Position numbers and translations under genes: made by a program
Notes under the pieces: generated by a model
Told to the model about the DNA's origin: nothing
Databases searched by the model: none
Seen by the model: the letters and a program-made list of their open reading frames with translations, nothing else
Part shown: piece after piece, positions 1 through 64,000 of the stretch
How positions within the stretch are numbered: the first letter of the stretch is position 1
How the letters are laid out: each line of letters starts with the position of its first letter
IMG/VR virus record: IMGVR_UViG_3300020474_000993
DNA length: 64,000 nucleotides
Direction: 5' to 3' (one strand)
From: a virus

Positions 1-51
1 CGAGGCTTTTTCACCTAAAGACATTGCCCATAGTTTCCATAATTTTTTCAT
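1..51 (-). CDS. 5' part of a small conserved T4-like hypothetical protein (MKKLWKLWAMSLGEKAS...), truncated by the window edge
   Basis: ATG at 51 just after the stop of the upstream GT; frame open to the edge; not in the ORF track. Confidence 0.6.
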   Translation of the reverse strand, partial: MKKLWKLWAMSLGEKAS

Positions 52-53
52 CT

Positions 54-866
54 TTACCTCCAATGTTCTAATAGTTTGGGGTCTGCAAGTTCGTCCTGTT
101 TGGTATGTCCTCTACTCTCATCCTCAAACGGTAATAAGTCTACATTAAATACACACAAAATACAATTGGGTCTGTATATACCCACATTCAAATCATCTTC
201 TTCCCATGAACGACCACGATTATATGAGTATGCCATATGTGATGGGAAGTAATCCCACAGTTTAGCACCATACTCTCCCCACCTCCATGAGTGGTAGTTA
301 TCGGTTCCGTCCGTATATGTGAACCATATCTTTTCTTGATTTTTTAAAACATCTTCCCATATAGGTTCACATTGGTCATCACTCCACACTTGACAACTTC
401 CATTCGTGTACGCACCATGTGCTAGTTTAAACTGTCTAGTCTGCATGGGTTTCGGGTCTTGCCACCAAGACCTCATTTTTGTTGGTTGTTCTGTATTGTA
501 AGTTAGAAGTGGTGTAATATCATTTTGAATGATTACATCCAAATCAAAGAAGATGAAGCGTCCTGTCGGCTTATCTGGGCCAAAATTGTGAGTGTTAAAG
601 ACAAAAGTTTTAGGCCTGTCCCAGCAACGAGCCATGCCATACTTAAACTCATCAGCGCCGAACCAGTATTTAGGATGGATGGAATCGATGTCTGGAAATG
701 GGATAACTTTAATATTAGGATCGAGTCCCTTATCGTTATCGGTATAACAGTAGAAATGAAAATCCATTGTCGAAGGTGTATTACGCTTAGACATGTTATA
801 AAGACGGTTAACAAAGTGCGGGCCATATTTTTCTCCCCATTTACTGCAAACTACATTAACTCGCAT
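54..866 (-). CDS. GT-A glycosyltransferase-like protein (CxKWGxKY...DLD family)
   Basis: CSKWGEKY N-terminus, CYTD, FFDLDVII DxD motif; start 866 chosen for the GGAG RBS. Confidence 0.75.
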   Translation of the reverse strand: MRVNVVCSKWGEKYGPHFVNRLYNMSKRNTPSTMDFHFYCYTDNDKGLDPNIKVIPFPDIDSIHPKYWFGADEFKYGMARCWDRPKTFVFNTHNFGPDKPTGRFIFFDLDVIIQNDITPLLTYNTEQPTKMRSWWQDPKPMQTRQFKLAHGAYTNGSCQVWSDDQCEPIWEDVLKNQEKIWFTYTDGTDNYHSWRWGEYGAKLWDYFPSHMAYSYNRGRSWEEDDLNVGIYRPNCILCVFNVDLLPFEDESRGHTKQDELADPKLLEHWR

Positions 867-3372
867 GACAATCTCCACAATTTCTAGTACAAACGCTGAG
901 GGGTTTCCTCTTCAAATGTTGACTTATATTTTCAAAGTCGTGGTTATAAATTATTTCGCCAATGTTAAATTTTGTTGCATCATTATATTTAAAATTATAT
1001 GTATAGTCAATCGGGTGATATGGAAATAGTTTGTGTTCCATAACATCCCTAGCGATGTAAGCACATGGAAAAATGTTGCCTTGTGAATTCACATAAAAGT
1101 ATTCACTTTTCCTCGCGTCACACCACACTGGTTCTTTTTCTTTCATCTTAGGTTTCTTAGTTCGCACTTCCTCTTCTTTCTTAAACCTTTTTAATGTCTC
1201 CAAACTTATTGGAATGTCACTAGCGATACTGTCACTAACCTTAGTTTCATTCTCAGTGGGTTGAGTAGGAAGTACATGTTCAACCCTATCTACAAAAGGT
1301 AGGTCTTTTATATATGCCTTGAATGTCTGTACTGTAATCGTACACCCCAATTTTTCTTTAAAATAACAACAAATTGACTCAATGTGGTCACAATTGGTTG
1401 GGTCAGTAATTTCACATATAAATGTAACCCATTGTAACTTGAAATTTTCAACCACAGTTTTGATAGATTCAAGTGTATGTTCTTTACCATTGACAAAGAT
1501 GTCGTTGAATTCATTCCCAGTATCATTTTGTTTGGTGGATAGTTGTATTAATGCACCTTCTGGATTGCCATCATCATATAATCCTGTGTATAAGTCACTA
1601 TATTGTTCTCCATGCATTTGAAAATACTTGACAAGAGTATCATTATCTTTTACATTACTTTGATTTATAACAGATATAAGTTCTTGTTTAGGCATGATGT
1701 TATACAATCGTTCAAATACTTTCTCATAATCTTCTTTGTAAAATAATTCTTTTAGGTTCTGTAGATAATATTTTTTATAGAGAGATTGCACATCCTCAGT
1801 AGATGCGTCCCAAAATACTCTTTGCATCCCATGTTCTTTAATGTTGTCCATAACATCTTTTTTGATTTGGGGTAGTGTGTTTTTATCCCACAATCTTTTG
1901 TACAACGCGAAACATTGTAGAAAACTTATATTCCAGAAATATCTAACAGGCCCAAGTTCTTTTGCTTCATCAAATGCAGTTAGGTGAGATTTGTATATGT
2001 ATCTTTGTTTATAGAGGTCATATATATCATCTGCATCTTTGTTCCAGTATAGGGACTCATCACCTTGTAGTAGCACAGGGTCATCTGGATAGTCAGCAAG
2101 AAACTTTTTGTGCATCGATATCATATCACCAGAGTCGTATAGTTCCTTGATAATCTTTCTGTGGTGTGGTTCTATTTGTCTTATAAAGATAAGGTCAGAT
2201 ATCTCCCTTTCTAATTCTGGTACATGTACCTTCACTTCAGAAATTGTACCTTTAAAATATTCATCTAATTCTGGGAAATCTTTTATCATTTTTTCTGATA
2301 AAGACTGCAAATCATTTGTTTCAATGAGTTCTTTTATATCTGATATTGTCTCTTTGTCCATATAGTTTTCTTGTAGCATACTATCTGTTAGAGATTCAAA
2401 TCCAATCCATTCTCGTAGTGTTTCAAATTCCTTTGAATATTGTTCCCAATCTTGTTTCAATTGAGGTAAATCTTTAAGAAATTTTTCTTCTAGTGTATCG
2501 TAGTCTTTGGTACGCAGAAGTTGGGATATCTTATTGGTATGTTTGTTTTTATCAAAAAAGTTTTCTGGGAACTTAGGCAACCATAGTTTTTCAAATTCTG
2601 TTTTACCATGCCAGTGTATTAATAAGTTATAGTCTCTCAACTCATGTGGTTTTAGGTTATTTTTATTCCTACCACCAATCGATGCTTCAAAGATACAAAA
2701 CTTTGAATTTTCTCTATACAGGTGTTGCGTGACATCATTGGGATGTTGTCTTCCTCTATTGTAGGAGTAAACCCAATCACTAGGTAGGAACGACCAATAG
2801 TTATCGCCTACTGCTTGATGTTCTCTATATGGGTAGTAGTTGTCGGTTCCTTTCCAAAAGGTTTTAAACACGGTGTCCTTGTGTTTCATTACATCGTTAT
2901 AAATCTTTTCCCCTTGGTCAGTACACCATAACATGACACTAGAGTTATACAATGTGCCACGCATATCTGTAAACCTTCTGTCATTGAGAACTTTTGGATT
3001 TTCCCAATTTGAATAAATCATATGTGGAGTTTTTGATAGTTCAAATATGTCATCGATGTTGTTTTGGATAATGACATCTAAATCCAGATAGCAGAAAGGG
3101 CCTTTAGTTTTTAACCAGTGGTGGGAATTTAAGACAAGAAACTTTGCTCTATCCCAACAATAGTTTTCTTGACCAAACCAGTACCGTGGATGTAGTGGTT
3201 CTACATTCGGGATAGGTCTAGTCTTTATTGATTTCTCTATTCCTTCTGGTTCGTCTGTGTAGCATATAAACTTAAACCGTTTGGAATAGTTTTGCTGAAC
3301 CATTTTGTAGAGATTGTTTACATATTCTGGGGAGTACTTGTTACCCCATTTCATGCAAAGAAAGTGCATCAT
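856..3372 (-). CDS. Fusion: glycosyltransferase + helical repeats + degenerate radical SAM/SPASM domain
   Basis: N-terminal CMKWGNKY/CYTD/YLDLDVII; C-terminus aligns with the radical SAM at 39708 but lacks CxxxCxxC. Confidence 0.7.
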   Translation of the reverse strand: MMHFLCMKWGNKYSPEYVNNLYKMVQQNYSKRFKFICYTDEPEGIEKSIKTRPIPNVEPLHPRYWFGQENYCWDRAKFLVLNSHHWLKTKGPFCYLDLDVIIQNNIDDIFELSKTPHMIYSNWENPKVLNDRRFTDMRGTLYNSSVMLWCTDQGEKIYNDVMKHKDTVFKTFWKGTDNYYPYREHQAVGDNYWSFLPSDWVYSYNRGRQHPNDVTQHLYRENSKFCIFEASIGGRNKNNLKPHELRDYNLLIHWHGKTEFEKLWLPKFPENFFDKNKHTNKISQLLRTKDYDTLEEKFLKDLPQLKQDWEQYSKEFETLREWIGFESLTDSMLQENYMDKETISDIKELIETNDLQSLSEKMIKDFPELDEYFKGTISEVKVHVPELEREISDLIFIRQIEPHHRKIIKELYDSGDMISMHKKFLADYPDDPVLLQGDESLYWNKDADDIYDLYKQRYIYKSHLTAFDEAKELGPVRYFWNISFLQCFALYKRLWDKNTLPQIKKDVMDNIKEHGMQRVFWDASTEDVQSLYKKYYLQNLKELFYKEDYEKVFERLYNIMPKQELISVINQSNVKDNDTLVKYFQMHGEQYSDLYTGLYDDGNPEGALIQLSTKQNDTGNEFNDIFVNGKEHTLESIKTVVENFKLQWVTFICEITDPTNCDHIESICCYFKEKLGCTITVQTFKAYIKDLPFVDRVEHVLPTQPTENETKVSDSIASDIPISLETLKRFKKEEEVRTKKPKMKEKEPVWCDARKSEYFYVNSQGNIFPCAYIARDVMEHKLFPYHPIDYTYNFKYNDATKFNIGEIIYNHDFENISQHLKRKPLSVCTRNCGDCHAS

Positions 3373-3994
3373 AATATTTTTTTCTCAAATCGTAATTGAC
3401 TTCATTCTGTCCATTTAATAGAACAACTGGATAATCTGGTTTTATTTGATGAGCTCTCGGTGAGGTATCTGTTTCCATGTCTACCCCAGCAAGAAATGAA
3501 TATATCAACCCCTTGGGGAATGTTCTCTTGAACATTTTTTCATCATATAAAAAGTTATCATCCTTACCTTGATATTTATGCAAGTTGTAGTCCCAGTTTT
3601 TAAAAAAGTTCTCTGTTATATAGGCGGCATTATCACAGTGCCATGCCATAACACTAGAGTTCCACATTCCACCAAAGTCTTTCCAGTAGGTTTCACATAT
3701 AGTAGGTTCATCACAGTATTCAAATAGTGGGCCAAGGTCTCCCTGTACGATTACATCTAAGTCTAAATATAAAGTTGGGCCACCGAAATTACTTTTTAGG
3801 AGTACAATTTTTTCCCAGTTTCCGATACATGTGCTGATGCGTTGGGTTAATATTCCTTGTTCTAGTCCAGAGTTGTCATCTGTGCGACACCAGAAGTTGC
3901 CGCCTCGTAGATAAGGTTTACACATATTATAAATAGTGTTTACATCATTGGAAGAGTATTTGTTTCCGTATTTTAGTGTAACAATAGATCTCAT
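3341..3994 (-). CDS. GT-A glycosyltransferase-like protein
   Basis: TLKYGNKY, CRTD, YLDLDVIV, WNSSVM; start at 3994 avoids overlap with the divergent gene. Confidence 0.7.
   Translation of the reverse strand: MRSIVTLKYGNKYSSNDVNTIYNMCKPYLRGGNFWCRTDDNSGLEQGILTQRISTCIGNWEKIVLLKSNFGGPTLYLDLDVIVQGDLGPLFEYCDEPTICETYWKDFGGMWNSSVMAWHCDNAAYITENFFKNWDYNLHKYQGKDDNFLYDEKMFKRTFPKGLIYSFLAGVDMETDTSPRAHQIKPDYPVVLLNGQNEVNYDLRKKYYDALSLHEMG
3928..3935 (+). promoter_or_regulatory. T4-type late promoter TATAAATA for the 4016 gene, embedded in the opposite-strand GT
   Basis: Exact gp55 consensus about 80 nt upstream of the ATG. Confidence 0.55.
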
Positions 3995-4015
3995 AAATTT
4001 AAAGGTATATATTCC

Positions 4016-4351
4016 ATGGCAAAAAAAGTAATCAAAAATATAACCATAGACCAAGGTTCTACTTTCAGCGATACCATTACTGTTACAACAGATGGTTCAA
4101 CTGTTAAAAACCTTACTGGCTATACAACAACATCACAGTTTAGAAAAAGCTATGACAGTACTACTTATACAAGTTTTACAACCGCTCAAGTGGACGCTAC
4201 TGGAGTTATAACCTTATCTCTTACTGCAACACAAACCACCGCACTCAAGTCTGGTAGGTATGTGTATGATGTAGAGATTGCTAACTCTCCCGAAGTATTG
4301 AGAGTACAGGAAGGTATCATTACGGTATCCCCACAAGTAACAAAATCATAA
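4016..4351 (+). CDS. Conserved small virion structural protein (beta-rich)
   Basis: IDQGSTF...GRYVYDVE...EG.ITVSP.VT pattern typical of T4-like marine phage virion proteins. Confidence 0.6.
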   Translation: MAKKVIKNITIDQGSTFSDTITVTTDGSTVKNLTGYTTTSQFRKSYDSTTYTSFTTAQVDATGVITLSLTATQTTALKSGRYVYDVEIANSPEVLRVQEGIITVSPQVTKS

Positions 4352-4361
4352 GGAAAAGGAA

Positions 4362-4511
4362 GTGAGCAATATTAGAGATTGGCGTGTTAAACAACAAGAC
4401 ATGACTGAGTTAAACGGAGATGGCAATAGAGACAGGGGTAGGTATGGGGAAGATGAACCCAAACAAATCCAAGAAGATAAGCCTGTCTCGGAAGCCAAAA
4501 AGGAAAAATAA
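4362..4511 (+). CDS. Small hypothetical protein, 49 aa (MSNIRDWRVKQQDMTELNGDGNRDRGRYGEDE...)
   Basis: GTG start after AAGGA; TAA overlaps the next ATG; fills the gap exactly. Confidence 0.55.
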   Translation: MSNIRDWRVKQQDMTELNGDGNRDRGRYGEDEPKQIQEDKPVSEAKKEK

Positions 4512-6025
4512 TGGATGAGTTGACTAAACTTTTTGAGGCAATTGCAAAAGAGAAAACAAGGACTCTTGATTTGCAAAAAGAAGAAGTCCTCAAGCAAGTT
4601 AAAAAAACTGAAAAGAAAAACGCCCATCGTTCCAAAGTAAAAGAAGACTTTTGGGGGGTGTTTAAGAGCGAACTCAAAAAACTTTCCGAAGAAGAAGAAC
4701 AAAATAAAAATAAGTTAGAAAAGTTAGAGGAAATCAGAGATGAGTTCAAAGATGTAACTCCAATATTATATAAAGAAGAGGTTGAAGAAGAACAAAAATC
4801 AGTTGCTCCCGACTTCCTTGTAGACATCGACCCACAAAAAATGGCAAATGAGTTTGATATTACTCCAGTTAGTAAGATATCAGAAGTGATTATGCCATAC
4901 TCAAAAGAACCATATCAATTAAAAGACCATCCCACGGAACTCATTGAACAACCAGAGGACAATCAAGACCCAGACATTTTTGCCTTAGAGTCAAAAGTTA
5001 ATGAGTTAGAAATGAAGTATGCTGGTGCGGTAGAAGAAATAGAAGAGATAACGGAAGAAGCGCAACCAGAGACATTTAATGTAACTAAAGATGCTTACAG
5101 TGCGGTTATGGATGTTCTTAGTCTCAGACCTGTAGAGAAGAAAGACAAGGATGAAAGACAACTACAAGAACTTGCTGTACAATATCTTGCTGAGAAAAAA
5201 CAAGTTGTACAGGAACAGGTTGATGAAACCGCAAGTGTTCAAAAACAAATAGCAGATATCAATGCGAATATACGACAATTAATATTGGGTATGCAAGGTA
5301 TCGGTGGCGGTGGTGAGGTTCGACTAGAACGCTTAGATGATGTTGACCGTTCATCCGCTACAACAGACGGTAGGTTCCTACGATATAGTTCTTCCACTAA
5401 GAAGTGGGAAGGTGTTGCAATTGATACTGGTGACCAAGCTGCAATCCTAGATAATTCTGGAACACCATCACTTGCAACAGGTGTGACTGCATCTGAAATT
5501 AGAACATTAATTGACGCCCAACAATCTGGTTCTTATGTAACCCTTAGTGGATTGTCTGTGGGTAGTGAAGCATCCGCATCTGGTGATGGTGGGATAGCAT
5601 ATAATAATAGTACTGGTGTATTTACATACACACCACCAGATTTATCTACGAAGGCAAACCTTGCTAGTCCAGCGCTTACTGGTAACCCAACTGCGCCGAC
5701 ACAATCTGCAAGTGATAACAGTACGAAGATTGCTACAACTGCCTATGCTGATACAGCAGTTGCGAACATTGTTGATTCATCACCGGCAGCTTTAAATACT
5801 CTGAATGAACTTGCAGCTGCTTTGGGAGATGATGAAAACTTCTCTACTACAGTTACAAATAGTATTGCTACTAAAGCACCGTTGGCTAATCCAGTATTAA
5901 CAGGAACACCAGCTGCTCCAACCGCTTCAACAGGTACTAACACAACACAGATTGCTACTACAGCATTTGTAAAACAAGAGATAGACGCTCTCAAAGCCTT
6001 ACTATACGCTTACGACCAATCCTAA
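4511..6025 (+). CDS. Fibre/whisker-like structural protein
   Basis: Acidic coiled coil, GGGGEVRLERLDDVD motif, two KA.LA.P.LTG.P.APT tail-fibre repeats and PAALNTLNELAAALG; wac-like position before gp13. Confidence 0.65.
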   Translation: MDELTKLFEAIAKEKTRTLDLQKEEVLKQVKKTEKKNAHRSKVKEDFWGVFKSELKKLSEEEEQNKNKLEKLEEIRDEFKDVTPILYKEEVEEEQKSVAPDFLVDIDPQKMANEFDITPVSKISEVIMPYSKEPYQLKDHPTELIEQPEDNQDPDIFALESKVNELEMKYAGAVEEIEEITEEAQPETFNVTKDAYSAVMDVLSLRPVEKKDKDERQLQELAVQYLAEKKQVVQEQVDETASVQKQIADINANIRQLILGMQGIGGGGEVRLERLDDVDRSSATTDGRFLRYSSSTKKWEGVAIDTGDQAAILDNSGTPSLATGVTASEIRTLIDAQQSGSYVTLSGLSVGSEASASGDGGIAYNNSTGVFTYTPPDLSTKANLASPALTGNPTAPTQSASDNSTKIATTAYADTAVANIVDSSPAALNTLNELAAALGDDENFSTTVTNSIATKAPLANPVLTGTPAAPTASTGTNTTQIATTAFVKQEIDALKALLYAYDQS

Positions 6026-6029
6026 GTCT

Positions 6030-6037
6030 TATAAATA
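6030..6037 (+). promoter_or_regulatory. Late promoter TATAAATA
   Basis: Consensus upstream of gp13. Confidence 0.8.
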
Positions 6038-6072
6038 GTCAAAGTATTAAAACTATTTAAATAGGGGTTCAC

Positions 6073-7029
6073 ATGGCTTTATCCACAAGACAAGGACTCA
6101 TCGACTATTGTTTACGAAGGTTAGGACACCCTGTAATAGAAATCAATGTCGATGAAGACCAAATATCAGATAGAATCGATGATGCCTTTCAACATTGGAA
6201 CGAATATCATTTCGATGGTGTAGAAAGGGCATATGTCAAACACAAGTTAACTGGGTCTACCTTAACTTTAACAGGTAGCGCAACCTTCACATCGGGTGAA
6301 ACAATTACTGGTGGAACTTCTGGTGCAAAATCAACAGTCCACTCATCAAGTTCTGGAACTTCAGTAGTTTATGAAAGAACAAGTACTGCTGAAGTATTTG
6401 AAGCGAACGAAACAATTACAGGTTCGGACTCTGGAACAACTGCAACTATTCAAAGTATATCTAAAGGTGATATAGAAAACGGTTATATACCAATAGGCAA
6501 TGATATTCTAAATGTTGTTAGGGTTTTCAAATTTGGTGCATTGATAGGCAGTAAATCAGATGGATTATTTGATGTGGACTATCAGTTTGCAATGAATGAT
6601 TTATATAATCTACTATCTGCTGATATAACATACTACGCTATGGTCAAGACTCACATGAATTTATTAGAAAGTATATTTAGAAATGAGAGACCAATTAGAT
6701 TCAACAGAAAAACTAATAGATTATATCTGGACACAGATATGGACGCGACCTTTAATATAGATAACTATATTGTTGCGGAAGCATATGCTATATTAGACCC
6801 CACTACATACACCGAAGTGTATGATGATATGTTCTTGAAAAGATATGCCACTGCTCTTATTAAAAGACAGTGGGGTGAGAACATGAAAAAGTTTGGGGGT
6901 ATCGCGTTGCCGGGCGGAGTAACACTTAACGGTGACCAAATATACGGAGAAGCAATCAATGAAGTTGCAGTCATAGAAGATGAAATGCAATTAAAATATG
7001 AATTGCCACCTATGATGATGACAGGGTAA
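6073..7029 (+). CDS. gp13: Neck protein gp13
   Basis: YCLRRLGHPVIEINV, KRQWGENMKKFGG.LPGGVTLNG; synteny. Confidence 0.92.
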   Translation: MALSTRQGLIDYCLRRLGHPVIEINVDEDQISDRIDDAFQHWNEYHFDGVERAYVKHKLTGSTLTLTGSATFTSGETITGGTSGAKSTVHSSSSGTSVVYERTSTAEVFEANETITGSDSGTTATIQSISKGDIENGYIPIGNDILNVVRVFKFGALIGSKSDGLFDVDYQFAMNDLYNLLSADITYYAMVKTHMNLLESIFRNERPIRFNRKTNRLYLDTDMDATFNIDNYIVAEAYAILDPTTYTEVYDDMFLKRYATALIKRQWGENMKKFGGIALPGGVTLNGDQIYGEAINEVAVIEDEMQLKYELPPMMMTG

Positions 7030-7033
7030 GTCA

Positions 7034-7786
7034 ATGGCTACGAATGTTTATTTCCAATCAGGCAATACCAGTGGTACTACTAACGAACAGCGTCTAGTAG
7101 AAGACTTGGTTATTGAAAGTCTAAAGATATATGGACACGATGTTCATTATATGCCTAGGACTTTGGTAAACAGGGATACAATTTTTGATGAAGATGAATT
7201 ATCCAAGTTCACACAACAATACCCCCTTGAAATGTACATGGAGAATGTCGAAGGATATGAAGGAGAGGGTGAACTATTTACCAGATTTGGTATAGAAATT
7301 AGAGACCAAGCAACTTTTATCCTATCTAAAAGACGATGGGAACAAATGGTTGACCGAGAAAAAGATAGTGGTGGCACTTTTCAGTTAGACGCGAGACCAG
7401 CAGAGGGTGATTTGTTGTACTTCCCCAAGACAAAATCTTTATTTGAGATTAAACTTGTGGAGTTTCAAAATCCTTTTTACCAGTTAGGAAAAATTTATAC
7501 TTTTAGGATGCAATGCGAACTCTTTGAATACAGTTCAGAAAGACTTGATACTGGTGATACGGATATTGATGGAATCGAAGACTTACAAAGTCTTGACATT
7601 CTACAGTTCCAGTTCCAATTAGAAAACGGAGACTTGCTGAAACAAGAAAATAATGACACTCTGATACTAGAAAGTTTCCAAACTAGTAGGGGTAATACTG
7701 GTGTAGATAATGCAGACTTTGATGCATGGCAAACTGCATCTAATATACTTGACTTTACGGAGTCTAATCCATTCGGTGAAATATAA
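7034..7786 (+). CDS. gp14: Neck protein gp14
   Basis: ESLKIYGHDV.YMPR, PFYQLGK.Y, CELFEYS; synteny. Confidence 0.92.
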   Translation: MATNVYFQSGNTSGTTNEQRLVEDLVIESLKIYGHDVHYMPRTLVNRDTIFDEDELSKFTQQYPLEMYMENVEGYEGEGELFTRFGIEIRDQATFILSKRRWEQMVDREKDSGGTFQLDARPAEGDLLYFPKTKSLFEIKLVEFQNPFYQLGKIYTFRMQCELFEYSSERLDTGDTDIDGIEDLQSLDILQFQFQLENGDLLKQENNDTLILESFQTSRGNTGVDNADFDAWQTASNILDFTESNPFGEI

Positions 7787-8781
7787 TGTTTAAAAATAAA
7801 CAATTTTATAATCAACATACACGCAAAGCTATTATTGCATTTGGTACTATCTTTAATAATATCCAAATAAATAGAGTTAATGCTGGTGGTGTTACTGAAC
7901 AAGTTATTCGGGTTCCTCTTTCATATTCTACAAAACAAAAGTTTCTGACTAGGATTGAGGCAATTCCAGATACGGAATCTCGTGGAGAGGTTGCAATTAG
8001 TTTGCCTCGCATGGGGTTTGAAATTGTAGGATTCCAATATGACCCATCAAGAAAGGTCTCACCCATACAAAAAAACATAACTACTAGTGGTGCAGAAACC
8101 AATTCATATAAAACAAGTTTCGTATCTACACCATATGATATGAATATGTCTTTGTATGTTTTTGCAAAGAACCAAGAGGATGCCTTACAAATAGTAGAAC
8201 AAGTGTTCCCATACTTCAACCCAGATTTTAATGTGACTATAAATGATTTGCCTGAGTTGGGTATAAAAAGAGATATCAAAATAACTTTGGATAGTGTTAG
8301 TTATGAAGATACCTTTGAAGGTGCATTTGCAGACAGACAAGCTATTAACTGGACACTTAACTTTACAATGAAATTAAATTATTATGGATTTGTAGATAAA
8401 CAATCATTTATCAAAAAAGCAATAGCACAAACATATGAGAATAATGACTTTCTAGGGCCTAGAGTTCAACAGTCGTTCTCAGTTGGGACTACACTACCAA
8501 CCGCAACCGCTACAATAGGTAGTGGTTCGGTAACAGATTTTACTATAACATATGGTGGAGCGGGATATACTAGTCCACCTAACATTACTCTTACTGGTAA
8601 CGCGAGGGCACATGCCGAGATTACTAATGGAGAAGTAACAAGTATTGTTATAGATGATGCTGGGAGTGGTTATTCAGAAGCACCTACTGTGACATTTGAA
8701 GAACCACCTAATTATAATGCAGACCCCTATAAGGATGACCCATATAGGTTCGTGGAGGAGTTTGACCAAACTTATGTATAA
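7786..8781 (+). CDS. gp15: Tail terminator/sheath stabiliser gp15 with C-terminal beta-rich extension
   Basis: AFGTIFNNI, LPRMGFE, QIVEQVFPYFNP. Confidence 0.9.
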   Translation: MFKNKQFYNQHTRKAIIAFGTIFNNIQINRVNAGGVTEQVIRVPLSYSTKQKFLTRIEAIPDTESRGEVAISLPRMGFEIVGFQYDPSRKVSPIQKNITTSGAETNSYKTSFVSTPYDMNMSLYVFAKNQEDALQIVEQVFPYFNPDFNVTINDLPELGIKRDIKITLDSVSYEDTFEGAFADRQAINWTLNFTMKLNYYGFVDKQSFIKKAIAQTYENNDFLGPRVQQSFSVGTTLPTATATIGSGSVTDFTITYGGAGYTSPPNITLTGNARAHAEITNGEVTSIVIDDAGSGYSEAPTVTFEEPPNYNADPYKDDPYRFVEEFDQTYV

Positions 8782-8783
8782 CT

Positions 8784-9227
8784 ATGCCAAAAAATAAAGT
8801 ATTTGATGCACTCGATAAAACATTCAACACCGTAACTACAGAAATTGCTGAAAAAAAAGGTGGGGCTATCGCTGTGCCCGATAAAGAAGAAGAAAAACTA
8901 GACAAGGACTTTGAGGAAGCAAGAAACCTTTTAAAGCGTTCTGCTGAGTACGCGGAAGAAGCCGCTCAAGGTATCTTGCATGTCGCTACCAATAGTGACA
9001 ACCCTCGTGCCTATGAAGTTGCTGGACAAATCATCAAGACTATGGGTGAACAAGCTAAAGACATGATGGAAGTCCAAGAGAAGAAACATCGAATTGAAAA
9101 AAATTCGGATGCACCCAAGACTATTAGTAAGACAACTAACAACCTAGTATTCACTGGAACAACTTCAGAACTTATGAAACAATTGAAAGCAGAGAACGAA
9201 AAAATTATAGACCATGAGCAAGATTGA
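8784..9227 (+). CDS. gp16: Terminase small subunit gp16
   Basis: PRAYEVAGQ, NNLVFTGTTSEL; synteny. Confidence 0.9.
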   Translation: MPKNKVFDALDKTFNTVTTEIAEKKGGAIAVPDKEEEKLDKDFEEARNLLKRSAEYAEEAAQGILHVATNSDNPRAYEVAGQIIKTMGEQAKDMMEVQEKKHRIEKNSDAPKTISKTTNNLVFTGTTSELMKQLKAENEKIIDHEQD

Positions 9228-10842
9228 ACAATCATATCACGGTAATCCTAATCTAAAACAAATTGGATATCTACACGATTTTTCTAAAGAACAACTAGAA
9301 GAATTAATTAAGTGTGAAAGTGACCCCATTTATTTTATAGAGAATTATTGTAAAATAGTTACATTGGATAAAGGTCTACAAGCTTTTAAACTGTACGATT
9401 GTCAGAAGAAAAAAGTTGATTTCATTATGAATAATAGAAAAACTATTCTAATGGAAGGTAGACAGCAAGGTAAAACAGTAACAGCTGCCGCTTGTCTGTT
9501 ACATTACACGGTTTTTAATAGTGACAAGACAGTTGCTATCATGGCAAACAAAACTGCGGCTGCCAGAGAAGTGTTAAACAGATACCAAACTATGTATGAG
9601 AATCTTCCTATCTGGATGCAACAGGGGGTTAAGACATGGAACAAGGGTGATGTAGACTTGGAGAATGGTTCTCGCGTGTTTACATCTGCAACCACTGCCT
9701 CTGGTATTCGGGGTAAATCAGTTAACTGGTTGTACATTGATGAGGCTGCAATCATACCAAACAATATAGCAGATGAATTTTTTGCATCTGTGTACCCTAC
9801 TATCTCTGCTGGTGAGACCACAAAAATTCTTTTGACATCTACACCATTGGGATATAATCATTTTTGGAAGTTTTGGAATGAATCGGACAAGGGTACTAAT
9901 GGATTTGACAATATGTTCATTCCATATACTGAAATTCCAGGCCGAGATGACGATTGGGCAGAAGAACAACTTAAATTATTAGGTGAGGTTAAGTTCAACC
10001 AAGAAGTTTTATGTGACTTCTTAGGGTCAAGTAATACATTGATTAACGGTAAATCCCTTGGGGTAATGTCTTCAATAGACCCAATTTATAAGAAAGATGG
10101 TCTGGACATTTATGAAGAACCTCAAGAAGATAAATATTATGTCATATCGGCAGATACCTCTAGGGGTATCGGTGGTGACTACTCTGCTTTTATAGTAGTG
10201 GACATCACTCAAATGCCGTTTAAGGTTGTTGGTAAGTATAGGGATAACAAAGTTTCCCCATTATTATATCCAGATTTTATTAGTAAAGTCGCAAAAGATT
10301 TTAATGATGCTTATGTGTTACTTGAGACAAACGATATAGGTCAACAAGTAGTAGATATACTTCACCAAGAACTAGAGTATGAGAATATTTTTAGTTGTGT
10401 ACAGGAAAAGAACAAACAATATGTTTCGCCTGGCTTCGGAAAACAAAGTACTCTAGGGGTGCGAACATCAAAAGCAGTAAAAAGACAGGGATGTTTGGCA
10501 CTAAAAAGTTTGATTGAAGAACAGAAGTTCTTATTATTTGATGCTGAGTGTATAAGTGAACTCTCAACTTTTGTTGAAAGAAGTGGTACATTTGCTGCTG
10601 ATGAAGGTTACCACGATGACCTTGCAATGTGTATGGTACTATTTGCATGGTTATCTACTAATACATTCTTTAAGGATTTGACTAATGTTGATATTCGTGA
10701 CAATTTGTATAATTCACAAATGAGAATGATAGAAAACGATTTGACACCATTTGGACTTGTTGTTAATGGACATGAACCAGAGGCAGAAGTGATGGGTGGT
10801 GACTATTGGATATGGGCAGATGAGAAAGAAAAAATTTTATAA
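9214..10842 (+). CDS. gp17: Terminase large subunit gp17
   Basis: RQQGKT Walker A, YIDEAA Walker B, HDDLAM nuclease motif. Confidence 0.97.
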   Translation: MSKIEQSYHGNPNLKQIGYLHDFSKEQLEELIKCESDPIYFIENYCKIVTLDKGLQAFKLYDCQKKKVDFIMNNRKTILMEGRQQGKTVTAAACLLHYTVFNSDKTVAIMANKTAAAREVLNRYQTMYENLPIWMQQGVKTWNKGDVDLENGSRVFTSATTASGIRGKSVNWLYIDEAAIIPNNIADEFFASVYPTISAGETTKILLTSTPLGYNHFWKFWNESDKGTNGFDNMFIPYTEIPGRDDDWAEEQLKLLGEVKFNQEVLCDFLGSSNTLINGKSLGVMSSIDPIYKKDGLDIYEEPQEDKYYVISADTSRGIGGDYSAFIVVDITQMPFKVVGKYRDNKVSPLLYPDFISKVAKDFNDAYVLLETNDIGQQVVDILHQELEYENIFSCVQEKNKQYVSPGFGKQSTLGVRTSKAVKRQGCLALKSLIEEQKFLLFDAECISELSTFVERSGTFAADEGYHDDLAMCMVLFAWLSTNTFFKDLTNVDIRDNLYNSQMRMIENDLTPFGLVVNGHEPEAEVMGGDYWIWADEKEKIL

Positions 10843-10845
10843 ATA
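10838..10845 (+). promoter_or_regulatory. Late promoter TATAAATA
   Basis: Consensus upstream of gp18. Confidence 0.8.
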
Positions 10846-10905
10846 ATTGTTAGGAATAACTATTTAGTCAAGATAGATTAAAAACGAAATACGAAGGAGA
10901 ACAAA

Positions 10906-12858
10906 ATGGCTTTCCAATTATCGCCGGGCGTCTTAACGAAAGAACAAGACCTTACTAATGTTGTCCCCGCTGTAGCCACCACAATTGGTGGAATATCGGG
11001 AGACTTCCAATGGGGGCCTGCTCATGAGATTGTTGCTGTAAGTAGCGAAAACAATCTTGTAGAAAGGTTTGGTAAACCCACATCAAGTGTATATTATGAC
11101 CACATGGTAGCATCAAGTTTCTTGGCTTACGGTTCACAACTGTTAACTATCCGAGAAGTTGGTGCAGCTGCTAGAAATGCAGTGAGCACTGGTACTGCTG
11201 TAATAATTAAAAACCGAGGACTGTATGACGAGAACTATGCATCTGGTCAAGGTAGTGTTGGCCCTTGGGCTGCAAAGTATGCTGGTACTCTAGGTAATGC
11301 TCTTAAAGTAGAAATTGCAGATATCACTTCTGCATCTGGATTATCAGTCGGTTCAACAACAATAACCGCTGCTGGTTCTGGATATTCAGCCGCAACAGTA
11401 ACATTTTCTGACCCAACAGGTGTAACTCCTGCTAACGGTGGTATTACTGCTACTGGTACGGTTGCTTTAAGTGGTAACAATGTTCAATCAATCACAATTA
11501 CAAATCCAGGCTACGGATATACATCTGCGCCTACATTGACAATTGGTGGTGATGGTTCATCTGCAACTGCAACTGCTACGCTACAAACCGCGTGGACATA
11601 CAAAGACCAATTTGATTTTACACCAACCACAACAACACACGCTAAGAACAATGGCGCAACATATGACATGGTTCATGTTATCGTTATTGACGAAACAGGT
11701 GAAATCTCTGGAACTGCTGGAACAGTCCTAGAAAAATTTGCTGGACTTTCCAAGGCATCTGATGCCAGAGATGATTTAAATCAAACAAACTTTTATAAAA
11801 ATGTAATTAATGACCGTTCAGAATGGATATACTGGATGGATTATCCTACTACTGTCACATCGACATCTGGTAGTGCATGGGGAAGTTCTTCTGCTGGAGG
11901 AACTAGATTTGAAACATTGTCTGGTTCTGCTGCTGGAGATGTCTCAACTTCACTTGGAAGTGGTGTTGATGCTGCTCCTGCTACTGCTGACTTACAGTCT
12001 GGATATGGACTTTTCGCAAATGACGAATTAGTAGATGTTAACTTAATACTTAACTCTGCACACGCGACTGCTGTAGGAGATTACATTATCGATAATGTTG
12101 CTGAGATTCGTAAAGATGCAATGGTATTCATCTCACCACAGAGAAGTGCTGTAGTTAATAACGAAGGTTCAGAAGCAACATCAATTATTTCAACATCTGA
12201 CCTTAATGCATATACTCGCTCATCATATGCAGTGTATGATTCTGGTTGGAAATATATGTACGACAAGTACAATGACCGATATGTCTACATTCCTTTGAAT
12301 GGTGATATCGCTGGTACTTGTGTAGTTACAGATAAAGCAGATGACCCTTGGTTCTCGCCAGGCGGACTTAATAGAGGACAGATTAAAAATGCAATCAAAC
12401 TTGCATGGTCACCTAATAAGGCACAAAGAGATACACTTTACACTAAAGGTGTAAACCCTGTAATCTCAACGCCAGGCAATGGTATCATATTGTTTGGAGA
12501 CAAGACAATGCTTGATACACCAAGTGCATTTAACAGGATTAATGTCCGTAGGTTGTTTATTGTTCTTGAAAAGGCAATTGCAACTGCTGCTAAATTCCAA
12601 TTATTCGAGTTCAATGATGCTTTCACAAGGGCACAATTTACTGCTCTAGTAGAACCTTTCTTACGAGATGTTCAAGGACGAAGAGGTATCTTTGATTTCC
12701 GTGTAGTATGTGACGAAACAAATAACACAAGTGCTGTAATAGACGCTAATGAGTTTAGGGCCGACATCTTTGTCAAACCTGCCAAGTCTATTAACTTCAT
12801 CACTCTGACTTTTGTTGCAACCAGAAGCGGAATTTCTTTTGAAGAACTTGGCGGTTAA
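10906..12858 (+). CDS. gp18: Tail sheath protein gp18
   Basis: MAFQLSPGV, RINVRRLF, FEFND, KPAKSINFITL. Confidence 0.97.
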   Translation: MAFQLSPGVLTKEQDLTNVVPAVATTIGGISGDFQWGPAHEIVAVSSENNLVERFGKPTSSVYYDHMVASSFLAYGSQLLTIREVGAAARNAVSTGTAVIIKNRGLYDENYASGQGSVGPWAAKYAGTLGNALKVEIADITSASGLSVGSTTITAAGSGYSAATVTFSDPTGVTPANGGITATGTVALSGNNVQSITITNPGYGYTSAPTLTIGGDGSSATATATLQTAWTYKDQFDFTPTTTTHAKNNGATYDMVHVIVIDETGEISGTAGTVLEKFAGLSKASDARDDLNQTNFYKNVINDRSEWIYWMDYPTTVTSTSGSAWGSSSAGGTRFETLSGSAAGDVSTSLGSGVDAAPATADLQSGYGLFANDELVDVNLILNSAHATAVGDYIIDNVAEIRKDAMVFISPQRSAVVNNEGSEATSIISTSDLNAYTRSSYAVYDSGWKYMYDKYNDRYVYIPLNGDIAGTCVVTDKADDPWFSPGGLNRGQIKNAIKLAWSPNKAQRDTLYTKGVNPVISTPGNGIILFGDKTMLDTPSAFNRINVRRLFIVLEKAIATAAKFQLFEFNDAFTRAQFTALVEPFLRDVQGRRGIFDFRVVCDETNNTSAVIDANEFRADIFVKPAKSINFITLTFVATRSGISFEELGG

Positions 12859-12893
12859 TAGAGATAAATAAAAAAAGTTAGGAGAAAAAACAG

Positions 12894-13412
12894 ATGAATA
12901 TTGAAGAGTTTAAAGCCAGACTAGGTGCTGGAGGTGCGAGACCTAATCAGTTTAGGGTAAAGCTTGCCTTCCCTTCCTATGTAACTGGTGTTGACCCATC
13001 GTACAGTTTGCTCGTAACTGGGGCCGCCCTTCCCGCTTCCAATGTAAACCCTGCTATCATACAATATCGTGGTAGGGAAATCAAACTTGCAGGCGAAAGG
13101 ATTTTTGACCCTTGGACTATTACAGTCGTAAATGACTCAGATTTTAGTCTACGAGCACCATTTGAAGCTTGGATGAACGGTATGAATAACCGCGAAACCA
13201 ATGAAGCTATTACTTTGGAACCATCTGGTTACCAGAGTGATATTGTTGTAGAACATTTAGATAGGAATGACAAAGTGTTAGAGAACGGAACTTACACATT
13301 AAGAAACGCATTTCCTATTCAGATGTCAGAGATTGCACTAAACTATGCACAGAATGACATCTTTGAAGAATTTACGGTGACATGGCAATACACACATTAT
13401 GATGTAGAATAA
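12894..13412 (+). CDS. gp19: Tail tube protein gp19
   Basis: GARPNQF, YRGR..KLAGER.FDPWTITV.ND. Confidence 0.95.
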   Translation: MNIEEFKARLGAGGARPNQFRVKLAFPSYVTGVDPSYSLLVTGAALPASNVNPAIIQYRGREIKLAGERIFDPWTITVVNDSDFSLRAPFEAWMNGMNNRETNEAITLEPSGYQSDIVVEHLDRNDKVLENGTYTLRNAFPIQMSEIALNYAQNDIFEEFTVTWQYTHYDVE

Positions 13413-13438
13413 TCTACAGGTTGAAGAAGGTATAAATT

Positions 13439-14956
13439 ATGGAATTATTTGGATTTGAAATAAAAAGATCCAAGTCAGAGTCGGAAAAAAGTTTTGTTCC
13501 GCCACATGACGATGGGTCAATAGAAAGTATAAAAGCTGGTGGATACTACGGTACTTACTTTGATATAGAAGGAACTGCTAATAGTGAGACCATGCTTATT
13601 AAGAGGTATAGAGATATATCTCAAATGGGGGATGTTGATGCGGCCATTGAGGATGTTGTCAACGATGCCATTGCAAACTTGGATGATGAGAAACCTGTTA
13701 AGTTAAATCTTGACAATGTTCAACAATCTGCCACGGTGAAAAAGGCGATTGTATCTGAGTTTGATGGGGTTCTTAGGATGTTGGATTTCAACACTAGGGC
13801 CCAAGATTATTTTAGGCGATGGTATATTGATGGAAGAATATTCTTTCACAAGGTCATCGACACTGAAAAGCCTAAAGAAGGTATAAAGGATGTTCGTTAT
13901 GTTGACCCAAGGAAAATCCGAAAGGTCAGAGAGATTAAAAAAGAGAAAGATAAATCAACTCAAGTAACTCTCGTTAAAGATGTACAAGAATATTTTGTGT
14001 TTGATGAAAAGGGAATTGCCACCAACTCGCAACTGTCCTATAGGTCAGAAGCAGTTAATGAAAAGGCAATCAAGGTTAGCAAAGATTCCGTTACATATTG
14101 TACATCGGGACTAGTTGACCAAGATAGGAATATACCACTTTCCTATCTTCACAAGGCGATACGCCCTGCTAACCAATTGAGAATGATGGAGAACGCAGTG
14201 GTTATATATCGTATCACACGCGCTCCAGAAAGAAGAATTTTTTATATAGATGTTGGAAATCTGCCAACAGGAAAGGCGGAACAATATCTAAAAGATGTTA
14301 TGAGTCGCTATAGAAACAAACTTGTTTACGATAGTGACACTGGTGAAATAAGGGATGACAAGAAATTTATGTCAATGCTTGAAGACTTCTGGTTACCAAG
14401 GAAAGAAGGTGGCAGAGGAACAGAGATTCAAACATTGCCAGGCGGTGCTAACTTAGGTGAGATTGAAGATGTAGTTTACTTCCAAAAGAAACTATACCAA
14501 TCTCTCAATGTCCCTGTTTCAAGATTGGAACAGCAGACAGGATTAAACTTTGGTAGGTCTGCCGAGATTACTAGAGATGAACTTAAATTTACTAAGTTTG
14601 TTTCAAAGTTGAGAAATAGGTTTAGTGGGATATTTGATGACCTACTAAAAACTCAACTGGTTTTAAAAGGGGTCATTAACGAGGAAGAATGGCCAGATAT
14701 TAAGAATGACCTACAGTATATGTTTGCAAGTGATGCTTACTATACTGAGTCTAAAGACCAAGAGGTTCTTAGAAGTAGGTTAGAAATATTAAATGGTATA
14801 GTTCCATTTATGGGACAATTGTTTAGTAAGGAATATGTGCAGAAAAATATCATGCGATTCTCTGACGAAGAGATAAATATGATAGAAGGACAAATTGCAG
14901 CTGCCCAAGAAGCAGAAGCTGGTAATGAAATAACTAATGGAGATAAAGATGAGTGA
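13439..14956 (+). CDS. gp20: Portal protein gp20
   Basis: RAPERRIFYIDVGNLP, EDFWLPRKEGGRGTEI. Confidence 0.97.
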   Translation: MELFGFEIKRSKSESEKSFVPPHDDGSIESIKAGGYYGTYFDIEGTANSETMLIKRYRDISQMGDVDAAIEDVVNDAIANLDDEKPVKLNLDNVQQSATVKKAIVSEFDGVLRMLDFNTRAQDYFRRWYIDGRIFFHKVIDTEKPKEGIKDVRYVDPRKIRKVREIKKEKDKSTQVTLVKDVQEYFVFDEKGIATNSQLSYRSEAVNEKAIKVSKDSVTYCTSGLVDQDRNIPLSYLHKAIRPANQLRMMENAVVIYRITRAPERRIFYIDVGNLPTGKAEQYLKDVMSRYRNKLVYDSDTGEIRDDKKFMSMLEDFWLPRKEGGRGTEIQTLPGGANLGEIEDVVYFQKKLYQSLNVPVSRLEQQTGLNFGRSAEITRDELKFTKFVSKLRNRFSGIFDDLLKTQLVLKGVINEEEWPDIKNDLQYMFASDAYYTESKDQEVLRSRLEILNGIVPFMGQLFSKEYVQKNIMRFSDEEINMIEGQIAAAQEAEAGNEITNGDKDE

Positions 14957-15233
14957 AACAGATAATGTAGAAGTAGAAATTGCTGATGAAGTAACACCAC
15001 AAGATGCTGTCAGAAACATGATGGATAAGTGGGCAGACGGTGATTATACTGGAGCAAATGATGAGTTTGCAAAAGCTATGGGTACAAGGGCGGATGAATT
15101 AGTATCTGCTAGGAAAGAAGATATATCAAATGCGATATTTAATGACCCAGAACTTCAGAAGATGGGACTTGAAGCTGCACCAGAAGAGATAGAACAAACA
15201 GAAACCGAAGGGGAAACTGATGAAGACATTTAA
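14949..15233 (+). CDS. Acidic prohead core protein (gp67-like position)
   Basis: Highly acidic, directly after the portal. Confidence 0.55.
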   Translation: MSETDNVEVEIADEVTPQDAVRNMMDKWADGDYTGANDEFAKAMGTRADELVSARKEDISNAIFNDPELQKMGLEAAPEEIEQTETEGETDEDI

Positions 15234-15573
15234 AGAGTTACGCGAAGAAGCGCAACCAGTAGAAAAACCTAGTAAGGAAAAAGCTACTGCTAACCATCCT
15301 GCTGAAGACGGCACGGAAGGTGATGTCAAGCCCCCAAAACAGGGAAGTTCGGATGACCCTAAACTCACACATATGTGTGCATTGAAGGTAGTCCATCCCA
15401 AATTCGGTGAGGGAAAACCGATAGTAGGTGAGCACGCTGAACCTAATAAAGAAGGGGAAATTGCTTGGTATCGGGTTATGTTTGAACATGGAGTGGAAAT
15501 GTGTGAAACTTATTCTCTTGACATTTTACAAGAGGGCGCACACGGCAATCATTCCAAGAAAAAAGGATATTAG
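15220..15573 (+). CDS. Hypothetical head-associated protein with capsid-targeting-like N-terminus
   Basis: MKTFKELREE resembles the T4 internal-protein leader MKTYQEFIAE. Confidence 0.5.
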   Translation: MKTFKELREEAQPVEKPSKEKATANHPAEDGTEGDVKPPKQGSSDDPKLTHMCALKVVHPKFGEGKPIVGEHAEPNKEGEIAWYRVMFEHGVEMCETYSLDILQEGAHGNHSKKKGY

Positions 15574-15583
15574 GAGAAACTAA

Positions 15584-15973
15584 ATGGCAGTCGTAGTCGA
15601 TGTTTTAAAACTTACTCAAGTACAAGGAGTATGTGCCGTTCGTGGGACAGCTGCGACAGGTACTATTGCTCTTGCAACCACTCTGAAAAAGAGTACGGAG
15701 ACTCAAAGTTCTCCTAAGGCAGATATAAAAGCCATTCATTGGACTTTATCTGCAAGTGCAAGTGCAAAGATACAAAGGAATAGTGATGTTCTCTATGAAT
15801 TAACAGAGAGCGGGTCACTAGATTTTTACGGATTCAATGACAATCACCAGAATGACCAAGATATAGAAGTCGTTATTGCTGGTGGTGCAGGCGGAACGGT
15901 AATAGTAGAGACTGCCAAGATAAGTGGATATGGTTCACAACAACACCAAGGTGCAGATGGAGACTTAGGATAA
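15584..15973 (+). CDS. Hypothetical structural protein
   Basis: GGAG RBS, coupled to gp21, within the head block. Confidence 0.55.
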   Translation: MAVVVDVLKLTQVQGVCAVRGTAATGTIALATTLKKSTETQSSPKADIKAIHWTLSASASAKIQRNSDVLYELTESGSLDFYGFNDNHQNDQDIEVVIAGGAGGTVIVETAKISGYGSQQHQGADGDLG

Positions 15974-16626
15974 TGAAACTCATAACAGAAACAACAGAAG
16001 ATATTAAGTATCTAAAAGAAGAAAGTAACGGTAAGACAAATCTTTTTATTGAGGGAGTTTTCCTACAATCTGACCTTAAAAACAGGAACGGTAGAGTATA
16101 CCCACGCGAAATTATGCAAAGGGAAGTAGACCGTTATGTAAAAGAAAGCATCGACAAGAAAAGGGCAATGGGTGAATTAGGACACCCAGACGGCCCAACA
16201 ATCAATTTAGACCGTGTATCACATATGATAACTTCTTTGAGAGAAGACGGTTCCAATTATATTGGAAAAGCAAAAATTCTTGATACACCTATGGGAAACA
16301 TCGTAAAGAACCTTATTGACGAAGGTGCCTCCCTTGGTGTGAGTTCTAGGGGACTAGGAACTTTAAAAGAAAAGAATGGCATCAACGAGGTACAAGATGA
16401 CTTTGTACTATCAACCGCTGCTGATATAGTAGCAGACCCATCCGCTCCAGACGCCTTTGTAAGAGGTATCATGGAACACAAAGAGTGGGTAATGGTTGAA
16501 GGGGCTTGGATGGAACAGGACATAGACCTTGCAGTACGGAGAATTAAGAGAACTAATATCCGTGAACTGGAAGAAGCAAAGATGGAAGTGTTCAGTTCAT
16601 TCATGGATAAGTTATCAAAAATCTAA
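15973..16626 (+). CDS. gp21: Prohead protease gp21
   Basis: NRNGRVYP, GELGHP, GVSSRGLG, DIVADPSAPDAFV. Confidence 0.97.
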   Translation: MKLITETTEDIKYLKEESNGKTNLFIEGVFLQSDLKNRNGRVYPREIMQREVDRYVKESIDKKRAMGELGHPDGPTINLDRVSHMITSLREDGSNYIGKAKILDTPMGNIVKNLIDEGASLGVSSRGLGTLKEKNGINEVQDDFVLSTAADIVADPSAPDAFVRGIMEHKEWVMVEGAWMEQDIDLAVRRIKRTNIRELEEAKMEVFSSFMDKLSKI

Positions 16627-16631
16627 AGATT

Positions 16632-16639
16632 TATAAATA
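16632..16639 (+). promoter_or_regulatory. Late promoter TATAAATA
   Basis: Consensus upstream of gp22. Confidence 0.8.
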
Positions 16640-16676
16640 AATACAGTATAACGCAAATCTCAAAGGAGAAATTAAC

Positions 16677-17915
16677 ATGGGCGTAGAAAGCAAAATAAGA
16701 GAAATGCTCGCAAAGGGTAAGGAAGTAGAATCCGCTCTTAACGAGGAGACTCAAGAACTGGATGAGGCAGGAGCAGCTGAAAATCTAAAACCAAACGCAA
16801 CTGGTGGTGATTCAAGTAATCCAACTCAAGGGAACTCAAACCCTAATCCAGAAATTCAAGACCTTAGTGGAACTGGAGACAAGCATGGTGGTTTAACATC
16901 TGCTATTGGCACCGCTTCCGCATCAAAAATCGGTGACGCACCAAGACCTGCTAATTCAGGCGCTGGTCAGGCACCAAACTATGACGGTGGTACAGATACC
17001 GCATCCGTAGTTGCTCAGAAATCTTCCGAAGGTATTCGTGAAGACGAAGAGATTGAAGACGAAATAATCGCTGAAGATGAAGTAGAAACTGAAGAAGAAG
17101 AAGTTGTTACTGAATCCGAAGTAGAGGAAGTAGAATCAGAAGAAGAGGAGGACACAGAGGTGTCAGAAGATCAAGAAGAAGAAACTCTGTTTGAAAACGA
17201 CATCAAAAACCTTTTCGCTGACGAGGAACACCTCTCAGAAGAATTTAAAGTAAAGGCTGCTGAATTATTTGAAACAGTAGTCACTGCAAGACTTGCTAAC
17301 GAAATGGAATCCATTCAGAAAGAACTTGAAGAACAATCCAATATGGAAAGAGAAACCTTCAAGGAAGAGATGGTTGGTAAAATTGACCAATATCTCAACT
17401 ATGTCGCTGAGAACTGGATGAAAGAAAACGAGCTTGCAATAGAGCGCGGTCTTAGGACTGAAATAACAGAAGACTTTATTAAGTCACTGAAGAATGTATT
17501 CGCAGAACACTACATTGAAGTACCACAAGACAAGTACGATGTATTGGGCGAAATGCAAGACGAAATTGAGTCGCTTAAAAAGAAACTCAATGAGTCAGTT
17601 GAGGCGCAGATTAATCTTACCACTGATAGGGAATCGCTAATGCGTTCCAAAGTTATCGGTGAGATAACTGAAGATTTAACATTAACAGAAAAAGAAAAAC
17701 TTACTTCTTTACTTGAAGATGTTGAATTCGGAAGCAAAGAGATGTTTGCAGAAAAAGTAACTGTTGTTAAAGAGAACTATTTCCCTAAACAAAAAGAGGT
17801 TCTTTCAGAAGAGTCAGATTCAAAACTGACTGATACTGTACCAGAATCTATGCTTGAAGAGGGTAGTGTAGTTAACAAGTACGCTCAAGCGATTTCCAGA
17901 CAACTTAAAAAATAA
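16677..17915 (+). CDS. gp22: Prohead scaffold gp22
   Basis: Acidic; YLNYVAENWMKENELAIERGLR; synteny. Confidence 0.92.
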   Translation: MGVESKIREMLAKGKEVESALNEETQELDEAGAAENLKPNATGGDSSNPTQGNSNPNPEIQDLSGTGDKHGGLTSAIGTASASKIGDAPRPANSGAGQAPNYDGGTDTASVVAQKSSEGIREDEEIEDEIIAEDEVETEEEEVVTESEVEEVESEEEEDTEVSEDQEEETLFENDIKNLFADEEHLSEEFKVKAAELFETVVTARLANEMESIQKELEEQSNMERETFKEEMVGKIDQYLNYVAENWMKENELAIERGLRTEITEDFIKSLKNVFAEHYIEVPQDKYDVLGEMQDEIESLKKKLNESVEAQINLTTDRESLMRSKVIGEITEDLTLTEKEKLTSLLEDVEFGSKEMFAEKVTVVKENYFPKQKEVLSEESDSKLTDTVPESMLEEGSVVNKYAQAISRQLKK

Positions 17916-17921
17916 GTTTAT

Positions 17922-17929
17922 TATAAATA
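17922..17929 (+). promoter_or_regulatory. Late promoter TATAAATA
   Basis: Consensus upstream of gp23. Confidence 0.85.
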
Positions 17930-17969
17930 CCAATAGGTAACAACCAAAGAAAGTAAATAGGAGACTACA

Positions 17970-19232
17970 ATGTATCTTTCAGAAGAAATCCAAAAAAAGT
18001 GGAGTCCAGTATTGGATCACCCCGACCTTGGCGAAATCAAGGACGGCTACCGTAAAGCGGTAACTGCTGTCATTCTTGAAAACCAAGAGAAGGCACTTGC
18101 CGAAGAGAAGAATATCACTGAGGCAGTCCACGCAAATAATATGTCAAGTGCAGTTGACACTTATGACCCCATCCTTATCTCATTAGTAAGACGAGCTCTT
18201 CCTAATTTGATGGCGTATGATGTCTGTGGTGTTCAACCAATGACAGGGCCAACTGGTCTTATCTTTGCCATGAAATCACATTATACTTCACAAACAGGAA
18301 CAGAAGCCCTGTTTAACGAAGCTGATACTGATTTCGCTGGTACAGGTACGCACGCTGGTTCAAACCCAGTTGACGGAACATATACAACTGGTACTGGTGT
18401 AACTAGAGACAACGCAGAGTTGTTTGGTGACACTGTAACTTTAAACCAAATGGCGTTCTCAATTGAGAAAACAACTGTAACCGCTAAGTCACGAGCTCTT
18501 AAAGCAGAATATACTGTGGAACTTGCTCAAGACCTTAAAGCTGTTCACGGTTTAGACGCTGAGTCAGAATTGTCAAACATTCTTTCTCAAGAAATTCTCG
18601 CTGAGATTAACCGAGAAGTAATTAGAACTATCTACAAAGTTTCCAAGACAGGTGCTGCTTCGACTGCATCCGCTGGTACTTTCGACCTTGATGTTGATTC
18701 AAATGGTCGTTGGTCTGTAGAAAGGTTCAAGGGTCTCTTGTTCAACATTGAACGAGATGCTAATGTTATTGCTCAAGATACTCGTAGAGGGAAAGGTAAC
18801 TTCATCATCTGTTCTTCAGATGTTGCCTCTGCATTATCAATGGCTGGTGTATTAGATTACACTCCTGCTCTTGATACTAATCTTAATGTTGATGACACAG
18901 GTAACACTTTTGCTGGTACTCTTAACGGACGCTACAAAGTGTATGTTGACCCTTATTCTGCTAACACTGGTGCTGCTAGTCAGTTCTATGTCTGTGGTTA
19001 TAAAGGAACTTCACCATATGACGCTGGTTTATTCTACTGTCCGTATGTACCTTTACAAATGGTTCGTGCGATTGACCCATCTACCTTCCAACCAAAAATT
19101 GGTTTCAAGACTAGGTATGGTATGATTGCTAACCCATTCGTAGTAGACGGTTCTGGTAACACAGATGGTGATACATTCACTGCTGACAGAAATCAGTACT
19201 ATAGGTCTGTAAAAGTTACTAACCTTATGTAA
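17970..19232 (+). CDS. gp23: Major capsid protein gp23
   Basis: GVQPMTGPTGLIFAM, ELAQDLKAVHGLDAE, FQPKIGFKTRYG. Confidence 0.98.
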   Translation: MYLSEEIQKKWSPVLDHPDLGEIKDGYRKAVTAVILENQEKALAEEKNITEAVHANNMSSAVDTYDPILISLVRRALPNLMAYDVCGVQPMTGPTGLIFAMKSHYTSQTGTEALFNEADTDFAGTGTHAGSNPVDGTYTTGTGVTRDNAELFGDTVTLNQMAFSIEKTTVTAKSRALKAEYTVELAQDLKAVHGLDAESELSNILSQEILAEINREVIRTIYKVSKTGAASTASAGTFDLDVDSNGRWSVERFKGLLFNIERDANVIAQDTRRGKGNFIICSSDVASALSMAGVLDYTPALDTNLNVDDTGNTFAGTLNGRYKVYVDPYSANTGAASQFYVCGYKGTSPYDAGLFYCPYVPLQMVRAIDPSTFQPKIGFKTRYGMIANPFVVDGSGNTDGDTFTADRNQYYRSVKVTNLM

Positions 19233-19274
19233 CAATAAGAGTTGGGACAACCAACCTAAAAACAAAAGTTTTCG

Positions 19275-19301
19275 AGGGAGTCTTAGGACTCCCTTTTTTT
19301 T
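19275..19301 (+). terminator. Intrinsic terminator after gp23
   Basis: AGGGAGTC-TTAG-GACTCCCT followed by a T run. Confidence 0.9.
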
Positions 19302-19305
19302 GGGC

Positions 19306-19334
19306 TTGACATTTGTTATAAATAGCAGTATAAT
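19306..19334 (+). promoter_or_regulatory. Nested promoters: sigma70 TTGACA-17-TATAAT with late TATAAATA (19317-19324) in the spacer
   Basis: Exact match to both consensus sequences. Confidence 0.8.
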
Positions 19335-19358
19335 ATTAATCAATTTAGGTTTAGAACA

Positions 19359-19946
19359 ATGGCATATACAGTAAATCCATCGGTATCAGAAGGTAATTTT
19401 GCAGCCCAGTCGGGTTCAGAACTTGATTACCTACGCCCTAATGGATTTAAATTTCAAGTTCATAACATACCAAATGTGTCTTTCTTTTGTCAAGGTGCAA
19501 ACATTCCCGATATGACTATCGGGTTCCCTGTACAAACTACACCGTTACAGGACATACCATTTCCCGGCGACAAACTCACTTTTGGTGACCTAAATATAAG
19601 ATTCCTAATACAAGAAAATATGACAAACTATATCGAATTGTATAACTGGTTGGTTGGATTAGGATTCCCAGAAAAACATTCGCAGTTTACAGACTTTGTT
19701 AAATCACAAGGTTGGAGAACTGGTGGTCAAAAACCTGCTAAGCAGGAGTCTATTGGTCAAGTCAGTGATGCAAGTTTGTTTGTCTTGGATTCTAATAACA
19801 ACCCTAACATGGAAATTTTATTTAGAGATGCTTTCCCAATCGCATTGAGTGGGTTAGACTTTGATATATCTGGTGGTGATTCACCTTACTTCACAGGACT
19901 GGCATCTTTCAAATATAGGATATTTAATATTAAATCTGTAACTTAA
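19359..19946 (+). CDS. gp3: Tail tube terminator gp3
   Basis: FFCQGANIP, PGDKLTFGDL.IRFLI.ENM.NY.ELYNWL. Confidence 0.88.
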   Translation: MAYTVNPSVSEGNFAAQSGSELDYLRPNGFKFQVHNIPNVSFFCQGANIPDMTIGFPVQTTPLQDIPFPGDKLTFGDLNIRFLIQENMTNYIELYNWLVGLGFPEKHSQFTDFVKSQGWRTGGQKPAKQESIGQVSDASLFVLDSNNNPNMEILFRDAFPIALSGLDFDISGGDSPYFTGLASFKYRIFNIKSVT

Positions 19947-19962
19947 CACCCAAGGATATATT

Positions 19963-20406
19963 ATGGCTACATTGAATGAACTTCAAGATATGTGGGCTGA
20001 AGATTCAAAAATTGACGAACTAGATCTTGGTTCTGAATCTACCAACACACCAAATCTTCACGCGAAGTATGTGACACATCTCGCTAACTTTAAACTACAA
20101 CAAAGAAAAGCACAGGCGGACTTGGCTAGACTCGAAAGAGTTAAGTCAGAATACTTTCGTGGTGAACTATCTAAAGAGGAACTTGACCAGTTAGGATGGG
20201 AACCTTGGTATAAAAACTCTGTTCTTAAATCTGATATGCGTTCAGTGTTGGACGGTGATGCCGATGTTATCAAACAACAAGATAAAATTTGGTACTTAGA
20301 AACAACTGTAGATTTTTTAGATAGGGTATTGCGTAGTTTGAATTCAAGGACATGGGACATAAAAAATGCTGTTGAATGGAATAAAACACAATCTGGCTTA
20401 TTGTAA
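19963..20406 (+). CDS. uvsY: Recombination mediator UvsY
   Basis: W..DSKID...P.LHAKY; RTWDIKNAVEW; synteny. Confidence 0.88.
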   Translation: MATLNELQDMWAEDSKIDELDLGSESTNTPNLHAKYVTHLANFKLQQRKAQADLARLERVKSEYFRGELSKEELDQLGWEPWYKNSVLKSDMRSVLDGDADVIKQQDKIWYLETTVDFLDRVLRSLNSRTWDIKNAVEWNKTQSGLL

Positions 20407-21891
20407 ATGATTTTTGTCAAACAAAAAGACCATGTGCATATGCATGTGGAAGCCTCTGACGAAGGCATAACAAAAGAGATATCAGACTTCTTTACCTTTG
20501 AAGTGCCTGGCGCTTCCTTCATGCCGTCATATAGAAACCGTCATTGGGACGGTAAGATTAGACTGTATAATTATACTAAGAGAGAACTATATGTTGGTCT
20601 TTTACCCTACCTATTAGAATTTGCAAAACAACTTGAATATGAAGTCAAGTTAGAGATGGGTGAGATTGGTGAAGAGATGTCAAAAGAAGAGGTTAGAGAG
20701 TTCGCCACAAGATTAAAACTTCACAGTGATAGAAAACCTATACAGATAAGAGACTATCAAGAAGACGCTGTATTCGATGCAGTCAACGGTGGGAGAACTC
20801 TTTTACTTTCACCTACCGCTAGTGGTAAATCCCTCATAATATACAATCTGGCGCGATATCATCACGCCTTAGGACGAAAACAACTTATTGTAGTCCCTAC
20901 TACCAGTTTGGTAGAACAAATGTACGGAGACTTTGCTGATTACTCCACACACAATGGTTTTAATGTGTCGAAGTATTGTCATAGGATATACGGTGGTAAA
21001 GAGAAATCAAACAAAGCTGACATAGTTATATCTACATGGCAATCTATCTACAAGTATCCAAAGAAATGGTTTGAAGAATTTGATGTGGTGTATGGTGATG
21101 AGGCACATCTATTTAAAGCAAAGTCTCTAATGACTCTCATGGACAAATGCACCAACGCCAGATTTAGAATAGGAACTACTGGTACACTGGATGGTACAAA
21201 AACACACAGACTAGTCCTTGAAGGTGTGTTTGGTAAAGTGTATAAGGTTACCACCACAAAGAAACTCATGGATAAAAAAGAACTCGCGGAGTTAAAGATA
21301 ATCTGTATGTTGATAGAGTATACAGACGAAGAAAGAAAGTTAGTATCAAAGATGCCATATAAAGAAGAGATGGATTTTCTGGTAGGTCACGCTGGCAGGA
21401 ACGATATTATTAGTAAATTAACAATAACGCAGAAGGGTAACACCCTGTTACTTTATCAGTTCGTAGAAAAACATGGCCAGGTTTTATATGATAAAATAAC
21501 TAAGATGACAGACCGCCCTGTCCATTTTGTATTTGGTGGCACAGAGACAGAACAGAGAGAAAAAATTAGAGCACTGACAGAAAAGTCTGACAACACAATC
21601 ATCATTGCCAGTTACGGAACCTTTTCTACAGGTATAAATATTAGAAACCTTAATAATATTGTATTCGCCTCGCCTAGTAAAAGTAGAATCAGAAATCTAC
21701 AGTCAATCGGTAGAGGGCTTCGCAAGAGTGAGATAAAAACAAAGTGTAATTTGTTTGATATTGGAGATGACCTTTCTTGGAGAGAACGAAAAAATTATAC
21801 ACTTAATCATTTACTGGAAAGAATCAAAATGTATAATGAAGAGGCTTTTGATTACAAGGTTGTAAAGATAGATTCAAAAGGAAAGATATGA
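20407..21891 (+). CDS. uvsW: SF2 helicase UvsW
   Basis: SPTASGKS, DEAH, QSIGRGLR. Confidence 0.96.
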   Translation: MIFVKQKDHVHMHVEASDEGITKEISDFFTFEVPGASFMPSYRNRHWDGKIRLYNYTKRELYVGLLPYLLEFAKQLEYEVKLEMGEIGEEMSKEEVREFATRLKLHSDRKPIQIRDYQEDAVFDAVNGGRTLLLSPTASGKSLIIYNLARYHHALGRKQLIVVPTTSLVEQMYGDFADYSTHNGFNVSKYCHRIYGGKEKSNKADIVISTWQSIYKYPKKWFEEFDVVYGDEAHLFKAKSLMTLMDKCTNARFRIGTTGTLDGTKTHRLVLEGVFGKVYKVTTTKKLMDKKELAELKIICMLIEYTDEERKLVSKMPYKEEMDFLVGHAGRNDIISKLTITQKGNTLLLYQFVEKHGQVLYDKITKMTDRPVHFVFGGTETEQREKIRALTEKSDNTIIIASYGTFSTGINIRNLNNIVFASPSKSRIRNLQSIGRGLRKSEIKTKCNLFDIGDDLSWRERKNYTLNHLLERIKMYNEEAFDYKVVKIDSKGKI

Positions 21892-22307
21892 CAAACGAAC
21901 CGAAAATAATTTGTTTTGATAGTGGATTACAGATAGTAGCAGAGGTAGAAGAAGCGGAAACGCTAGACGCGATTGGTGTTATTAAAGTTCACTATCCAAT
22001 GGAAATTCTAAGAGTACCAATGTCGATGACCCACGAAGCATATTCCATAAGACCGTGGATGTCATTCTCAAGTGCTACTGTATTTGAAGTAAATAAAAAT
22101 AATGTGGTTGCCATGGCGCCACTCGGTGAGGGGTATTATGAAGGATACGAAAATTTAAAAAATGGATATTTTAATAAACCGATGGGTCTCCCATCTTCAG
22201 ATTTTGAGGAGTACTACGAAGAAAACGAAGAACCCCCAATGGATGAAGACACCTTAAAGGAAATGATAGACGAGGTATTGGGAAAAAAGAAAAGGATATT
22301 ACATTAG
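21888..22307 (+). CDS. Conserved hypothetical protein (possible Sm-like fold)
   Basis: Conserved position between uvsW and gp55; beta-rich N-terminus, acidic tail. Confidence 0.55.
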   Translation: MTNEPKIICFDSGLQIVAEVEEAETLDAIGVIKVHYPMEILRVPMSMTHEAYSIRPWMSFSSATVFEVNKNNVVAMAPLGEGYYEGYENLKNGYFNKPMGLPSSDFEEYYEENEEPPMDEDTLKEMIDEVLGKKKRILH

Positions 22308-22333
22308 CTATAACTATCCTTAAACGACAACTT

Positions 22334-22363
22334 ATTATACAGGATATCTAAAGCAGTTGTCAA
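22334..22363 (-). promoter_or_regulatory. Antisense sigma70 promoter TTGACA-18-TATAAT
   Basis: Perfect hexamers on the minus strand; no minus-strand gene downstream. Confidence 0.55.
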
Positions 22364-22396
22364 GTAGTTTTTTAATTATTTTTTATTAATTAATGC

Positions 22397-22425
22397 TTGA
22401 CTTTTGATTAACATTACTATACAAT
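22397..22425 (+). promoter_or_regulatory. sigma70 promoter for gp55 (TTGACT-17-TACAAT)
   Basis: Consensus spacing with an AT-rich upstream tract. Confidence 0.75.
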
Positions 22426-22435
22426 GGGTAACATT

Positions 22436-23041
22436 ATGACTAAGAAATCAGAAACAAATCGACATTATGTCAATAACAAGGAATTTTTGGCGGCGATGAC
22501 TGCATACCGCGAGTCGGTATTGGAAGCTGCGGAAAAGGGTAAACCTAAACCTCGCGTAACAGAATACATAGGCGAGTGCATGGTTAAGATTGCCAATCAC
22601 TTGGCATACAAATCAAATTTTGTCAACTATACTTTCAGAGAAGAAATGATTCTTGATGGTATAGAAAATTGTATTACATACATTGACAACTTCAATCCAG
22701 AGAAATCCAAGAATCCATTTGCATACTTTACGCAGATTACATACTATGCTTTTCTGAGAAGGATTCAAAAGGAAAAGAAACAACTTGACACTAAGTACAA
22801 GTATATTCAGAATCTTGACTTACAATCCATCCTAGATGGTGAAGAAGGACAGGGTGGTTCTGCTGAATTTGTGGAGTATATGAGGAAACAAATAGATGAC
22901 TCAGAGAAACATAAAGCTCAATACGCAGAACAAGATAAAAAGGTTCCCAAGAGGAGACCTAAGTATCTGGATGACAAGGCAGCTTTAGAGATGGCAAAAG
23001 AGAAAATACCCCAGTTGAAAGAAACTGAAAAAAGTTCTTGA
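22436..23041 (+). CDS. gp55: Late sigma factor gp55
   Basis: HYVNNKEF, NPFAYFTQI.YYAFLRRIQKEKKQ. Confidence 0.96.
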   Translation: MTKKSETNRHYVNNKEFLAAMTAYRESVLEAAEKGKPKPRVTEYIGECMVKIANHLAYKSNFVNYTFREEMILDGIENCITYIDNFNPEKSKNPFAYFTQITYYAFLRRIQKEKKQLDTKYKYIQNLDLQSILDGEEGQGGSAEFVEYMRKQIDDSEKHKAQYAEQDKKVPKRRPKYLDDKAALEMAKEKIPQLKETEKSS

Positions 23042-23066
23042 CTTCTGCCCTAAAACCATGTATACT
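23038..23066 (+). promoter_or_regulatory. sigma70 promoter (TTGACT-17-TATACT)
   Basis: Consensus; heads the denV-druA-grx-NTase-GT-gp47-gp46 unit. Confidence 0.75.
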
Positions 23067-23103
23067 GTGGTTTATATAAAGTTTAATTGGAGTTTTCTTT
23101 ATT

Positions 23104-23643
23104 ATGAATATATTTTATTTACATAAAACCCCTACCATATCAGTAAAAATGCATTGCGACAAACATGTCGTAAAGATGGTTATTGAGTATGCTCAGTTAT
23201 TATCTACTGCCCACAGAATGTTGGATGGTACACAATGGACTGATGCATCTAGTGGTAGGAGAATCAAACGGTGGCGACTAGACAATTCCAACATGGATGG
23301 TGTCTTGTACAAAGCGTCACATATCAATCACCCATCTGCCATATGGGTTCGTGAAAATCAGAAACAATATCAATACATGTATAACATGTTTGTTAACCTA
23401 TGTGACGAATACACATACAGGTATGGTAAGATACACATGACTGATTCCAAATTGCGTGACCTATTGTCTGAGTCACCAAGTAACATGGCACAGGGGTTGT
23501 TTCGAGAACCACCACAGTGTATGCCAGATTACTGTAAACAGTCCAACGCTCTTGATGGATACAGAACCTATTACAGAGAAGAGAAGAAGGGATTCGCTAA
23601 GTGGACTAAACGCGAAGTACCAGAGTTTATGAATGTCGCATGA
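23104..23643 (+). CDS. Pyrimidine-dimer DNA glycosylase (DenV-related family)
   Basis: MNIFYL...HCDKHVVKM..E.AQLLSTAH, H.NHPS..W. Confidence 0.75.
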   Translation: MNIFYLHKTPTISVKMHCDKHVVKMVIEYAQLLSTAHRMLDGTQWTDASSGRRIKRWRLDNSNMDGVLYKASHINHPSAIWVRENQKQYQYMYNMFVNLCDEYTYRYGKIHMTDSKLRDLLSESPSNMAQGLFREPPQCMPDYCKQSNALDGYRTYYREEKKGFAKWTKREVPEFMNVA

Positions 23644-24752
23644 TTTTATCCAAAGAAGATACCATATATGCAAGTAAAATAGTCGTAGATTACTTCTCAA
23701 AGTTTGAGAGGATTGACGATTACTTTCGTGCAAGAAAAATTGAAAGGGTGAAGGCTTTGCCTCCACCTCTTTTTGGTATGAGCGTAGAGGATGATATGTT
23801 TCAGAGTTGGGACATGCATCCAGAAGAAATGAATTTTGAAGTTGTTCAAATGAACAATGAGGTGTTTGACCAGATGTTAGAGATGACTGCATCTTTTTCA
23901 CCAGACCAAGCGCCAGGCAAAGAATTAAAACTGATTGTGAAGGAAACGAATACAAACACAGCAGTTGGTTTTATCAAGTTGGGTTCCCCTTTAATAAACT
24001 CCAAACCAAGGAATGATTTCCTTGGAGGGGTTCCCGACTTGCCTATCTTTAACAAGAGGGCAATCATGGGGTTTAATATAGTTCCAGTACAACCATTTGG
24101 ATTTAATTATCTAGGTGGTAAGTTACTGGCTGCAATTTGTTGTTCGCATGAAGTACGAAGGATGTTGAACAAGAAATATAATACAGAGTTCTGTTTGTTT
24201 GAGACTACATCTTTATATGGTAACATCAAGGGTGCTAGTATGTACGATGGTATGAAACCTTTTCTAAGATACAAGGGTGATACTATGTCATCGTTCTTAT
24301 TGACTATGGGTGAGGAAATTTACTTTCACCTACGCGATTGGTTTGAAGAGAAGAATGGTGGCGAAGTTCTTATTAAAAAAGATGCTTCCAGTAGAAAACT
24401 AAAATACCAAACAAAGATGATACAAGTTCTCAAGGCAAACTTAAAGGAACATGACACAAAAGCATTTGAAATGTTTGACGGTGTAATCAAGAAGTCAACC
24501 GATGTGACTACACAAAAAAGATTCTATATGTCAGAGTATGGTTATTCAAATACAAAAGATGTTCTTCTAGGTAAAACAGAACAGTTAGAAAAAGCAGAAA
24601 ACTTTGACAGGTTTGAACTAGAAAATGTTATTGATTGGTGGAGAAAGAAAGCCGTCAAAAGATATAGCAACTTGGTATCCGATGGAAGAATACGAAAGGA
24701 TTTGGAAGTCTGGAATTCTGAAACAATTAACAAAATAGATATAATAAGATGA
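23640..24752 (+). CDS. DruA/DUF4338-like protein
   Basis: PFGFNYLGGKLLA and ETTSLYG...S.Y motifs recalled from the DruA family. Confidence 0.65.
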   Translation: MILSKEDTIYASKIVVDYFSKFERIDDYFRARKIERVKALPPPLFGMSVEDDMFQSWDMHPEEMNFEVVQMNNEVFDQMLEMTASFSPDQAPGKELKLIVKETNTNTAVGFIKLGSPLINSKPRNDFLGGVPDLPIFNKRAIMGFNIVPVQPFGFNYLGGKLLAAICCSHEVRRMLNKKYNTEFCLFETTSLYGNIKGASMYDGMKPFLRYKGDTMSSFLLTMGEEIYFHLRDWFEEKNGGEVLIKKDASSRKLKYQTKMIQVLKANLKEHDTKAFEMFDGVIKKSTDVTTQKRFYMSEYGYSNTKDVLLGKTEQLEKAENFDRFELENVIDWWRKKAVKRYSNLVSDGRIRKDLEVWNSETINKIDIIR

Positions 24753-25000
24753 ACATAGAAATTTACTCAAAACCAGATTGTCCCTACTGTGACAGGGCAG
24801 TGCATATCGCACAACAAATTATCCAAGAAACAACACACATCAAGTACGAAAAGAAAATGTTAGATGAAGATTTTACATTTGAAGAACTACTTGAAAAATC
24901 ACCTAACGCGAGAACCTTTCCACAGATATTTGTGGACGGTGAATTGATTGGTGGATTCAATGACTTTGAAAAAATGGAGTGGTGGGCTGACAGACAATGA
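24749..25000 (+). CDS. Glutaredoxin
   Basis: CPYC, RTFPQIF, IGGF. Confidence 0.92.
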   Translation: MNIEIYSKPDCPYCDRAVHIAQQIIQETTHIKYEKKMLDEDFTFEELLEKSPNARTFPQIFVDGELIGGFNDFEKMEWWADRQ

Positions 25001-25395
25001 AAATAGGATTTACTTGTGGTGCATTTGATTTATTACATGCTGGACATGTAGTTATGCTTGAAGAAGCAAAAAACAACTGTGACTTTCTTATGGTGGGATT
25101 ACAAACAGACCCCACACTAGACAGGTCAGATAAAAACAAACCAGTACAAAGTATATACGAGCGATACATTCAGTTGTATGGTCTCAGATATGTTGATGAG
25201 GTTATCCCATACGACAGGGAAACTTGTTTGATGGATATCCTAACCACTAAAAGTATCGATGTTCGATTTATCGGTGAAGAGTATAAAGATGAGATGTTTA
25301 CAGGGAGTCATTTACCCATAGAGGTTTACTATACCAGTAGAGCACACACTTTCTCTTCTACAGATTTGAGGAAGAGAGTACAAAGGGCAAAGTAG
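24997..25395 (+). CDS. Glycerol-3-phosphate cytidylyltransferase-like NTase (TagD family)
   Basis: GAFDLLHAGH HIGH motif, VDEVIPY, R.H.FSST. Confidence 0.88.
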   Translation: MKIGFTCGAFDLLHAGHVVMLEEAKNNCDFLMVGLQTDPTLDRSDKNKPVQSIYERYIQLYGLRYVDEVIPYDRETCLMDILTTKSIDVRFIGEEYKDEMFTGSHLPIEVYYTSRAHTFSSTDLRKRVQRAK

Positions 25396-25396
25396 C

Positions 25397-26383
25397 ATGA
25401 AAATAACATGTGCAAGATTGAGGTCTAATGTAAAATACGAAGGCCCACTACAAACAGTATTGGATAGTTTTTTAGAGAACTATGTTAAATGGATGAGGGC
25501 AAACCCTCAACATGAGTATGGGACTTACAACATATCATTTGATGGCACAAGACCCAAGAGAACGCCAGAATCAATTGAATGGGCTGATGTAATAGTCATC
25601 CCCAGTGATAGTGAGTTTAGATATCATGGTGAGTTACAGATGAATCCCAAAGACTTGGCGAAGTCACAGTCTCACATGGACACTATCATTCCATTCTTCA
25701 AAGACAAACATGTTGTTGTGATGCGAAGTGATAGAGGTGACACGGAAAGACTATATAGAGAAGAGACATTGCAAAATGTCCCTATCAAATCTTACACAGA
25801 GATTGATGAGATTGATTTTTCTGGTAACATACATGGAATGAAGTATCACTTTATACGCAATAAGTTTGGTAATCCTTTATTTACTGAAGCTAAGAAGACT
25901 GACTTTGGTTATTGGGGTAGAATGAAAACAGGATGTGACCGCGATAAGATTATCAGAAAGATTTATCGTGACCCAGACTTGACCACCACTTTGATTGGTG
26001 GATTTCCGTCTGGTATTAAGAGACAATCCTCGTGGATAAAAGATTGGAATCAACTGTATCCTTTGTTAGAACCAAATAGATGGACACTTTGTTTTAACTG
26101 GAAGGATGAAACTGCTACTACATCTAGGTATGTAGAGGCACTTGCAATTGGTATGATACCTTTTGTTTGGAAACAATACGACAAGAATAATACATATAAC
26201 ATAGATGATTGGCAAAGAATTGAAGACTTTGATGACTTAAAATCTAAGGTAATGGATTTGAGAAATGAACATCTACTGTTAAGGAGATTAGAAGAATATA
26301 GAATGAATTATGGTAGAGTACTTTTGACACTGGATGAATACTACAATCAGTTTGCTGAAAGGATAGATGGAGCAACTGCATGA
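25397..26383 (+). CDS. DNA beta-glucosyltransferase-like GT-B enzyme
   Basis: KKTDFGYWGRMKTGCDR and TTSRYVEALA...YD align with T4 BGT as recalled (KKTLDVIYGGSFRSGQR; ITLRVWETMA...FD); sits in the T4 agt position before gp47. Confidence 0.65.
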   Translation: MKITCARLRSNVKYEGPLQTVLDSFLENYVKWMRANPQHEYGTYNISFDGTRPKRTPESIEWADVIVIPSDSEFRYHGELQMNPKDLAKSQSHMDTIIPFFKDKHVVVMRSDRGDTERLYREETLQNVPIKSYTEIDEIDFSGNIHGMKYHFIRNKFGNPLFTEAKKTDFGYWGRMKTGCDRDKIIRKIYRDPDLTTTLIGGFPSGIKRQSSWIKDWNQLYPLLEPNRWTLCFNWKDETATTSRYVEALAIGMIPFVWKQYDKNNTYNIDDWQRIEDFDDLKSKVMDLRNEHLLLRRLEEYRMNYGRVLLTLDEYYNQFAERIDGATA

Positions 26384-27432
26384 AGATAGCTTTAGTTAAT
26401 GATACACATTTTGGTGCGAGGTCAGACAGTTTGCCGTTTGATGCGTATTTTAGAAAATTTTACGATGAGTTTTTCTTCCCCACATTGGCGGAGAGAGAAA
26501 TTAAAACTGTTATGCACTTGGGTGATATCTTTGACAGAAGAAAGTATATGAATTACAACACACTCAAGAGTTGTAAGGAGTATTTCTTTGACCAAGCAAA
26601 AGACCTAAATATAGATATGCATGTGGTGCCAGGCAACCACGATACCTATTTTAAAAATACCAATGATGTTAACGCGCCAGAACTTTTATTACAAGAGTAT
26701 AAGAATGTCACTGTCCACCCAGAAATTACAGAGTTAGAATTCGATGGGAGAAAAATTTTATTTGTTCCTTGGATATGCAGTGATAATTACGAGTCTACTA
26801 TGGCGATGGTCAAAAGAACTGACGCAGAAGTATGTTTCGGACACTTTGAATTTGCTGGGTTCCAAATGTACAAAGGTCTTCCGAATGAGCATGGAATGGA
26901 TCATAATGCCTTTGAGCGCTTCGATTTGGTTTGTTCTGGTCATTACCATCACCGCAGTGCTAGGGATAATGTGGTCTATCTTGGTAATCCTTATGAAATT
27001 ACATGGTCTGATTTTAACGACAATAGAGGATTCAATATCTATGATACGGAGACTAATGAGTTAGAGTTTATGCAAAACCCATTTAGAATGTTTCACAAGA
27101 TATTCTATAATGATGTTGATGATGATGTTGAATATGATTTGACAAACCTAGTGGGTGGATGTGTAAAAGTTATTGTTGTAAAGAAAGAGAACTTTGGTAA
27201 GTTCGACAAACTAATTGACTCACTGTACAGTTGTAATTTGGTTGAGTTAAAAATTATAGAAGACTTTTCTGAGTTTGAAGACAATGCTGTTGGTGAGATG
27301 GATTTAAAATTAGATGATACAATTACTTTATTGAATGACTATGTTGACAATACTATTACTGATTTGGACAAAAGTAGACTCAAGACTTTATTACAATCCT
27401 TGTATGTAGAAGCTCAACACCACGAGAATTAA
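26380..27432 (+). CDS. gp47: Recombination endonuclease gp47 (Mre11-like)
   Basis: DTHFG, LGDIFDRR, GNHD, SGHYH. Confidence 0.96.
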   Translation: MKIALVNDTHFGARSDSLPFDAYFRKFYDEFFFPTLAEREIKTVMHLGDIFDRRKYMNYNTLKSCKEYFFDQAKDLNIDMHVVPGNHDTYFKNTNDVNAPELLLQEYKNVTVHPEITELEFDGRKILFVPWICSDNYESTMAMVKRTDAEVCFGHFEFAGFQMYKGLPNEHGMDHNAFERFDLVCSGHYHHRSARDNVVYLGNPYEITWSDFNDNRGFNIYDTETNELEFMQNPFRMFHKIFYNDVDDDVEYDLTNLVGGCVKVIVVKKENFGKFDKLIDSLYSCNLVELKIIEDFSEFEDNAVGEMDLKLDDTITLLNDYVDNTITDLDKSRLKTLLQSLYVEAQHHEN

Positions 27433-27435
27433 TTT

Positions 27436-29106
27436 ATGATAACATTTGAAAAGATAAGGTGGAAGAACTTTCTATCTACAGGGAATAGTTTTACCGAAAT
27501 AGAATTCAACCGAAGTCCCAGTACTCTAGTGGTTGGGGAAAATGGTAGTGGTAAATCTACTATGCTTGATGCTGTATGCTTTTCGTTATTCAATAAACCA
27601 TTCCGTAAGATTAGTAAGACACAGTTAATTAACTCTATCAACAATAAAAAAATGGTAGTTGAGATTGAGTTTAGAATAGGTCAGAAAGAGTTTAAAGTTA
27701 TTAGGGGTGTGAAACCTAGTATCTTTGAGGTTTATTGTGATGGTCAGATGTTAGACCAAGATGCAGCTGTAAGAGATACACAAAAGTATCTTGAAGAGAG
27801 TGTTCTGAAAATGAACTTCAAATCTTTTACGCAGATTGTTATATTGGGTAGTGCTTCATTTACACCATTCATGCAGTTGCCTACCGCATCTCGCCGTGAA
27901 ATCATTGAAGACATTCTTGACATTGAAATATTTACTACCATGAATCAAGTATTACGCGAGAAGATTTCTTTTCTTAGAGATGAGATTAGAGATGTAGAAA
28001 CCGAAGTAGAAGTAGCTAAATCTAAAGCAACTGTTCAAAGAAAATATATTGAACAATTGGAAAAAGATAAACGAATCAAAGTCGAAAATATTAAGGAGAA
28101 AATTGATGCCATCATCGAGGCGACTACTGAACTTGAAACAGAACTTTCAAAAGCAAGCACAGAGAAGGAGGGTCATGATGACCCGAAAGAACGGAAACGC
28201 AAACTGGATGGTCTCAAAGACAAACTCGACTCCAACCTCAGAAAGGCAAGAAAAGAACTCGACTTCTACCATGACACAGACGAATGCCCCACCTGTAAAC
28301 AAGGACTGACACACGATTTCAAAGAAGAAAAACAAAGAGAAAAGTCTGATAGAATAGAACAACTAGAATCTGGTTTAAAGGACATGGATGTTGAGTATGA
28401 AACAGTACATAAGTCTATAGAGTCCTATGATAAAATTGTTACTGAGATACAAGAGATTCAAAGTGAGATGATTACTCAAGAAAGAATGAAGAATAGAATG
28501 ACTTTGGAACTCAATGAGGCAGAGACTAATGTCGCAGATATTGATGAAGAAAAGAATAAACTAAAAGATATGGCGGTTGACCTAACCACCAAGAATAAGT
28601 TGAAAACTGAAAAGGGTGAAGAACAACATTACAATACTGCTGCTACTAGTCTGCTCAAAGATACAGGCATTAAGACTAGAGTTATCAGACAGTATTTACC
28701 AATCATTAATCAACTGGTAAATAAATATTTGGCTGCGATGGATTTCTTTGTTCACTTTGACTTGGATGAAAAGTTCAATGAGACAATTAAGTCCAGACAT
28801 AGAGATAGATTTTCTTATTCTAGTTTTAGTGAGGGTGAGAAACAAAGAATAGATTTAGCACTACTATTTACATGGCGAACTATTGCCAAGATGAAAAATA
28901 GTGCAAGTACCAACCTGTTATTACTTGATGAAGTATTTGATAGTTCTTTAGATAATAATGGTGTTGATTATGTAATGAACCTATTGCAAACAATAGGCGA
29001 GGAAACCAATGTGTTTGTGATTTCTCACAAGGGTGACCAGTTATTTGATAAATTTAGAAATCAAATTAAATTTGAAAAGATAAGAAACTATAGTGTGATG
29101 TCATGA
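27436..29106 (+). CDS. gp46: Recombination ATPase gp46 (Rad50-like)
   Basis: GENGSGKS, CPTC hook, FSEGEK, LLDEVFD. Confidence 0.97.
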   Translation: MITFEKIRWKNFLSTGNSFTEIEFNRSPSTLVVGENGSGKSTMLDAVCFSLFNKPFRKISKTQLINSINNKKMVVEIEFRIGQKEFKVIRGVKPSIFEVYCDGQMLDQDAAVRDTQKYLEESVLKMNFKSFTQIVILGSASFTPFMQLPTASRREIIEDILDIEIFTTMNQVLREKISFLRDEIRDVETEVEVAKSKATVQRKYIEQLEKDKRIKVENIKEKIDAIIEATTELETELSKASTEKEGHDDPKERKRKLDGLKDKLDSNLRKARKELDFYHDTDECPTCKQGLTHDFKEEKQREKSDRIEQLESGLKDMDVEYETVHKSIESYDKIVTEIQEIQSEMITQERMKNRMTLELNEAETNVADIDEEKNKLKDMAVDLTTKNKLKTEKGEEQHYNTAATSLLKDTGIKTRVIRQYLPIINQLVNKYLAAMDFFVHFDLDEKFNETIKSRHRDRFSYSSFSEGEKQRIDLALLFTWRTIAKMKNSASTNLLLLDEVFDSSLDNNGVDYVMNLLQTIGEETNVFVISHKGDQLFDKFRNQIKFEKIRNYSVMS

Positions 29107-29636
29107 ACGATTTAGAATTATTACCATTAAACCATCCTATGATGAAAGTTGCGCCTGAACCATTTGATTTTGAAAATGAAGATGCAGAGGAGTTTGCTGA
29201 ACTAATTTGGAACAGACAGAAGGAACTTGGTGGGGCAGGATTGTCAGCAAACCAAGTAGGGCGTAACGCGAGGATGTTTACTATGGGCGTAGACAGGGGA
29301 GAAGATTATAATTATAGGAGAGTGTTGTTTAACCCAGAGTTGACCGCATATAGTGAAGAGACAGAACCTATGGAAGAAGGGTGTCTGTCGGCGCCTGGCA
29401 TCACGCTGATGGTGCGTAGACCTATTAGGTGTACCATGAGTTACAGAAACGAAAAGAATGAGGTGGTATTGGAAGAGTTTGATGGTCTATGGGCAAGAGT
29501 TGCCTTACACGAGTATGACCATATGTTAGGACAAAACTTTACACAAAGGGTGTCTCAATTAAAATTGGACAGAGCGATAAAGAAAGCAAAAAAATTCAAT
29601 AAAAGGCTGAAAAGAGCTATTGAAATGAATAAATAG
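29103..29636 (+). CDS. def: Peptide deformylase
   Basis: GAGLSANQVG, EGCLS, HEYDH. Confidence 0.93.
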   Translation: MNDLELLPLNHPMMKVAPEPFDFENEDAEEFAELIWNRQKELGGAGLSANQVGRNARMFTMGVDRGEDYNYRRVLFNPELTAYSEETEPMEEGCLSAPGITLMVRRPIRCTMSYRNEKNEVVLEEFDGLWARVALHEYDHMLGQNFTQRVSQLKLDRAIKKAKKFNKRLKRAIEMNK

Positions 29637-29664
29637 AACATGAGAATGAACAGAGACCGAAACG

Positions 29665-30135
29665 ATGGCATATAGTAAGGAAGTAGTAGAAAGATTTAAC
29701 GCAGTAACAAATAACCCAGAAGCTCATGGGGTGGGTAGATTTGACCCAAATGACCCCAATGTAGCAACAGGACTGACAGGCGCGCCGGCATGTGGTGATG
29801 TCATGAAATTAGACCTTAAACTTAATCCCGAAACAGAGATTATTGAGGATGTTAAGTTTAAGACATATGGTTGTGGGTCAGCTATCGCATCATCTAGTAT
29901 GTTTGTAGATATGCTGACAGGATTACACATCGATGATGCGAAGATGATTAAAGATAAAGACATCGCTGATGCCCTAGCACTTCCGCCCATCAAGATACAT
30001 TGCTCGGTACTTGCAGAAGATAGTATCAAGAAAGCAATACAAGATTGGGCTGAAAAGAAGGCTGGTCGTAATACTACATGGTTAGACGAAATTACCATGC
30101 CCAAAGAGGAACCAAATGCAGATAACATTAACTGA
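29665..30135 (+). CDS. iscU: Fe-S scaffold IscU
   Basis: GAPACGDVM, FKTYGCGSAIASSS, LPPIKIHCSVLAE. Confidence 0.95.
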   Translation: MAYSKEVVERFNAVTNNPEAHGVGRFDPNDPNVATGLTGAPACGDVMKLDLKLNPETEIIEDVKFKTYGCGSAIASSSMFVDMLTGLHIDDAKMIKDKDIADALALPPIKIHCSVLAEDSIKKAIQDWAEKKAGRNTTWLDEITMPKEEPNADNIN

Positions 30136-30439
30136 AGATGCTAAGAAATATTGGACAAGACTTTTAGATGAGAAACCTAGTGCAAAGTATGTACGACTTG
30201 GCGTCAAGGGTGGCGGTTGCGCCGGATTTAGTTACACATGGGATTATACTGATAATAGTGATCGTGGTGTATTAATAGAAGATATATTAGTTGTAGATGA
30301 CTACGCGGAAATGTTTTTGCATGGTAGTGAAATAGTATTTGAAAAAGACCTAGGCGGGTCTCACATTCAAGTAACCAATCCAAATGAAGTAAGTGCCTGT
30401 GGGTGCGGAGAAAGTATACAATTCGCATCGGCAGTATAG
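30116..30439 (+). CDS. iscA: A-type Fe-S carrier IscA/ErpA
   Basis: GGGCAGFSY, NPN...CGCGES. Confidence 0.92.
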   Translation: MQITLTEDAKKYWTRLLDEKPSAKYVRLGVKGGGCAGFSYTWDYTDNSDRGVLIEDILVVDDYAEMFLHGSEIVFEKDLGGSHIQVTNPNEVSACGCGESIQFASAV

Positions 30440-30445
30440 GAGTCG

Positions 30446-30583
30446 ATGATTAACGAGAACGAACTTGAACAATGGGTAAAAGACCATCCCATTCTAGCCA
30501 ATGCCGTACTACCATCATGTATAGTCTTAGGGGCGGTGACAATGCAGGCTGGTTTAATATTATTGATTGATTGGATAGTATAG
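30446..30583 (+). CDS. Small membrane protein, 45 aa
   Basis: AGGAG RBS; MINENELEQWVKDHPILANAVLPSCIVLGAVTMQAGLILLIDWIV. Confidence 0.55.
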   Translation: MINENELEQWVKDHPILANAVLPSCIVLGAVTMQAGLILLIDWIV

Positions 30584-30592
30584 GAGAGAAAC

Positions 30593-30958
30593 ATGGCAGA
30601 TGATTTTGATTTTGGATTTACCGCAGTAGATGACATACCAGCTGGAGAACGAGTTGAACAACCAGTACAAGCTGAAATCCCAACAGACCAGATAGATAAG
30701 ATAATGGATAAACTAGAACAACTAGAGTCTAGGATTCTTGCCTCTGATAATTCTGGTATGATAAACGAACACAGGGCATTACTGGAAAGTGATGTCGCTA
30801 CCAAACTACGCGATGCGGAAGATTTGATATTACCATTATTGAAGAATCTCAAACGCAATCCAGAAAAAGATTATATTCATTGGCCAAACAGGGATGTAAT
30901 CATAGACAAACAAATTGAAAGAATTACAGCAGTAACGAGATATTTCGAGAGAATTTAG
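30593..30958 (+). CDS. Conserved hypothetical protein
   Basis: DFDFGFTAV and PLLKNL..NPEKDYI.WPNR pattern of T4-like marine phages. Confidence 0.7.
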   Translation: MADDFDFGFTAVDDIPAGERVEQPVQAEIPTDQIDKIMDKLEQLESRILASDNSGMINEHRALLESDVATKLRDAEDLILPLLKNLKRNPEKDYIHWPNRDVIIDKQIERITAVTRYFERI

Positions 30959-30959
30959 T

Positions 30960-31655
30960 ATGACAAAGATTTTGGTCACTGGCGATAGTTTCGCTGCTGG
31001 CGAATGGTCTAGGGAAGATTACACACAAAAAGTTACTCATGGTGGATTAGCTGAATATCTATCACAAGATGGATATGATGTAAAACATTTACCATTTCCC
31101 GGCAATAGTAATTTTTTTATTATAAGTCAATTAACCAACACACCCACCGTTGATTTAATAATTTTCTTTTGGTCTGCCTCGATAAGAGACCTCAAACAAA
31201 GAACTGGTACTGAAAAGAACTCAGACACAAAGATTAATAAAAATCAACTTTTAAATTTTAGAGATTTATTTCATCATCAATCTTTTAAAGATTTGAACAG
31301 ACTTTGTGAGTTGAAAAGAACACCTTGTATTCTGATTGGTGGTGTAGAAGATTTGCCGAGTTGGTTTGTTAAGACTGATTGGATTAATCCCCTAGTCCCA
31401 AGTTTCATGGATATTGCTTATCCAGACTCACCCATAAAACCAATGTTAAGGGATTGGGTTGGTAGTATGGGTGGGTCAGCCTTTGATATATTTGATGAAG
31501 ACCTATATAATGATATTGAGATATCCCAAGATTATTGGGAAGGGATGGTGAAACACCAACCCGATACCCATGACCCCCATCCAAATAGATGGGCTCACAA
31601 AAAACTATATGAATATATACAGGGAGAGGTTAAGAAATATGGGCAAATTCTATAG
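30960..31655 (+). CDS. SGNH/GDSL hydrolase-like protein
   Basis: GDSF, G.SN, D.HPN..AH. Confidence 0.65.
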   Translation: MTKILVTGDSFAAGEWSREDYTQKVTHGGLAEYLSQDGYDVKHLPFPGNSNFFIISQLTNTPTVDLIIFFWSASIRDLKQRTGTEKNSDTKINKNQLLNFRDLFHHQSFKDLNRLCELKRTPCILIGGVEDLPSWFVKTDWINPLVPSFMDIAYPDSPIKPMLRDWVGSMGGSAFDIFDEDLYNDIEISQDYWEGMVKHQPDTHDPHPNRWAHKKLYEYIQGEVKKYGQIL

Positions 31656-31818
31656 GAGAAAGACATTGAAAACTGGAGAAACAATGGAGGATTTACTAAC
31701 CCAAACTGAACATCAAAAACAGAAGATTGGATTCCAAAAGAAATCCCTAGATGACCAGCAAAAAGCGATACAAGAACAGCAAAAAGCGATAGAAAAATTG
31801 ATTTCAGACCAAAAATAA
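31639..31818 (+). CDS. Small coiled-coil protein
   Basis: GAGG RBS; QQKAI repeats. Confidence 0.5.
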   Translation: MGKFYRRKTLKTGETMEDLLTQTEHQKQKIGFQKKSLDDQQKAIQEQQKAIEKLISDQK

Positions 31819-31844
31819 TTGAAGTTTTTTTCTTTTTCTCATTA

Positions 31845-31902
31845 AATCAATGGCTTACGATGGCAGAAAAGTGTTGACTTCTGCTATGAATTGTGCGATC
31901 AT
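31845..31902 (+). promoter_or_regulatory. Early promoter TTGACT-17-(TGc)GATCAT with an upstream IHF-like site AATCAATGGCTTA
   Basis: Same architecture as the promoters at 34410 and 51535. Confidence 0.7.
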
Positions 31903-31930
31903 ATACTTGTAATTGAGATTGAGAGAGAGT

Positions 31931-34360
31931 ATGGACATATCAGATAAATCACTACTTGCGAAACTCCTCGCCACTGAGGATGTTTCGATTGAACATAGGA
32001 ATGTACCTACCGCGTACTTCGATTTGAAGTCTAGGAAGATTGTACTTCCCAATTGGAAGGACATGCCTGATTTCTTGTATGATTTATTGATTGGTCATGA
32101 AGTTGGTCACGCTCTCGTAACTCCCGCTGAAGGTTGGCACTCTGCCTCTTCTAGTAAGGGTGCAAATTTCAAATCATTCTTGAATGTCGTAGAAGATGTT
32201 AGGAATGAGAGACTAGTTAAAATCAGATATCCAGGCTTGGTCAAGTCATTCTATAAGGGATATCAAATGCTTTACAAGAAAGACTTTTTCGGTCTTTCAA
32301 AATTACAAAAGACTCCCCAAGAATTACCACTAATTGATAGAATCAATCTTCACGCTAAGGTTGGTGCTTTCCTTACTCTACAATTCACTGCTGAGGAACA
32401 GGTCATACTTGACAAGTGTTTCGCTGCTGAGACTTGGGATGAGGTTGTCGCCATCGCTGAGGAATTATATGATTTCTCTAAGAATGAAGATGCGATGCAA
32501 GATCTTTTAGAAGAACAAGGCATGGGTATGCCTCAGTTTGGTGAAGATGAAGATGACTTTGACCAAGATGAAAATGGTGAATGGTCAGAGTCACCATATG
32601 GTGAAGAGGAGTCTGAAGAGGGCGACTCTGAGTCTGGTGAAGGTGAAGAGACTGAATCTGTAGAAGGTGAAGAAGGTGACGCTCAGTCTGGTGAAGGTGA
32701 AGAGACTGAAGAAGAAACTGAAGAGACTACTGCTTCTACTGAAGAAGATAAAAATACTGAAGACGCTGCTGAGTCTGGTGATAGACCAGAAGATGGCGAT
32801 ATCATGGAAGGTTCTGAAAATTCTGAGGGGTATAACCCCCATGATTTCGATGACGCGGAACCTAAGTCATTTACCGATGAGGCTTTTAGAGAGAATGAGG
32901 GCAACCTAGTAGAATCTGGCAAGACCAATGGTGTTGTTACTGCTACCATGCCTAAGTTCAAGTCTAAGTACTTTGTTTTCCCAACTACCGATGTTTGGCC
33001 TACTAAAGATTTTGAGTATGTTTGCGGTGGAAGGTATGATAACATTGCTGCTGGTTCTGCTCAAGATGTAGAGAAAGATTTACTTGACGAATTCATGAAA
33101 AGAAACAAGGCGTCAATTAATCAACTAGTTATGCAGTTTGAGATGAAGAAAAAAGCCACCCTACTAAGGAAGGCCAAAATCAATAAAACTGGTAAGTTGA
33201 ATGAAGATAAGTTGTGGGCATACAAGTTGACTGAAGACTTGTTCCTATCAAGTACTACTGTGCCAGATGGTCAGAACCATGGCATGATGATGTTTGTAGA
33301 CTTCTCTGGTTCAATGGGTAGACACATGGCTGGTACTATTGAACAGACACTAATTCAAGTTGCCTTCTGTAAAAAAGTTGGTATCCCATTTGATGTGTAC
33401 GGTTTTTCAAACTGTGCTAACTCTCTCCAAGGTGAGAAGTTCGGAAATGCTTCTAGGGGTTCTGCTTTCCAATCTTGTGAAGAGGGTGAGTTGTTTATTG
33501 AGTCTGGTGGGTTCGCTCTGCTTCAGTTGATATCTTCTGAATTGCCTCAGAGTGAGTACAATAGATGTTTCAAAAAGTTACTTGGTTACAAAACTTCATT
33601 TGAGTGGAGAGATATGAAACCAAGAATGGAAAGATACGATGTACCTTACCATCTTTATCTTGGTTCTACTCCGCTGTCAAGTTGTATGATAGTTGGTGCT
33701 AAGATTGCTAAGAAGTTCAAGGAAAGAAATAGAATTGAGGTTATGAACACAATCGTTCTTTCCGATGGTGGAAACACTTCTGATTTAGAAGTAATCTCGG
33801 ATGGTGAGTATGAAGAGAATGGTAGGTTCAGATATTCAAATGCCATTCAAAAAGAGTTTGGTCATGGATACGGCGAAGAAAGAACTGACATTGGTAAATT
33901 CCAATTGAGAGGCAACGGTCTGTCAGTTACCACTAACATCAAAGGGATGTATGGAACAAACTACGGTAGGGTCAGTTATGAAAGTGCTACTGCTGTTACT
34001 TTTGACTACTACAAAAAGTTTGTCGGTTCCAGAATAGTTCACTTCTTCTTAGTTGATAACAACATTAGAGAAGCGAGACAGGCGTGGACTGATATGACAG
34101 GTGAGTATGCCGAGTATGATGAAAACTTTGCTAAAGAAAAGGCAACTAACTGGAAAAACAATAACTTCATGTCTTGCCAGTCTAAGTTGGGAAGTGATGC
34201 TACCTTCATTCTGAAGGGTGCTAAGTCTCTTAATGAAGAGGCAGAGTTTGAAGTCAGTTCTGATAGTAAGGCTGACATTTTGAGAGGGTTCAAGAAATTC
34301 CAGAAAGGCAAGTCCAATTCCAGACAGTTCTTGAACAGATTTATTGATGAGGTCGCGTAA
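31931..34360 (+). CDS. CobT-like protein: HExxH peptidase-like domain, acidic linker, VWA domain
   Basis: HEVGH, DFSGSM MIDAS, LSDG; paired with the CobS-like ATPase. Confidence 0.85.
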   Translation: MDISDKSLLAKLLATEDVSIEHRNVPTAYFDLKSRKIVLPNWKDMPDFLYDLLIGHEVGHALVTPAEGWHSASSSKGANFKSFLNVVEDVRNERLVKIRYPGLVKSFYKGYQMLYKKDFFGLSKLQKTPQELPLIDRINLHAKVGAFLTLQFTAEEQVILDKCFAAETWDEVVAIAEELYDFSKNEDAMQDLLEEQGMGMPQFGEDEDDFDQDENGEWSESPYGEEESEEGDSESGEGEETESVEGEEGDAQSGEGEETEEETEETTASTEEDKNTEDAAESGDRPEDGDIMEGSENSEGYNPHDFDDAEPKSFTDEAFRENEGNLVESGKTNGVVTATMPKFKSKYFVFPTTDVWPTKDFEYVCGGRYDNIAAGSAQDVEKDLLDEFMKRNKASINQLVMQFEMKKKATLLRKAKINKTGKLNEDKLWAYKLTEDLFLSSTTVPDGQNHGMMMFVDFSGSMGRHMAGTIEQTLIQVAFCKKVGIPFDVYGFSNCANSLQGEKFGNASRGSAFQSCEEGELFIESGGFALLQLISSELPQSEYNRCFKKLLGYKTSFEWRDMKPRMERYDVPYHLYLGSTPLSSCMIVGAKIAKKFKERNRIEVMNTIVLSDGGNTSDLEVISDGEYEENGRFRYSNAIQKEFGHGYGEERTDIGKFQLRGNGLSVTTNIKGMYGTNYGRVSYESATAVTFDYYKKFVGSRIVHFFLVDNNIREARQAWTDMTGEYAEYDENFAKEKATNWKNNNFMSCQSKLGSDATFILKGAKSLNEEAEFEVSSDSKADILRGFKKFQKGKSNSRQFLNRFIDEVA
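32631..32710 (+). repeat. 26-bp direct repeat (32631-32656, 32685-32710) in the acidic linker
   Basis: AGTCTGGTGAAGGTGAAGAGACTGAA twice, 54 nt apart. Confidence 0.85.
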
Positions 34361-34442
34361 GTGGTTGAATTTAAAGGGAAAGAAAATGAAAATAATTTCG
34401 TTTTGGCCCTTGACATTTGCTCCCAAATATGGGATCATGATC
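34358..34442 (+). promoter_or_regulatory. Early promoter TTGACA-17-(TGg)GATCATGATC with an upstream IHF-like site
   Basis: Near-identical to 51483-51567. Confidence 0.75.
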
Positions 34443-34472
34443 AGGTAATTGAGAAAAAGTGAGAGGTAAATT

Positions 34473-35711
34473 ATGAGTGTAAAACAAAAAGAACAGTTCC
34501 TTCAGGCCCTTGCCGATGCGAACAATTCCGCGTCTGCCGTGTTCTCCAAAGCGGAGGCAATGCAGATTGCAAAATCAAGTGGGTTGAAAAATCCCATGTG
34601 GTTTTTTAAAGAGTGTAAAGTTGGTAGAAACCAATTTTCGCCAAACATGGCAACTCTAATGACAGTGGGTAATACTGCTCTCAAACCTGTCGCTGCTGAG
34701 GCGACTGCCCTTGAAGAGTCAGTATCTACCCTAGAACCGATTGAGACAATTCAATCGCAGCCATTAGATTCCAAGATTGTAAAACAGGCAAAACTTGCGG
34801 TGGAAATAGATAACTTAGTTCCAGATTCAGATAGTACTTATGTCCCATTTGGGTTTCATAAAGATTTGGTGAACATCATCAAGTCTGGTATGTTCTATCC
34901 TACATTTATTTGTGGTCTATCTGGTAACGGTAAGACTATGATGGTGGAACAAGTTTGTGCCAAACTCAAGAAAGAAGCTATTAGGGTTAACATCTCTATC
35001 GAAACCGATGAAGATGATTTAATCGGTGGCAATACTCTTGTCGATGGTAATGTTGTTTACAGGGAAGGCCCTGTTCTGACTGCCATGAAGAGGGGTGCGA
35101 TTCTTATCCTAGATGAGATTGATAGGGGTTCTAACAAGTTGATGTGCCTTCAGGCAATCCTTGAAGGGAAACCTTACTTCAATAAAAAGTCTGGTGAGGT
35201 CATCACGCCTGCTACTGGTTTCAATGTGATTGCTACTGCGAACACTAAGGGTCAAGGTTCCGATGACGGTAAGTTCATGGGTGCTCAAGTTCTTGATGAG
35301 GCGTTCCTAGAAAGGTTTGCTATCACGGTTGAACAAGAATATCCATCTAGTGTTCAAGAGAAAAAAATCATTATGAACAAGATGGGTGTCGCTGAGTGTG
35401 TCGATGAAGACTTCGCTGACAAGTTGGTCATGTGGGCTGACATAATCAGAAAGACTTTCTATGAAGGTGGAATCGATGAGTTGGTTTCTACCAGAAGATT
35501 GGAACACATTGTCAAGGCATATGCCATGTTCTCTGATAGACTCAAGGCAATTCAGTTGTGTGTCAATAGGTTTGATACCGACACCAAGACTGCCTTCATT
35601 GACCTTTACACTAAGGTTGATGCTGGTGCCTCTGTTGAAGAGTTGATGGACACTCCTACCGATGGTTCTACTGAAGAAACTTCTGAGGGGAATGACACTT
35701 ATGACTTCTAG
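34473..35711 (+). CDS. CobS-like MoxR-type AAA+ ATPase
   Basis: GLSGNGKT, ILDEID, TANTKG, FLERF, STRRL. Confidence 0.9.
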   Translation: MSVKQKEQFLQALADANNSASAVFSKAEAMQIAKSSGLKNPMWFFKECKVGRNQFSPNMATLMTVGNTALKPVAAEATALEESVSTLEPIETIQSQPLDSKIVKQAKLAVEIDNLVPDSDSTYVPFGFHKDLVNIIKSGMFYPTFICGLSGNGKTMMVEQVCAKLKKEAIRVNISIETDEDDLIGGNTLVDGNVVYREGPVLTAMKRGAILILDEIDRGSNKLMCLQAILEGKPYFNKKSGEVITPATGFNVIATANTKGQGSDDGKFMGAQVLDEAFLERFAITVEQEYPSSVQEKKIIMNKMGVAECVDEDFADKLVMWADIIRKTFYEGGIDELVSTRRLEHIVKAYAMFSDRLKAIQLCVNRFDTDTKTAFIDLYTKVDAGASVEELMDTPTDGSTEETSEGNDTYDF

Positions 35712-35979
35712 TCCAGACTATAAGTATAATGAAGGAGCTCTTATCAAAGAGCTCCAATCTTATATTGATAACACTTATGGTGAACATTATTCACAAAACA
35801 GTTTTCAGGCAACCGAGTTTATTATTGATGGTGGCCATGGTGAAGGGTTTTGTATCGGTAATATTTTGAAGTATGCTCAGAGATATGGCAAGAAAGACGG
35901 TTATAACCGCAAAGATTTAATGAAAGTATTGCACTATGCAATCATCGCCCTCCATGTACACGATTTGGAGCACGATTAA
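35701..35979 (+). CDS. DUF3310-like conserved protein
   Basis: HYS...GFCIGNILKYAQRYGKKDG..RKDL.K..HY. Confidence 0.75.
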   Translation: MTSSPDYKYNEGALIKELQSYIDNTYGEHYSQNSFQATEFIIDGGHGEGFCIGNILKYAQRYGKKDGYNRKDLMKVLHYAIIALHVHDLEHD

Positions 35980-35985
35980 CCAGTT

Positions 35986-36057
35986 TGCCCCCAGCGGGCA
36001 GTCGGGGCTTGATACGCCTCTCTCTTACTCTCTCACAAGAAGTATCAAGTTCCCGAC
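35986..36057 (+). ncRNA. Candidate structured RNA: small GC hairpin plus long stem with a CU-rich loop
   Basis: TGCCC/GGGCA; GTCGGG.CTTGATAC / GTATCAAG..CCCGAC enclosing GCCTCTCTCTTACTCTCTCACAAGAA. Confidence 0.55.
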
Positions 36058-36065
36058 AACTTTAT

Positions 36066-36073
36066 TATAAATA
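36066..36073 (+). promoter_or_regulatory. Late promoter TATAAATA
   Basis: Consensus upstream of 36106. Confidence 0.75.
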
Positions 36074-36105
36074 AGAGAGTAAGAAATAAATTAGAGGAAT
36101 GAACA

Positions 36106-36465
36106 ATGGCATATAGATTAACTTACACTAGTACTCGACCAGACACATCGGCAGATTGGTATTTCTTTTATGAAACCGCTGATGCTGGATTTGAGACTAA
36201 TGCGACACATTTTAGAAACTGGCTTGACGCGAGAAGTGATGTAACTGTTACTTTGACTGTGGCAGAAGATAATCTTTCTTTTAAATGGGAATTAGATTTT
36301 GCTGATGAAGCAGCTTACGATGCATTTGTAGTTGATAGGACTGCCCTGTTTGCAGCTGCTCCTTACAATGGCACTGCCCATTTACAGGAAACAGCTTACT
36401 TGGATTACTTATCTGCTAACAGTATGACTGGCGCTGAGACTCCAGCAGGCGGAGCAGAAGTCTAA
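36106..36465 (+). CDS. Late-expressed acidic hypothetical protein
   Basis: GAGGA RBS, late promoter. Confidence 0.65.
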   Translation: MAYRLTYTSTRPDTSADWYFFYETADAGFETNATHFRNWLDARSDVTVTLTVAEDNLSFKWELDFADEAAYDAFVVDRTALFAAAPYNGTAHLQETAYLDYLSANSMTGAETPAGGAEV

Positions 36466-36479
36466 AGTAAAATAAGGGG

Positions 36480-36509
36480 TTGACATTTGCCCCTAACAAA
36501 TGTTATTAT
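36480..36509 (+). promoter_or_regulatory. sigma70 promoter for gp45 (TTGACA-18-TATTAT, extended TG)
   Basis: Consensus-like. Confidence 0.65.
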
Positions 36510-36537
36510 ATGATGTTTAATTTGATTGAGGTATATT

Positions 36538-37188
36538 ATGAAACTATCTAAAACAACTTTGGAGTTGTTGAAAAACTACGCCACCATTAACACAAATCTT
36601 TTGGTTAAGGAAGGTAGTAGTTTGTCAACCGTGTCCGCTTCTAAGTCAATTCTTGCAAAGGGCACAATCGAAGAGAGCTTCCCACAGGAGTTCGCAATCT
36701 ATGATTTGAATCAATTCTTATCTCTGGTCACCATGAGTGATGATACTGAGATAGAATTTTCAGATGAATATCTAACCTGTAAGTCTGGGGCTGGTAGATT
36801 TAAATTCTACTATGCAGAACCATCTATTATTGTGGCCGCACCAGACAAAGAAATTGAACTTGATAATTTCTATCAGTTCAACATCACCAAAGAACAACTC
36901 AATACTATCTATAGGGCAGCAAGTGTAATCTCTGCACCTACTCTTAGTGTTGTTTCTAATACTGGTGGTGTAACAATGAGTGTTGGTGACCCGAATACTC
37001 CTAAGAGTAATTCATTCACCACAGACATTGGTCAGGCGAATGTACAATTCGATGCTAGACTTAGTATAGAGAATCTAAAAGTAATCGCAGATGATTATGA
37101 GGTTACTGTTAGTCAGAAGAAAGCTTTTAAGTTTTCAAATTCAAAAAGAACTTACTTTTTGGCACTAGAACCGAGTTCAAATATTTAA
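36538..37188 (+). CDS. gp45: Sliding clamp gp45
   Basis: MKLSK.TLELLKNYATIN, FAIYDLNQFLS, YFLALE. Confidence 0.93.
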   Translation: MKLSKTTLELLKNYATINTNLLVKEGSSLSTVSASKSILAKGTIEESFPQEFAIYDLNQFLSLVTMSDDTEIEFSDEYLTCKSGAGRFKFYYAEPSIIVAAPDKEIELDNFYQFNITKEQLNTIYRAASVISAPTLSVVSNTGGVTMSVGDPNTPKSNSFTTDIGQANVQFDARLSIENLKVIADDYEVTVSQKKAFKFSNSKRTYFLALEPSSNI

Positions 37189-37358
37189 TGGCTTGGGTTG
37201 AAGGAATGATTGCCGTTTATGGAATGATATTATCTTTCATGGCGGGATGGTTAATGCCGAGAGGTAATTTTATTAGAAAATTTCAGTTGTGGTTAACCAA
37301 AAGAATATACAATTGGTTGGCTCATGAAAAAGAAAAGATTAAGGAGAAAAGTAAATGA
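37188..37358 (+). CDS. Small membrane protein, 56 aa (MAWVEGMIAVYGMILSFMAGWLMPRG...)
   Basis: TAATG and ATGA coupling on both sides. Confidence 0.6.
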   Translation: MAWVEGMIAVYGMILSFMAGWLMPRGNFIRKFQLWLTKRIYNWLAHEKEKIKEKSK

Positions 37359-37969
37359 AGATTGAAGTTGGTCAAAAGTTACCAGAAGACATCACTTTCC
37401 ACATGAGGGTAAGGGATGAAAAAATGGTAGAGGCTGGTGATGAAAATCCATATCAGTGGCAACTAGTTAACTCAAGTGACTTGTTCAAGGACAAGAGGGT
37501 TGTACTGTTTGCTTTGCCTGGCGCATTTACTCCAACATGTTCAACATATCAATTACCAGATTATGATAACAACTATGAGTTGTTCAAAAGAAATGGTATT
37601 GATGAAGTATACTGCCTGTCTGTTAATGATAGTTTTGTTATGAACAAATGGGGTGATTGGTTAGACATTGATAATGTAAAACTAATTCCAGATGGAAGTG
37701 GTTTCTTTACAGAAGCTATTGGTGCTTTGGTGAAGAAAGACAACTTAGGATTTGGGCCAAGGTCTTGGAGATATTCAGTCCTTGTCAATGATGGGGTTGT
37801 GGAAGTAGCATTTGTCGAGGAAGGATGTGAAGACGATTGTCCTGCTGACCCATATGAAGTATCTGACCCACTGACCATGATGAATTACATTCAAACTGAA
37901 AGTCCTGTAGGACAACAATATGAGTTAAATCTTCAAGATGGTGCTGGAACAGACGAAACATTTGCATAA
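37355..37969 (+). CDS. Peroxiredoxin (Prx5/type II)
   Basis: LPGAFTPTCS, SVNDSFVM, RSWRYS. Confidence 0.93.
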   Translation: MKIEVGQKLPEDITFHMRVRDEKMVEAGDENPYQWQLVNSSDLFKDKRVVLFALPGAFTPTCSTYQLPDYDNNYELFKRNGIDEVYCLSVNDSFVMNKWGDWLDIDNVKLIPDGSGFFTEAIGALVKKDNLGFGPRSWRYSVLVNDGVVEVAFVEEGCEDDCPADPYEVSDPLTMMNYIQTESPVGQQYELNLQDGAGTDETFA

Positions 37970-38753
37970 AGTTGATTATGATTTAAAACCTTTATCGAAG
38001 GAACTCGCAATCGATTTTATACAGACGCATCATTATTCACCGATGATGCCTAAACTAACAAAGCATTATCTAGGATGTTTTCTCAATGGTGAATTAGTAG
38101 GTGTATTGACTCTAGGCTGGGGAACTCAACCTAGACAGACAATCAATAAAATGTTTACTGGTCTGGAGTCAAAAGATTATTGGGAGATTGGTAAGATGTG
38201 CATGACAGATGAAATGCCAACCAACTCCGAATCACAAATGATATCTCAATCAATAAAATGGATAAAGGAAAATACACCAGAGGTATCGTTCCTTTATACA
38301 ATGGCAGATGGTATCATGGGTAAATGTGGATATGTATATCAGGCAAGTAATTTTCTTTATGGTGGACAATACTTCACTCAAGTATATGAGATAAATGGAG
38401 AGAAGGTTCATCCGAGAGCTACAAGAAAATTATGCGAAGAGAACGCAAGGTTCTCTGGCAAAGACAGGATTTTTTGGTTGACTTCAGACTTTATGAAAGA
38501 GAAGGGAATCAAAAAAATAGAGGGATATATGTTTAGATATATCTTTCCGCTGAATAAGAAGGCAAAAAAATTATTAAAAAAATCAAATATGGAATGGACT
38601 AGGGTATACCCCAAAGACCACAATCTAAAATGGTTTGACAAAACATCCAATCCGAAGTTTGAAATTGAACAACCCCACTTCACATATGAAGAAGTTCTAC
38701 ACAACGCGAGAAACATATCTGGTGGTGGGGCATCTTTAAGAGGTATATTATGA
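37938..38753 (+). CDS. Mom-like DNA adenine-modification enzyme (GNAT fold)
   Basis: HHYS, NSES..IS, TMADG...GYVYQASNFLY.G. Confidence 0.75.
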   Translation: MVLEQTKHLHKVDYDLKPLSKELAIDFIQTHHYSPMMPKLTKHYLGCFLNGELVGVLTLGWGTQPRQTINKMFTGLESKDYWEIGKMCMTDEMPTNSESQMISQSIKWIKENTPEVSFLYTMADGIMGKCGYVYQASNFLYGGQYFTQVYEINGEKVHPRATRKLCEENARFSGKDRIFWLTSDFMKEKGIKKIEGYMFRYIFPLNKKAKKLLKKSNMEWTRVYPKDHNLKWFDKTSNPKFEIEQPHFTYEEVLHNARNISGGGASLRGIL

Positions 38754-39517
38754 GCAAAATTGTTTTAGTATCTGGTGGATTTGACCCACTACATAAGGGA
38801 CACCTTGACCTATTGAAAGAAGCTAAGAAGATGGGTGACCATCTATCGGTAGGTCTCAATAGCGATGCGTGGTTAACTAGAAAGAAGGGGTCACCGTTCA
38901 TGTCACAATGGGACAGAATGGATATGTTGATGGAATTAGAATGTGTTGACCATGTAGTTCCTTTCAATGATGATGACGATACTGCCAAAGACTTTATAGA
39001 AAAAGCATTAGGCACATGGGGAATAGACCACAAGTTTTTATTTGTGAATGGTGGTGACAGGACAGAAGATAATATTCCAGAGATGGAACTGCGAGAAAAG
39101 TTTTCTCATGCTCATTTAGAATTTGTTTTTGGTGTTGGTGGAGATAAAACTTATTCTAGTAGTTTGGTAAACAATGTAGAAAGAGCTTGGGGTGACTATA
39201 AAGTTATTCACGAGGAACAAACTGCTAAGGTAAAAATATTGAATATTGATATTGGTAAAAGTATTAGTTACCAAAGACATTTTTATCGTGGAGAAATCTG
39301 GCATATCGTAAATGGTATGGCAATGATTAAAACCAGCAAAGGTAGGTTAGAGAATTATACATACGACTACTTGACTTCTGGTCAACACTTTAGTATAATA
39401 CCCTACGAATGGCATCAAGTGACAAATGTGGGTAATGAACCCCTAAAGATAATTGAAATTCAACATGGTTCTTATGTCGAAGAAGATGATATTGAACGCG
39501 AGGAGATAGTTCATTGA
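38750..39517 (+). CDS. Cytidylyl/adenylyltransferase (RfaE-like) fused to a mannose-6-P isomerase-type cupin
   Basis: GGFDPLHKGH, NGGDR; R.WG.Y, SYQRH..R.E.W, IIEIQ.G...EDDI.R. Confidence 0.85.
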   Translation: MSKIVLVSGGFDPLHKGHLDLLKEAKKMGDHLSVGLNSDAWLTRKKGSPFMSQWDRMDMLMELECVDHVVPFNDDDDTAKDFIEKALGTWGIDHKFLFVNGGDRTEDNIPEMELREKFSHAHLEFVFGVGGDKTYSSSLVNNVERAWGDYKVIHEEQTAKVKILNIDIGKSISYQRHFYRGEIWHIVNGMAMIKTSKGRLENYTYDYLTSGQHFSIIPYEWHQVTNVGNEPLKIIEIQHGSYVEEDDIEREEIVH

Positions 39518-39705
39518 AGAAGAAAGGTATTAAGGAAAGACGAATAGTCGCCTTAAAAAATTTGGAGAAGTCAAAGTTTACCCCAAAACAGGTAAAGTCT
39601 GGCAAGTTTGTAAAAGGTAAGCCTGAGATGGTAGACCGTTCTGAAGACAACTGGAACATCAAAAAAGATTACCAGATTGAGGTGCTTAAGAAAAGAGTAC
39701 AGTAA
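39514..39705 (+). CDS. Small basic hypothetical protein
   Basis: Coupled start and stop; Lys-rich. Confidence 0.55.
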   Translation: MKKKGIKERRIVALKNLEKSKFTPKQVKSGKFVKGKPEMVDRSEDNWNIKKDYQIEVLKKRVQ

Positions 39706-39707
39706 TC

Positions 39708-41441
39708 ATGTTTGATTACAATCTAATAGATGAATATCAGATTGAGGTTACTACTTACTGTAACGCCGCTTGTCCTCAATGTCCGAGGAATGTAAACGGT
39801 GGTAAGACTAATCCCTATCTACCAGTTTGTCATTTAGATAGAGATGTAATAGATGTTGCATTTCCTAAGTCCCTAGTAAAGAGACTGAGACAGGTTTTCT
39901 TTTGTGGCAGTTATGGTGACCCTATTATGCATCCAGAGTTCTTGGATATACTCAAGGATTTTAGGAGTAAAAACCCAACTCTGCATCTCTACCTTCACAC
40001 TAACGGAGGAGTCCGTGATATTAAATGGTGGGAAGAGATTGCTGAAGTGCTGGGTGACCATGGCAAAATTGATTTTGGTATTGATGGAATATGGGATACC
40101 AATCATCTTTACCGAAGAAATGTAGATTTTTCTCGCGTGATTGAAAACGCGAAAGCATTTATAAATGCTGGTGGAAAAGCACAATGGAACTATCTGGTAT
40201 ACAAACACAATGAACACCAGATATCAGAAGCAAAAAAGATGTCTGAAGAACTGGGGTTTGATGATATACTGTTTAGGTCAACTGGTAGGTTTATGAACCA
40301 CAAAACTCTTACTGAGTTAGAAAAGTGGCCAGTGCAAAACAGAGATGGTGAAATAGAATATTATTTAGAACCACCCACAGACAAACAGTACCACAATAGT
40401 AGTGTTGAGAATCTACCCAGACTACATGAAGAGTATCCAGATATAAAGGATTACTTCAACGAGACCAAAATAAAATGTGACGCTCTCACTGGAAAGAAAG
40501 TGGCAATTACTGCCGAAGGTTTAGTCTTACCATGTAATTTCTTTGAACACAATCTTTACGACATGAGATTTCATAAAAGAGATTCATTTCCTAGTAGTAA
40601 TGATTATCACTTTGATGAAGATGGCAATAACCAAGTTATGTCTCTTATCAATAGACATAATGGTGATGACCAGAATTTAAACATTCACAGTCAACCATTA
40701 GATAAAATTTTTAAAAGTGAGTTTTGGAAAGAGATTGTATGGTCATGGGAACAAGATATAGGGTGTGGCAAAATATTTGAGTGCGCTATGACTTGTGGAC
40801 AGAAGTTAACTAAAGTATGGGATCAAAATAAAAAGATGAAAGAAACTTATCGATATTATATCACAGGTAACAATCGCGGATTGGGACTAGACTTAGCAAA
40901 ACATTTTAATGGTGATGGATGTTCCAGAAGTACTGGCCAGATGCTTACTGATATTACAACTAAGGTTGGTATTCAAAGAATAGTAGAACAAAGTTTACAC
41001 TATGATGTGTTTATCAATAATGCATTTGATGGCCCGCCAGATGAACCTTGGGGTAATTTCGCTCAAGTAAATTTATTGTTAGCGGTATTTAAGGCATGGA
41101 AAGAAGAAAACAAGTCTGGATATATTTTTAATATCGGAAGTACTGGGGCATTAAGTGCCAGAGTTAGTCATGACAGATATGCAATTGCTAAGGACGCCCT
41201 TGCTACCGCGAGTAGACAATGTTCCAAGGCATTTAAAGATGACCTAGTTAAATTTAAAACTACCTTGATTACGCCAGGCAGATTGGACACACCATTGAGT
41301 AGAGGTAGAGAAACATGGACAGGCAACGGTGTGAAAACGCTTGACATTTGCAAGTTTATAGAGTATACTATGGGCATAGAAAATAATAGTATAATTGAAG
41401 ACATCATTATTGATGTTAATTTGGAGTATGGTAATGAGTGA
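39708..41441 (+). CDS. Radical SAM/SPASM(twitch) enzyme fused to a C-terminal SDR oxidoreductase
   Basis: CNAACPQC, GDP, HTNG; C...PC...C...CG auxiliary cluster; ITGNNRGLG, FINNA, YAIAK. Confidence 0.85.
   Translation: MFDYNLIDEYQIEVTTYCNAACPQCPRNVNGGKTNPYLPVCHLDRDVIDVAFPKSLVKRLRQVFFCGSYGDPIMHPEFLDILKDFRSKNPTLHLYLHTNGGVRDIKWWEEIAEVLGDHGKIDFGIDGIWDTNHLYRRNVDFSRVIENAKAFINAGGKAQWNYLVYKHNEHQISEAKKMSEELGFDDILFRSTGRFMNHKTLTELEKWPVQNRDGEIEYYLEPPTDKQYHNSSVENLPRLHEEYPDIKDYFNETKIKCDALTGKKVAITAEGLVLPCNFFEHNLYDMRFHKRDSFPSSNDYHFDEDGNNQVMSLINRHNGDDQNLNIHSQPLDKIFKSEFWKEIVWSWEQDIGCGKIFECAMTCGQKLTKVWDQNKKMKETYRYYITGNNRGLGLDLAKHFNGDGCSRSTGQMLTDITTKVGIQRIVEQSLHYDVFINNAFDGPPDEPWGNFAQVNLLLAVFKAWKEENKSGYIFNIGSTGALSARVSHDRYAIAKDALATASRQCSKAFKDDLVKFKTTLITPGRLDTPLSRGRETWTGNGVKTLDICKFIEYTMGIENNSIIEDIIIDVNLEYGNE
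41341..41369 (+). promoter_or_regulatory. Internal sigma70 promoter for gp44 (TTGACA-17-TATACT)
   Basis: Near-perfect consensus inside the 3' end of the rSAM-SDR gene. Confidence 0.7.
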
Positions 41442-42363
41442 ATTTTTATGGGTGGAGAAATATAGACCCCAAACTATTTCCGATTGTGTTCTACCAGATA
41501 GAATCAAAAGTATTTTTCAAGAGTATGTTGATGCTGGTGAAATATCCAACATGCTTTTGTGTGGCACCGCTGGTACAGGAAAGACCACGGTTGCAAAAGC
41601 ACTTTGTAATGAACTTGGTTGTGACTTTATTGTTATCAATGGTTCGGATGAAAGTGGTATTGATGTATTGCGTACTAAGATAAGAGACTTTGCTAGTACG
41701 GTAAGTTTTGAAAGTAAACCCAAAGTTGTGATTATGGATGAGGCGGATTATCTAAATCCCAATTCCACGCAACCAGCACTTAGAGCTTTTATTGAGGAGT
41801 TTTCTGGCAATTGCAGATTTATTTTCACATGCAATTTCAAGAATCGAATCATCGAACCTCTTCACAGTAGAACATCTGTTATTGAATTCAAACTCAATAA
41901 GGATGAAAAACAAAACATGGCTGGATTGTTTCTTAATAGAATGAAACATGTATTGGATTCTGAGGGAGTCACATATTCTACTCCAGTTCTCGCTGAGTTG
42001 TTAATGAAACACTTCCCAGACTATCGTAGGGTTCTAAACGAACTACAACGGTATTCGCGTAGTGGTACAATCGATGAGGGTATCCTAAGTAACATTGCTG
42101 AGATAAACACCAAGGGATTGATTGACAGTCTCAAGGATAAGGATTGGAAGAAGATGCGACAATGGGTAGTCAACAATGTTGACAATGACCCACAAGGTGT
42201 CTACAGGAAGGTCTATGACTCTCTTATCGATAAGGTGAAACAAGTACCCCACTTGGTACTATTGATTGCTGACTACCAGTACAAGAGTGCATTTGTGGCA
42301 GACCAAGAGATTAACTTGACCGCGTGTCTAACTGATATCATGGCGAGTGTGGAATTTAAATGA
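41434..42363 (+). CDS. gp44: Clamp loader large subunit gp44
   Basis: LWVEKYRP, GTGKTT, DEAD, PLHSR. Confidence 0.96.
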   Translation: MSEFLWVEKYRPQTISDCVLPDRIKSIFQEYVDAGEISNMLLCGTAGTGKTTVAKALCNELGCDFIVINGSDESGIDVLRTKIRDFASTVSFESKPKVVIMDEADYLNPNSTQPALRAFIEEFSGNCRFIFTCNFKNRIIEPLHSRTSVIEFKLNKDEKQNMAGLFLNRMKHVLDSEGVTYSTPVLAELLMKHFPDYRRVLNELQRYSRSGTIDEGILSNIAEINTKGLIDSLKDKDWKKMRQWVVNNVDNDPQGVYRKVYDSLIDKVKQVPHLVLLIADYQYKSAFVADQEINLTACLTDIMASVEFK

Positions 42364-42803
42364 TTGAGGGGTTAGGTGAACCAGTAAAGACCTATGATGC
42401 TGAAGAGTTCAAGGTAAAGAAAAAAGCAATCAGTCCCTTTGATTTTGCGAACAGTATCAACTACAGTAAAGAGGATTTGATTGTAGATGATTGGTCTGAG
42501 AAACAGTACAATGCTTTTATTGTGAACAAGTCATTGTCTCATGGAATGGATACGGTTGTGGCATCTAATGAAATGAATGCTAGACCACACCTTGATGCAA
42601 AATTGCAGTATGATTTTCTAAGGGGACTTGTTCGTAAGAAGAAAAGATTTAACAAGTGGTTGAAACCAGAAAAAGAAGAACATCTGGAAATAGTAAAAGA
42701 ATATTTTGGTTATAGTAATGTCAGAGCTCAAGAAGCACTTAGACTTTTGACTGACGAAAACATCATGGAGATAAAAAAACTTTTAACAAAAGGTGGAAAA
42801 TAG
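42360..42803 (+). CDS. gp62: Clamp loader small subunit gp62
   Basis: LQYDFL...RKKKRF.KW, VKEYFGYS..A. Confidence 0.92.
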   Translation: MIEGLGEPVKTYDAEEFKVKKKAISPFDFANSINYSKEDLIVDDWSEKQYNAFIVNKSLSHGMDTVVASNEMNARPHLDAKLQYDFLRGLVRKKKRFNKWLKPEKEEHLEIVKEYFGYSNVRAQEALRLLTDENIMEIKKLLTKGGK

Positions 42804-42855
42804 AAAAACCATAAATACTTTTCATATTAATTAACAAAATTATGAAGGTATTATC

Positions 42856-43272
42856 ATGGTGGATGATTTTTTTGACATTGATTTTCCAGATTACAAACCA
42901 GTAGAAGTATTATTAGAAAAGGAAGATGACTTCCTAAAGGTTAGGGAAACTTTGTCTCGTATTGGAGTGGCATCAAAGAAAGACAAGACATTGTATCAGT
43001 CTTGCCATATTCTCCATAAACAGGGTAGGTATTTTATAACTCATTTCAAAGAACTTTTTGCTCTTGATGGCAAAGAAGCAGATTTGACAGATAATGATTT
43101 AAAAAGAAGAAACGCAATATCCAAACTGCTGAGTGATTGGGGTTTGGTAAAACTTCTTGATAAATCAGTTGAAGAAGACATGGCTCCATTGAGTCAGATA
43201 AAGATTTTGTCCTTCAAAGAGAAGGATGAATGGTCGCTCGTTACTAAATATAATATCGGGCGAAAACGATAA
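42856..43272 (+). CDS. regA: Translational repressor RegA
   Basis: DFLKVRETLSRIGVAS, LYQSCHILHKQGRY.I.HFKELF. Confidence 0.97.
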   Translation: MVDDFFDIDFPDYKPVEVLLEKEDDFLKVRETLSRIGVASKKDKTLYQSCHILHKQGRYFITHFKELFALDGKEADLTDNDLKRRNAISKLLSDWGLVKLLDKSVEEDMAPLSQIKILSFKEKDEWSLVTKYNIGRKR

Positions 43273-43296
43273 CCCTAAACGCACAGAAGGAGAGCT

Positions 43297-43683
43297 ATGA
43301 AGGGAAAAGTGGCGGCTATGGTCGCATTGGTTTTTATGATGGCAATACCTCTTGAATCCATCGCTGAAGAGGAAAAAAACAGGATTCACACACTCTGTAA
43401 ACAAGAGATTAAACAAAACTATTCCGACTCACTCGCAAGAATAAGACTCAATGGATTTGCTAAACAAAACCGCAAACCTATTGCAAAATATCGCGTAGCG
43501 ATTGAGGGAGGACAGACTTTGTTCCTAAGATGTGGTATTGACCCCACTTCTGGTTCCATTATGGTCTGGGATAGAGATGATTTTTACAGAATTGCTAAAC
43601 TGAGTGAAGGTCTTCAAAAGAAAATCAATGAAGAACTTGCAATCATTATGCATGGGATGGTTTTAAAATTAAACAACGGATAA
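43297..43683 (+). CDS. Hypothetical exported protein
   Basis: Signal-peptide-like N-terminus; two Cys. Confidence 0.55.
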   Translation: MKGKVAAMVALVFMMAIPLESIAEEEKNRIHTLCKQEIKQNYSDSLARIRLNGFAKQNRKPIAKYRVAIEGGQTLFLRCGIDPTSGSIMVWDRDDFYRIAKLSEGLQKKINEELAIIMHGMVLKLNNG

Positions 43684-43698
43684 AATTAAATTTTTGCC

Positions 43699-43736
43699 CT
43701 TGATTTTTGGAAAAAAGTCCCCATATATTATAAATA
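43699..43736 (+). promoter_or_regulatory. sigma32-type promoter CTTGAT-14-CCCCATAT plus late promoter TATAAATA (43729-43736)
   Basis: Matches the RpoH consensus upstream of hsp20. Confidence 0.7.
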
Positions 43737-43742
43737 ACAGTA

Positions 43743-43797
43743 GTAGATGCTCGGGTGAGGTCTACACTTTAACTCGCTTAATAAGGAGAAAACTATG
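43743..43797 (+). promoter_or_regulatory. ROSE-like RNA thermometer in the hsp20 5' UTR
   Basis: Hairpin 43743-43765, then CUCGCUU pairing with SD AAGGAG with a bulged G. Confidence 0.65.
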
Positions 43798-44247
43798 AAT
43801 ACTTTAAGCACACAAGCGCACTGGGATAATCTTGTCTCAGCGTTTCCACAAATCCGCAGACAATTCGTTGGTTTCGATAGGGTAGTTGATTTACTCAATC
43901 AGAACTTTGAAGTATCTGTGCAAAATTTCCCACCATTTAATATAGAAAAACTAGATGATGAAAACTACGAGATTCAAATGGCTCTCGCTGGTTACAAAGA
44001 ATCTGATTTAGATATTACTGTGGAAGATGGCACTCTTACTGTAGAAGGTGGCCAAGAGTCGGGGGAAGACGAATCAAATTTTATTCACCAAGGTATAGCA
44101 CAAAGAAAATTCCGTAAGGTATGGAGTCTAGCTGACACTGTAATAGTGAAAGATGCTAAACTCACTGAGGGAATTCTTAGAATATCCTTGGAGAATCAAA
44201 TCCCAGAGGAGAAGAAACCTCAAACAATCAAGATTAAAACTAAATAA
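43795..44247 (+). CDS. Small heat-shock protein Hsp20 (IbpA-like)
   Basis: FPPFNIE, ALAGY, FIHQGIAQRKF, GIL.ISLE..IPEEKKP. Confidence 0.95.
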   Translation: MNTLSTQAHWDNLVSAFPQIRRQFVGFDRVVDLLNQNFEVSVQNFPPFNIEKLDDENYEIQMALAGYKESDLDITVEDGTLTVEGGQESGEDESNFIHQGIAQRKFRKVWSLADTVIVKDAKLTEGILRISLENQIPEEKKPQTIKIKTK

Positions 44248-44258
44248 ATAGTTTTATC

Positions 44259-44285
44259 GGGGGGCGATATTTGCCCCCCATTTTT
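44259..44285 (+). terminator. Intrinsic terminator after hsp20
   Basis: GGGGGGC...GCCCCCC followed by ATTTTT. Confidence 0.85.
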
Positions 44286-44299
44286 GAAAAGGAAATATT

Positions 44300-44707
44300 A
44301 TGACAAAGAAAAAGAAAGTAGTGAAGGAAGTAAAGATTCCTAATCCAGAAATGGAAGTCACCGAAGAAGAACTTGAGAAACAACAACTTCCACCAGCTTC
44401 ATTGGTGGGTGTAAAGTCTGCTGGTACGGCTGAAATTATCTGTTACTTACAGAAAGATGATGAGGGCGGTAGATATATTTTATCAAACCCAGCTCAGATA
44501 TCTTATTTGCCTGTTGAAGGAAAACAGGGACAATTTAAAATTGCATTTGTTCCACAAACTCCATCAAGTACTGGTACTTTATTTGTACCGTATGGCAAAC
44601 TTGAATACTTGTTTGAAGTCAAACCAGATTTGGCTAAAGAGTATCAAGACAAGTTTGAACACACCGCAGTAACACAGACAAAGAAAAAACCAAAATTCAC
44701 TGGTTAA
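44300..44707 (+). CDS. Hypothetical protein (possible Sm-like core)
   Basis: Conserved position between hsp20 and gp43. Confidence 0.55.
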   Translation: MTKKKKVVKEVKIPNPEMEVTEEELEKQQLPPASLVGVKSAGTAEIICYLQKDDEGGRYILSNPAQISYLPVEGKQGQFKIAFVPQTPSSTGTLFVPYGKLEYLFEVKPDLAKEYQDKFEHTAVTQTKKKPKFTG

Positions 44708-44804
44708 AAAATTGCTCGAAAAAGGTAGCGCTTTTTATATCAAAAATAGCGCAAAAAATAAATCCTCGGCCAAAAACGCCTGTAGGATTTTCAAAAAATA
44801 ATGC

Positions 44805-44833
44805 TTGACTTCTGATGTCTGTTGTGTTATTAT
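44805..44833 (+). promoter_or_regulatory. sigma70 promoter for gp43 (TTGACT-17-TATTAT, extended TG)
   Basis: Consensus-like, downstream of an A-tract region. Confidence 0.7.
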
Positions 44834-44860
44834 ATCTCTAAATGAAAAATCGGTTTTATT

Positions 44861-47362
44861 ATGTCTAACTTCTATACCTATGCGTGGCAATATGGAAATT
44901 CAATCCTTACTCGTGGAGTGAGGAATGGTAAGCGCTTTACTGAGAAACATCCATTCAATCCTACATTGTATGTTAGAAGCAATGAGGAATCTGAATTCAA
45001 AAACATCGATGGTCATTATCTAAAACCAATTCAGTTTGGTGACAACGGTGATGCTAAAGAGTTCCTAGACAAATATTCTAAAGTAGATAACTATCCTATA
45101 TACGGTCAAACTGATTTGACTTATCAGTATATAGCTTCTATGTATCCCCATAATATCGAATTTGACCTTAGTAAGATGAATATCTGGTCAATAGATATTG
45201 AGACAACAGCAGAACATGGTTTCCCAGACACGGAAAATCCTATTGAAGAAATCCTGTTGATTACTATGGTAAACAATTACACCAAAGAAATATTTACATG
45301 GGGTTCTGGTGAGTGGAAGCCTGGCGAAGAGACCAAAGACCTACCAGTTACATATACATATTGTTCCGATGAGTTTGACTTGTTGGAAAAGTTTATGACA
45401 TGGTGGGCGCAAGATTATCCAGATGTAGTTACTGGTTGGAATCATGAACTGTTTGATATGCCTTACTTAGTTGGTAGGATTGACAGACTATTTGGTGACT
45501 CAGCTAAAAACAATCTTAGTCCATTCGGTATGACTAGGAAGAAAACTGTTCGCGGTCATAACAGAGAGTTATTGAAGACTGACATCAAGGGTGTCATTCA
45601 ACTTGACTATATGGATTTGTACAAAAAGTTTACTTACACCTTCCAAGAAAGTTATCGACTTGATTACATTGCTGAAGTAGAACTAGGTAAGAAGAAACTG
45701 GAATCTGGATTTGAAACATTCCGCGAGTTCTACGAGAATGATTGGAATAGGTTTATTGACTATAACATTATCGATACTGTTTTGGTTGACGAACTTGATG
45801 ACAAGATGAAATTCTTGGAACTTATTATCACTATGGGATATGACTGTAAATGTAACTACAATGATATCTTTTCATCTGTGAGAACTTGGGATTGTTTGTT
45901 ATATAACTTCTTACTTGAAAAGAACATTATGATTCCTCAGAAGAAGGAACACTTCTCCAAGGGATTCGCTGGTGGTTATGTCCAAGACCCGAAAGTGGGT
46001 AAGTACAAGTGGGTGGTATCAGTTGATGCGACTTCCCTATATCCATCTATCATCATGCAACACAATCTATCACCAGAGATGTTGGCAGAGGGACACAAAC
46101 CCCTAGACTGTACAGTTGATAGTATTCTGGAAAGGAAACACTCAACTAAAAAATTGGTGGAGGCAGACTTATCGATGGCTGCTAATGGTTACTTGTTTGG
46201 TAGAACATCTCAAGGATTCATGGCAGAAATTACTCAAAAGTTTTTTGACGATAGACAGAAGTACAAAAAACTCATGAAGAAAGCAGAACAAGAGTATGAG
46301 GATACAAAGAATCCTAAACTCAAAAATGATATCGCCAAGTTTAACAACTTCCAGATGGCAAGAAAGATTCAATTGAACTCTCTCTTTGGTGCGATAGGTA
46401 ACAAATGGTTCAGATATTTTGATGAAAGGATTGCAGAGGCAATCACATTGAGTGGACAACTTATTATCCGTGACACAGGTAAAGCGGTGGATGAGTTTCT
46501 AAACAAGTTTCTTGGCACAGAAGATGAAGTCTATTCTTTCTATACTGATACAGATTCTTGTTATGTTACACTGGACAAGATGGTAGAACTTCACATGAAG
46601 GATAAGTCTCAAGAAGAGATAATTGATATCCTTGATAAGTTTACGGAAGATAAACTAGTACCAGCAATCAATGGTCGTATGGCAGAGTTGGGTGACTACA
46701 TGAATGTATTCCAACCCAAGATAGATTTCAAACGCGAGGCAATTGCCGATACAGGTATATGGGTTGCAAAGAAACGATACGCATTGAATGTATGGGACAA
46801 TGAAGGTGTTAGATATCACGAACCCCATCTAAAAGTTATGGGTCTGGAGATTGTAAGGTCTTCCACACCAGCACCAGTTCGTTCAAGTCTCAAAAAGGCA
46901 GTTGAGTTATGTTTGAACAAAGATGAAAAAGAATTACAGGATTTCGTTGAGAATACATGGCAGGCATTTAGTAAGATGTCTCCAGAAGAAATCGCTTTCC
47001 CACGCGGTTGTAATAACATAGATAAGTATTCATCACGCGAAACAGTTTACACCAAGGGAACTCCGATGCATGTTCGGGGCGCATTGGTCTACAATCACTT
47101 GCTTAGGACTCAGAAACTAGAGAAAAAATATCAAGTTATCCAAGATGGTGACAAGATTAAGTTTCTCTATCTGAAGGAACCTAATCATGTGAGAGAAAAT
47201 ACCGTAGCGATGAATGGTCTAATGCCAAAAGAGTTTGACTTACATCGATACATAGATTATGAAACAATGTTTGAGAAAGCATTTATTGACCCATTGAATA
47301 CTATTGTTACTAGTTTGGATTGGAAGACTAGACCAGTGGCAACATTGGAGTCGTTATTTTAG
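44861..47362 (+). CDS. gp43: DNA polymerase gp43 (family B)
   Basis: DIET exonuclease, DATSLYPS, KIQLNSLFG, YTDTDS. Confidence 0.98.
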   Translation: MSNFYTYAWQYGNSILTRGVRNGKRFTEKHPFNPTLYVRSNEESEFKNIDGHYLKPIQFGDNGDAKEFLDKYSKVDNYPIYGQTDLTYQYIASMYPHNIEFDLSKMNIWSIDIETTAEHGFPDTENPIEEILLITMVNNYTKEIFTWGSGEWKPGEETKDLPVTYTYCSDEFDLLEKFMTWWAQDYPDVVTGWNHELFDMPYLVGRIDRLFGDSAKNNLSPFGMTRKKTVRGHNRELLKTDIKGVIQLDYMDLYKKFTYTFQESYRLDYIAEVELGKKKLESGFETFREFYENDWNRFIDYNIIDTVLVDELDDKMKFLELIITMGYDCKCNYNDIFSSVRTWDCLLYNFLLEKNIMIPQKKEHFSKGFAGGYVQDPKVGKYKWVVSVDATSLYPSIIMQHNLSPEMLAEGHKPLDCTVDSILERKHSTKKLVEADLSMAANGYLFGRTSQGFMAEITQKFFDDRQKYKKLMKKAEQEYEDTKNPKLKNDIAKFNNFQMARKIQLNSLFGAIGNKWFRYFDERIAEAITLSGQLIIRDTGKAVDEFLNKFLGTEDEVYSFYTDTDSCYVTLDKMVELHMKDKSQEEIIDILDKFTEDKLVPAINGRMAELGDYMNVFQPKIDFKREAIADTGIWVAKKRYALNVWDNEGVRYHEPHLKVMGLEIVRSSTPAPVRSSLKKAVELCLNKDEKELQDFVENTWQAFSKMSPEEIAFPRGCNNIDKYSSRETVYTKGTPMHVRGALVYNHLLRTQKLEKKYQVIQDGDKIKFLYLKEPNHVRENTVAMNGLMPKEFDLHRYIDYETMFEKAFIDPLNTIVTSLDWKTRPVATLESLF

Positions 47363-47370
47363 GAGATACT

Positions 47371-48429
47371 ATGAGTACATTAGATAAATTAAAAAAGAAC
47401 TCAACGATAAAACAAACTGAAATTTTATCCAAGAGTAAATTTCTGAACAACAAAGATGTTGTACAGACAACTGTTCCCGCTTTGAATGTGGCGTTGAGTG
47501 GTAAATTGGATGGTGGACTTGCTACAGGTCTAACAGTTTTTGCTGGCCCATCTAAACATTTCAAAACTGCTTTTGCCATGTTATTGTCAAAATCTTATTT
47601 GGATAAATACGAAGATGGAGTGGTGTTATTTTATGATTCAGAGTTCGGCGCTCCTCAAGGATATTTCGACAGTTTCGGCATAGACACAGATAGAGTTATT
47701 CATACACCTGTCACAGACATAGAACAACTCAAACACGATGTGATGTCCCAACTCCAAGGTATTGAAAGAGGTGACCGTGTAATTATAATTGTGGACTCAG
47801 TAGGTAACCTTGCCTCGCGTAAAGAAGTAGAAGATGCGATAGATGGTAAGTCAGTTGCCGATATGACTCGTGCAAAACAAATGAAATCCCTGTTTCGTAT
47901 GGTGACTCCTCACCTAACAATCTTAGATATTCCAGCGGTGGTTGTAAACCACACATACAAAGAAATCGGTTTGTTCCCCAAAGATGTAGTGTCTGGTGGA
48001 ACTGGTGTTTACTACAGTGCTGATAATATCTTTATTATAGGTAGACAACAAGAAAAACAAGGGAAAGATGTTGTAGGATACAACTTTATTATCAATGTCG
48101 AGAAGTCAAGATTTGTTCGGGAGAAGTCCAAGATACCCATTGAAGTTACATGGGAAGGTGGCATCAGCAAGTGGTCTGGTCTCCTTGATATGGCTCTTGA
48201 GTCTGGTCATGTTGTCAAACCATCAAACGGATGGTATGCGAAATCTGATGACCCAGATGCGCCGAAATTCAGACTTAAAGATACATACACAAAAGACTTT
48301 TGGATACCTATCCTTAGTGAAAAAAGTTTCATCCAGTGGATTGAGGATAGATATTTAATGTCAGCAGACTCCATCATGCAGTCTGAAGTAAGCGAAGAGG
48401 ATATTAAGGATGCTTACTCCGAAGTGTGA
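47371..48429 (+). CDS. uvsX: Recombinase UvsX
   Basis: GPSKHFKT, YDSEFG, DSVGNL. Confidence 0.96.
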   Translation: MSTLDKLKKNSTIKQTEILSKSKFLNNKDVVQTTVPALNVALSGKLDGGLATGLTVFAGPSKHFKTAFAMLLSKSYLDKYEDGVVLFYDSEFGAPQGYFDSFGIDTDRVIHTPVTDIEQLKHDVMSQLQGIERGDRVIIIVDSVGNLASRKEVEDAIDGKSVADMTRAKQMKSLFRMVTPHLTILDIPAVVVNHTYKEIGLFPKDVVSGGTGVYYSADNIFIIGRQQEKQGKDVVGYNFIINVEKSRFVREKSKIPIEVTWEGGISKWSGLLDMALESGHVVKPSNGWYAKSDDPDAPKFRLKDTYTKDFWIPILSEKSFIQWIEDRYLMSADSIMQSEVSEEDIKDAYSEV

Positions 48430-48586
48430 TAAATGTGGGACTAGTATCGATGAAGAAAATGATGCTGGAATATGTTTTCGACATGCTGACGGAGATGCAT
48501 ATCTCTGTGAGAAATGTGTAGAAGAAGTGAAACGAGATTTTTATAATGAGATTAGAACAAACAATACTATCGAATCTGATACATAA
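48410..48586 (+). CDS. Small zinc-finger-like protein, 58 aa (MLTPKCDKC...LCEKC...)
   Basis: Two CxxC motifs, GAGG upstream; bridges uvsX and gp41; not in the ORF track. Confidence 0.6.
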   Translation: MLTPKCDKCGTSIDEENDAGICFRHADGDAYLCEKCVEEVKRDFYNEIRTNNTIESDT

Positions 48587-49925
48587 CGAAGATTATGTCA
48601 GACAAGCAATTGCACATTTAAAGGCATCTTATTTCCTAGATGCTGAGTATCGTGAGGTATTCAGATGTATTCGTGATTATGTCACGGCATACAATTCCCC
48701 ACCACAAGCAAGCGCGCTTAAAATTGCACTACAAGATAACAGAAAGATTACTGAAGACCTTTACGAAAAATGTGAGGAACTTATTAATGGTCTTGGTGAA
48801 TATGAGGTTGATAACAGATGGTTGATTGACCAAACAGAAAAATTCTGTAAGGACAAGGCAGTTTACAATGCTATCATGCAATCTATTCAGATTATCGATG
48901 GACAGGATAAAACATATTCAGTAGATTCTCTGCCTTCTATATTGTCAGATGCTCTTAGTGTTGGTTTTGATAATAACATTGGTCACGATTATGTTGGTGA
49001 CGCGGAAGCACGATTTGATTTCTATCACAGGCACGAAGAAAAATTACCATTCGACTTAGAATATTTCAACAAGATTACTGAAGGTGGATTGATAAACAAG
49101 ACACTCAATATTGCTCTTGCTGGTACAGGTGTGGGTAAATCTCTTTTCATGTGTCATGTGGGTGCAGCCATGATTGCTCAAGGTAAGAATGTTTTGTATA
49201 TCACATTAGAGATGGCAGAGGAAAGAATCGCTGAAAGAATCGATGCGAACATGATGGATGTTTCCATGCAAGATTTGAGAGACCTATCCAAGTCTATGTA
49301 CACAGACCGTATTAAGAAAATTCAAAACAAAGTTGATGGCAGATTGATTGTTAAAGAATATCCAACTGCAACTGCCCATGCTGGTCATTTCAGAGCACTT
49401 CTTGAAGAGTTGAAACTCAAACAAAACTTTTCTCCAGACATAATTTTTATCGATTATCTAAATATTTGTGTGAGTCAACGACTCCGAAATAATGCTGGTG
49501 CAAACTCATATACCATAGTCAAGGCAATTGCTGAGGAACTAAGGGGACTGGCAGTAGAGTATGATTTACCAATAGTATCCGCAACCCAGACCACGCGAGG
49601 TGGTTTTAACAACAGTGATGTTGACTTGACAGATACTTCAGAAAGTTTTGGTTTGCCTGCTACTGCTGACTTGATGTTTGCTCTTATAAGTACAGAGGAA
49701 TTAGAACAACAAGGTCACATGATGGTTAAACAATTGAAGAATAGATATAGTGACCCGACAAGAAACAAACGATTTATGATTGGAGTTGATAGGGCGAAGA
49801 TGAGATTGTATGATTTAGAAGATGCTCAACAAAATCTAGTAGACTCTGGACAGGTAGATGTACAGCCAGTTTTTGACCAAGGTGCCTTTGGACAAAGATT
49901 AGGCTTGGGGGATATTAAAGTATAA
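48546..49925 (+). CDS. gp41: Replicative helicase gp41
   Basis: AGTGVGKS, IDYLNI, SESFGLPATAD, KQLKNRY. Confidence 0.97.
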   Translation: MRLEQTILSNLIHNEDYVRQAIAHLKASYFLDAEYREVFRCIRDYVTAYNSPPQASALKIALQDNRKITEDLYEKCEELINGLGEYEVDNRWLIDQTEKFCKDKAVYNAIMQSIQIIDGQDKTYSVDSLPSILSDALSVGFDNNIGHDYVGDAEARFDFYHRHEEKLPFDLEYFNKITEGGLINKTLNIALAGTGVGKSLFMCHVGAAMIAQGKNVLYITLEMAEERIAERIDANMMDVSMQDLRDLSKSMYTDRIKKIQNKVDGRLIVKEYPTATAHAGHFRALLEELKLKQNFSPDIIFIDYLNICVSQRLRNNAGANSYTIVKAIAEELRGLAVEYDLPIVSATQTTRGGFNNSDVDLTDTSESFGLPATADLMFALISTEELEQQGHMMVKQLKNRYSDPTRNKRFMIGVDRAKMRLYDLEDAQQNLVDSGQVDVQPVFDQGAFGQRLGLGDIKV

Positions 49926-49928
49926 ATA
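49921..49928 (+). promoter_or_regulatory. Late promoter TATAAATA
   Basis: Consensus immediately before the lysis cassette. Confidence 0.75.
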
Positions 49929-49933
49929 GGGCT

Positions 49934-50317
49934 ATGATTAGTAAAGTATTATTAGGTGTAATATTAGCTGGAGGCTTTGTTGGGTATTTGTACTACACAA
50001 ATACGCAAGCAGAACTTATTGAGCTCCGAGAATATAATATGGCGATGGAATTACAAGTCGCTACACAAAATGATACCATAGATAAGATGTCTAAACAATA
50101 CGAAACACAGGCAAAAGCGCTTGGTGAGTTGACTTCAAAGAATGCTGTTATTGAAGCAGAGATGACAAGATACCTTGACATTTTCCGCAGACATGACCTT
50201 AGTAAACTTGCAGCTGCTAAACCAGGCCTTATTGAACCAAGGGTGAACAATGCGACAAAAGATGTATTCGACAGTCTCGAAACTGATTCCAGTTTTGAGT
50301 TTGATACTGATAATTAA
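49934..50317 (+). CDS. Putative i-spanin
   Basis: N-terminal TM helix plus coiled coil; KPGLIE..VN; overlapped by a lipoprotein gene. Confidence 0.7.
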   Translation: MISKVLLGVILAGGFVGYLYYTNTQAELIELREYNMAMELQVATQNDTIDKMSKQYETQAKALGELTSKNAVIEAEMTRYLDIFRRHDLSKLAAAKPGLIEPRVNNATKDVFDSLETDSSFEFDTDN

Positions 50318-50681
50318 CGGTTGTAGTTTAATACCAAAACAACCGCGTGAGGTAGAAATCAAAACGATAGAGGTGCGTGTGCCTATACAGCATCCTGTAT
50401 ATCCTCGACCAATAGATATGAAAGAACCAAAGTGGTATGTTGTATCTGACAAAAACTTAGACGAATTCCTAGTTAAAATAGAAAAAGAATCTGGAAAGAT
50501 GGTCTTTATGGCAATGTCTGTACCAGATTACGAATTAATGGCGTATAATCTCCAAGAGATTAAACGATATGTAAAAGAAACCAAAGAAGTGATAGTGTAT
50601 TACCGAACCGTTATGTCTGATGATGAAGAAAAAGAAAAAGTCACAGGAGAGAAAGATGACGGAAGAGGAAACAAAAACTAA
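50250..50681 (+). CDS. Putative o-spanin lipoprotein
   Basis: Lipobox-like LIINGC, Pro-rich segment, overlaps the i-spanin 3' end. Confidence 0.7.
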   Translation: MRQKMYSTVSKLIPVLSLILIINGCSLIPKQPREVEIKTIEVRVPIQHPVYPRPIDMKEPKWYVVSDKNLDEFLVKIEKESGKMVFMAMSVPDYELMAYNLQEIKRYVKETKEVIVYYRTVMSDDEEKEKVTGEKDDGRGNKN

Positions 50682-50982
50682 AATATTACCAGCAGATGTA
50701 AATGGTGATGGTAAAGTTGATGACGAAGAAAAGGCGATGTATATGGAATTTAAGCGTAGAGAGCTTGAAGACCAAGATGCAATGCGAGACAGTCAACGCA
50801 AGATGGCATGGTTTGCTTTGGGTGGTATGTTATTATATCCATTCGCCGTTGTACTCGCTGTGTTATTTGGATTGGAACAAGCAAGTAAGATTCTAGGTGA
50901 TATGGCAGCTACTTATTTTGTTGCTGTTGCTGGTATCGTAGCAGCTTTCTTTGGGGCTCAGGCTTTCCAAAAAGGCAAATAA
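50656..50982 (+). CDS. Putative holin with an EF-hand-like loop
   Basis: DVNGDGKVDDEE plus two TM helices; adjacent to spanins. Confidence 0.5.
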   Translation: MTEEETKTKILPADVNGDGKVDDEEKAMYMEFKRRELEDQDAMRDSQRKMAWFALGGMLLYPFAVVLAVLFGLEQASKILGDMAATYFVAVAGIVAAFFGAQAFQKGK

Positions 50983-51063
50983 TTTAAGAGGTGTAAAATC
51001 AAATCTTCTCCGAATCAGTGGTTTCAGATTCCCCTTACAATATCAGAAGAACTGAAGGAGGAA

Positions 51064-51498
51064 TTGCTCACATTCGATATAGCTAATGCTAAAAATTATT
51101 TTATACACGAACCAGAAGAAAACCATAGACTAGAATTTTTAGAAATATCATTGGACATGATTAAAGAGGTAGCTGATAAGTTCATGGTATCACCTACTAA
51201 GGCTACACTGGTTGCTATTGCTCCCACCGATATTGTTCCATGGCATGTCGATGGTCTGTCCCACGATTACCATAGACCAGCGATAGCTTGTTTTCCACTA
51301 TTTCCCAATTCTAAGACCTATGAATGTACTGAGTACAGGGATGGATTTGTGCCATATTGTGACTCTTACATCTTCAACACGCAAGAAGAACACAGGGCAA
51401 AAGCACTGGATACGCGAAGATTAAACCTACAAATATGGTTCCAACAGGACTTTAAGGAACTAAAAAAATTGTCCGATGAAGGTAAGTTGTTGATTTAA
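51064..51498 (+). CDS. 2OG-Fe(II) oxygenase/cupin-like protein (start uncertain, possibly 50998)
   Basis: PWHVD...FNTQEEH...R.NLQI. Confidence 0.55.
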   Translation: MLTFDIANAKNYFIHEPEENHRLEFLEISLDMIKEVADKFMVSPTKATLVAIAPTDIVPWHVDGLSHDYHRPAIACFPLFPNSKTYECTEYRDGFVPYCDSYIFNTQEEHRAKALDTRRLNLQIWFQQDFKELKKLSDEGKLLI

Positions 51499-51567
51499 CT
51501 AGGGATTTATTTTCACTTTTTTTCGCTTTGGCCCTTGACATTTGGGGTAAAATATGAGATCATGATC
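51483..51567 (+). promoter_or_regulatory. Early promoter TTGACA-17-(TGa)GATCATGATC with an upstream IHF site
   Basis: TAAGTTGTTGATT is the reverse complement of WATCAANNNNTTR; near-identical to 34410. Confidence 0.75.
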
Positions 51568-51594
51568 ATATAAATTAGAGAAGTGAGAGAAAAT

Positions 51595-51945
51595 ATGCAA
51601 AAAGAAATCGAAAACCTAAAAGAATTGATAGTGAATGACTATCAAAACTGGACATCTAGGTCTGCTTATTCAGACGAAGAGAGGGACAAAGAAAGGGTCG
51701 CTGAATTCGCCTCTAAAATAGAGGTATCAGAAGGTCAGAAATACATCAAAATAATTTCTGACAGGTCTGTTTGGGGTTTCATCGTCAAGACTGAAACCGA
51801 TAAATTATTCCAAAAGGGTGACATTTTGAAACCCGCTGGTTGGGCTGCCCCCGCTAGGAACAAACCTAGAGGCAATGTCTTTGAGATGTTGGGTGGTAAA
51901 GGAACTGGTTGGGTAAGATGGACTGGCCCACAGTACTTACGGTAG
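51595..51945 (+). CDS. Conserved early hypothetical protein
   Basis: GDILKPAGWAAPARN.PRGNV...WTGP.YL phage family motif. Confidence 0.7.
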   Translation: MQKEIENLKELIVNDYQNWTSRSAYSDEERDKERVAEFASKIEVSEGQKYIKIISDRSVWGFIVKTETDKLFQKGDILKPAGWAAPARNKPRGNVFEMLGGKGTGWVRWTGPQYLR

Positions 51946-51954
51946 GAGGCAGTT

Positions 51955-52365
51955 ATGAGTAGATGCAGAATGGATTCAACTTGTGGAGACACAATTGCTG
52001 AAAAAGGTTATCTTAAAACCCAGATAGAAAAATGGGAAAAGATATCCGATGAATTATCTTCAACAGTTAGTCGAGTCAATGATGAGACTAAAGTTATCAA
52101 GTACAACGATGTTCCTAGTAACATTTACTTGAAGGTTGAAAGTATTGCTGAAGAGTTGAAACTTTCTGACGCACAGAAAAAGGAACTTGAATCTAATATT
52201 GAATATCAAGTTCGCCAAGTGCGTGAGGCAGTTAACAATCTTGAGTCTGAAATTTACAAACTAGTAGAACCATTTGAAGAGTTGCAAAGGGATGCTGAAA
52301 ACAAGAAAGATGATTTTGAGTACGAACTTGATGACTTGGAATGGGAACTAGAAAAGGCTTCATAA
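51955..52365 (+). CDS. Acidic coiled-coil hypothetical protein
   Basis: GGAGG RBS. Confidence 0.6.
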   Translation: MSRCRMDSTCGDTIAEKGYLKTQIEKWEKISDELSSTVSRVNDETKVIKYNDVPSNIYLKVESIAEELKLSDAQKKELESNIEYQVRQVREAVNNLESEIYKLVEPFEELQRDAENKKDDFEYELDDLEWELEKAS

Positions 52366-52371
52366 ATATTA

Positions 52372-52456
52372 TAGGCAATTACAGAGTGCCTGCTAAAGTC
52401 TGTAAAGGTTGATGACCGAACATCCATGAGGGGAATGAAAACGCCCCTCGTCTTTT
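52372..52456 (+). ncRNA. Candidate pseudoknotted small RNA or leader ending in a terminator
   Basis: AGGCA/TGCCT stem; loop TTACAGA pairs with TCTGTAA; GATG/CATC hairpin; GAGGGG/CCCCTC followed by TCTTTT. Confidence 0.55.
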
Positions 52457-52471
52457 ATATATGGAGAAATT

Positions 52472-52744
52472 ATGAATCAAAATGATATAGTATCGGTGAT
52501 TACACCCGCTGGTGAGTTTATAGGTAAACTTGCTTTAGAAACAGACACGCGATTGAAATTGAATGACCCACGCATGTTGATTACAACAAATGAAGGCATG
52601 GGGTTTGCTAGGGGAGTTTGTCTTACTGGTGTTGAAAATCCAGATGAGATGACTTTTTATTCTGGCGGGATTGTTTTTGTTTCCCCGACCAATGAAGATG
52701 TACAAAAATCTTATCGTAAATTTACAAGTGGGATTATAACATGA
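52472..52744 (+). CDS. Sm/Hfq-like fold hypothetical protein
   Basis: DIVSV.T..GEFIGKL......L.DPR pattern. Confidence 0.55.
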   Translation: MNQNDIVSVITPAGEFIGKLALETDTRLKLNDPRMLITTNEGMGFARGVCLTGVENPDEMTFYSGGIVFVSPTNEDVQKSYRKFTSGIIT

Positions 52745-52962
52745 CGGAAAAATTGCAAAAGATTGCTGATGAAATTTCAAAGTGGGATGATGAACACGAA
52801 CCACTTGCCCAAGAAATTTTGGATGCATACAAGTTTATATATAGATTACTAGACCCAGAAGGGTTTGGATTTGCTGTATCCGCTGAGGTTAGGGATGCTG
52901 CTCGAGTAGTCGTAGGACTAGAACCAGTGGAACAAAACTTATATAAGACCAAGGATGAGTGA
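52741..52962 (+). CDS. Hypothetical protein
   Basis: Coupled ORF; LLDPEGFGFAVSAEVRD. Confidence 0.6.
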   Translation: MTEKLQKIADEISKWDDEHEPLAQEILDAYKFIYRLLDPEGFGFAVSAEVRDAARVVVGLEPVEQNLYKTKDE

Positions 52963-53329
52963 GGATACCAAACAACTAGAATTAGACCTAGATTTCCCAA
53001 AGGAAGAAGAGAAGGAGCCAGAGGTGTCCCATCAAAAATTCGCCCCAGAAGAAATAGAAAATTCAAATCGCATATTTAAGTCTGCTACACCAAAATATGA
53101 CCTTAGTTGGTATGTGAAATGGATTTCATCTATATTAATATTAGTAGCACTTACAATTAGAGCTGCTGATTACCCACGCATATATGATATGTGGTTTGGG
53201 TTTTTTGGTATGATTGGATGGACTTATGTGGGAATTCTTTGGAAAGATAGGGCGATTATCATCATGAATGTTATCAGTACAATCCTTCTGGCTATAGGTC
53301 TCTTAACACACTATAGAGGATTATTTTAA
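52955..53329 (+). CDS. Membrane protein (three TM segments)
   Basis: SWYVKW, GW..VG.LWKDRA. Confidence 0.65.
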   Translation: MSEDTKQLELDLDFPKEEEKEPEVSHQKFAPEEIENSNRIFKSATPKYDLSWYVKWISSILILVALTIRAADYPRIYDMWFGFFGMIGWTYVGILWKDRAIIIMNVISTILLAIGLLTHYRGLF

Positions 53330-53649
53330 TGCCACTTTACGAAATCGAAAACACCGAAACAGGTGAAATCTTTGAAGTTATGATGAAGATTGATGACAAA
53401 GAAAAAATGTTACAAAAAAATCCACATTTCAAACAAATTCCAAGCGCTCCCAATATCAATAAAGGTGGTGTGGGTGACAGGGTTAAACCCGATGGTGGAT
53501 TCAAAGATGTTTTATCTAAGATTGCTGATGCAAATCCAACATCTAAACTTGCTGATGACTATGGAAAGAAAGATAAAAAATCAGTCGCTGTCCGTGACAG
53601 TATGAAACGAGTCAAAAAGAAATTAGGTTCTATTACAGACGGTTCATAG
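53329..53649 (+). CDS. Conserved hypothetical protein (FmdB-like N-terminus)
   Basis: MPLYE..N.ETGE, GFKDVLSKI...NP. Confidence 0.65.
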   Translation: MPLYEIENTETGEIFEVMMKIDDKEKMLQKNPHFKQIPSAPNINKGGVGDRVKPDGGFKDVLSKIADANPTSKLADDYGKKDKKSVAVRDSMKRVKKKLGSITDGS

Positions 53650-53653
53650 TATT

Positions 53654-54094
53654 ATGAAGATAATGACATTGTGGGGTGAAGAAGAAGTTCATAACACAAG
53701 AATGTGTATACACTGTAAACAGGTAAAACACGAAGAAGAATTTGGTATAAGGTCATATACGAAAAATGGAGTTAAATCAGAAAGAAGAAATGATTGCAAT
53801 TCCTGTCGTAAAAAAGAAACTAAAATAAGAAATCAATTAAAGAAACAATATCCTAGACCTATTAATAAGGACTATAGATGTCCTAGATGTAATAGAAGTC
53901 AACAAGACTTTATTGATGAGGGTAGATTTGTTCATACCAAGAAGAAGTCTATATTTGTTTTAGACCATGACCATGAAACAGGACAATTCAGAGGATGGAT
54001 ATGTGACTACTGTAATACTATATGTGCAAGAGCATACGATGACCCCAGTATATTAGAGGCAAATGCAAGGGCATTAAGAGAATTCAGATTGTGA
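53654..54094 (+). CDS. Endonuclease VII-like (His-Me) nuclease
   Basis: CPRC, LDHDHETG.FRGWIC..CN plus an N-terminal CxxC pair. Confidence 0.85.
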   Translation: MKIMTLWGEEEVHNTRMCIHCKQVKHEEEFGIRSYTKNGVKSERRNDCNSCRKKETKIRNQLKKQYPRPINKDYRCPRCNRSQQDFIDEGRFVHTKKKSIFVLDHDHETGQFRGWICDYCNTICARAYDDPSILEANARALREFRL

Positions 54095-54134
54095 ATATTA
54101 CCATTATCCGATATTGATTTTTACTGCTATTCCA

Positions 54135-54142
54135 TATAAATA
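54135..54142 (+). promoter_or_regulatory. Late promoter TATAAATA
   Basis: Consensus. Confidence 0.75.
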
Positions 54143-54197
54143 TGTTAGTGTCAAATAATTGACACACTCGATTCATAACCGAAAAGAGGACATTGTT

Positions 54198-55070
54198 ATG
54201 AAATGGTTTAAAATCATTACTGCAATCTTTTTGATTTCAGTAGTAAATGTGGGGTGTGCTTCAGCCTCTGGTGGTAATTACTATGAAGCAGTGCAAAAGG
54301 CAGCAGAAGCGAAAGCGAAAGTGTCTGAAGCACGATATCGAGCTCTTGCTCAAGTCGCATCTAGTGGTGATGGTCAGGCTGCATCCGCAGCTGTTATGGC
54401 AATCGCACTATCTAATGATGCTACAATTGTTCCACAGTATGTCGAATCTTCTGCTCTGAAATGGGCGCAAGTCTTGACACCAACTATCGGAACACTAGGA
54501 TTGGGTATCGTTCAAGCAAATGTTGCTAAGAACGCTGCTAACAAGGCTGCTGAAGTTCAAATGGCTTCTATGCAGGCCAATGCAGATATCCAACTAGGTC
54601 AACAAAGTATGATTAGTAACATGGGTGGACAGTGGGCTGATGTCGCAGCTGCTGGTGGGCAAGCAACAGTAGATGTTGCTCTCGCTGGATTTGGTGCATT
54701 GAATACCGCTGGTGACCAGACTGTTACACTCGGTCTCGCTGGGTTGGATACTGCTACAGTTGGTATGAACAATCTCAATGAGTTGGGTCAGTTTGGTATG
54801 ACTACTATTGGTGCAGTCTCTACCACTGGTATGAACAATCTCGTTGGGTTGGGTCAGTACGGTATTGATGCAGCTGAAACTCTAGGTATTCAAGGTATGT
54901 TGGGTATTCATGAGACCAATGAAGATTGGTTAACTTATACCGCTAGTAGTGATACTAACTTTGCTACGATTCTCGCAGACTTTAACGCGACAATCAAACA
55001 ATTTGGAACAGATTTGGGAACCCCTATCACATGTAACGCTGATGCAAACGGAGTGTTTACTTGTCAATAA
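54198..55070 (+). CDS. Ala/Gly-rich lipoprotein with internal repeats
   Basis: Signal peptide plus VNVGC lipobox; GMNNL..LGQ.G repeats. Confidence 0.65.
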   Translation: MKWFKIITAIFLISVVNVGCASASGGNYYEAVQKAAEAKAKVSEARYRALAQVASSGDGQAASAAVMAIALSNDATIVPQYVESSALKWAQVLTPTIGTLGLGIVQANVAKNAANKAAEVQMASMQANADIQLGQQSMISNMGGQWADVAAAGGQATVDVALAGFGALNTAGDQTVTLGLAGLDTATVGMNNLNELGQFGMTTIGAVSTTGMNNLVGLGQYGIDAAETLGIQGMLGIHETNEDWLTYTASSDTNFATILADFNATIKQFGTDLGTPITCNADANGVFTCQ

Positions 55071-55084
55071 TTACATAAAAGTTG

Positions 55085-55117
55085 TATAAATATAGGGGAC
55101 AATAAGTCCCCTTTTTT
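55085..55117 (+). terminator. Terminator AGGGGAC-AATAA-GTCCCCT followed by a T run, abutting late promoter TATAAATA (55085-55092)
   Basis: Perfect stem plus U tract. Confidence 0.85.
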
Positions 55118-55134
55118 AATTATGAGGTAATATT

Positions 55135-55581
55135 ATGGAAAAGAAAGAAATAAAGAAAGTATTGGATGGTGCAGAATTCGTGATGAAGGACATGCCTGAA
55201 GAGTTAAAAGAAGTTTTGAAAACACAAATTGTGAATCCAAAACTAATGGATGAATTTGATAACTTATACGATGAAGATATCGATGCTGAAACAGTCAAAG
55301 CATTATCCCACGCATTAGAATTAGACTACATTGAAAAATGGAAAGTCTTTGCTCAAATGAAACTCCTAGAAAAGAATTTTGCTATTGCTGAACAGGCAAG
55401 GGTTGCTTTGCGTGAACAATTAACAACTGCTAATGCCAATGTTCAAGTTCTTTTGAGGAACTATGAAGAGAAAAAAATTGGATTAGACCACGAAATAAAA
55501 GAGAAACTAAAAGTAAAAGAAGAACTTAAATTAGTTCGTGCTGAATTGAAGAACCTTAAAAAGAAGACGCCTGAATTATAA
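55135..55581 (+). CDS. Coiled-coil hypothetical protein
   Basis: GAGGT RBS. Confidence 0.6.
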   Translation: MEKKEIKKVLDGAEFVMKDMPEELKEVLKTQIVNPKLMDEFDNLYDEDIDAETVKALSHALELDYIEKWKVFAQMKLLEKNFAIAEQARVALREQLTTANANVQVLLRNYEEKKIGLDHEIKEKLKVKEELKLVRAELKNLKKKTPEL

Positions 55582-55615
55582 ATAGTGGCAAACAAAATGT
55601 TTATGGAAAGAGTTA

Positions 55616-56869
55616 ATGGTCGGATTTTTATCATATCTAAACGAAGATGCACAGGGCAAGAACCTACATCTTGAACACCTAGAAGACGAAATATTAAATT
55701 TCGGAATAGGTGGAGCTCGTGGTGCAATTAATTTCTTACAGGCATTGAGAGATATGTTGTCGGGAAGTTCTCGTTCATCCGTAAATATGACAGTTAAATG
55801 GGACGGTGCTCCTGCTATATTTGCTGGTATTGACCCCAGTGATGGTAAATTTTTTGTTGCTAAGAAAGGTGTATTCAATAAGACACCACTATTATATAAG
55901 TCCACACAAGAAATAAACAAAGACAGTAAATTGCCACAGGCATTAAAACCCGCCTTTACAATCGCGTTACAAGAATTTAGCAAACTCGGCATCAAGAGTG
56001 TATTACAGGGTGACTTAATGTTTACACAGGCATCTCTTGAATCTGAAACTATAGATGGTGAGAGGTACACCACATTCCAACCAAACACTATAGTCTATGC
56101 TATTCCAAAGATGTCAGAACTGGAACAAAGAATTAAAGCTGCTAAGATTGGTGTTGTTTGGCACACATCATATACAGGTAACACATTAGAAGGTATGAAG
56201 GCATCTTTTGGTGTAAACATTAGTAGTCTTAGAAAATCAAGAAGTGTCTGGATGGATGATGCTAGTTATAGAGATACTAGTGGAACTTCTACATTTACGC
56301 AAACAGAGACATCTGCTGTTACTACAAAACTATCCGAGTGTGGTAGAATATTTAAGAAAATAAATTCAGCACAATTAAACAATTTCTTAAAATTTCAAAA
56401 TGGGTTTTCTGGAAAAATGGTTGGCGCCAATATCAAAACCTATAATAATTCAAAAGTAAAGGTTGGTGCGAAGATAACTAATGTCTCTGGCCATGTGTCT
56501 GGATACGCAAAGTGGGTAGAAGACAAATTTGATACAGAGATAAATAAGTTAAAAACGGAACAGTCACAGAAAAAACTAGAGATAAAAAAGAAAGAAACTT
56601 TAAGGGAACTAAATCAATATACTGCTCTTCTTATAAATGTTATCAATTTTCAGAACTCTATGGTAGATGCTAAAATGATAATTGTTAGTAAACTAAATAG
56701 AGTAAAACAGTTGATGGATACTTTTGTCAGAACTAAACAAGGATTTAAAGTTACAAATCCAGAAGGATATGTTGCAATCGATAGGGTGTCTGGTAATGCT
56801 GTTAAACTGGTAGACAGAATGGAATTTAGTTATAATAACTTTACTGCAATTAAGGCGTGGGATAGATGA
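55616..56869 (+). CDS. DUF6267-like protein with ATP-dependent ligase/NTase motifs
   Basis: NLHLEHLED, KWDG, QGDLMF, EGYV, VKLV; late promoter at 55577-55584. Confidence 0.7.
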   Translation: MVGFLSYLNEDAQGKNLHLEHLEDEILNFGIGGARGAINFLQALRDMLSGSSRSSVNMTVKWDGAPAIFAGIDPSDGKFFVAKKGVFNKTPLLYKSTQEINKDSKLPQALKPAFTIALQEFSKLGIKSVLQGDLMFTQASLESETIDGERYTTFQPNTIVYAIPKMSELEQRIKAAKIGVVWHTSYTGNTLEGMKASFGVNISSLRKSRSVWMDDASYRDTSGTSTFTQTETSAVTTKLSECGRIFKKINSAQLNNFLKFQNGFSGKMVGANIKTYNNSKVKVGAKITNVSGHVSGYAKWVEDKFDTEINKLKTEQSQKKLEIKKKETLRELNQYTALLINVINFQNSMVDAKMIIVSKLNRVKQLMDTFVRTKQGFKVTNPEGYVAIDRVSGNAVKLVDRMEFSYNNFTAIKAWDR

Positions 56870-57453
56870 AAACATTAGTATATGCATTTGGAAGGATGAA
56901 CCCGCCTACTGCTGGTCATGGAAAACTTGTACAGAAGGTAAAACAACTTGCTCAAAGAGAAAGAGCAGACCACCTTATTGTAGTTAGTCACAGTCAAGAT
57001 AAACATAAGAACCCATTGACCCCACAGAAAAAAGTTGCCCATCTTAAAAAGATGTTCACAGGAACTAAATTCAAGGCATCTGATAGAGTCAACCCAAACT
57101 TCATAAAACAATTAGGTCTACTTACAGGAAAGTATGATAAGGTTATTATGGTTGCTGGTTCAGATAGGGTTCAAGAATTCCAGAGGATACTGGATAGATA
57201 CAATGGTAAGGATTTTAAATTTGACGAAATAGATGTAATCTCTGCTGGACAAAGAGACCCAGACGCGGAAGGCGTAACTGGTATAAGTGCTAGTAAGATG
57301 AGACTGTTCGCCAAGAACAATGATTTTAACTCATTCAAAAGAGGGTTGCCCGCTGGTTATAGTGGGTCTCAAGCTTTATTCAAAGATGTGAAGAGTGGGA
57401 TGGAGTTAAAGGAAGATAAACACTACACTTTTTCACAATTTTTAAGAGGATAA
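56866..57453 (+). CDS. HIGH-motif nucleotidyltransferase (cytidylyltransferase/NMNAT-like)
   Basis: FGRMNPPTAGH, GSDR, SASKMR. Confidence 0.85.
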   Translation: MKTLVYAFGRMNPPTAGHGKLVQKVKQLAQRERADHLIVVSHSQDKHKNPLTPQKKVAHLKKMFTGTKFKASDRVNPNFIKQLGLLTGKYDKVIMVAGSDRVQEFQRILDRYNGKDFKFDEIDVISAGQRDPDAEGVTGISASKMRLFAKNNDFNSFKRGLPAGYSGSQALFKDVKSGMELKEDKHYTFSQFLRG

Positions 57454-57456
57454 AAT

Positions 57457-58119
57457 ATGTCAAAATATCTAAAGGGTTTATTACCCACAACAGGATTGAA
57501 GTTCGACCCTAGTTCGGCACCTCATGGATACGCAGACCCCACTTCTAGTGGCGATGCTTTTTTACCAGACCTTGATTTCCCAAATGGGAAATGGGGATTA
57601 TTCGGGGCAAAATCAAGTGGGCCTGGCATCAGTGAACCAACTGATTTACCAGATGAATACTATGAAGAAGTAGCAGATAGAGAAGAACTTCTTGAACAAC
57701 TAAAAGAGGATGAAGGAGTAAAATATGAAATCTATCTCGACCACCTTGGGTACGCCACCTGTGGTATCGGTCATCTCCTCAAAGATGGGGACGAAGAATA
57801 TAACAAAGAAGTCGGAACCGAAGTCTCAGAAGAAAGAGTCATTGAACTCTTCAAACAAGATATCGGAATTGCCTGCCGAGACGCCGTTAATTTATACGGC
57901 TGGTCTGGATTTTGTGAGTGGCCAGAGGAAGTCCAAAATATCTGTATTAATATGATATTCAATATGGGTATGACTAGACTTAGCAAGTTTAAAAACATGC
58001 ACAAGGCATTAGAACAACAGAATTGGAAACAAGCAGCCATTGAAGGCCGCGACTCTAAATGGTACACACAAGTAACCAATAGAGCAGAAAGATTAATGAG
58101 TAAACTTGAAGAAGTATAA
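57457..58119 (+). CDS. T4-type lysozyme (GH24) with an N-terminal extension
   Basis: EG....Y.D.LGYAT.GIGH, NM.FNMG, S.WY.Q..NRA.R. Confidence 0.88.
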   Translation: MSKYLKGLLPTTGLKFDPSSAPHGYADPTSSGDAFLPDLDFPNGKWGLFGAKSSGPGISEPTDLPDEYYEEVADREELLEQLKEDEGVKYEIYLDHLGYATCGIGHLLKDGDEEYNKEVGTEVSEERVIELFKQDIGIACRDAVNLYGWSGFCEWPEEVQNICINMIFNMGMTRLSKFKNMHKALEQQNWKQAAIEGRDSKWYTQVTNRAERLMSKLEEV

Positions 58120-58166
58120 ACTGTATTTACACGGACGAATACACAAACAGGGAAGGATATGAACAA

Positions 58167-58751
58167 ATGGAGTGGATACTAGATTTAGCTATGACTTTTT
58201 GGATGTGGACGGTATTAATTGCCATCATCTTGATAGGTTGGATTATTGATAGATTAGACATGAGGGAAGAGACAGGATTAACATTTTCAATGAAGGAAAT
58301 GCCAGTCTTAAAACCAATTGTCATAGAGACAAAGGGTAAGGGGTTTTGGAAATCAATGCTTCATTGGTTTTTGTCTACAAGAAATTGGGAAGTAACCAAA
58401 GACTGGCACTACACAATAGATGATATTGAGTATGTTATTCCGAAAGGATTTCAGTTTGATGGTGCTAGTATTCCAAAATTTCTGAGAACATTTTTTTCTC
58501 CAGTAGGTATAATGCTGGTTGGTGGATTGGTACATGATTATGGATATAAGTATGAGACTTTGCTAATGAAAGGCAAAAAGAAAACAGTTGGAATTAAAGA
58601 CCAAAAGTGGATGGATGAAGTATTCAAAGACATTAATATTAATGTTAATGGGTTCTATCTATTTAACATTCTATCTTATTGGTCATTGAGATTGGCTGGA
58701 TTCATTGCTTGGAATGGGCATAGGAAACGGAACTTATCACCAAATATTTAA
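58167..58751 (+). CDS. DUF1353 family protein
   Basis: IPKGF.FDGASIP, VHDYGY. Confidence 0.8.
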   Translation: MEWILDLAMTFWMWTVLIAIILIGWIIDRLDMREETGLTFSMKEMPVLKPIVIETKGKGFWKSMLHWFLSTRNWEVTKDWHYTIDDIEYVIPKGFQFDGASIPKFLRTFFSPVGIMLVGGLVHDYGYKYETLLMKGKKKTVGIKDQKWMDEVFKDININVNGFYLFNILSYWSLRLAGFIAWNGHRKRNLSPNI

Positions 58752-58763
58752 TAAGGTTAAATT

Positions 58764-58979
58764 ATGACAGAAGTAGAATTGGTACAAAAATATAGCAACA
58801 AACTTGCTGAGTTGAACGAATTGCGAGACAGTGGTATGCTTAGTTTTGACGAATATAATGATTTAGTTGAGGACTTTCGAGATGTAAAAGCAATCGAAGC
58901 AGATATTGATGACCCCAAGTTAAAAGTATTTGCTAGTGCGGTAGTCAATAGTGTCTCATCCCAGATTAAAACATTATAA
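58764..58979 (+). CDS. SHOCT-like small protein
   Basis: LNELRDSGMLSFDEY. Confidence 0.6.
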   Translation: MTEVELVQKYSNKLAELNELRDSGMLSFDEYNDLVEDFRDVKAIEADIDDPKLKVFASAVVNSVSSQIKTL

Positions 58980-58990
58980 ATAGTCTTACT

Positions 58991-61336
58991 ATGGAAAAGA
59001 CTTTTGCAGACTTTGTAGACATACCAGAGCTTGAAGAAGGTGTCAATGACCCTGCCATTTTCAAGGCAATTTTCCTTGCCGGCGGGCCTGGGTCTGGTAA
59101 GTCTTTCATGGTTGGACAAACAGGTCTAACTGGATTGGGTTTCAAGATAGTCAACTCCGACCAACAATTTGAAATCGCCTTAAAAAAAGCAGGATTAACT
59201 CAAAAACCAGAAGACATATTCTCAACAAAAGGTCAATCTCTCAGAGACCGAGCTAAATTACTCACTGGAAAAAAACAAGATGGATATCTTGGTGGTAGAC
59301 TTGGATTAGTCATTGATGGTACTGGTAGAGAGTACGACAAAATCTCAAAACAAAAAACAGAACTAGAAAAACTGGGATATGAAACTGCCATGATAATGGT
59401 AAATACATCCCTACAAACTGCTGTTGGCAGAGACCAAGCAAGAGACAGGACATTGGGTAAGGCCGCTATCACTCCAATGTGGAAAGCGGTTCAGACAAAC
59501 ATTGGTAAATTTTCAAACCTTTTTAAACAAAATATGTACATCGTAGATAATTCGGATGGTGCAGATTTTAAAAGAGGTGCATTGTCTGTATATAGAAGTC
59601 TTATGTCTTGGTCAAAGAGACCACCTCAAGACAGGCGGGCAAAAGCATGGATTAAAAACGAAAAACAAAAACGCAATATCAAAGAAGAAAAAAAGAACTG
59701 TGGATGTGGACAAGACCCTTGTATCACATATGGCAAAAAAGAATTAAAACAAAAAATTAAAGAAGAATTACCACCGCATTTAAAAAGACATTTCGATAAG
59801 AAAGGAAATGTAGTACAGGGTACATGGAAAGATGGTAAGTGGAGTCCGAACAAGAAACAACCAAAAATCAAGACCACTATCAGAGATGTGACACCAAAAG
59901 GATATGGCCCAACCGAAGATATCAAGAACATGGATATGGGTGATGTAATCACAGATTTCTATAATAGTGATGCACCTCAGTTCAAAGGTAAATCTAAAAA
60001 GAAACGCAGAGAGATGGCGATTGCCGCTAAACTTTCTACTGAAGGAGTTTTTGACAGGGATTCTAAATCAAACTCTTTTAACAGAACTAAGTCTAAAACC
60101 ACAAAAGTAAAAATGGGTACTAAGGGTGGTAAACCAGTATACGGAAAATCTACCACACCTCAAGGATTCCCAAAACTATCAGAAGATTTAAGAAAGTGGT
60201 TTGGTAAAGGTAAGAAGGGGGATTGGATTCGCGTAGGCACAGACGGTGACATCAAGGGAGATTGTGCAAGAGAGCCTGGCGAGGGTAAACCGAAGTGTAT
60301 GCCTAGAGACAAAGCACACAGTATGTCTAAAAAAGACAGGGCGACATCTGCCAGAAGGAAACGCAGAGAAGACCCAGTTGCAGATAGAAAAGGTAAAGGT
60401 GGAAAACCAGTAATGGTTAAAACCGATGTCAAAGAAGATGTTCAAATTAGTAGGTACGAATGGGGTAGACCAGATGGTACTGCTTATATGAAAGCGCTGA
60501 CGCCTGGCGAGCCTGGTAAGACAACTAAAAAGAACAGGTCTAACGGAAACAAGAAACATTACAAGGCAGTAATGGAAGCAGGAGATAAAGAAGAATTAAA
60601 ATCAATATCATCTGCAACTCATGACCAAATGCATAAAGATGTAGATGGGACTCAAGATGACTTTGAAGGAATCATTACTCTTGATACTATGGATAATGAT
60701 TGGACTGCAATATTCACAGAACCAGAAATAGAAGCGATTGAACACGAAGTTGATGAACTTTCATTTGAAGATATGATGGGTCTGGGGATGTATGACAAAG
60801 AAGAATTAGAAGACTTTGAAGCATTTGACCAAGATATAGATTGGCATGATGATATACAAATAACTGAGGTTCTATCTATTCAAGGTAGAATGAAAAGGCG
60901 ATTCGCTGCTAGGAGAAATAGACAAAAACTTAAAGTTGCTCGTATGAGGGCATCAAGAAGGGCTGCTGACCCTGCTAGGTTGAAGAAGCGTGCTACTCGT
61001 GGTGCGAGGAATATGCTTAAGAATAGGATTGCTAGGGGTAGGGATTTAACTGCATTGCCACCCGCTGAGAAGGCTCGTATTGAAGGTATGGTAATGAGAT
61101 TTTCTGGATTAGTATCTAGGATTGCTCAGAGAATGATACCTATTGTTCGTAGGAATGAGATGAAAAGATTGAAATCTGGGTCAAGACAGAAATCACAAAA
61201 GGCGAAGAAGTATAATCCTAAGAAAGCATTAGCTTCTGCTTCAAAACAGAAGGGTAAAAAGTTTAAAGCAAGTAAGAAAACCTTTGCTAAACCAAAATTA
61301 GCAAGTAAACCAAAGGCGGCAACAAAAACGAAATGA
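58991..61336 (+). CDS. Multidomain late protein: P-loop kinase (zeta-toxin/PNK-like) plus several small modules
   Basis: AGGPGSGKS, VNSD, IDGTG; late promoter at 58975-58982. Confidence 0.75.
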   Translation: MEKTFADFVDIPELEEGVNDPAIFKAIFLAGGPGSGKSFMVGQTGLTGLGFKIVNSDQQFEIALKKAGLTQKPEDIFSTKGQSLRDRAKLLTGKKQDGYLGGRLGLVIDGTGREYDKISKQKTELEKLGYETAMIMVNTSLQTAVGRDQARDRTLGKAAITPMWKAVQTNIGKFSNLFKQNMYIVDNSDGADFKRGALSVYRSLMSWSKRPPQDRRAKAWIKNEKQKRNIKEEKKNCGCGQDPCITYGKKELKQKIKEELPPHLKRHFDKKGNVVQGTWKDGKWSPNKKQPKIKTTIRDVTPKGYGPTEDIKNMDMGDVITDFYNSDAPQFKGKSKKKRREMAIAAKLSTEGVFDRDSKSNSFNRTKSKTTKVKMGTKGGKPVYGKSTTPQGFPKLSEDLRKWFGKGKKGDWIRVGTDGDIKGDCAREPGEGKPKCMPRDKAHSMSKKDRATSARRKRREDPVADRKGKGGKPVMVKTDVKEDVQISRYEWGRPDGTAYMKALTPGEPGKTTKKNRSNGNKKHYKAVMEAGDKEELKSISSATHDQMHKDVDGTQDDFEGIITLDTMDNDWTAIFTEPEIEAIEHEVDELSFEDMMGLGMYDKEELEDFEAFDQDIDWHDDIQITEVLSIQGRMKRRFAARRNRQKLKVARMRASRRAADPARLKKRATRGARNMLKNRIARGRDLTALPPAEKARIEGMVMRFSGLVSRIAQRMIPIVRRNEMKRLKSGSRQKSQKAKKYNPKKALASASKQKGKKFKASKKTFAKPKLASKPKAATKTK

Positions 61337-61809
61337 TAAAATTTACAGAACTATTAGAAAAAAATGTACCGACCAATCCAAAGTTATGGTCTAAGTTTAA
61401 ATCACAGGCGAAATCAAAGTTTGATGTCTATCCCTCAGCATACGCGAATGGGTGGGCTGCCAAACAATATAAGAAAGCTGGTGGTGGATGGAAGACTGTA
61501 TCAGAAGAACTATCAGAGGAGACTGGCGAACAAATCACCATCATTAGTGAAGAGGGTGAAAAGAAGAAAGTCAAACTGGGTAAAGTTCAGAGAGGCGGTA
61601 GTAAGAAATTTTATGTACATGTCAAAAACGATAAAGGTAATGTTGTCAAGGTATCGTTTGGTGACCCAAATATGGAAATAAAACGAGATGACCCAGAACG
61701 CAGAAAGTCATTTCGTGCAAGGCACAATTGCGACAATCCAGGCCCTCGCTGGAAGGCAAGATACTGGAGTTGTAAGCAATGGAGGGCCGGTTCCAAAGTA
61801 GAGGATTAG
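61333..61809 (+). CDS. Two-domain basic protein common in large phages
   Basis: PSAYANGW..K.YK..GG.W; VSFGDP.M.IKRD.PERRKSFRARH.C. Confidence 0.7.
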   Translation: MIKFTELLEKNVPTNPKLWSKFKSQAKSKFDVYPSAYANGWAAKQYKKAGGGWKTVSEELSEETGEQITIISEEGEKKKVKLGKVQRGGSKKFYVHVKNDKGNVVKVSFGDPNMEIKRDDPERRKSFRARHNCDNPGPRWKARYWSCKQWRAGSKVED

Positions 61810-61810
61810 T

Positions 61811-62050
61811 ATGATTGAGTGGTTAAAAAAGATATTCTACGAGGAGTGGGAAATAACAATTTTCTATCCTGCTGAAACTAGAGTATTAGCAGATGGAACC
61901 AGAGTCGAAAGTCTAAAACCAAAAACATATAGGGCAAAAGCTCTAAAAAAGATATCTGAGAAACATTTTAAGTTTATTGATACTGAAGGTGTACTACATG
62001 AAATAAAAGTAGTCAACCCAGTTGGATACGATATTAAAAAGGTGTATTAA
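61811..62050 (+). CDS. Hypothetical protein
   Basis: GAGG RBS, coupled. Confidence 0.6.
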   Translation: MIEWLKKIFYEEWEITIFYPAETRVLADGTRVESLKPKTYRAKALKKISEKHFKFIDTEGVLHEIKVVNPVGYDIKKVY

Positions 62051-62253
62051 TGGAAGGACAAAGTATTAGTTCAGTTCCACCTGTATCCAGTATTGCTTCT
62101 TCATGGAGTGATAGACAGGTTGTTACAAGAGTATATTCTGGTGATAATGGACAAGTTAAAGTTCAACAGGATATATACAATATAACTGTATATGACGCGA
62201 TGGGTAACAAACAAACTGTGACAACTTCACACAGTATTGATTACCTAGTTTAA
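62050..62253 (+). CDS. Hypothetical protein
   Basis: TAATG coupling. Confidence 0.55.
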   Translation: MEGQSISSVPPVSSIASSWSDRQVVTRVYSGDNGQVKVQQDIYNITVYDAMGNKQTVTTSHSIDYLV

Positions 62254-62333
62254 TTATGTTCCTGTGATTGGTATCCCTAGCACTTGAACTTTATAAATAA
62301 TACCTATAAACGAATTTATATTGGAGATACCAA

Positions 62334-64000
62334 ATGTCCAGCAACTTAGACAGAATAATTAGAGAAGTCCTCACAGAAGGACAAAGTACTCTATTAGAAG
62401 CGGATATGTCAAGGAGACTTGATATGTTAGTGAGACAGGGATTAATGCCTGCATCACAATTACCTATTTTAAAACGCGGTTTAGAGAAATTCAACCAAGG
62501 TAAAGTGCCTGCTCCGAATGAAAGAAACGCGGTCAACACACTATTAAACGGTATGATGTTCATCGTATTGGGTGACGATACTGTATTCAATAGAGCAAGA
62601 ACCTCTGTACAACAGAAAAAATATCAAACAGAAGACTTAGAGGAATGTAAATCCGAAGAAGATTTCAAACCTCATATGATGTATGACCCTAAGACAGGCA
62701 AAGGCGTAAAAGCAGAAACTTACGAAGACCATGTAAAATTAGATAAAAAGGGATATACTCACGAGAAACCAGATGTTACTGAAGAATATGAGATAGTATC
62801 TGAAGCATATAAAACTGGTCACAAGTCTTATACCGATGCAGTTAATCACGCAATGGATCATCACAAAAAAGGTGGATTAGAATCTTCAGCAGATGACAGG
62901 GCACAACATATAGGTCTGGATTCCAAAAAGCCAGGCGAGGGTAAAACTACTCGCGTGAATCTTCCTGCTAAAGATAAAAATGGCAAGAAACATATGGTTC
63001 ATATGCAAGTCTATAACAAGGGTGGTTCACATCCATATGAGTTAAACACATACTCAAGTACAACAAAAGCATTGCAAAAAGAAGAACAACAGTTAGATGA
63101 GTATGGTGCAATGAGAAACGATAATCCATCTGCAAATACTGGTGGAATGAGAATTTCAAATAAAGACGCAGCTGCTGCCAAAGAAAGAGCAAAGAAAAAG
63201 AGTGCAGAGAAACGCGACAAGTTATCAAACATTATCAAAAAGAATACCATCCAGAAGGGCCCCATGAAAGGTTACATGACGGATGAAACTAATCAAGAGG
63301 AACAACAAATGAAAATAGATTGGTCTAAAAATCCTTTCGCTCAAGCAAAAGCAATGGAGGAAGGTGCATTTAAACGAATGGCCACCGATGCTGAAGAAAA
63401 TAGATTAGCCGCAGAAAGGAAGGCCAAGAAATTATCTGCTAAGAAAAGTAAAGAAGAAAAAGATACAGACCCCGGCATAGAGGAATCTGAATATTCAAGA
63501 CCCAAAGAGAAATCTGAGGACGAAACCAAAAAGATAAAGGCAAAGATGAAGGCGAAAGCAGAAGAAAAGCCTAACTATCAATCAGAAGGTGTCGCTAAGA
63601 ATACTCTTGATATCTATCAGGCACATGCTGATGCGAAGGGTAAGAAAACCCTCAAGTCTATTAGTAAACAAATGAATAAGGCGGTTACTAAAGCCAACGC
63701 AAAACTAAAGGAAGACTTAGAAGGTTTACCAGAGTTGGATGACATGGACTTAGAGATGCAAGAGAACTATCAGTCACCTACTAAGAACAACTATTCTGAT
63801 AAAGAACTTAGACAGGCCAAAGGTATCGCATTTGATAAGAGATACAAAGGTGGTAACATGACAGGTGCTGCTAAGGCAATGGAAAAAATCAAGAAAGGTT
63901 TATCCGACCATCCTGTTGCCTCTAAAGCATTACGAAAGGCAAATGAAGAACATTTAAAAGCCGAATATATTGACATGTTTGATGTAGAAAATTTCTCAGA
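62334..64000 (+). CDS. Large late multidomain (probably head-internal) protein, truncated by the window edge
   Basis: TATAAATA at 62292, GGAG RBS, MSSNLDRIIREVLTE...; frame appears open to 64000; not in the ORF track. Confidence 0.75.
   Translation, partial: MSSNLDRIIREVLTEGQSTLLEADMSRRLDMLVRQGLMPASQLPILKRGLEKFNQGKVPAPNERNAVNTLLNGMMFIVLGDDTVFNRARTSVQQKKYQTEDLEECKSEEDFKPHMMYDPKTGKGVKAETYEDHVKLDKKGYTHEKPDVTEEYEIVSEAYKTGHKSYTDAVNHAMDHHKKGGLESSADDRAQHIGLDSKKPGEGKTTRVNLPAKDKNGKKHMVHMQVYNKGGSHPYELNTYSSTTKALQKEEQQLDEYGAMRNDNPSANTGGMRISNKDAAAAKERAKKKSAEKRDKLSNIIKKNTIQKGPMKGYMTDETNQEEQQMKIDWSKNPFAQAKAMEEGAFKRMATDAEENRLAAERKAKKLSAKKSKEEKDTDPGIEESEYSRPKEKSEDETKKIKAKMKAKAEEKPNYQSEGVAKNTLDIYQAHADAKGKKTLKSISKQMNKAVTKANAKLKEDLEGLPELDDMDLEMQENYQSPTKNNYSDKELRQAKGIAFDKRYKGGNMTGAAKAMEKIKKGLSDHPVASKALRKANEEHLKAEYIDMFDVENFS

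Follow-up and report, generated by a model that had tools for sequence, protein, structure and literature searches.

The DNA analysed here is a 64,000-nucleotide stretch (the window, positions 1-64000) of a contig from a marine T4-like phage. It raises the question of why certain restriction-type words persist in it only next to particular bases, and which enzyme could account for this. The original prediction held that every CCNGG is shielded by an overlapping GC, and ascribed the pattern to a mark on cytosine in a GpC or GCC context.

Avoided words and their flanks

About 30 restriction-type words are purged from the window, and those that begin with C remain only behind a 5' G. Expected counts in the window were taken from 300 codon-preserving shuffles. 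All 28 CCNGG carry a 5' G and/or a 3' C, as had been claimed, and every site named in the original prediction is among them. The shuffles bear the depletion out: unflanked HCCNGGD does not occur, against 39.6 ± 4.7 expected (z = -8.5), flanked CCNGG is found 28 times vs. 18.3 expected, and doubly flanked GCCNGGC 17 times vs. 2.3 (z = +13). GGWCC is missing (0 vs. 36.3, z = -8.0) and GGSCC is retained (31 vs. 20.4). The earlier remark that Gly-Pro is written GGCCC or GGGCC, never GGACC or GGTCC, is true but trivial, since only GGWCC is avoided and the alternatives contain GC by necessity; no shield is needed.

The pattern is broader than first reported. Observed/expected counts are 0/113 for ACGT, 16/192 for GATC, 0/37 for CGWCG, 0/19 for both TTCGAA and TCTAGA, and 0/32 for unflanked CCWGG. 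For CCGG they are 0/32.3 without a flank, 8/13.6 with one and 2/1.2 with two; CCATGG gives 0/5.3 unflanked and 6/4.9 flanked, and CTTAAG 0/11.1 and 2/5.0, respectively. AGCT is depleted to 0.45 despite containing GCT, a point against the explanation proposed below. The remaining sites are as follows.

CCNGG (28 sites, 6910-63475): 6910, 9937, 10429, 10924, 11506, 12358, 12472, 14438, 19563, 20506, 21477, 23913, 26629, 29394, 31098, 32231, 37517, 41274, 45320, 50222, 57622, 59087, 60275, 60503, 60512, 61738, 62931, 63471
CCGG (10 sites, 5783-63475): 5783, 6910, 10924, 19564, 29785, 30222, 31099, 59079, 61787, 63472
CCATGG (4014-61021 together with CTTAAG; all flanked G…C): 4014, 22111, 33277, 35835, 40058, 51238
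CTTAAG (both flanked G…C): 39685, 61016

The CCNGG sites are kept mostly at Pro-Gly codon pairs (27/28), because Pro-Gly always spells CCNGG and is not recodable. Twenty-five of these pairs come from called genes; 37517 and 50222 were added, as they lie in frame 0 of the ORFs 37355-37969 and 49934-50317. The sole exception is 21477 (GGC CAG GTT), and the other two reading frames together hold 1 CCNGG vs. about 29 expected. The flanks of the Pro-Gly sites are chosen to yield G…C: Gly takes GGC in 25 of the 27 pairs, as the original prediction had noticed, and among the 25 called pairs the codon before Pro ends in G in 18/18 cases where the amino acid permits it.

The rule can be stated simply. 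A G directly 5' of the first C of the site (GCC or GCT, never GCG) rescues otherwise forbidden words. At least ten different words follow it identically, with CCGG, CCATGG, CTGCAG, CTTAAG, TCAGG and ACGGG among those rescued; words with any other first base never are. Comparing each first base with each kind of flank pair (16 cases) shows rescue only for a first C flanked by G…C, and none at all for G|CG. Counts over about 300 kb from two relatives give the same picture, with observed/expected values of 4/330 unflanked and 60/62 G-flanked for CCTGA (whose flanked form, TCAGGC on the other strand, thus reaches its full expected number), 9/179 and 122/38 for CCTGG, 1/93 and 26/16 for CCCGT, 0/119 and 23/19 for CCTGCR, and 0/29 and 24/20 for CCATGG. 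Unflanked CTGCAG (0/36) and CTTAAG (0/41) are missing there, and CCGG amounts to 0/154 with no flank, 24/70 with one and 12/8.7 with two. Palindromes flanked on both sides are preferred to those with a single flank.

Two further signatures were considered and rejected. A shield of AGCT by S flanks is discounted, as the excess of CAGCTG and GAGCTC comes from poly-Ala codon runs. Decay of GpC as a sign of 5mC deamination is not seen, the GpC observed/expected ratio being 0.93-1.07 in all genomes.

Conservation of the flank rule

In two relatives of about 87% identity the rule holds genome-wide, and CCNGG encodes Pro-Gly in 63/66 and 73/78 cases. Between the window and the relatives G1 and G2, four-fold sites are 72-75% identical, whereas the third-base C of Gly at Pro-Gly CCNGG is kept in 20/20 and 20/20 cases and the preceding G in 16/17 and 16/16. 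Since these flanking bases are kept while four-fold sites and the third base of Pro drift, active selection is maintaining the flanks.

The lineages G9, G4 and G5 (incomplete genomes: 85, 39 and 46%, respectively) and the cultured relative Melnitz differ in the words they avoid and have the flank rule in common, which lends independent support to a mark. Two complete genomes, G8 and G10, do not have the G-before-C rule: G8 purges CATG and CCGG whatever the flank, and G10 follows a different flank rule. The Mom-positive Psychrobacter phage Y8A (40 kb) shows too little avoidance for a flank rule to be scored.

It could be argued that no modification is involved, and that host enzymes skip G…C-flanked sites or recognise longer words such as HCCNGGD. 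Some restriction enzymes do have flank-dependent cleavage rates and degenerate outer positions. However, this reading would require at least ten unrelated words to share an identical flank rule that affects only C-initial words, and it does not account for the preference for doubly over singly flanked palindromes, for a rule common to lineages with different avoided sets, or for the purging of CATG and CCGG in G8 regardless of flank. We therefore consider it quite improbable. That the phage DNA carries a mark in the GCY context is, judging from these word patterns, probable. The mark proposed originally thus remains the best reading, given the ten or more words, the GpC[C/T] precedent and the example of Melnitz described below, with cytosine or the guanine paired with it as the possible modified base.

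Search for conventional writers

Phage C5-methyltransferases (C5-MTases) that are paired with TET in metagenomic marine myoviruses have a measured specificity of GpC[C/T] (Burke et al. 2021, PMC8256090). The footprint in the window shares this context (C or T after the G-C step), the presumed role in escape from restriction and the phage type, and the window also holds a glucosyltransferase-like tailoring candidate. Melnitz, in which the same footprint is visible, carries an adjacent C5-MTase and TET.

The window lineage, in contrast, has neither enzyme. Beyond the window, its contig was read by identity look-ups in ENA (record 6,779-95,833, 89 kb), and IMG/VR relatives stood in for the remainder, including the complete 161-kb relative G2. 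No C5-MTase or TET/JBP was found in the window, as first reported, nor in the 89 kb of contig or in G2. Profile searches found no PF00145 in G1-G3, G9, G4 or G5 and no PF12851 in G1, G2, G3 or G9, with G4 and Melnitz matching the latter as positive controls; tblastn with the Melnitz C5-MTase gave no match. In Melnitz the pair resides between DNA polymerase and uvsX, an interval that holds no gene in the window lineage, and ten ORFs of a "tailoring island" upstream of the window contain no methyltransferase domain. The complete relative lacks PF00145, PF12851, PF01555, PF02086, PF02384, PF01702 and PF00303, and neither an N4/N6-MTase nor DpdA was found in it. The footprint is thus actively maintained in a lineage that lacks the pair, and its writer has to be a different one.

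A weak QueC match had prompted 7-deazaguanine (DpdA) modification as a candidate. It was rejected because TGT, QueD and FolE were not found (PF01702, PF01242 and PF01227 absent); the only trace of that pathway is a partial QueC-like PP-loop gene.

The following genes surround the glucosyltransferase-like ORF and the gene discussed in the next section.

23640-24752, + strand, DruA-like protein, common to G9 and G5 in the presence matrix (PF14236, E = 1e-7; phrog_19197)
24997-25395, + strand, small cytidylyltransferase-like nucleotidyltransferase immediately before the glycosyltransferase gene (PF01467, E = 2e-15; phrog_7878)
25397-26383, + strand, predicted GT-B glycosyltransferase with a fold like the T4 alpha/beta-glucosyltransferases (AF2 model and Foldseek)
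37938-38753, + strand, Mom-family DNA-modification enzyme (GNAT fold) of a marine subfamily, candidate writer (PF25680; phrog_1384; PDB 8BV8)
38750-39517, + strand, nucleotidyltransferase plus cupin (mannose-6-P isomerase C-terminal-like), adjoining Mom (PF01467, PF01050)
39708-41441, + strand, radical-SAM and SDR-like gene near Mom (PF04055)

The last of these is not needed for the footprint, because it is absent from G1, where the footprint is kept.

ORF 25397 has no Pfam match (PF09198 included) and no PHROG match. Its alignment-based AF2 model (pLDDT 86.7) resembles T4 AGT/BGT, which make up the top 13 Foldseek matches in the PDB (1y6f, 1qkj and 1bgt among them; TM 0.51-0.65), and a GT-B fold shared with them is predicted. 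On the other hand, identity to AGT/BGT is only about 13%, and neither a dCMP hydroxymethylase-type gene (PF00303) nor TET was found, so that the genome has no 5-hydroxymethylcytosine substrate pathway. The ORF is confined to the window lineage and absent from the other footprint-bearing lineages, and its presence does not track the footprint. The BGT-like character proposed for this gene is consequently retained as a predicted fold; its role as the final step of the modification is not supported. The full pathway first suggested, in which a C5-methylase marks GpC, TET oxidises the product and a BGT-like enzyme glucosylates it, would fit the GpC[C/T] context, the T4-like glycosyltransferase and the pair in Melnitz; it is largely refuted by gene content and appears very improbable.

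The Mom-family protein

From its sequence, the gene at 37938-38753, which the first reading overlooked, is the only recognisable DNA-modifying gene. It matches PF25680 with E = 1.5e-59 over profile positions 2-197 of 202, the Mu Mom structure (PDB 8BV8) with E = 4.6e-24, and phrog_1384. Enzymes of the Mom family protect DNA from restriction by context-specific marks (PMC13219725), and Mu Mom produces N6-carbamoylmethyl-adenine at S-A-S in a Gly-tRNA-dependent manner (PMC13219725; PDB 8BV8). The window protein matches the family over its full length and has the GNAT core, and the five active-site residues H58, Y59, S124, D149 and Y159 are invariant in our alignment (A1). The likeness would extend to function, in that Mom marks DNA after replication, in a defined context, and so blocks many restriction enzymes. 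The window lineage also encodes a tRNA-Gly-like RNA: a pattern search in G1 and G2 revealed a conserved, non-canonical RNA resembling tRNA-Gly(UCC), in which CCA is encoded and the stems show compensatory changes, and which neither ARAGORN nor Rfam calls.

There are clear differences as well. Throughout the marine subfamily, R111 is replaced by K and R151 by I or V (I in the window), although both arginines are essential in Mu, where R111K and R151A cripple the enzyme (PMC13219725). The window protein also has a C-terminal extension. Unlike S-A-S, the inferred shield context has no obligatory adenine: none is required in G|CCGG, ACGGG|C or G|CTTAAG, which tests the footprint rather than the enzyme, and CTGCAG, GGACC and CGACG contain S-A-S yet are still avoided. 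Mom as the writer would therefore need a new target base, and we know of no case in which Mom acts on a base other than adenine.

A Mu-like adenine shield at C-A-G-G-C was considered separately. Its appeal lay in the critical flank at the Mom +3 "Y" position and in CCAGGC being favoured over GCCAGG; the latter asymmetry arises in the window lineage because TCAGG-type words are avoided in addition. The adenine-free ACGGG|C, CCGG|C, GACTGG|C and G|CTTAAG rule this shield out, and it is also contradicted by G9, which tolerates both single-flank classes of CCWGG with no A-strand effect. A modified base (A or C) just 5' of GGC was rejected on the same words and the same G9 evidence.

Mom is the sole gene that is common to all compared shield-bearing lineages and absent from the complete G8 and G10, a correlation of five related lineages against two that is confounded by shared ancestry. 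Moreover, the footprints of Melnitz and G4 are explainable without Mom, since Melnitz carries the C5-MTase/TET pair and G4 carries TET in addition to Mom.

Proposed explanation and other possible writers

We propose that the hosts carry many restriction enzymes, whose target words the phage has eliminated by recoding its genome. What is left of these words, the irremovable CCNGG of Pro-Gly and a tolerated residue of others, persists only with a G directly before the first C of the site, as GCC or GCT on one strand or preferably on both. A post-replicative mark at the G-C step, on C or on its paired G, would then lie on the base pair with which the restriction site begins and block cleavage; palindromes with two flanks would carry it on both strands and be fully protected, those with one flank would be half protected, and for asymmetric words such as TCAGG one flank would be enough. 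The C5-methylase/TET pair may have been lost, or never held, by the window lineage, and the writer would be the Mom-family aminoacyl-tRNA-dependent GNAT enzyme, which differs from Mu Mom in two residues that surround the flipped base and would have to target something other than adenine. Provided that the mark exists, we lean slightly towards Mom as its writer. The explanation as a whole, combining recoding, a GCY mark and Mom as the most likely writer, is plausible, if a little short of an even chance. The specific proposal that the K111/I151 subfamily modifies cytosine (at N4) or the paired guanine at G-C-H, rather than adenine, is rather doubtful.

Alternatively, another phage enzyme missed by family models could write the GCY mark, Mom doing something else such as adenine modification; we regard this as rather unlikely. 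One candidate, located about 9.9 kb beyond the window end and next to dCMP deaminase, is a 224-aa MTS/PrmA-like SAM methyltransferase. It is present in the window's own contig, G2 and G3, and members of its family are common across viral contigs of marine origin. Nonetheless, it lacks the (D/N/S)PP(Y/F) and PC/ENV motifs of DNA-MTases, resembles PrmA/PRMT, and was not found in G9, G4, G5, Melnitz, G8 or G10. The other candidate is a partner, as yet unknown, of the glycosyltransferase at 25397, whose DNA-glucosyltransferase-like fold favours such a role; that gene is restricted to the window lineage, and only Mom has the matching phyletic pattern. The flank rule of G10, which has no recognisable writer, implies that unknown writers exist in such phages.

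The mark could also be written by the host, if a conserved GCY methyltransferase methylated the phage at each infection and the Melnitz copy were an extra. The OM43 host of Melnitz also encodes a type II DNA methylase (PMC9004378), and the very similar word sets avoided by Melnitz and the window lineage suggest similar hosts. However, no close relative of the Melnitz C5-MTase occurs in 185,579 species genomes (a search that reaches close relatives only), a fast lytic phage is rarely fully host-methylated whereas TCAGGC stands at 60/62, and a host with a GCY methylase is not expected to keep restriction enzymes that it blocks. A host writer is accordingly improbable.

Comparison and significance

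The GpC methylase M.CviPI of chlorella viruses is an example of how short-motif methylation can protect the sites that overlap it. Our case shares with this type the purging of palindromes and the survival of sites under a dinucleotide-type mark. It differs in that about 30 words are affected, several of them down to zero, in that every Pro-Gly pair is rewritten, and in the lack of a recognisable methyltransferase. Sequence alone can thus tell which bases need protection and in which context. Because that context matches a known phage epigenetic mark and the known enzymes are absent, the footprint points to a widespread DNA-modifying activity without an assigned enzyme. Should Mom be the writer, adenine would no longer be the only base reached by tRNA-dependent DNA modification; the K111/I151 Mom of Melnitz-like and related abundant ocean myoviruses would represent a new DNA base hypermodification, and its mark would functionally replace that of the C5-methylase/TET pair in the same context, with a footprint readable from codon choice. 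The footprint method, i.e. flank-conditional survival against a codon-preserving null, is applicable to any uncultured virus and also predicts the restriction enzymes carried by the host, here enzymes for ACGT, GATC, GGWCC, CGWCG, CCGG, CCWGG, TCAGG and TTCGAA, among others.

The capsid protein of the window phage is found unchanged in 97 assembly-collection blocks, many of them from Tara Oceans samples, which indicates that the phage is abundant.

Genome context

The window is T4-like myovirus DNA (64 kb, 37.8% G+C) with genes almost all on the + strand, including those for terminase, sheath, portal, gp23, UvsW, gp46/47, DNA polymerase, UvsX and helicase. It sits within a Tara Oceans metagenome contig of 140.6 kb, and its closest cultured phages by gp23 identity are Methylophilales (OM43) phage Melnitz (69.5%) and Pelagibacter phage HTVC008M (68%). 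Contig coverage comprised record positions 6,779-95,833, with Pfam tables, and the remainder was represented by two IMG/VR relatives, G1 (137 kb) and G2 (161 kb), each ~87% identical. Since G1 spans the junction of the two ends of G2, the latter is a complete, circularly permuted genome.

Anatomy of the CCNGG sites

As the original prediction held, every CCNGG in the window (28/28) has a 5' G or a 3' C. Against 300 shuffles preserving every protein sequence and per-gene codon usage, unflanked CCNGG is absent (39.6 expected, z -8.5), and GCCNGGC, flanked on both sides, occurs 17 times (2.3 expected, z +13). This anatomy is explained by the reading frame: at 27 of the 28 sites the word is a Pro-Gly codon pair (CCN GGN), beyond the reach of any synonymous change, and the remaining two frames hold one site versus ~29 expected. 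The predicted preference for GGC is seen at 25 of the 27 forced sites, and at all 18 of the 25 called pairs where the preceding amino acid permits it, the codon before Pro-Gly ends in G. The dipeptide itself is depleted in the window genes (25 versus 41.8 expected from composition), and therefore restriction pressure acts on protein sequence too. Pro-Gly pairs account for 63/66 and 73/78 CCNGG in the two relatives. The companion claim on GGNCC is true as observed but trivial, because GGGCC and GGCCC necessarily contain GC; avoidance is limited to GGWCC (0 versus 36.3 expected in the window shuffles).

Between the window and G1 or G2, four-fold degenerate sites are 72-75% identical. At shielded sites, the third-base C of Gly is conserved in 20/20 and 20/20 cases and the G preceding Pro-Gly in 16/17 and 16/16, and the third base of the central Pro drifts (19/22 and 14/22 conserved). 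Judged by this sequence comparison, the flanks of shielded sites are evidently under current selection in the window lineage.

A general flank rule

The phenomenon is real, very strong and general. About thirty restriction-type words are purged from the genome, e.g. (observed/expected) ACGT 0/113, GATC 16/192, CGWCG 0/37 and TTCGAA 0/19 in the window, and ACGT 0/536, GGWCC 0/180, GGTACC 0/46, GTCGAC 0/21, GTGCAC 0/23 and TGCGCA 0/19 in the pooled relatives. When words were scanned without bias for survival conditional on a single flanking base, the result was almost exclusively C-initial words that a 5' G rescues.

Survival of C-initial words without and with the flank (observed/expected)
CCTGA: 4/330; G-flanked 60/62
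CCTGG: 9/179; G-flanked 122/38
CCCGT: 1/93; G-flanked 26/16
CCTGCR: 0/119; G-flanked 23/19
CCCGCR: 1/50; G-flanked 18/9
CCAGTC: 6/81; G-flanked 22/15
CCGG palindrome: no flank 0/154; one flank 24/70; two flanks 12/8.7
CCATGG palindrome: no flank 0/29; flanked 24/20
CTGCAG palindrome: no flank 0/36
CTTAAG palindrome: no flank 0/41

Rescue was confined to one of the sixteen ways to combine a first base with a flank pair, namely a C-initial word with a G…C flank, and a G before CG gave no rescue of CGWCG or CGCG words. The shield context is therefore G-C followed by C or T (A too in one lineage), positioned at the first base pair of the restriction word. Palindromes favor the shield on both strands; asymmetric words need one copy (TCAGGC 60/62). 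Since at least ten unrelated words cannot share one outer-base preference, we infer that the DNA quite probably carries a protective mark in GpC/GCY context.

Among minor observations, further non-palindromic words are purged in pooled G1 and G2 (GACGAC 0/58, CGTCTC 2/53, ACCTGC 10/104, YGCGCR 0/43), where the PstI word flanked on both sides, GCTGCAGC, is also missing (0 versus 9.8) yet singly flanked copies persist. ACGCGA/TCGCGT is four-fold enriched across the whole window (40 versus 9.3 in codon-preserving shuffles), CGCGAG and CACGCG are enriched likewise, and 8 of the 16 residual GATC sites in the window lie in ATGATC/GATCAT.

Recurrence in other lineages

In further support of a mark, the GCY rule recurs in lineages with different avoided words.

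Shield in other lineages (observed/expected)
G9 (CCNGG, CCATGG, CTCGAG, CTGCAG): unflanked 4/198; flanked 162/102
G4: unflanked 0/74; flanked 44/27
G5 (CATG): unflanked 22/126; flanked 89/86
Melnitz: unflanked 1/183; flanked 77/76

Two complete relatives deviate from it. G8 (IMGVR_UViG_3300008952_000005, loci L151-L159) has CATG (0 versus ~280 sites expected) and CCGG purged whatever the flank, keeps GATC only as GGATC (121/175 versus 0/210), and encodes its own N4/N6 methylases, with four N6_N4-methylase matches. G10 (IMGVR_UViG_3300021963_004854, loci L160-L168), which lacks Mom, follows a CC/GG-type rule in which survival is tied to a doubled outer C or G (C before CAGCTG; G before GTAC…C); no recognizable methylase was found in this complete genome.

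The known GpC-specific system

Burke et al. (PMC8256090) showed that GpC[C/T] is the methylation target of phage C5-methyltransferases that pair with TET dioxygenases, which is a specificity unseen elsewhere. It is exactly the footprint context of the window lineage. In Melnitz (MZ577097, L189 4010-6194), a C5-MTase gene (PF00145, E 7e-55) lies immediately ahead of a TET/JBP gene (PF12851, E 3.6e-11) annotated merely as hypothetical, and therefore the known system explains its shield. The Melnitz Mom gene (69571-70380) is annotated DUF465, and the Melnitz paper is silent on both the TET/JBP and Mom genes (PMC9004378).

The background of the original prediction was thus apt, and a protective mark in GpC/GCY context is well supported; the specific methylase-TET-glucosyltransferase route is absent from this phage. 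Searching G1, G2 and G3 in six frames with profiles found no C5-MTase, TET/JBP, N4/N6 or D12 methylase, N6_Mtase, thymidylate-synthase-type hydroxymethylase or TGT/DpdA. The TET of G4, 63% identical to that of Melnitz, served as positive control, and Melnitz proteins as tblastn queries gave zero matches even at E 1. Where Melnitz carries the pair, uvsX directly follows DNA polymerase in the window. The pair is also absent from G9 (85% complete) and G5 (46% complete). The window lineage therefore retains a GCY shield without the known writer. New here are the proof that the complete genome of G2 is without the known pair, the anatomy of the Pro-Gly sites, the control for specificity over sixteen combinations, the test for selection and the phyletic screen.

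A partial QueC-like PP-loop gene lies between nrdA and nrdB (L147 12611-13249, ~7.7-8.3 kb beyond the window end); no companion queuosine or DpdA genes were found.

Candidate writers

37938-38753: Mom-family gene (PF25680, E 1.5e-59, full length; Mu Mom structure 8BV8, E 4.6e-24)
39708-41441: radical-SAM/SDR gene beside Mom
ORF 25397: glucosyltransferase-like fold
~9.9 kb past the window end: MTS/PrmA-like SAM methyltransferase, 224 aa, beside dCMP deaminase

Modelled with an alignment, ORF 25397 folds confidently (pLDDT 86.7). The alpha- and beta-glucosyltransferases of T4 are its best PDB matches, with TM values reaching 0.65, so the BGT-like call holds for the predicted fold; the gene is restricted to the window lineage, with no hydroxymethyl acceptor pathway visible. 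The 224-aa methyltransferase, another candidate, lacks DNA-methylase motifs, and searches of G9, G4, G5 and Melnitz did not find it. The radical-SAM/SDR gene, present in G2 and missing from the close relative G1, is therefore accessory and not needed for the footprint. A host methylase might possibly write the mark; a search of bacterial genomes turned up no close relative of the Melnitz C5-MTase.

Given that the mark exists, the in-window Mom-family enzyme seems on balance the best writer candidate. In the phyletic screen of all G2 genes, Mom alone was found throughout the shield-bearing lineages (window lineage, G9, G4, G5, Melnitz) while missing from both G8 and G10, although the compared genomes are few, related and in part incomplete. 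Mu Mom transfers glycine from Gly-tRNA-Gly onto N6 of adenine in S-A-S contexts, blocking many restriction enzymes (PMC13219725). Against Mom as writer, the footprint requires no adenine, and the gene co-occurs with a C5-MTase/TET pair in Melnitz and with a TET in G4. The marine subfamily keeps H58, Y59, S124, D149 and Y159 in the alignment, but R111 and R151, which both line the flipped-base pocket of Mu Mom, are replaced by K and I/V, respectively. If Mom is the writer, its target would differ from that of Mu Mom.

Both G1 and G2 carry a gene for a conserved, non-canonical tRNA-Gly(UCC)-like RNA with encoded CCA.

G2 144921-144989 (L140 4921-4989), + strand: tRNA-Gly(UCC)-like gene
G1 134294-134363, - strand: tRNA-Gly(UCC)-like gene

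Located ~85 nt downstream of tRNA-Arg(UCU), it has a Gly-type acceptor stem, U73, a shortened D-arm and an odd T-loop, and its anticodon stem shows compensatory changes between G1 and G2; ARAGORN and Rfam make no call there. Permuted, two-piece tmRNAs are described for Melnitz-like phages, and ARAGORN calls one in G1 (L131 3648-3988).

Follow-up and report, generated by a model that had tools for sequence, protein, structure and literature searches.

Predicted fusion of a GT8-like glycosyltransferase with a dead radical-SAM remnant under purifying selection in a marine T4-like phage

BtrN and SpeY are twitch radical-SAM dehydrogenases, and SuiB and PqqE are SPASM enzymes. Twitch domains carry one auxiliary cluster and SPASM domains carry two; these clusters have been proposed to act as electron acceptors, and what they do in SPASM/twitch radical-SAM enzymes remains a matter of debate (PMC9012708). 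In marine T4-like phages, GT8 genes and radical-SAM (rSAM) cassettes occur in the tail-fiber hypervariable region, and for this host-recognition region of pelagimyophages and cyanomyophages the authors proposed modification of the host O-chain (PMC7029224). Neither a fusion of a glycosyltransferase (GT) with a dead rSAM protein nor any dead rSAM protein is described there. We analyzed a stretch of viral DNA of 64,000 nucleotides (IMG/VR record IMGVR_UViG_3300020474_000993; referred to here as the window) with a gene that appears to combine the two. The source of this gene is a marine T4-like phage.

The gene, P0001, occupies 856..3372 on the minus strand and, according to the ORF list and translation, encodes 838 amino acids. 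From N to C terminus, the protein consists of a GT8-like GT, helical repeats, a dead rSAM remnant, and a twitch-like tail, placing a GT and an rSAM-derived C terminus in one gene, as a sequence-only reading of this DNA had proposed. When we followed its suggestion to look for the same fusion in viral metagenomes, we found 403 stretches in IMG/VR related to the P0001 gene. The protein collection searched contains 19 full-length homologues, and homologue length ranges from 729 to 912 amino acids. Conservation across hundreds of viral contigs implies that the C-terminal module still does something, probably in support of a glycan-building island in the tail-fiber region. NCBIfam gave no match for P0001 or for its short form P0024, and a sequence profile of the whole family gave no meaningful match to PDB sequences.

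The GT domain (residues 1 to 275; 2548..3372, minus strand) is assigned a GT-A fold of the GT8-like type, resembling glycogenin, LgtC, and LARGE1, on the basis of PHROG, AF2, and Foldseek results. It matches the PHROG 1962 glycosyltransferase (E 1.9e-5). The AF2 model is of moderate confidence overall (mean pLDDT 63), with core strands at 80 to 92. Its leading Foldseek match in the PDB is glycogenin (E 1.7e-7, prob 1.0, TM 0.51 to 0.56), after which LARGE1, LgtC, UGGT, and other GT8 entries rank; the search gave 203 matches at E ≤ 1e-3, of which the listed matches are GT-A/GT8-type transferases. In GT-A enzymes, the DxD motif binds metal and the nucleotide sugar; all 45 distinct homologues examined retain this motif, which in P0001 is D97-L98-D99 (3076..3084, minus strand). 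A second motif, H253-W-H-G256-K257 (2602..2616, minus strand), which we take by eye to resemble the GT8 metal-ligand motif HxxGxxKPW, has H253 and G256 invariant in 45/45 and either K or R at position 257. P0001 therefore has in common with the GT8 family (glycogenin, LgtC, and the LARGE1 xylosyltransferase domain) the predicted GT-A fold, the DxD motif, and a His-containing C-terminal motif, but it differs in showing only ~15% identity in structural alignments and no Pfam GT match at E ≤ 1, Glyco_transf_8 included. Together, sequence and model indicate a retaining-type, GT8-like glycosyltransferase, in agreement with the earlier identification. Given that the catalytic motifs are intact, the enzyme is probably active.

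The middle region (residues 276 to 589; 1606..2547, minus strand) consists of helical tandem repeats of variable copy number, recognized through internal repeat matches (E about 1e-6), with units in P0001 beginning near residues 282, 346, and 408. The homologue P0005 has a duplication of 71 amino acids (56% identity, E 3e-28), and two short forms, P0024 (454 aa) and P0025 (504 aa), lack the region altogether, so that in P0024 the GT runs straight into the module. Pfam returned a weak match to DUF6557 only, and an ESM Atlas look-up of the region gave no usable match. We suggest that the repeats serve as a spacer arm. The idea that they represent a decayed N-domain lacks support, as no homology was detected between them and the N-domain that the split-form protein of locus L080 carries.

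Behind the repeats lies a remnant of a radical-SAM barrel (residues 590 to 700; 1273..1605, minus strand), delimited by hhalign, BLASTP, and AF2, in which TKQNDTGNEF stands in place of the CxxxCxxC motif and a GGE-like CEITDP is retained. It is followed by a charged linker (residues 701 to 745; 1138..1272, minus strand) whose LETLK..F...E.R helix motif is common to the P0001 family and the live rSAM family (alignments A1 and A4, hhalign), and then by the twitch/SPASM-like domain (residues 746 to 838; 859..1137, minus strand). An hhalign comparison of the module (A2) with the live rSAM-twitch family (A4) is colinear over 222 columns (probability 99.8%, E 6.4e-30), interrupted by one large gap of ~110 to 130 residues at beta4-beta6. 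BLASTP connects P0001 to the live protein P0030 through both the twitch part (3e-16) and beta1-beta3 (3e-6; P0030 residues 166 to 278), and in an exhaustive phmmer search the tail recovered live rSAM+SPASM proteins at E 6e-13 to 1e-9. The top 13 structural matches of the C-terminal AF2 model are all rSAM-SPASM/twitch enzymes. VIA-align gave Z scores of 10.8 for SuiB, 10.8 for PqqE, and 10.7 for BtrN, each match covering model residues about 6 to 223 and thus reaching both the start of the barrel and the C-terminal auxiliary-cluster domain, and the best Foldseek match was BtrN (E 4.5e-4). Profile and structural similarity to rSAM/SPASM proteins, which along with cysteine conservation had been named in advance as the test, is therefore present, and these comparisons indicate that the module shares descent with rSAM enzymes. 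We trace the 250 C-terminal residues of P0001 to a radical-SAM enzyme of the twitch (single auxiliary cluster) type.

CxxxCxxC is absent from the beta1 loop in all 45 distinct full-length homologues, whereas the aligned live relatives have the motif, and P0001 has no match to Pfam Radical_SAM (PF04055). In the AF2 model of the remnant (pLDDT 80 to 92), beta1-beta3 and one further strand are predicted, short of a full (beta/alpha)6-8 barrel. With CxxxCxxC and beta4-beta6 lost, the module as modeled cannot bind SAM canonically or form the 5'-deoxyadenosyl radical, which bears out the earlier view of a catalytically dead protein with part of its barrel deleted. Compared with BtrN, SpeY, SuiB, and PqqE, the module has no CxxxCxxC, retains ~3 to 4 of 6 barrel strands, and sits behind a glycosyltransferase, with no radical chemistry predicted to be possible. 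Loss of the motif is recurrent in the module family, as CxxxCxxC has been excised just as precisely from the relatives P0033, P0035, P0043, and P0044. It would be a mistake to annotate tails of this kind as "radical SAM/SPASM" enzymes.

The P0001 tail matches Pfam SPASM (PF13186) with an E value of 0.0055 and 17.4 bits, under the 21.5-bit cut-off that its relatives P0031 (23.8), P0030 (22.3), and P0033 (22.2) exceed. Five cysteines, arranged as C751-x18-C770 and then C828-x3-C832-x2-C835, are invariant in all 44 homologues with residues there; retention of the twitch/SPASM cysteines had been noticed before, with a count of four. Taking four cysteines as the number for auxiliary-cluster ligation in a twitch domain and seven to eight in a full SPASM domain, five suffice for one predicted cluster and are too few for two. 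The layout, a Cys-x18-Cys hairpin with later cysteines, is likewise twitch-like, and the AF2 model of this part is of low confidence (pLDDT 38 to 65). Invariant residues other than cysteine include W750, R754, R775, D776, H786, and D789.

Across all parts of P0001, dN/dS is about 0.025 to 0.047, as measured in 54 non-independent pairs with high dS (up to about 1); by part, these pairs gave 0.025 (remnant), 0.033 (twitch part), and 0.046 (helical repeats). In the most distant homologues, the twitch part (60 to 72%) and the GT domain (57 to 70%) are equally conserved. Strong purifying selection on the module, together with its five invariant cysteines, suggests that it has a non-radical job.

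P0001 belongs to an island of about ten genes, five of them GTs, set among tail-fiber genes. To follow the sequence left of the window, we used a 95%-identical IMG/VR contig (G001/L033) as a stand-in. The order is GT-a, the fusion (GT-b), GT-c, GT-d, a methyltransferase-like gene, and a further GT8-like gene, sometimes with a 2OG-Fe(II) oxygenase. GT-a, the upstream paralogous glycosyltransferase (3341..3994, minus strand; 217 aa from the M at 3994; PHROG 1962, E 4e-9), overlaps the start of the fusion gene and has the same position in all long related loci. The downstream paralogue, GT-c (54..866, minus strand; 270 aa), shares 37% identity with the fusion's GT domain (BLASTP 1.4e-59). Gene order is identical in 31/31 long loci, down to 43% identity; in this the island is unlike the hypervariable region of pelagimyophages and cyanomyophages (PMC7029224).

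The nearest live relatives of the module are P0030, P0031, and P0045, uncharacterized phage proteins that consist of an N-domain, a live rSAM, and a twitch domain. They share with the module the linker and twitch motifs and the slot upstream of GT-c, P0045 and P0030 lying directly upstream of GT-c orthologues (L084 and L086; GT-c 60 to 64% identity), but they have CxxxCxxC and a complete barrel. Their N-domain is GT-like over the first ~50 residues only (hhalign probability 69%) and has no DxD. This type is rare, with four clusters versus hundreds for the dead fusion. In L080, a stand-alone GT-b gene precedes a dead relative, an arrangement that provides a link of the Rosetta-stone type between GT-b and the module.

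On balance, we consider it likely that P0001 is an active GT whose retained module does no radical chemistry, probably binds metal, and would act in recognition or assembly. The synteny suggests that the slot upstream of GT-c, which in other phages is occupied by an rSAM-twitch protein, live or already dead, contained a gene that decayed in the fusion lineage and was fused to GT-b. The module would be stabilized by metal, most likely one predicted [4Fe-4S] cluster and possibly Zn, and would keep the ancestral enzyme's hold on partner proteins or on the substrate in common, which may be a glycan or an acceptor that bears one; the recognition and assembly roles are both pure inference. The helical-repeat arm, with its variable length, may give the GT domain its place in a pathway of several glycan-building enzymes encoded by the syntenic island, with a virion (fiber) protein or a host surface glycan as the putative target. 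Modeling the GT domain (A3) and the C-terminal module (A2) as a complex gave a score of 0.00, which is evidence neither way. A more specific version, which we regard as less likely than not, is that the twitch domain retains a [4Fe-4S] cluster and acts as a cluster-dependent acceptor- or glycan-binding (or redox- or oxygen-gated) module controlling the GT. If true, this would add a new class of GT accessory domains, dependent on Fe-S, and would offer a natural system for studying an auxiliary cluster without a SAM cluster. The radical machinery has been deleted and the auxiliary-cluster domain kept under strong selection in an abundant marine phage protein family, and the live, half-dead, and fully dead relatives in one genomic slot form an evolutionary series for the function of a lone twitch domain. 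The conserved island also bears on how marine T4-like phages decorate virions or host surfaces.

It is rather unlikely that the cysteines instead hold zinc, or make disulfide or structural contacts, in a mere folding or oligomerization domain that has inherited no ligand binding. A Zn site could be built from the five cysteines, the last three of which are spaced as CxxxCxxC, and the genes of two dead relatives (P0035 and the L080 ORF 7380-8867) persist despite loss of the last two cysteines, indicating that the fold survives without the full ligand set. However, the twitch part also has the many invariant non-cysteine residues listed above, and several of these motifs are common to live enzymes, which exceeds the needs of a simple structural metal site. 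A partnership in trans, in which the module presents substrate to a live phage rSAM enzyme or serves it as a cluster or electron relay, in the manner of a pseudo-enzyme and its active paralogue, seems to us improbable. Each related genome has 8 to 9 Radical_SAM matches, about seven of them clustered, and electron acceptance by auxiliary clusters is the proposal cited at the outset, but none of those rSAM genes lies inside the island and the module profile matches none of them.

The sequence-only reading had described the module as a paralogue of the phage's own rSAM enzyme, the rSAM-SDR at 39708-41441, and had envisaged a redox sensor, sugar binder, or docking module coupling the GT island to that enzyme 36 kb away. 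The five motif pairings given in its favor all fall on tool-made alignments. Direct similarity is marginal, the twitch part matching the 39708 rSAM at E 0.002 (BLASTP) and the beta2/beta3 part at E 0.026 (hhalign, probability 1.9%), each too weak alone. Homology of the module to the 39708 enzyme is transitive, because P0030 and the 39708 enzyme (P0002) share a common rSAM core (E 1e-24) and so belong to the same broad rSAM subfamily. The distant relation therefore stands, whereas the closest relatives are in the P0030/P0031/P0045 family. In favor of coupling, the 39708 enzyme is the only rSAM of about nine in a twin genome with a detectable relation to the module, the 39708 type is the only one touched by the module profile in related genomes (E 1.7e-4 in G004), and the adjoining cytidylyltransferase-cupin gene could make a donor sugar. 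Against it, of three fusion-bearing genomes at least 90% complete, one has a 39708 orthologue, one a 30%-identical short rSAM, and one, the 100%-complete G002, no 39708-type gene; G003 (100% complete) and G004 (70%) have only the 30%-identical, SDR-less rSAM. In contrast to the tightly syntenic island, the 39708 cassette is placed in the replication module, with gp45 and gp44 on either side. Because a complete related genome carries the fusion without a 39708-type gene, a functional or physical link is unsupported, and we consider coupling very unlikely. Almost certainly wrong is the notion of an unconventional catalyst that uses C828-x3-C832-x2-C835 as a relocated SAM-cluster site: the spacing matches the canonical rSAM motif and does not vary within the P0001 family, but half of the barrel is deleted, including the ribose, GxIxGxxE, and beta6 SAM-binding elements, and the 39708 enzyme, like P0030, P0031, and P0045, terminates in CxxxCG and has no third cysteine, which points to an ancestral auxiliary site rather than a SAM site.

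A promoter and terminator scan of positions 1-4700 yielded fewer sigma-70-like sites than shuffled sequences, and no late-promoter motif was found on the minus strand of this interval. The ORF 4387-4827 (minus strand) was rejected as an island member, its translation being low-complexity and Ser-rich and overlapping a tail-fiber gene on the other strand. In addition to tail-fiber genes, a gene for a 324-aa protein flanks the island, and this protein also borders the island with the live rSAM (38% identity, E 5e-38).

The 838-aa protein P0001, encoded on the minus strand at 856..3372, joins a glycosyltransferase (GT) domain of GT-A fold with catalytic motifs to a radical SAM (rSAM)-derived module without the SAM-cluster site and half of the barrel. 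The twitch cysteines of this module are invariant, purifying selection is strong, and the gene is a constant part of an island with several GTs, set among fibre genes. Family searches with P0001 gave three weak signals only: PHROG 1962 "glycosyltransferase" at residues 6-118, Pfam SPASM at residues 751-832 (E 0.0055, below threshold), and DUF6557. The architecture is common to 19 full-length homologues at 42 to 95% identity (alignment A1), and relatives are encoded in 403 IMG/VR stretches. No entry for a degenerate rSAM plus twitch fused to a GT was found in Pfam, NCBIfam, or PHROGs, nor was one found in a full-text literature search; all the building blocks are known. The window belongs to a T4-like myovirus and carries genes for neck protein, gp15, terminase, sheath, gp45, gp44/62, regA, gp43, uvsX, and cobS, at 36-41% GC; no terminase of a cultured phage exceeds 49% identity to that of the window, and the nearest are those of Synechococcus myophages.

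The AF2 model of the N-terminal domain matches glycogenin, LARGE1, LgtC, and other GT8/GT-A enzymes (E about 1e-7, prob 1.0). D97-x-D99, H253, and G256 are invariant among homologues, the latter two resembling the GT8 His motif, and the domain is probably active as judged from these residues. Helical tandem repeats make up residues 276-589 and match one another at E about 1e-6. Three homologues of about 910 aa (P0005-P0007) contain an additional 71-aa copy of one repeat unit, 56% identical to the resident copy (E 3e-28), which indicates that spacer length evolves through unit duplication. Lengths within the family run from 729 to 912 aa, and in the natural short forms P0024 (454 aa) and P0025 (504 aa) the module is joined straight to the GT; the repeats behave like a length-adjustable spacer.

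Residues 590-838, searched exhaustively with phmmer, retrieved proteins of 500-521 aa from outside the fusion family (P0030, P0031, and P0045), each with Pfam Radical_SAM and the first two also with Pfam SPASM above cut-off. By BLASTP, the module matches P0030 in two colinear segments, the twitch part (E 3e-16) and beta1-beta3 (P0001 597-695 against P0030 166-278, spanning the CxxxCxxC of P0030; E 3e-6). Compared profile to profile, the module family (A2) and an alignment of its live and dead rSAM-twitch relatives (A4) match with a probability of 99.8% (E 6.4e-30, 222 columns), with a single long gap exactly at strands beta4-beta6 of the live enzymes. In the AF2 model of the module, the barrel remnant is confident (pLDDT 80-92) and the Cys-rich tail poor. 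Foldseek ranked BtrN best (E 4.5e-4, prob 1.0), followed by SuiB, viperin, and SpeY, and the top thirteen hits of an independent all-against-representatives structure alignment were rSAM enzymes (SuiB Z 10.8, PqqE 10.8, BtrN 10.7), each aligned over about residues 6-223 of the model. The colinear rSAM alignment made by eye in the sequence-only reading is therefore correct and far beyond chance.

That reading had also described the module as a dead rSAM derivative that keeps its twitch/SPASM cysteines, and this is borne out. The beta1 loop is without CxxxCxxC in all 45 distinct full-length homologues, half of the barrel is gone, and C751, C770, C828, C832, and C835 are kept in all homologues with residues at those columns, as are W750, R754, R775, D776, H786, and D789. 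A twitch domain holds one auxiliary cluster and a full SPASM domain two (PMC9012708); the five cysteines of the tail (Cys-x18-Cys, then later cysteines) fit twitch rather than full SPASM. Pairwise dN/dS (NG86; 54 non-independent pairs, dS 0.1-1.2) was 0.032 for the GT domain, 0.046 for the repeats, 0.025 for the barrel remnant, 0.047 for the linker, and 0.033 for the twitch part, which in the most distant homologues is conserved to the same degree as the GT domain. These low ratios and this equal conservation indicate a functional non-radical domain rather than a decaying remnant. Such a domain would bind a metal centre, most likely one [4Fe-4S], and may serve as a recognition or assembly part that comes down from an ancestral enzyme with the same substrate. 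Rival readings are a purely structural Zn domain and residual catalysis of an unconventional kind.

Live and dead relatives of the module occur in one genomic slot. P0030, P0031, P0045, and P0049 are live members of the A4 family, with CxxxCxxC kept; in P0033, P0035, P0043, P0044, and the ORF at 7380-8867 of locus L080, the CxxxCxxC loop is cleanly excised. Two of the members without the loop further resemble P0001 in missing the rear half of the barrel, and in some the last two cysteines are gone as well. P0045 and P0030, both live, are each followed immediately by a gene orthologous to the window's GT-c (60-64% identity) and by another GT. Live-rSAM islands (L084 2532-6768 and L086 1892-5376) comprise, in this order, a GNAT acetyltransferase, a live rSAM-twitch, GT-c, and GT-d, with a methyltransferase-like gene in L084. 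A split arrangement (L080 6001-9534) consists of GT-a, a stand-alone GT-b (261 aa, 56% identical to the GT domain of P0001), a dead A4-type protein, and GT-c; the dead protein (495 aa) has a DxD-less N-domain, a dead rSAM, and a twitch-like tail minus the last two cysteines. In the window, GT-a (3341-3994) is followed by GT-b with the dead module attached to it, and then by GT-c (54-866). On the simplest reading, the rSAM-twitch gene of this slot would have lost its radical chemistry and become fused to GT-b. The A4 N-domain resembles the GT over its first ~50 residues only (hhalign probability 69%) and has no DxD. Reciprocal decay, in which one line would keep the rSAM and lose the GT and the other would do the reverse, is an attractive idea with weak support.

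A further rival makes the module a trans-acting partner of a live rSAM enzyme. Related genomes (contigs G001-G004) have 8-9 Radical_SAM matches each, in open frames of about 260-580 aa (for example, G001 476-5018 and 154961-160479), an unusually large repertoire for a phage; about seven of them are tightly clustered outside the window. Among these matches, the module profile touches only the 39708 type, weakly (E 1.7e-4). The module had been called a paralogue of the phage's own rSAM, the rSAM-SDR fusion P0002 (39708-41441). That gene is indeed the nearest of the phage's rSAM genes, but it is neither the module's parent nor co-conserved with the module: the direct match is marginal (BLASTP E 0.002, hhalign E 0.026), and the relationship is real but transitive, since P0002 and P0030 have an rSAM core in common (E 1e-24). 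The proposed coupling of the fusion to P0002 is not supported, because among five long fusion-bearing contigs an orthologue is present, likewise about 36 kb away, only in the 95%-identical twin G001; in G003 and G004 the only counterpart, at similar distance, is an SDR-less rSAM of 30% identity, and no 39708-type match was found in the 100% complete G002 or in G005, a 58% complete fragment that is uninformative on this point. P0002 lies between gp45 and gp44 (37355-41441) with a peroxiredoxin (Redoxin), a Mom-family protein (PF25680, E 1.5e-59), and a cytidylyltransferase fused to a mannose-6-P-isomerase-type cupin, and this four-gene insert may be a nucleotide-sugar or DNA-modification cassette.

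We read the region left of the window from the 95%-identical contig L033/G001. The GT run comprises GT-a, GT-b with the module, GT-c, a variable 2OG-Fe(II) oxygenase, GT-d, and a methyltransferase-like gene; next to it and convergent lie a 208-aa protein, a GT8-like gene, a 170-aa protein, and a 324-aa protein. Together with the tail-fibre genes described below, this order is identical in 31/31 long related loci, down to 43% fusion identity. The 324-aa protein (L033 13360-14334), always convergent with the GT island, ends in a Tyr/Gly-rich repeat and is a candidate for the acceptor that the island modifies; a homologue (38% identity, E 5e-38) lies beside the live-rSAM island of L084 too. Tyrosine is the residue glycosylated by glycogenin-type GT8 enzymes. 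In pelagimyophages, GT8 genes and rSAM cassettes lie in the tail-fibre hypervariable region, and host O-chain modification has been suggested (PMC7029224). For the island described here, the target may be either the host surface or a virion protein.

On its other side, the island is divergent from a tail-fibre gene (4511-6025), and GT-a from a small tail-fibre-assembly-like gene (4016-4351). A 146-aa ORF at 4387-4827 (-), which runs antisense to the tail-fibre gene, has a Ser/Leu-rich translation of low complexity and is probably not a gene. A promoter scan gave no readable promoter for the island. Only about 21 bp separate the starts of GT-a (3994, -) and the small gene (4016, +), and a T4 late-promoter-like TATAAATA (3928-3935) for the latter lies within the GT-a coding sequence. 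All 15 occurrences of TATAAATA in the window are on the plus strand (15/15; 5.2 expected).

What the first reader, a model, noticed from the sequence alone, without database searches (positions are those of the whole stretch)
23104..26383. Candidate DNA hypermodification cassette: DenV-like, DruA-like, Grx, CDP-transferase and BGT-like genes in the T4 agt slot
Seen: five tightly coupled genes under one promoter between gp55 and gp47. Established: T4 keeps its alpha-glucosyltransferase here, BGT glycosylates hmC, and TagD-type enzymes make CDP-polyols. Inference: the BGT-like enzyme may use an unusual donor made by the adjacent NTase, giving an undescribed base adduct.
Basis: partly seen in the sequence, partly recalled or inferred. 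Interest (0 to 1): 0.75.

Follow-up and report, generated by a model that had tools for sequence, protein, structure and literature searches.

The report
Marine phage BGT-like glycosyltransferase module
An uncultured ocean T4-like phage carries, where T4 keeps its DNA alpha-glucosyltransferase, a true distant relative of T4's DNA glucosyltransferases; it always travels with a DruA-type acyltransferase but has no hydroxymethylcytosine to act on, which points to an undescribed decoration of phage DNA.

Summary
Observation confirmed. Five co-oriented, overlapping genes (23104-26383) lie between gp55 and gp47, the slot where T4 has a-gt.

The key claim holds. The 328-aa ORF5 model (pLDDT 94) is a GT-B enzyme whose best matches among solved structures are T4 BGT (Z 19.0) and AGT (Z 17.1). 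The family profile hits BGT (E 1e-3 and 1e-4), and the donor-phosphate residues are conserved.

The five-gene cassette is not the functional unit. In 40 well-flanked relatives:
- ORF2, a DruA/DUF4338 GNAT-fold protein, is the constant partner (38/40, in several genomic contexts).
- The cytidylyltransferase is optional (22/40); other clades carry a TAGT second glycosyltransferase instead.
- Grx (6/40) and the weakly DenV-like ORF1 look like bystanders.

Near-complete relatives lack dCMP hydroxymethylase, TET/JBP, C5-methylase and TGT, so hmC is unlikely to be the acceptor.

Best reading (about 0.5): a DNA glycosylation pathway that does not start from hmC. ORF2 would prepare the acceptor and ORF5 decorate it, with a phage-made donor in this lineage. 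Extreme restriction-site purging argues against genome-wide modification.

The scan found this module before on other genomes, with concordant follow-ups. I found no published description.

The parts
22424..23041 (+). gp55 late sigma factor (upstream boundary marker, not part of the module)
   Evidence: phrog_234, E 2e-61; 85% nucleotide identity to S-RIM2 gp55
23038..23066 (+). sigma-70-like promoter candidate, TTGACT-17-TATACT
   Evidence: 10/12 match in the only intergenic gap upstream of ORF1. Such sites are no more frequent here than in shuffled sequence, so this is suggestive only.
23104..23643 (+). ORF1, 179 aa, phrog_624 'DNA binding protein'. Possibly a very distant pyrimidine-dimer-glycosylase relative. 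A variable neighbour and probably not a core part.
   Evidence: phrog_624, E 4e-51. No Pfam hit at E<=10. hhalign against T4 DenV gives E 0.26. Nearest atlas clusters carry PF03013 on about 30% of members. Present near ORF5 in 17/40 loci, and allele-swapped in close relatives.
23640..24752 (+). ORF2, 370 aa, DruA/DUF4338-family GNAT-fold protein with helical N- and C-terminal extensions. The constant partner of the GT.
   Evidence: PF14236, 31.9 bits. phrog_19197, E 2e-150. AF2 pLDDT 89.3. GNAT fold, with Mu Mom the top VIA match at Z 9.8 but tied with generic GNATs. Within 4 kb of ORF5 in 38/40 loci.
24749..25000 (+). ORF3, 83 aa, dithiol glutaredoxin (CPYC). A facultative insert.
   Evidence: PF00462, E 6e-13. 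CPYC motif in the translation. Present only in the closest clade, 6/40 loci. Absent from L006-L008.
24997..25395 (+). ORF4, 132 aa, cytidylyltransferase-like nucleotidyltransferase (TagD/ECT/RfaE-II group). Candidate donor-activating enzyme.
   Evidence: PF01467, 57.5 bits. Below the equivalog cut-offs of both TagD and RfaE-II. Best PDB relatives are ECT (1.6e-19) and TagD (1.5e-14, full length). HxGH motif at H14/H17. Adjacent to ORF5 in 22/40 loci.
25397..26383 (+). ORF5, 328 aa, GT-B glycosyltransferase of the T4 alpha-/beta-glucosyltransferase clade. No Pfam, PHROG or NCBIfam family.
   Evidence: AF2 pLDDT 94.4, pTM 0.92. VIA-align: T4 BGT Z 19.0, AGT Z 17.1, next 14.8. Foldseek top 11 are all AGT/BGT. 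Profile against PDB hits BGT at E 1.1e-3. hhalign E 1.4e-4 over 162 columns. Conserved G174, K177, R182, R244, E247 and an always-acidic position 112.
26380..27432 (+). gp47 SbcD-like nuclease subunit (downstream boundary marker; overlaps ORF5 by 4 nt)
   Evidence: phrog_100, E 9e-107; PF12850/PF00149

Best explanation
The core of this locus is a two-gene module: ORF2, a DruA/DUF4338 GNAT-fold acyltransferase-like protein, and ORF5, a GT-B transferase from the same structural clade as T4 alpha- and beta-glucosyltransferase.

The module most likely decorates the phage's own DNA after replication, on an acceptor that is not 5-hydroxymethylcytosine.

Proposed order of events (inferred, not shown):
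1. ORF2 acts first and makes or exposes the acceptor group on DNA.
2. ORF5 then flips out that base as BGT/AGT do, and transfers a sugar (or a phospho-alcohol) from a nucleotide-activated donor. The always-acidic residue at position 112 would be the catalytic base, with K177/R182/R244/E247 holding the donor diphosphate.
3. In this lineage the donor is supplied by the translationally coupled cytidylyltransferase-like ORF4. In other lineages ORF4 is missing, a host NDP-sugar is presumably used, and a TAGT or GT1-family enzyme adds a second sugar.

The glutaredoxin and ORF1 are neighbours rather than parts of the pathway.

The modification is probably partial or sequence-context-specific rather than genome-wide.
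For: Shown:
- ORF5's best matches among 48,161 PDB representatives are T4 BGT (Z 19.0, 288 of 328 residues aligned) and T4 AGT (Z 17.1). Generic GT-B enzymes start at 14.8. Foldseek ranks only AGT/BGT in its top 11.
- The family profile finds BGT as the only significant PDB sequence hit (E 1.1e-3). hhalign gives E 1.4e-4 across the whole donor domain.
- BGT G188/R191/R269/E272 align with G174/K177/R244/E247, which are invariant or nearly so. R182 is invariant next to the BGT R195 position. Position 112 is D or E in 43/43 sequences.
- ORF2 lies within 4 kb of ORF5 in 38/40 well-flanked loci, in several distinct genomic contexts: the gp55-gp47 slot, directly after DNA polymerase, an islet inside the structural module, and after gp46 in HTVC008M.
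- In other lineages the gene right after ORF5 is a TAGT (PF20691, 56-57 bits). This is the family of the T2/T6 enzyme that adds a second glucose to glucosyl-hmC, and most phages with an alpha- or beta-GT also carry it (PMC13216743).
- One family member is fused to ParB-N and N6/N4 DNA methylase domains.
- In cyanophages ORF2 homologues sit between the clamp-loader genes gp44 and gp62.
- ORF5 occupies the T4 a-gt position.

Asymmetry that supports the proposed order: ORF2 homologues occur in 31 annotated phage records and over 5,600 protein clusters. ORF5 occurs in 2 records and 914 clusters and almost never without ORF2.

Precedent for a phage-supplied activated sugar beside a candidate DNA GT: Shewanella phage Thanatos (PMC12838424).
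Against: - Everything is in silico. No DNA chemistry has been measured.
- No acceptor is identified. Relatives lack the ThyA/dCMP-hydroxymethylase family, TET/JBP, C5-methylase and TGT. Mom is present in only 3 of 5 relatives and absent from HTVC008M.
- ORF2 is only generically GNAT. Mom is the top VIA hit (Z 9.8) but within 1 Z unit of ordinary acetyltransferases. There is no sequence-profile similarity to this phage's own Mom (E 0.24).
- The window purges restriction sites to an extreme degree: ACGT 0 against about 70 expected, GATC 16 against 255, GGWCC 0 against about 49. That is not expected if the DNA were globally protected.
- ORF4's closest annotated phage homologues stand alone without any GT, and ORF4 is missing from G004.
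- A shared fold does not prove a shared substrate.
- The 40 loci are phylogenetically related, so they are not 40 independent observations.
Confidence: 0.5

Rival explanations
1. Non-DNA target. ORF5 glycosylates a protein, lipid, glycan or small molecule, such as a virion protein or host envelope component. ORF2 is an ordinary N-acyltransferase and ORF4 an NDP-sugar or CDP-alcohol synthase, so the locus is an auxiliary glycan-metabolism module that happens to share the BGT fold.
For: No hydroxymethyl-pyrimidine route in relatives. Strong restriction-site avoidance suggests exposed DNA. GT-B enzymes act on very diverse acceptors, and many score Z 12-15. GNAT plus nucleotidyltransferase plus GT is a typical sugar-pathway set. 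Earlier unchecked notes report other glycan islands in this genome.
Against: BGT and AGT stand 2-4 Z units above all non-DNA GT-B enzymes, and BGT is the only sequence-profile hit. The module associates with TAGT, a family tied to DNA base glycosylation. One member is fused to a DNA methylase. The module is embedded in replication and recombination modules and sits in the a-gt slot. ORF2 homologues sit between the clamp-loader subunits.
Confidence: 0.25
2. Same DNA target but reversed roles. ORF5 glycosylates DNA directly, and ORF2 tailors the attached or activated sugar (for example N-acylation of an amino sugar) rather than making the acceptor.
For: GNAT enzymes commonly N-acylate amino sugars. 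ORF2, ORF4 and ORF5 are translationally coupled. The GNAT fold is generic.
Against: ORF2 homologues are about six times more numerous than ORF5 homologues and occur in many cyanophages with no ORF5, inside the replisome module. ORF2 therefore has a function that does not need ORF5's product. ORF5, in contrast, almost never occurs without ORF2.
Confidence: 0.12
3. Classical T4-type pathway. The acceptor is hmC (or hmU) made by an unrecognised or host enzyme, and ORF5 is simply a divergent hmC glucosyltransferase.
For: Fold and donor-site residues match BGT. The gene is in the a-gt slot. TAGT partners occur in other clades.
Against: No PF00303-family gene in HTVC008M or in five relatives, three of them at least 90% complete. 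No C5-methylase. No TET/JBP, although that search also found nothing in the control genomes. Massive restriction-site purging is unlike hmC phages. ORF5 does not match Pfam PF09198 or PF11440 even at E<=10.
Confidence: 0.07
4. Chance neighbourhood. The genes are unrelated accessory genes collected in a hyperplastic region between gp55 and gp47, with no shared pathway.
For: True for part of the cassette. Grx is present in 6/40 and ORF1 in 17/40 loci. ORF1 alleles are swapped among near-identical relatives. In HTVC008M the closest homologues of ORF1 and ORF2 are scattered. Homing-endonuclease-like genes shuffle this region.
Against: The ORF2-ORF5 linkage survives relocation to several unrelated genomic contexts, often with overlapping stop and start codons. 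ORF4 accompanies the pair in three different arrangements.
Confidence: 0.06

Closest known systems
Phage T4 beta-glucosyltransferase (BGT; CAZy GT63; Pfam PF09198; PDB 1bgt, 1c3j, 1j39)
   Same: Best structural match (Z 19.0, rmsd 3.7, 288 residues aligned). Only significant PDB sequence-profile hit. The donor-phosphate residues (BGT G188, R191, R269, E272) have conserved counterparts. An acidic residue lies at the end of the strand that carries BGT Asp100.
   Different: No match to PF09198 even at E<=10. About 14-16% identity. The BGT Tyr261 segment is deleted. There is no hmC pathway in carriers. The enzyme is constantly linked to a GNAT-fold gene and often to a cytidylyltransferase, neither of which T4 has.
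Phage T4 alpha-glucosyltransferase (AGT; CAZy GT72; Pfam PF11440; PDB 1xv5, 1y6f)
   Same: Second-best structural match (Z 17.1; Foldseek rank 1, E 2e-7). Same genome position immediately upstream of gene 47. Similar acidic-to-neutral pI (6.1 against 6.7).
   Different: No sequence-level match. ORF5 is 70 residues shorter. Different partners, and no hmC.
T2/T6-type two-step DNA glycosylation (alpha- or beta-GT plus TAGT, PF20691; PMC13216743)
   Same: In sister clades the ORF5 homologue is followed directly by a TAGT gene (56-57 bits). This is the same primary-GT-plus-TAGT layout.
   Different: This window has no TAGT. It has ORF4 instead, and ORF4 and TAGT never co-occur in the 60-row tree. 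The acceptor cannot be glucosyl-hmC.
Phage Mu Mom (PF25680; PDB 8bv8), a GNAT-fold enzyme that hypermodifies adenine
   Same: Top VIA-align match of ORF2 (Z 9.8, 168 residues aligned). A GNAT fold used on DNA is the working analogy for ORF2. One depositor annotated a cyanophage ORF2 homologue as 'methylcarbamoylase mom'.
   Different: No Pfam Mom hit and no profile similarity to the true Mom of this same phage (E 0.24). ORF2 is 100 residues longer, with helical extensions. Mom co-occurs in only 3 of 5 relatives.
DruA of type I Druantia (PF14236/DUF4338)
   Same: ORF2 passes the Pfam gathering threshold (31.9 against 27). The HTVC008M paralogue scores 65.6 bits. DUF4338 is described as a GNAT domain that is also fused to DndF (PMC10853773).
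   Different: Only profile positions 53-181 of 297 match. ORF2 is phage-encoded with no DruB-E genes nearby. DruA's own function is unknown.
Phage-supplied activated sugars for DNA glycosylation (Shewanella phage Thanatos UDP-xylose pyrophosphorylase TH1_063; PMC12838424)
   Same: A phage nucleotidyltransferase is encoded beside a candidate DNA glycosyltransferase in a T4-like phage.
   Different: Thanatos has a dCMP hydroxymethylase, and its enzyme is a UDP-sugar pyrophosphorylase of another fold. ORF4 is a TagD/ECT-type cytidylyltransferase, so it may make a CDP-alcohol rather than an NDP-sugar.
TagD glycerol-3-phosphate cytidylyltransferase (TIGR01518; PDB 1coz)
   Same: Same size. Full-length alignment (E 1.5e-14). 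HxGH at the same positions. Partial RTxGISTT-like C-terminal motif.
   Different: 68 bits against an equivalog cut-off of 165. It scores equally with RfaE domain II (71 bits against a cut-off of 181.5) and better with ethanolamine-phosphate cytidylyltransferase. The substrate is undetermined.

Membership tests
T4 beta-glucosyltransferase family (GT63 / PF09198) | Match to the family HMM PF09198 | tested here: not met
   No PF09198 hit for ORF5 at E<=0.01 or at E<=10.
T4 beta-glucosyltransferase family (GT63 / PF09198) | GT-B two-domain fold closest to BGT | tested here: met
   VIA-align Z 19.0, rmsd 3.7, 288 aligned; rank 1 of 48,161. Foldseek TM 0.66.
T4 beta-glucosyltransferase family (GT63 / PF09198) | Donor diphosphate and ribose ligands (BGT R191, R195, R269, E272) | tested here: met
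   hhalign maps R191->K177 (K/R in 40/43), R269->R244 (42/43) and E272->E247 (43/43). R182 (43/43) lies one position from R195. The roles of the BGT residues are from my own memory of the BGT structures, not checked in a paper here.
T4 beta-glucosyltransferase family (GT63 / PF09198) | Catalytic base Asp100 at the end of an N-domain strand | tested here: inconclusive
   By strand register, BGT YYLFTD100IR corresponds to ORF5 VVVMRSD112R. That column is D36/E7 of 43. No residue-level structural superposition was available.
T4 beta-glucosyltransferase family (GT63 / PF09198) | hmC-containing DNA available as acceptor (dCMP hydroxymethylase gp42) | tested here: not met
   No PF00303-family gene in HTVC008M or in five related records of 137-166 kb, three at least 90% complete. 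The window's own full genome could not be searched.
T4 beta-glucosyltransferase family (GT63 / PF09198) | UDP-glucose as donor; beta-glucosyl product on DNA | not testable with these tools
   Needs an enzyme assay and LC-MS.
T4 alpha-glucosyltransferase family (GT72 / PF11440) | HMM match, AGT-like fold, and position upstream of gene 47 | tested here: inconclusive
   No Pfam hit. Fold Z 17.1, second to BGT. The genomic position is the same as T4 a-gt.
DruA / DUF4338 (PF14236) | Score above the Pfam gathering threshold | tested here: met
   ORF2 scores 31.9 bits against 27. Only positions 53-181 of 297 are covered. Most homologues carry a precomputed PF14236 hit.
DruA / DUF4338 (PF14236) | Part of a Druantia type I operon (DruB-E with the DruE helicase) | tested here: not met
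   The neighbours are gp55, Grx, the cytidylyltransferase, the GT and gp47. There are no Druantia genes in the window region or in 80 related loci.
Mom family (PF25680) | HMM or profile similarity to Mom | tested here: not met
   ORF2 has no PF25680 hit. hhalign of the ORF2 family against the window's true Mom gives E 0.24.
Mom family (PF25680) | Mom-like GNAT fold | tested here: inconclusive
   Mom 8bv8 is VIA rank 1 (Z 9.8), but generic GNATs score 9.3-7.8. It is Foldseek rank 43.
Glycerol-3-phosphate cytidylyltransferase TagD (TIGR01518) | Equivalog-level HMM score | tested here: not met
   68 bits against a cut-off of 165.4. RfaE domain II scores 71.3 against 181.5.
Cytidylyltransferase-like superfamily (PF01467) | HMM match and HxGH nucleotide-binding motif | tested here: met
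   57.5 bits against 21. GAFDLLHAGH with H14/H17.
Glutaredoxin (PF00462) | HMM match and CxxC active site | tested here: met
   49.2 bits against 22.9. CPYC at residues 11-14.
T4 endonuclease V / pyrimidine dimer glycosylase (PF03013) | HMM or profile similarity to DenV | tested here: not met
   ORF1 has no PF03013 hit at E<=10. hhalign against T4 DenV gives E 0.26. The profile finds nothing in the PDB. The only support is indirect: atlas neighbour clusters carry PF03013 on about 30% of members, and some depositors use that name.

The most novel reading that the evidence does not exclude
A new two-step DNA hypermodification that starts from an ordinary base. A DruA/DUF4338 GNAT-fold enzyme working at the replication fork installs an acyl-type handle on DNA. 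A third branch of the T4 alpha/beta-glucosyltransferase clade then attaches a sugar or polyol-phosphate from a phage-made CDP/NDP donor. As a corollary, bacterial DruA of type I Druantia would be a DNA-modifying (self-marking) enzyme. The pathway would be widespread in abundant ocean myoviruses, including cultured Pelagibacter phage HTVC008M.
Probability: 0.3. Interest if true: 0.9.

Novelty: new variant of a known kind. Interest (0 to 1): 0.72.

Why it matters
DNA glycosylation by phages is known only on hydroxymethyl-pyrimidines. Here a large family of ocean T4-like phages carries a real relative of the T4 DNA glucosyltransferases. The family has over 900 protein clusters at 90% identity, and its GNAT partner has over 5,600. 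These phages have no visible way to make hmC or hmU.

If the target is DNA, this defines a new acceptor chemistry and a third branch of the alpha/beta-GT clade. It would also assign a first function to the DUF4338/DruA domain, which in turn suggests what DruA does in Druantia. New DNA-modifying and DNA-labelling enzymes could follow.

The question can be tested directly, because one carrier (HTVC008M) is in culture and the genes are small and can be expressed.

If the target is not DNA, the result still matters. It would show that the BGT/AGT fold clade is not restricted to DNA.

Tried and rejected
- The window's whole genome is not held, so hmC-pathway genes could only be sought in relatives. 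Metagenome loci L002 and L004 were also not searchable.
- An alignment-based scan of viral contigs failed because no conserved 7-10-column stretch was found. I repeated it with the single protein.
- Single-sequence phmmer of ORF1, ORF2 and ORF5 against the PDB gave only noise.
- Pfam at E<=10 gave only spurious hits: Vac_ImportDeg for ORF5 and iHD-CE for ORF1.
- The multi-stretch hits P0184 and P0257, which first suggested an internal repeat in ORF5, are low-complexity artefacts. P0184 matches many unrelated Pfam families with zero significant stretches.
- Searching a Druantia paper for 'DruA' matched only the word 'Druantia' and gave no functional information.
- ORF2 as a Mom family member: rejected at sequence level.
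- ORF1 as DenV: not supported.
- Mom or deazaguanine (TGT/DpdA) as supplier of the acceptor: Mom is absent from two near-complete carriers and from HTVC008M, and TGT is absent from all five relatives.
- Neighbourhoods of the closest annotated ORF4 homologues in Vibrio, Caulobacter and Acinetobacter phages were uninformative. They are stand-alone genes.
- pI as an argument against DNA binding: dropped, because T4 AGT itself has pI 6.1.
- The recurring ~400-aa unknown genes beside the module are homing-endonuclease-like, not pathway enzymes.
- The BFVD search with the ORF2 model gave mostly uncharacterised proteins.
- The genome-contig scan found only two MAG contigs that are probably mis-binned phage DNA.

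Full report
WHAT IS THERE

The window is part of an uncultured marine T4-like myovirus. The nearest nucleotide hits are Synechococcus phage gp55 genes at 85% identity. At the protein level the closest cultured relative for these genes is Pelagibacter phage HTVC008M.

On the + strand the gene order is uvsW, a 139-aa ORF, gp55 (22424-23041), five ORFs, then gp47, gp46 and the deformylase gene. They are joined by three 4-nt overlaps and one 1-nt gap. The chain does not end there: ORF5 overlaps gp47 by 4 nt, and the coupling runs on through gp46 into def.

The only intergenic gap upstream holds a 10/12 sigma-70-like site (TTGACT-17-TATACT, 23038-23066). Such sites are no commoner in the region than in shuffled sequence, so the single-promoter statement is plausible but unproven. 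T4's own map confirms the slot claim, with the order 55 ... mobB - a-gt - 47.1 - 47 - 46.

THE INDIVIDUAL GENES

- ORF3 is a standard dithiol glutaredoxin (PF00462, CPYC motif).
- ORF4 is a 132-aa member of the cytidylyltransferase-like superfamily with an intact HxGH motif. It falls below the equivalog cut-offs of both TagD and RfaE domain II. Its best solved relatives make CDP-alcohols: ethanolamine-phosphate cytidylyltransferase (E 1.6e-19) and TagD (E 1.5e-14, full length). Its substrate is open.
- ORF2 passes the Pfam threshold for DruA/DUF4338 (31.9 bits against 27). The Aravind laboratory describes that domain as a GNAT fold (PMC10853773).
- ORF1 belongs to phrog_624, named 'DNA binding protein'. 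The DenV label was not confirmed. There is no PF03013 hit even at E<=10, hhalign against T4 DenV gives E 0.26, and the profile finds nothing in the PDB. The only support is indirect.
- ORF5 has no Pfam, PHROG or NCBIfam family.

ORF5 IS A REAL RELATIVE OF THE T4 DNA GLUCOSYLTRANSFERASES

I built a 43-sequence alignment from an exhaustive representative search (146 representatives).

- The alignment gave an AlphaFold2 model with pLDDT 94.4 and pTM 0.92.
- Foldseek against the PDB put only T4 AGT and T4 BGT in its top eleven (E 2e-7 to 5e-6; TM 0.66 to BGT).
- An independent all-against-all aligner ranked T4 BGT first (Z 19.0, rmsd 3.7, 288 of 328 residues aligned) and T4 AGT second (Z 17.1). 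Generic GT-B enzymes started at Z 14.8.
- The family profile hit BGT as the only significant PDB sequence (E 1.1e-3).
- hhalign against T4's own BGT aligned the whole donor-binding domain (E 1.4e-4, 162 columns).

In that alignment BGT G188, R191, R269 and E272 fall on G174 (invariant), K177 (K or R in 40/43), R244 (42/43) and E247 (invariant). An invariant R182 lies one position from BGT R195.

In the N-domain the strand that ends in BGT's Asp100 (YYLFTD100IR) corresponds by register to VVVMRSD112R. Position 112 is D or E in all 43 sequences. That mapping was made by eye, because no residue-level superposition was available.

THE FUNCTIONAL UNIT IS ORF2 PLUS ORF5, NOT FIVE GENES

I fetched 80 viral contigs that encode ORF5 relatives of 64-100% identity and mapped the window's genes onto them. 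Forty loci have at least 3 kb on both sides of ORF5. Genes found within 4 kb of ORF5:

| Gene | Loci (of 40) |
|---|---|
| ORF2 (DruA-like) | 38 |
| ORF4 (cytidylyltransferase) | 22 |
| ORF1 | 17 |
| gp47 | 16 |
| DNA polymerase | 13 |
| TAGT | 10 |
| Grx | 6 |

The ORF2-ORF5 pair persists in unrelated positions:
- the gp55-gp47 slot;
- directly after DNA polymerase;
- a plus-strand islet between tail-tube and major-capsid genes;
- in HTVC008M after gp46, as GT, a JmjC-like cupin, then a second DruA-family gene at 65.6 bits.

Close relatives L006-L008 have the same order as the window but no Grx. A tree of 60 ORF5 sequences shows that the gp47-slot clade is monophyletic and carries ORF4. Elsewhere ORF4-bearing and TAGT-bearing clades alternate, and the two genes never occur in one locus. 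The 148-kb G004 record (84% complete, TAGT type) has no ORF4 homologue at all.

These loci are related to one another, so the counts are not independent events. The several distinct genomic contexts are the stronger argument.

EVIDENCE THAT THE TARGET IS DNA

1. The structural and profile kinship described above.
2. In sister clades the gene directly after ORF5 is a TAGT (PF20691, 56-57 bits). A 2026 NAR paper identifies this family as the T2/T6 enzyme that adds a second glucose to glucosyl-hmC, and reports that most phages with an alpha- or beta-GT also carry a TAGT (PMC13216743).
3. One family member is a single ORF fused to ParB-N and N6/N4 DNA-methylase domains.
4. The module sits in recombination or replication modules. 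In the cyanophages S-SSM7 and S-SCSM2R the ORF2 homologue lies between the clamp-loader genes gp44 and gp62, with an ORF1-like gene just upstream.
5. DUF4338 domains occur in DNA-directed defence proteins (DruA, DndF).

WHAT THE ACCEPTOR IS NOT

HTVC008M and five related records of 137-166 kb (three at least 90% complete) have no ThyA/dCMP-hydroxymethylase-family gene, no C5 DNA methylase and no TGT/DpdA. They also have no TET/JBP hit, although that search was silent in the control genomes too. Mom (PF25680) is present in this window at 37938-38753 (201 bits). It is present in only three of the five relatives and absent from HTVC008M. ORF2 is therefore the only constant partner.

There is also an asymmetry. 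ORF2 homologues occur in 31 annotated phage records and over 5,600 clusters, whereas ORF5 occurs in two records and 914 clusters and almost never without ORF2. This is the pattern expected if ORF2 acts first and ORF5 decorates its product, much as glucosyltransferases depend on gp42 in T-even phages. That order is an inference.

ORF2

The AF2 model (pLDDT 89.3) has a GNAT core (about residues 60-310) with helical N- and C-terminal extensions. VIA-align ranks phage Mu Mom first (Z 9.8, 168 residues aligned), but ordinary acetyltransferases follow within one Z unit. Foldseek prefers malonyl-CoA decarboxylase and N-acetyltransferases. There is no profile similarity to this phage's true Mom (E 0.24). 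So ORF2 may work like Mom, as a GNAT fold acting on DNA, but it is not a Mom family member. The Mom analogy rests mainly on context.

EVIDENCE AGAINST, AND LIMITS

The window purges restriction sites to an extreme degree:
- ACGT: 0, against about 70 expected by a Markov model;
- GATC: 16 against 255;
- CCGG: 10 against 45;
- GGWCC: 0 against about 49 expected from base composition;
- several 6-mer palindromes: 0.

A genome with wholesale base replacement would not need this. Any modification is therefore likely to be partial or context-specific, or the target is not DNA.

The closest annotated ORF4 homologues in other phages stand alone, with no GT nearby. This weakens the donor-supply link. 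The pI of ORF5 (6.7) is uninformative, because T4 AGT has pI 6.1. Nothing here measures chemistry.

COMPARISON WITH WHAT IS KNOWN, AND NOVELTY

ORF5 works like BGT/AGT in fold and donor site, but it fails the sequence-family tests for GT63/PF09198 and GT72/PF11440, and no hmC substrate is available. It is best described as a third branch of that clade.

Phage-supplied activated sugars for DNA glycosylation have a precedent in Shewanella phage Thanatos (PMC12838424), but that phage has a hydroxymethylase and a different nucleotidyltransferase fold.

Full-text searches for DUF4338, for cyanophage DNA glucosyltransferases and for TAGT found no description of this module.

The scan itself met the same family on other genomes. 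Follow-up reports there (e1-5659680, e1-5659692, e1-5783793) reached the same reading independently. I saw those notes only after my own fold, linkage and hmC-pathway tests.

VERDICT

The most likely explanation (about 0.5) is a DNA glycosylation module that does not start from hmC. Its core is the DruA-like GNAT plus the BGT/AGT-clade transferase, with ORF4 as a lineage-specific donor supplier and with Grx and ORF1 as bystanders.

Noticed in passing
window 1-64000: Extreme avoidance of short palindromes. ACGT 0 (about 70 expected by Markov model, 214 by base composition), GATC 16 (255), CCGG 10 (45), GGACC/GGTCC 0 (about 49). ACGCGT, CTGCAG, TCGCGA and TCTAGA are all 0.
   Followed up: partly
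window 37355-41441: A second accessory island splits gp45 from gp44. It holds a peroxiredoxin, a true Mom (PF25680, 201 bits), a cytidylyltransferase fused to a mannose-6-P-isomerase-type cupin (35% identical to ORF4 over 147 aa), and a radical-SAM/SDR fusion. Mom lies within 4 kb of the ORF5 homologue in 4 of 40 related loci.
   Followed up: partly
L002:9009-10247, L043:8790-10001, L061:3662-4933: A family of ~400-aa proteins recurs beside or inside the ORF2-ORF5 module. They are 28% identical to one another, and their N-termini match homing-endonuclease phrog_314 (E down to 5e-13). This echoes T4, where the homing endonuclease mobB sits beside a-gt, and may explain how the module moves.
   Followed up: partly
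L090:5651-8077: An 808-aa ORF fuses an ORF5-like domain to ParB-N and N6/N4 DNA-methylase domains. It is followed by an Asp/Arg-hydroxylase-family 2OG oxygenase. It was seen on a single 13-kb contig.
   Followed up: partly
L001:6001-8711 (Pelagibacter phage HTVC008M gp104-gp106): The only cultured carrier has GT, a JmjC-like cupin, then a second DruA-family gene directly after gp46, plus another DruA-like copy next to DNA polymerase. A 2OG-Fe(II) oxygenase gene splits gp47 from gp46.
   Followed up: partly
L012:4932-5399 and L022:7431-7898 against window 23104-23643: ORF1 is allele-swapped. In relatives whose flanking genes are 89-97% identical to the window, ORF1 is only 54-57% identical. This indicates cassette-like replacement of that one gene.
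   Followed up: no
L053:7962-9389: A 475-aa gene between ORF2 and ORF5 in one lineage has a sub-threshold match to the N-terminal domain of GmrSD, a restriction enzyme that targets glucosylated hmC DNA (25 bits against a cut-off of 33; also phrog_2598).
   Followed up: no
window 58991-61336 and 55616-56869: A 781-aa protein has a weak zeta-toxin-like P-loop kinase region (E 1e-5). A 417-aa protein is a full-length DUF6267 member (337 bits). Both lie in the replication-proximal region and have unknown roles.
   Followed up: no
L098, L099: ORF5 relatives (67% and 56% identity) lie on contigs binned into marine MAGs labelled Gammaproteobacteria SP335 and Candidatus Pelagibacter TMED203. These are probably mis-binned phage contigs and give at most a weak host hint.
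   Followed up: no
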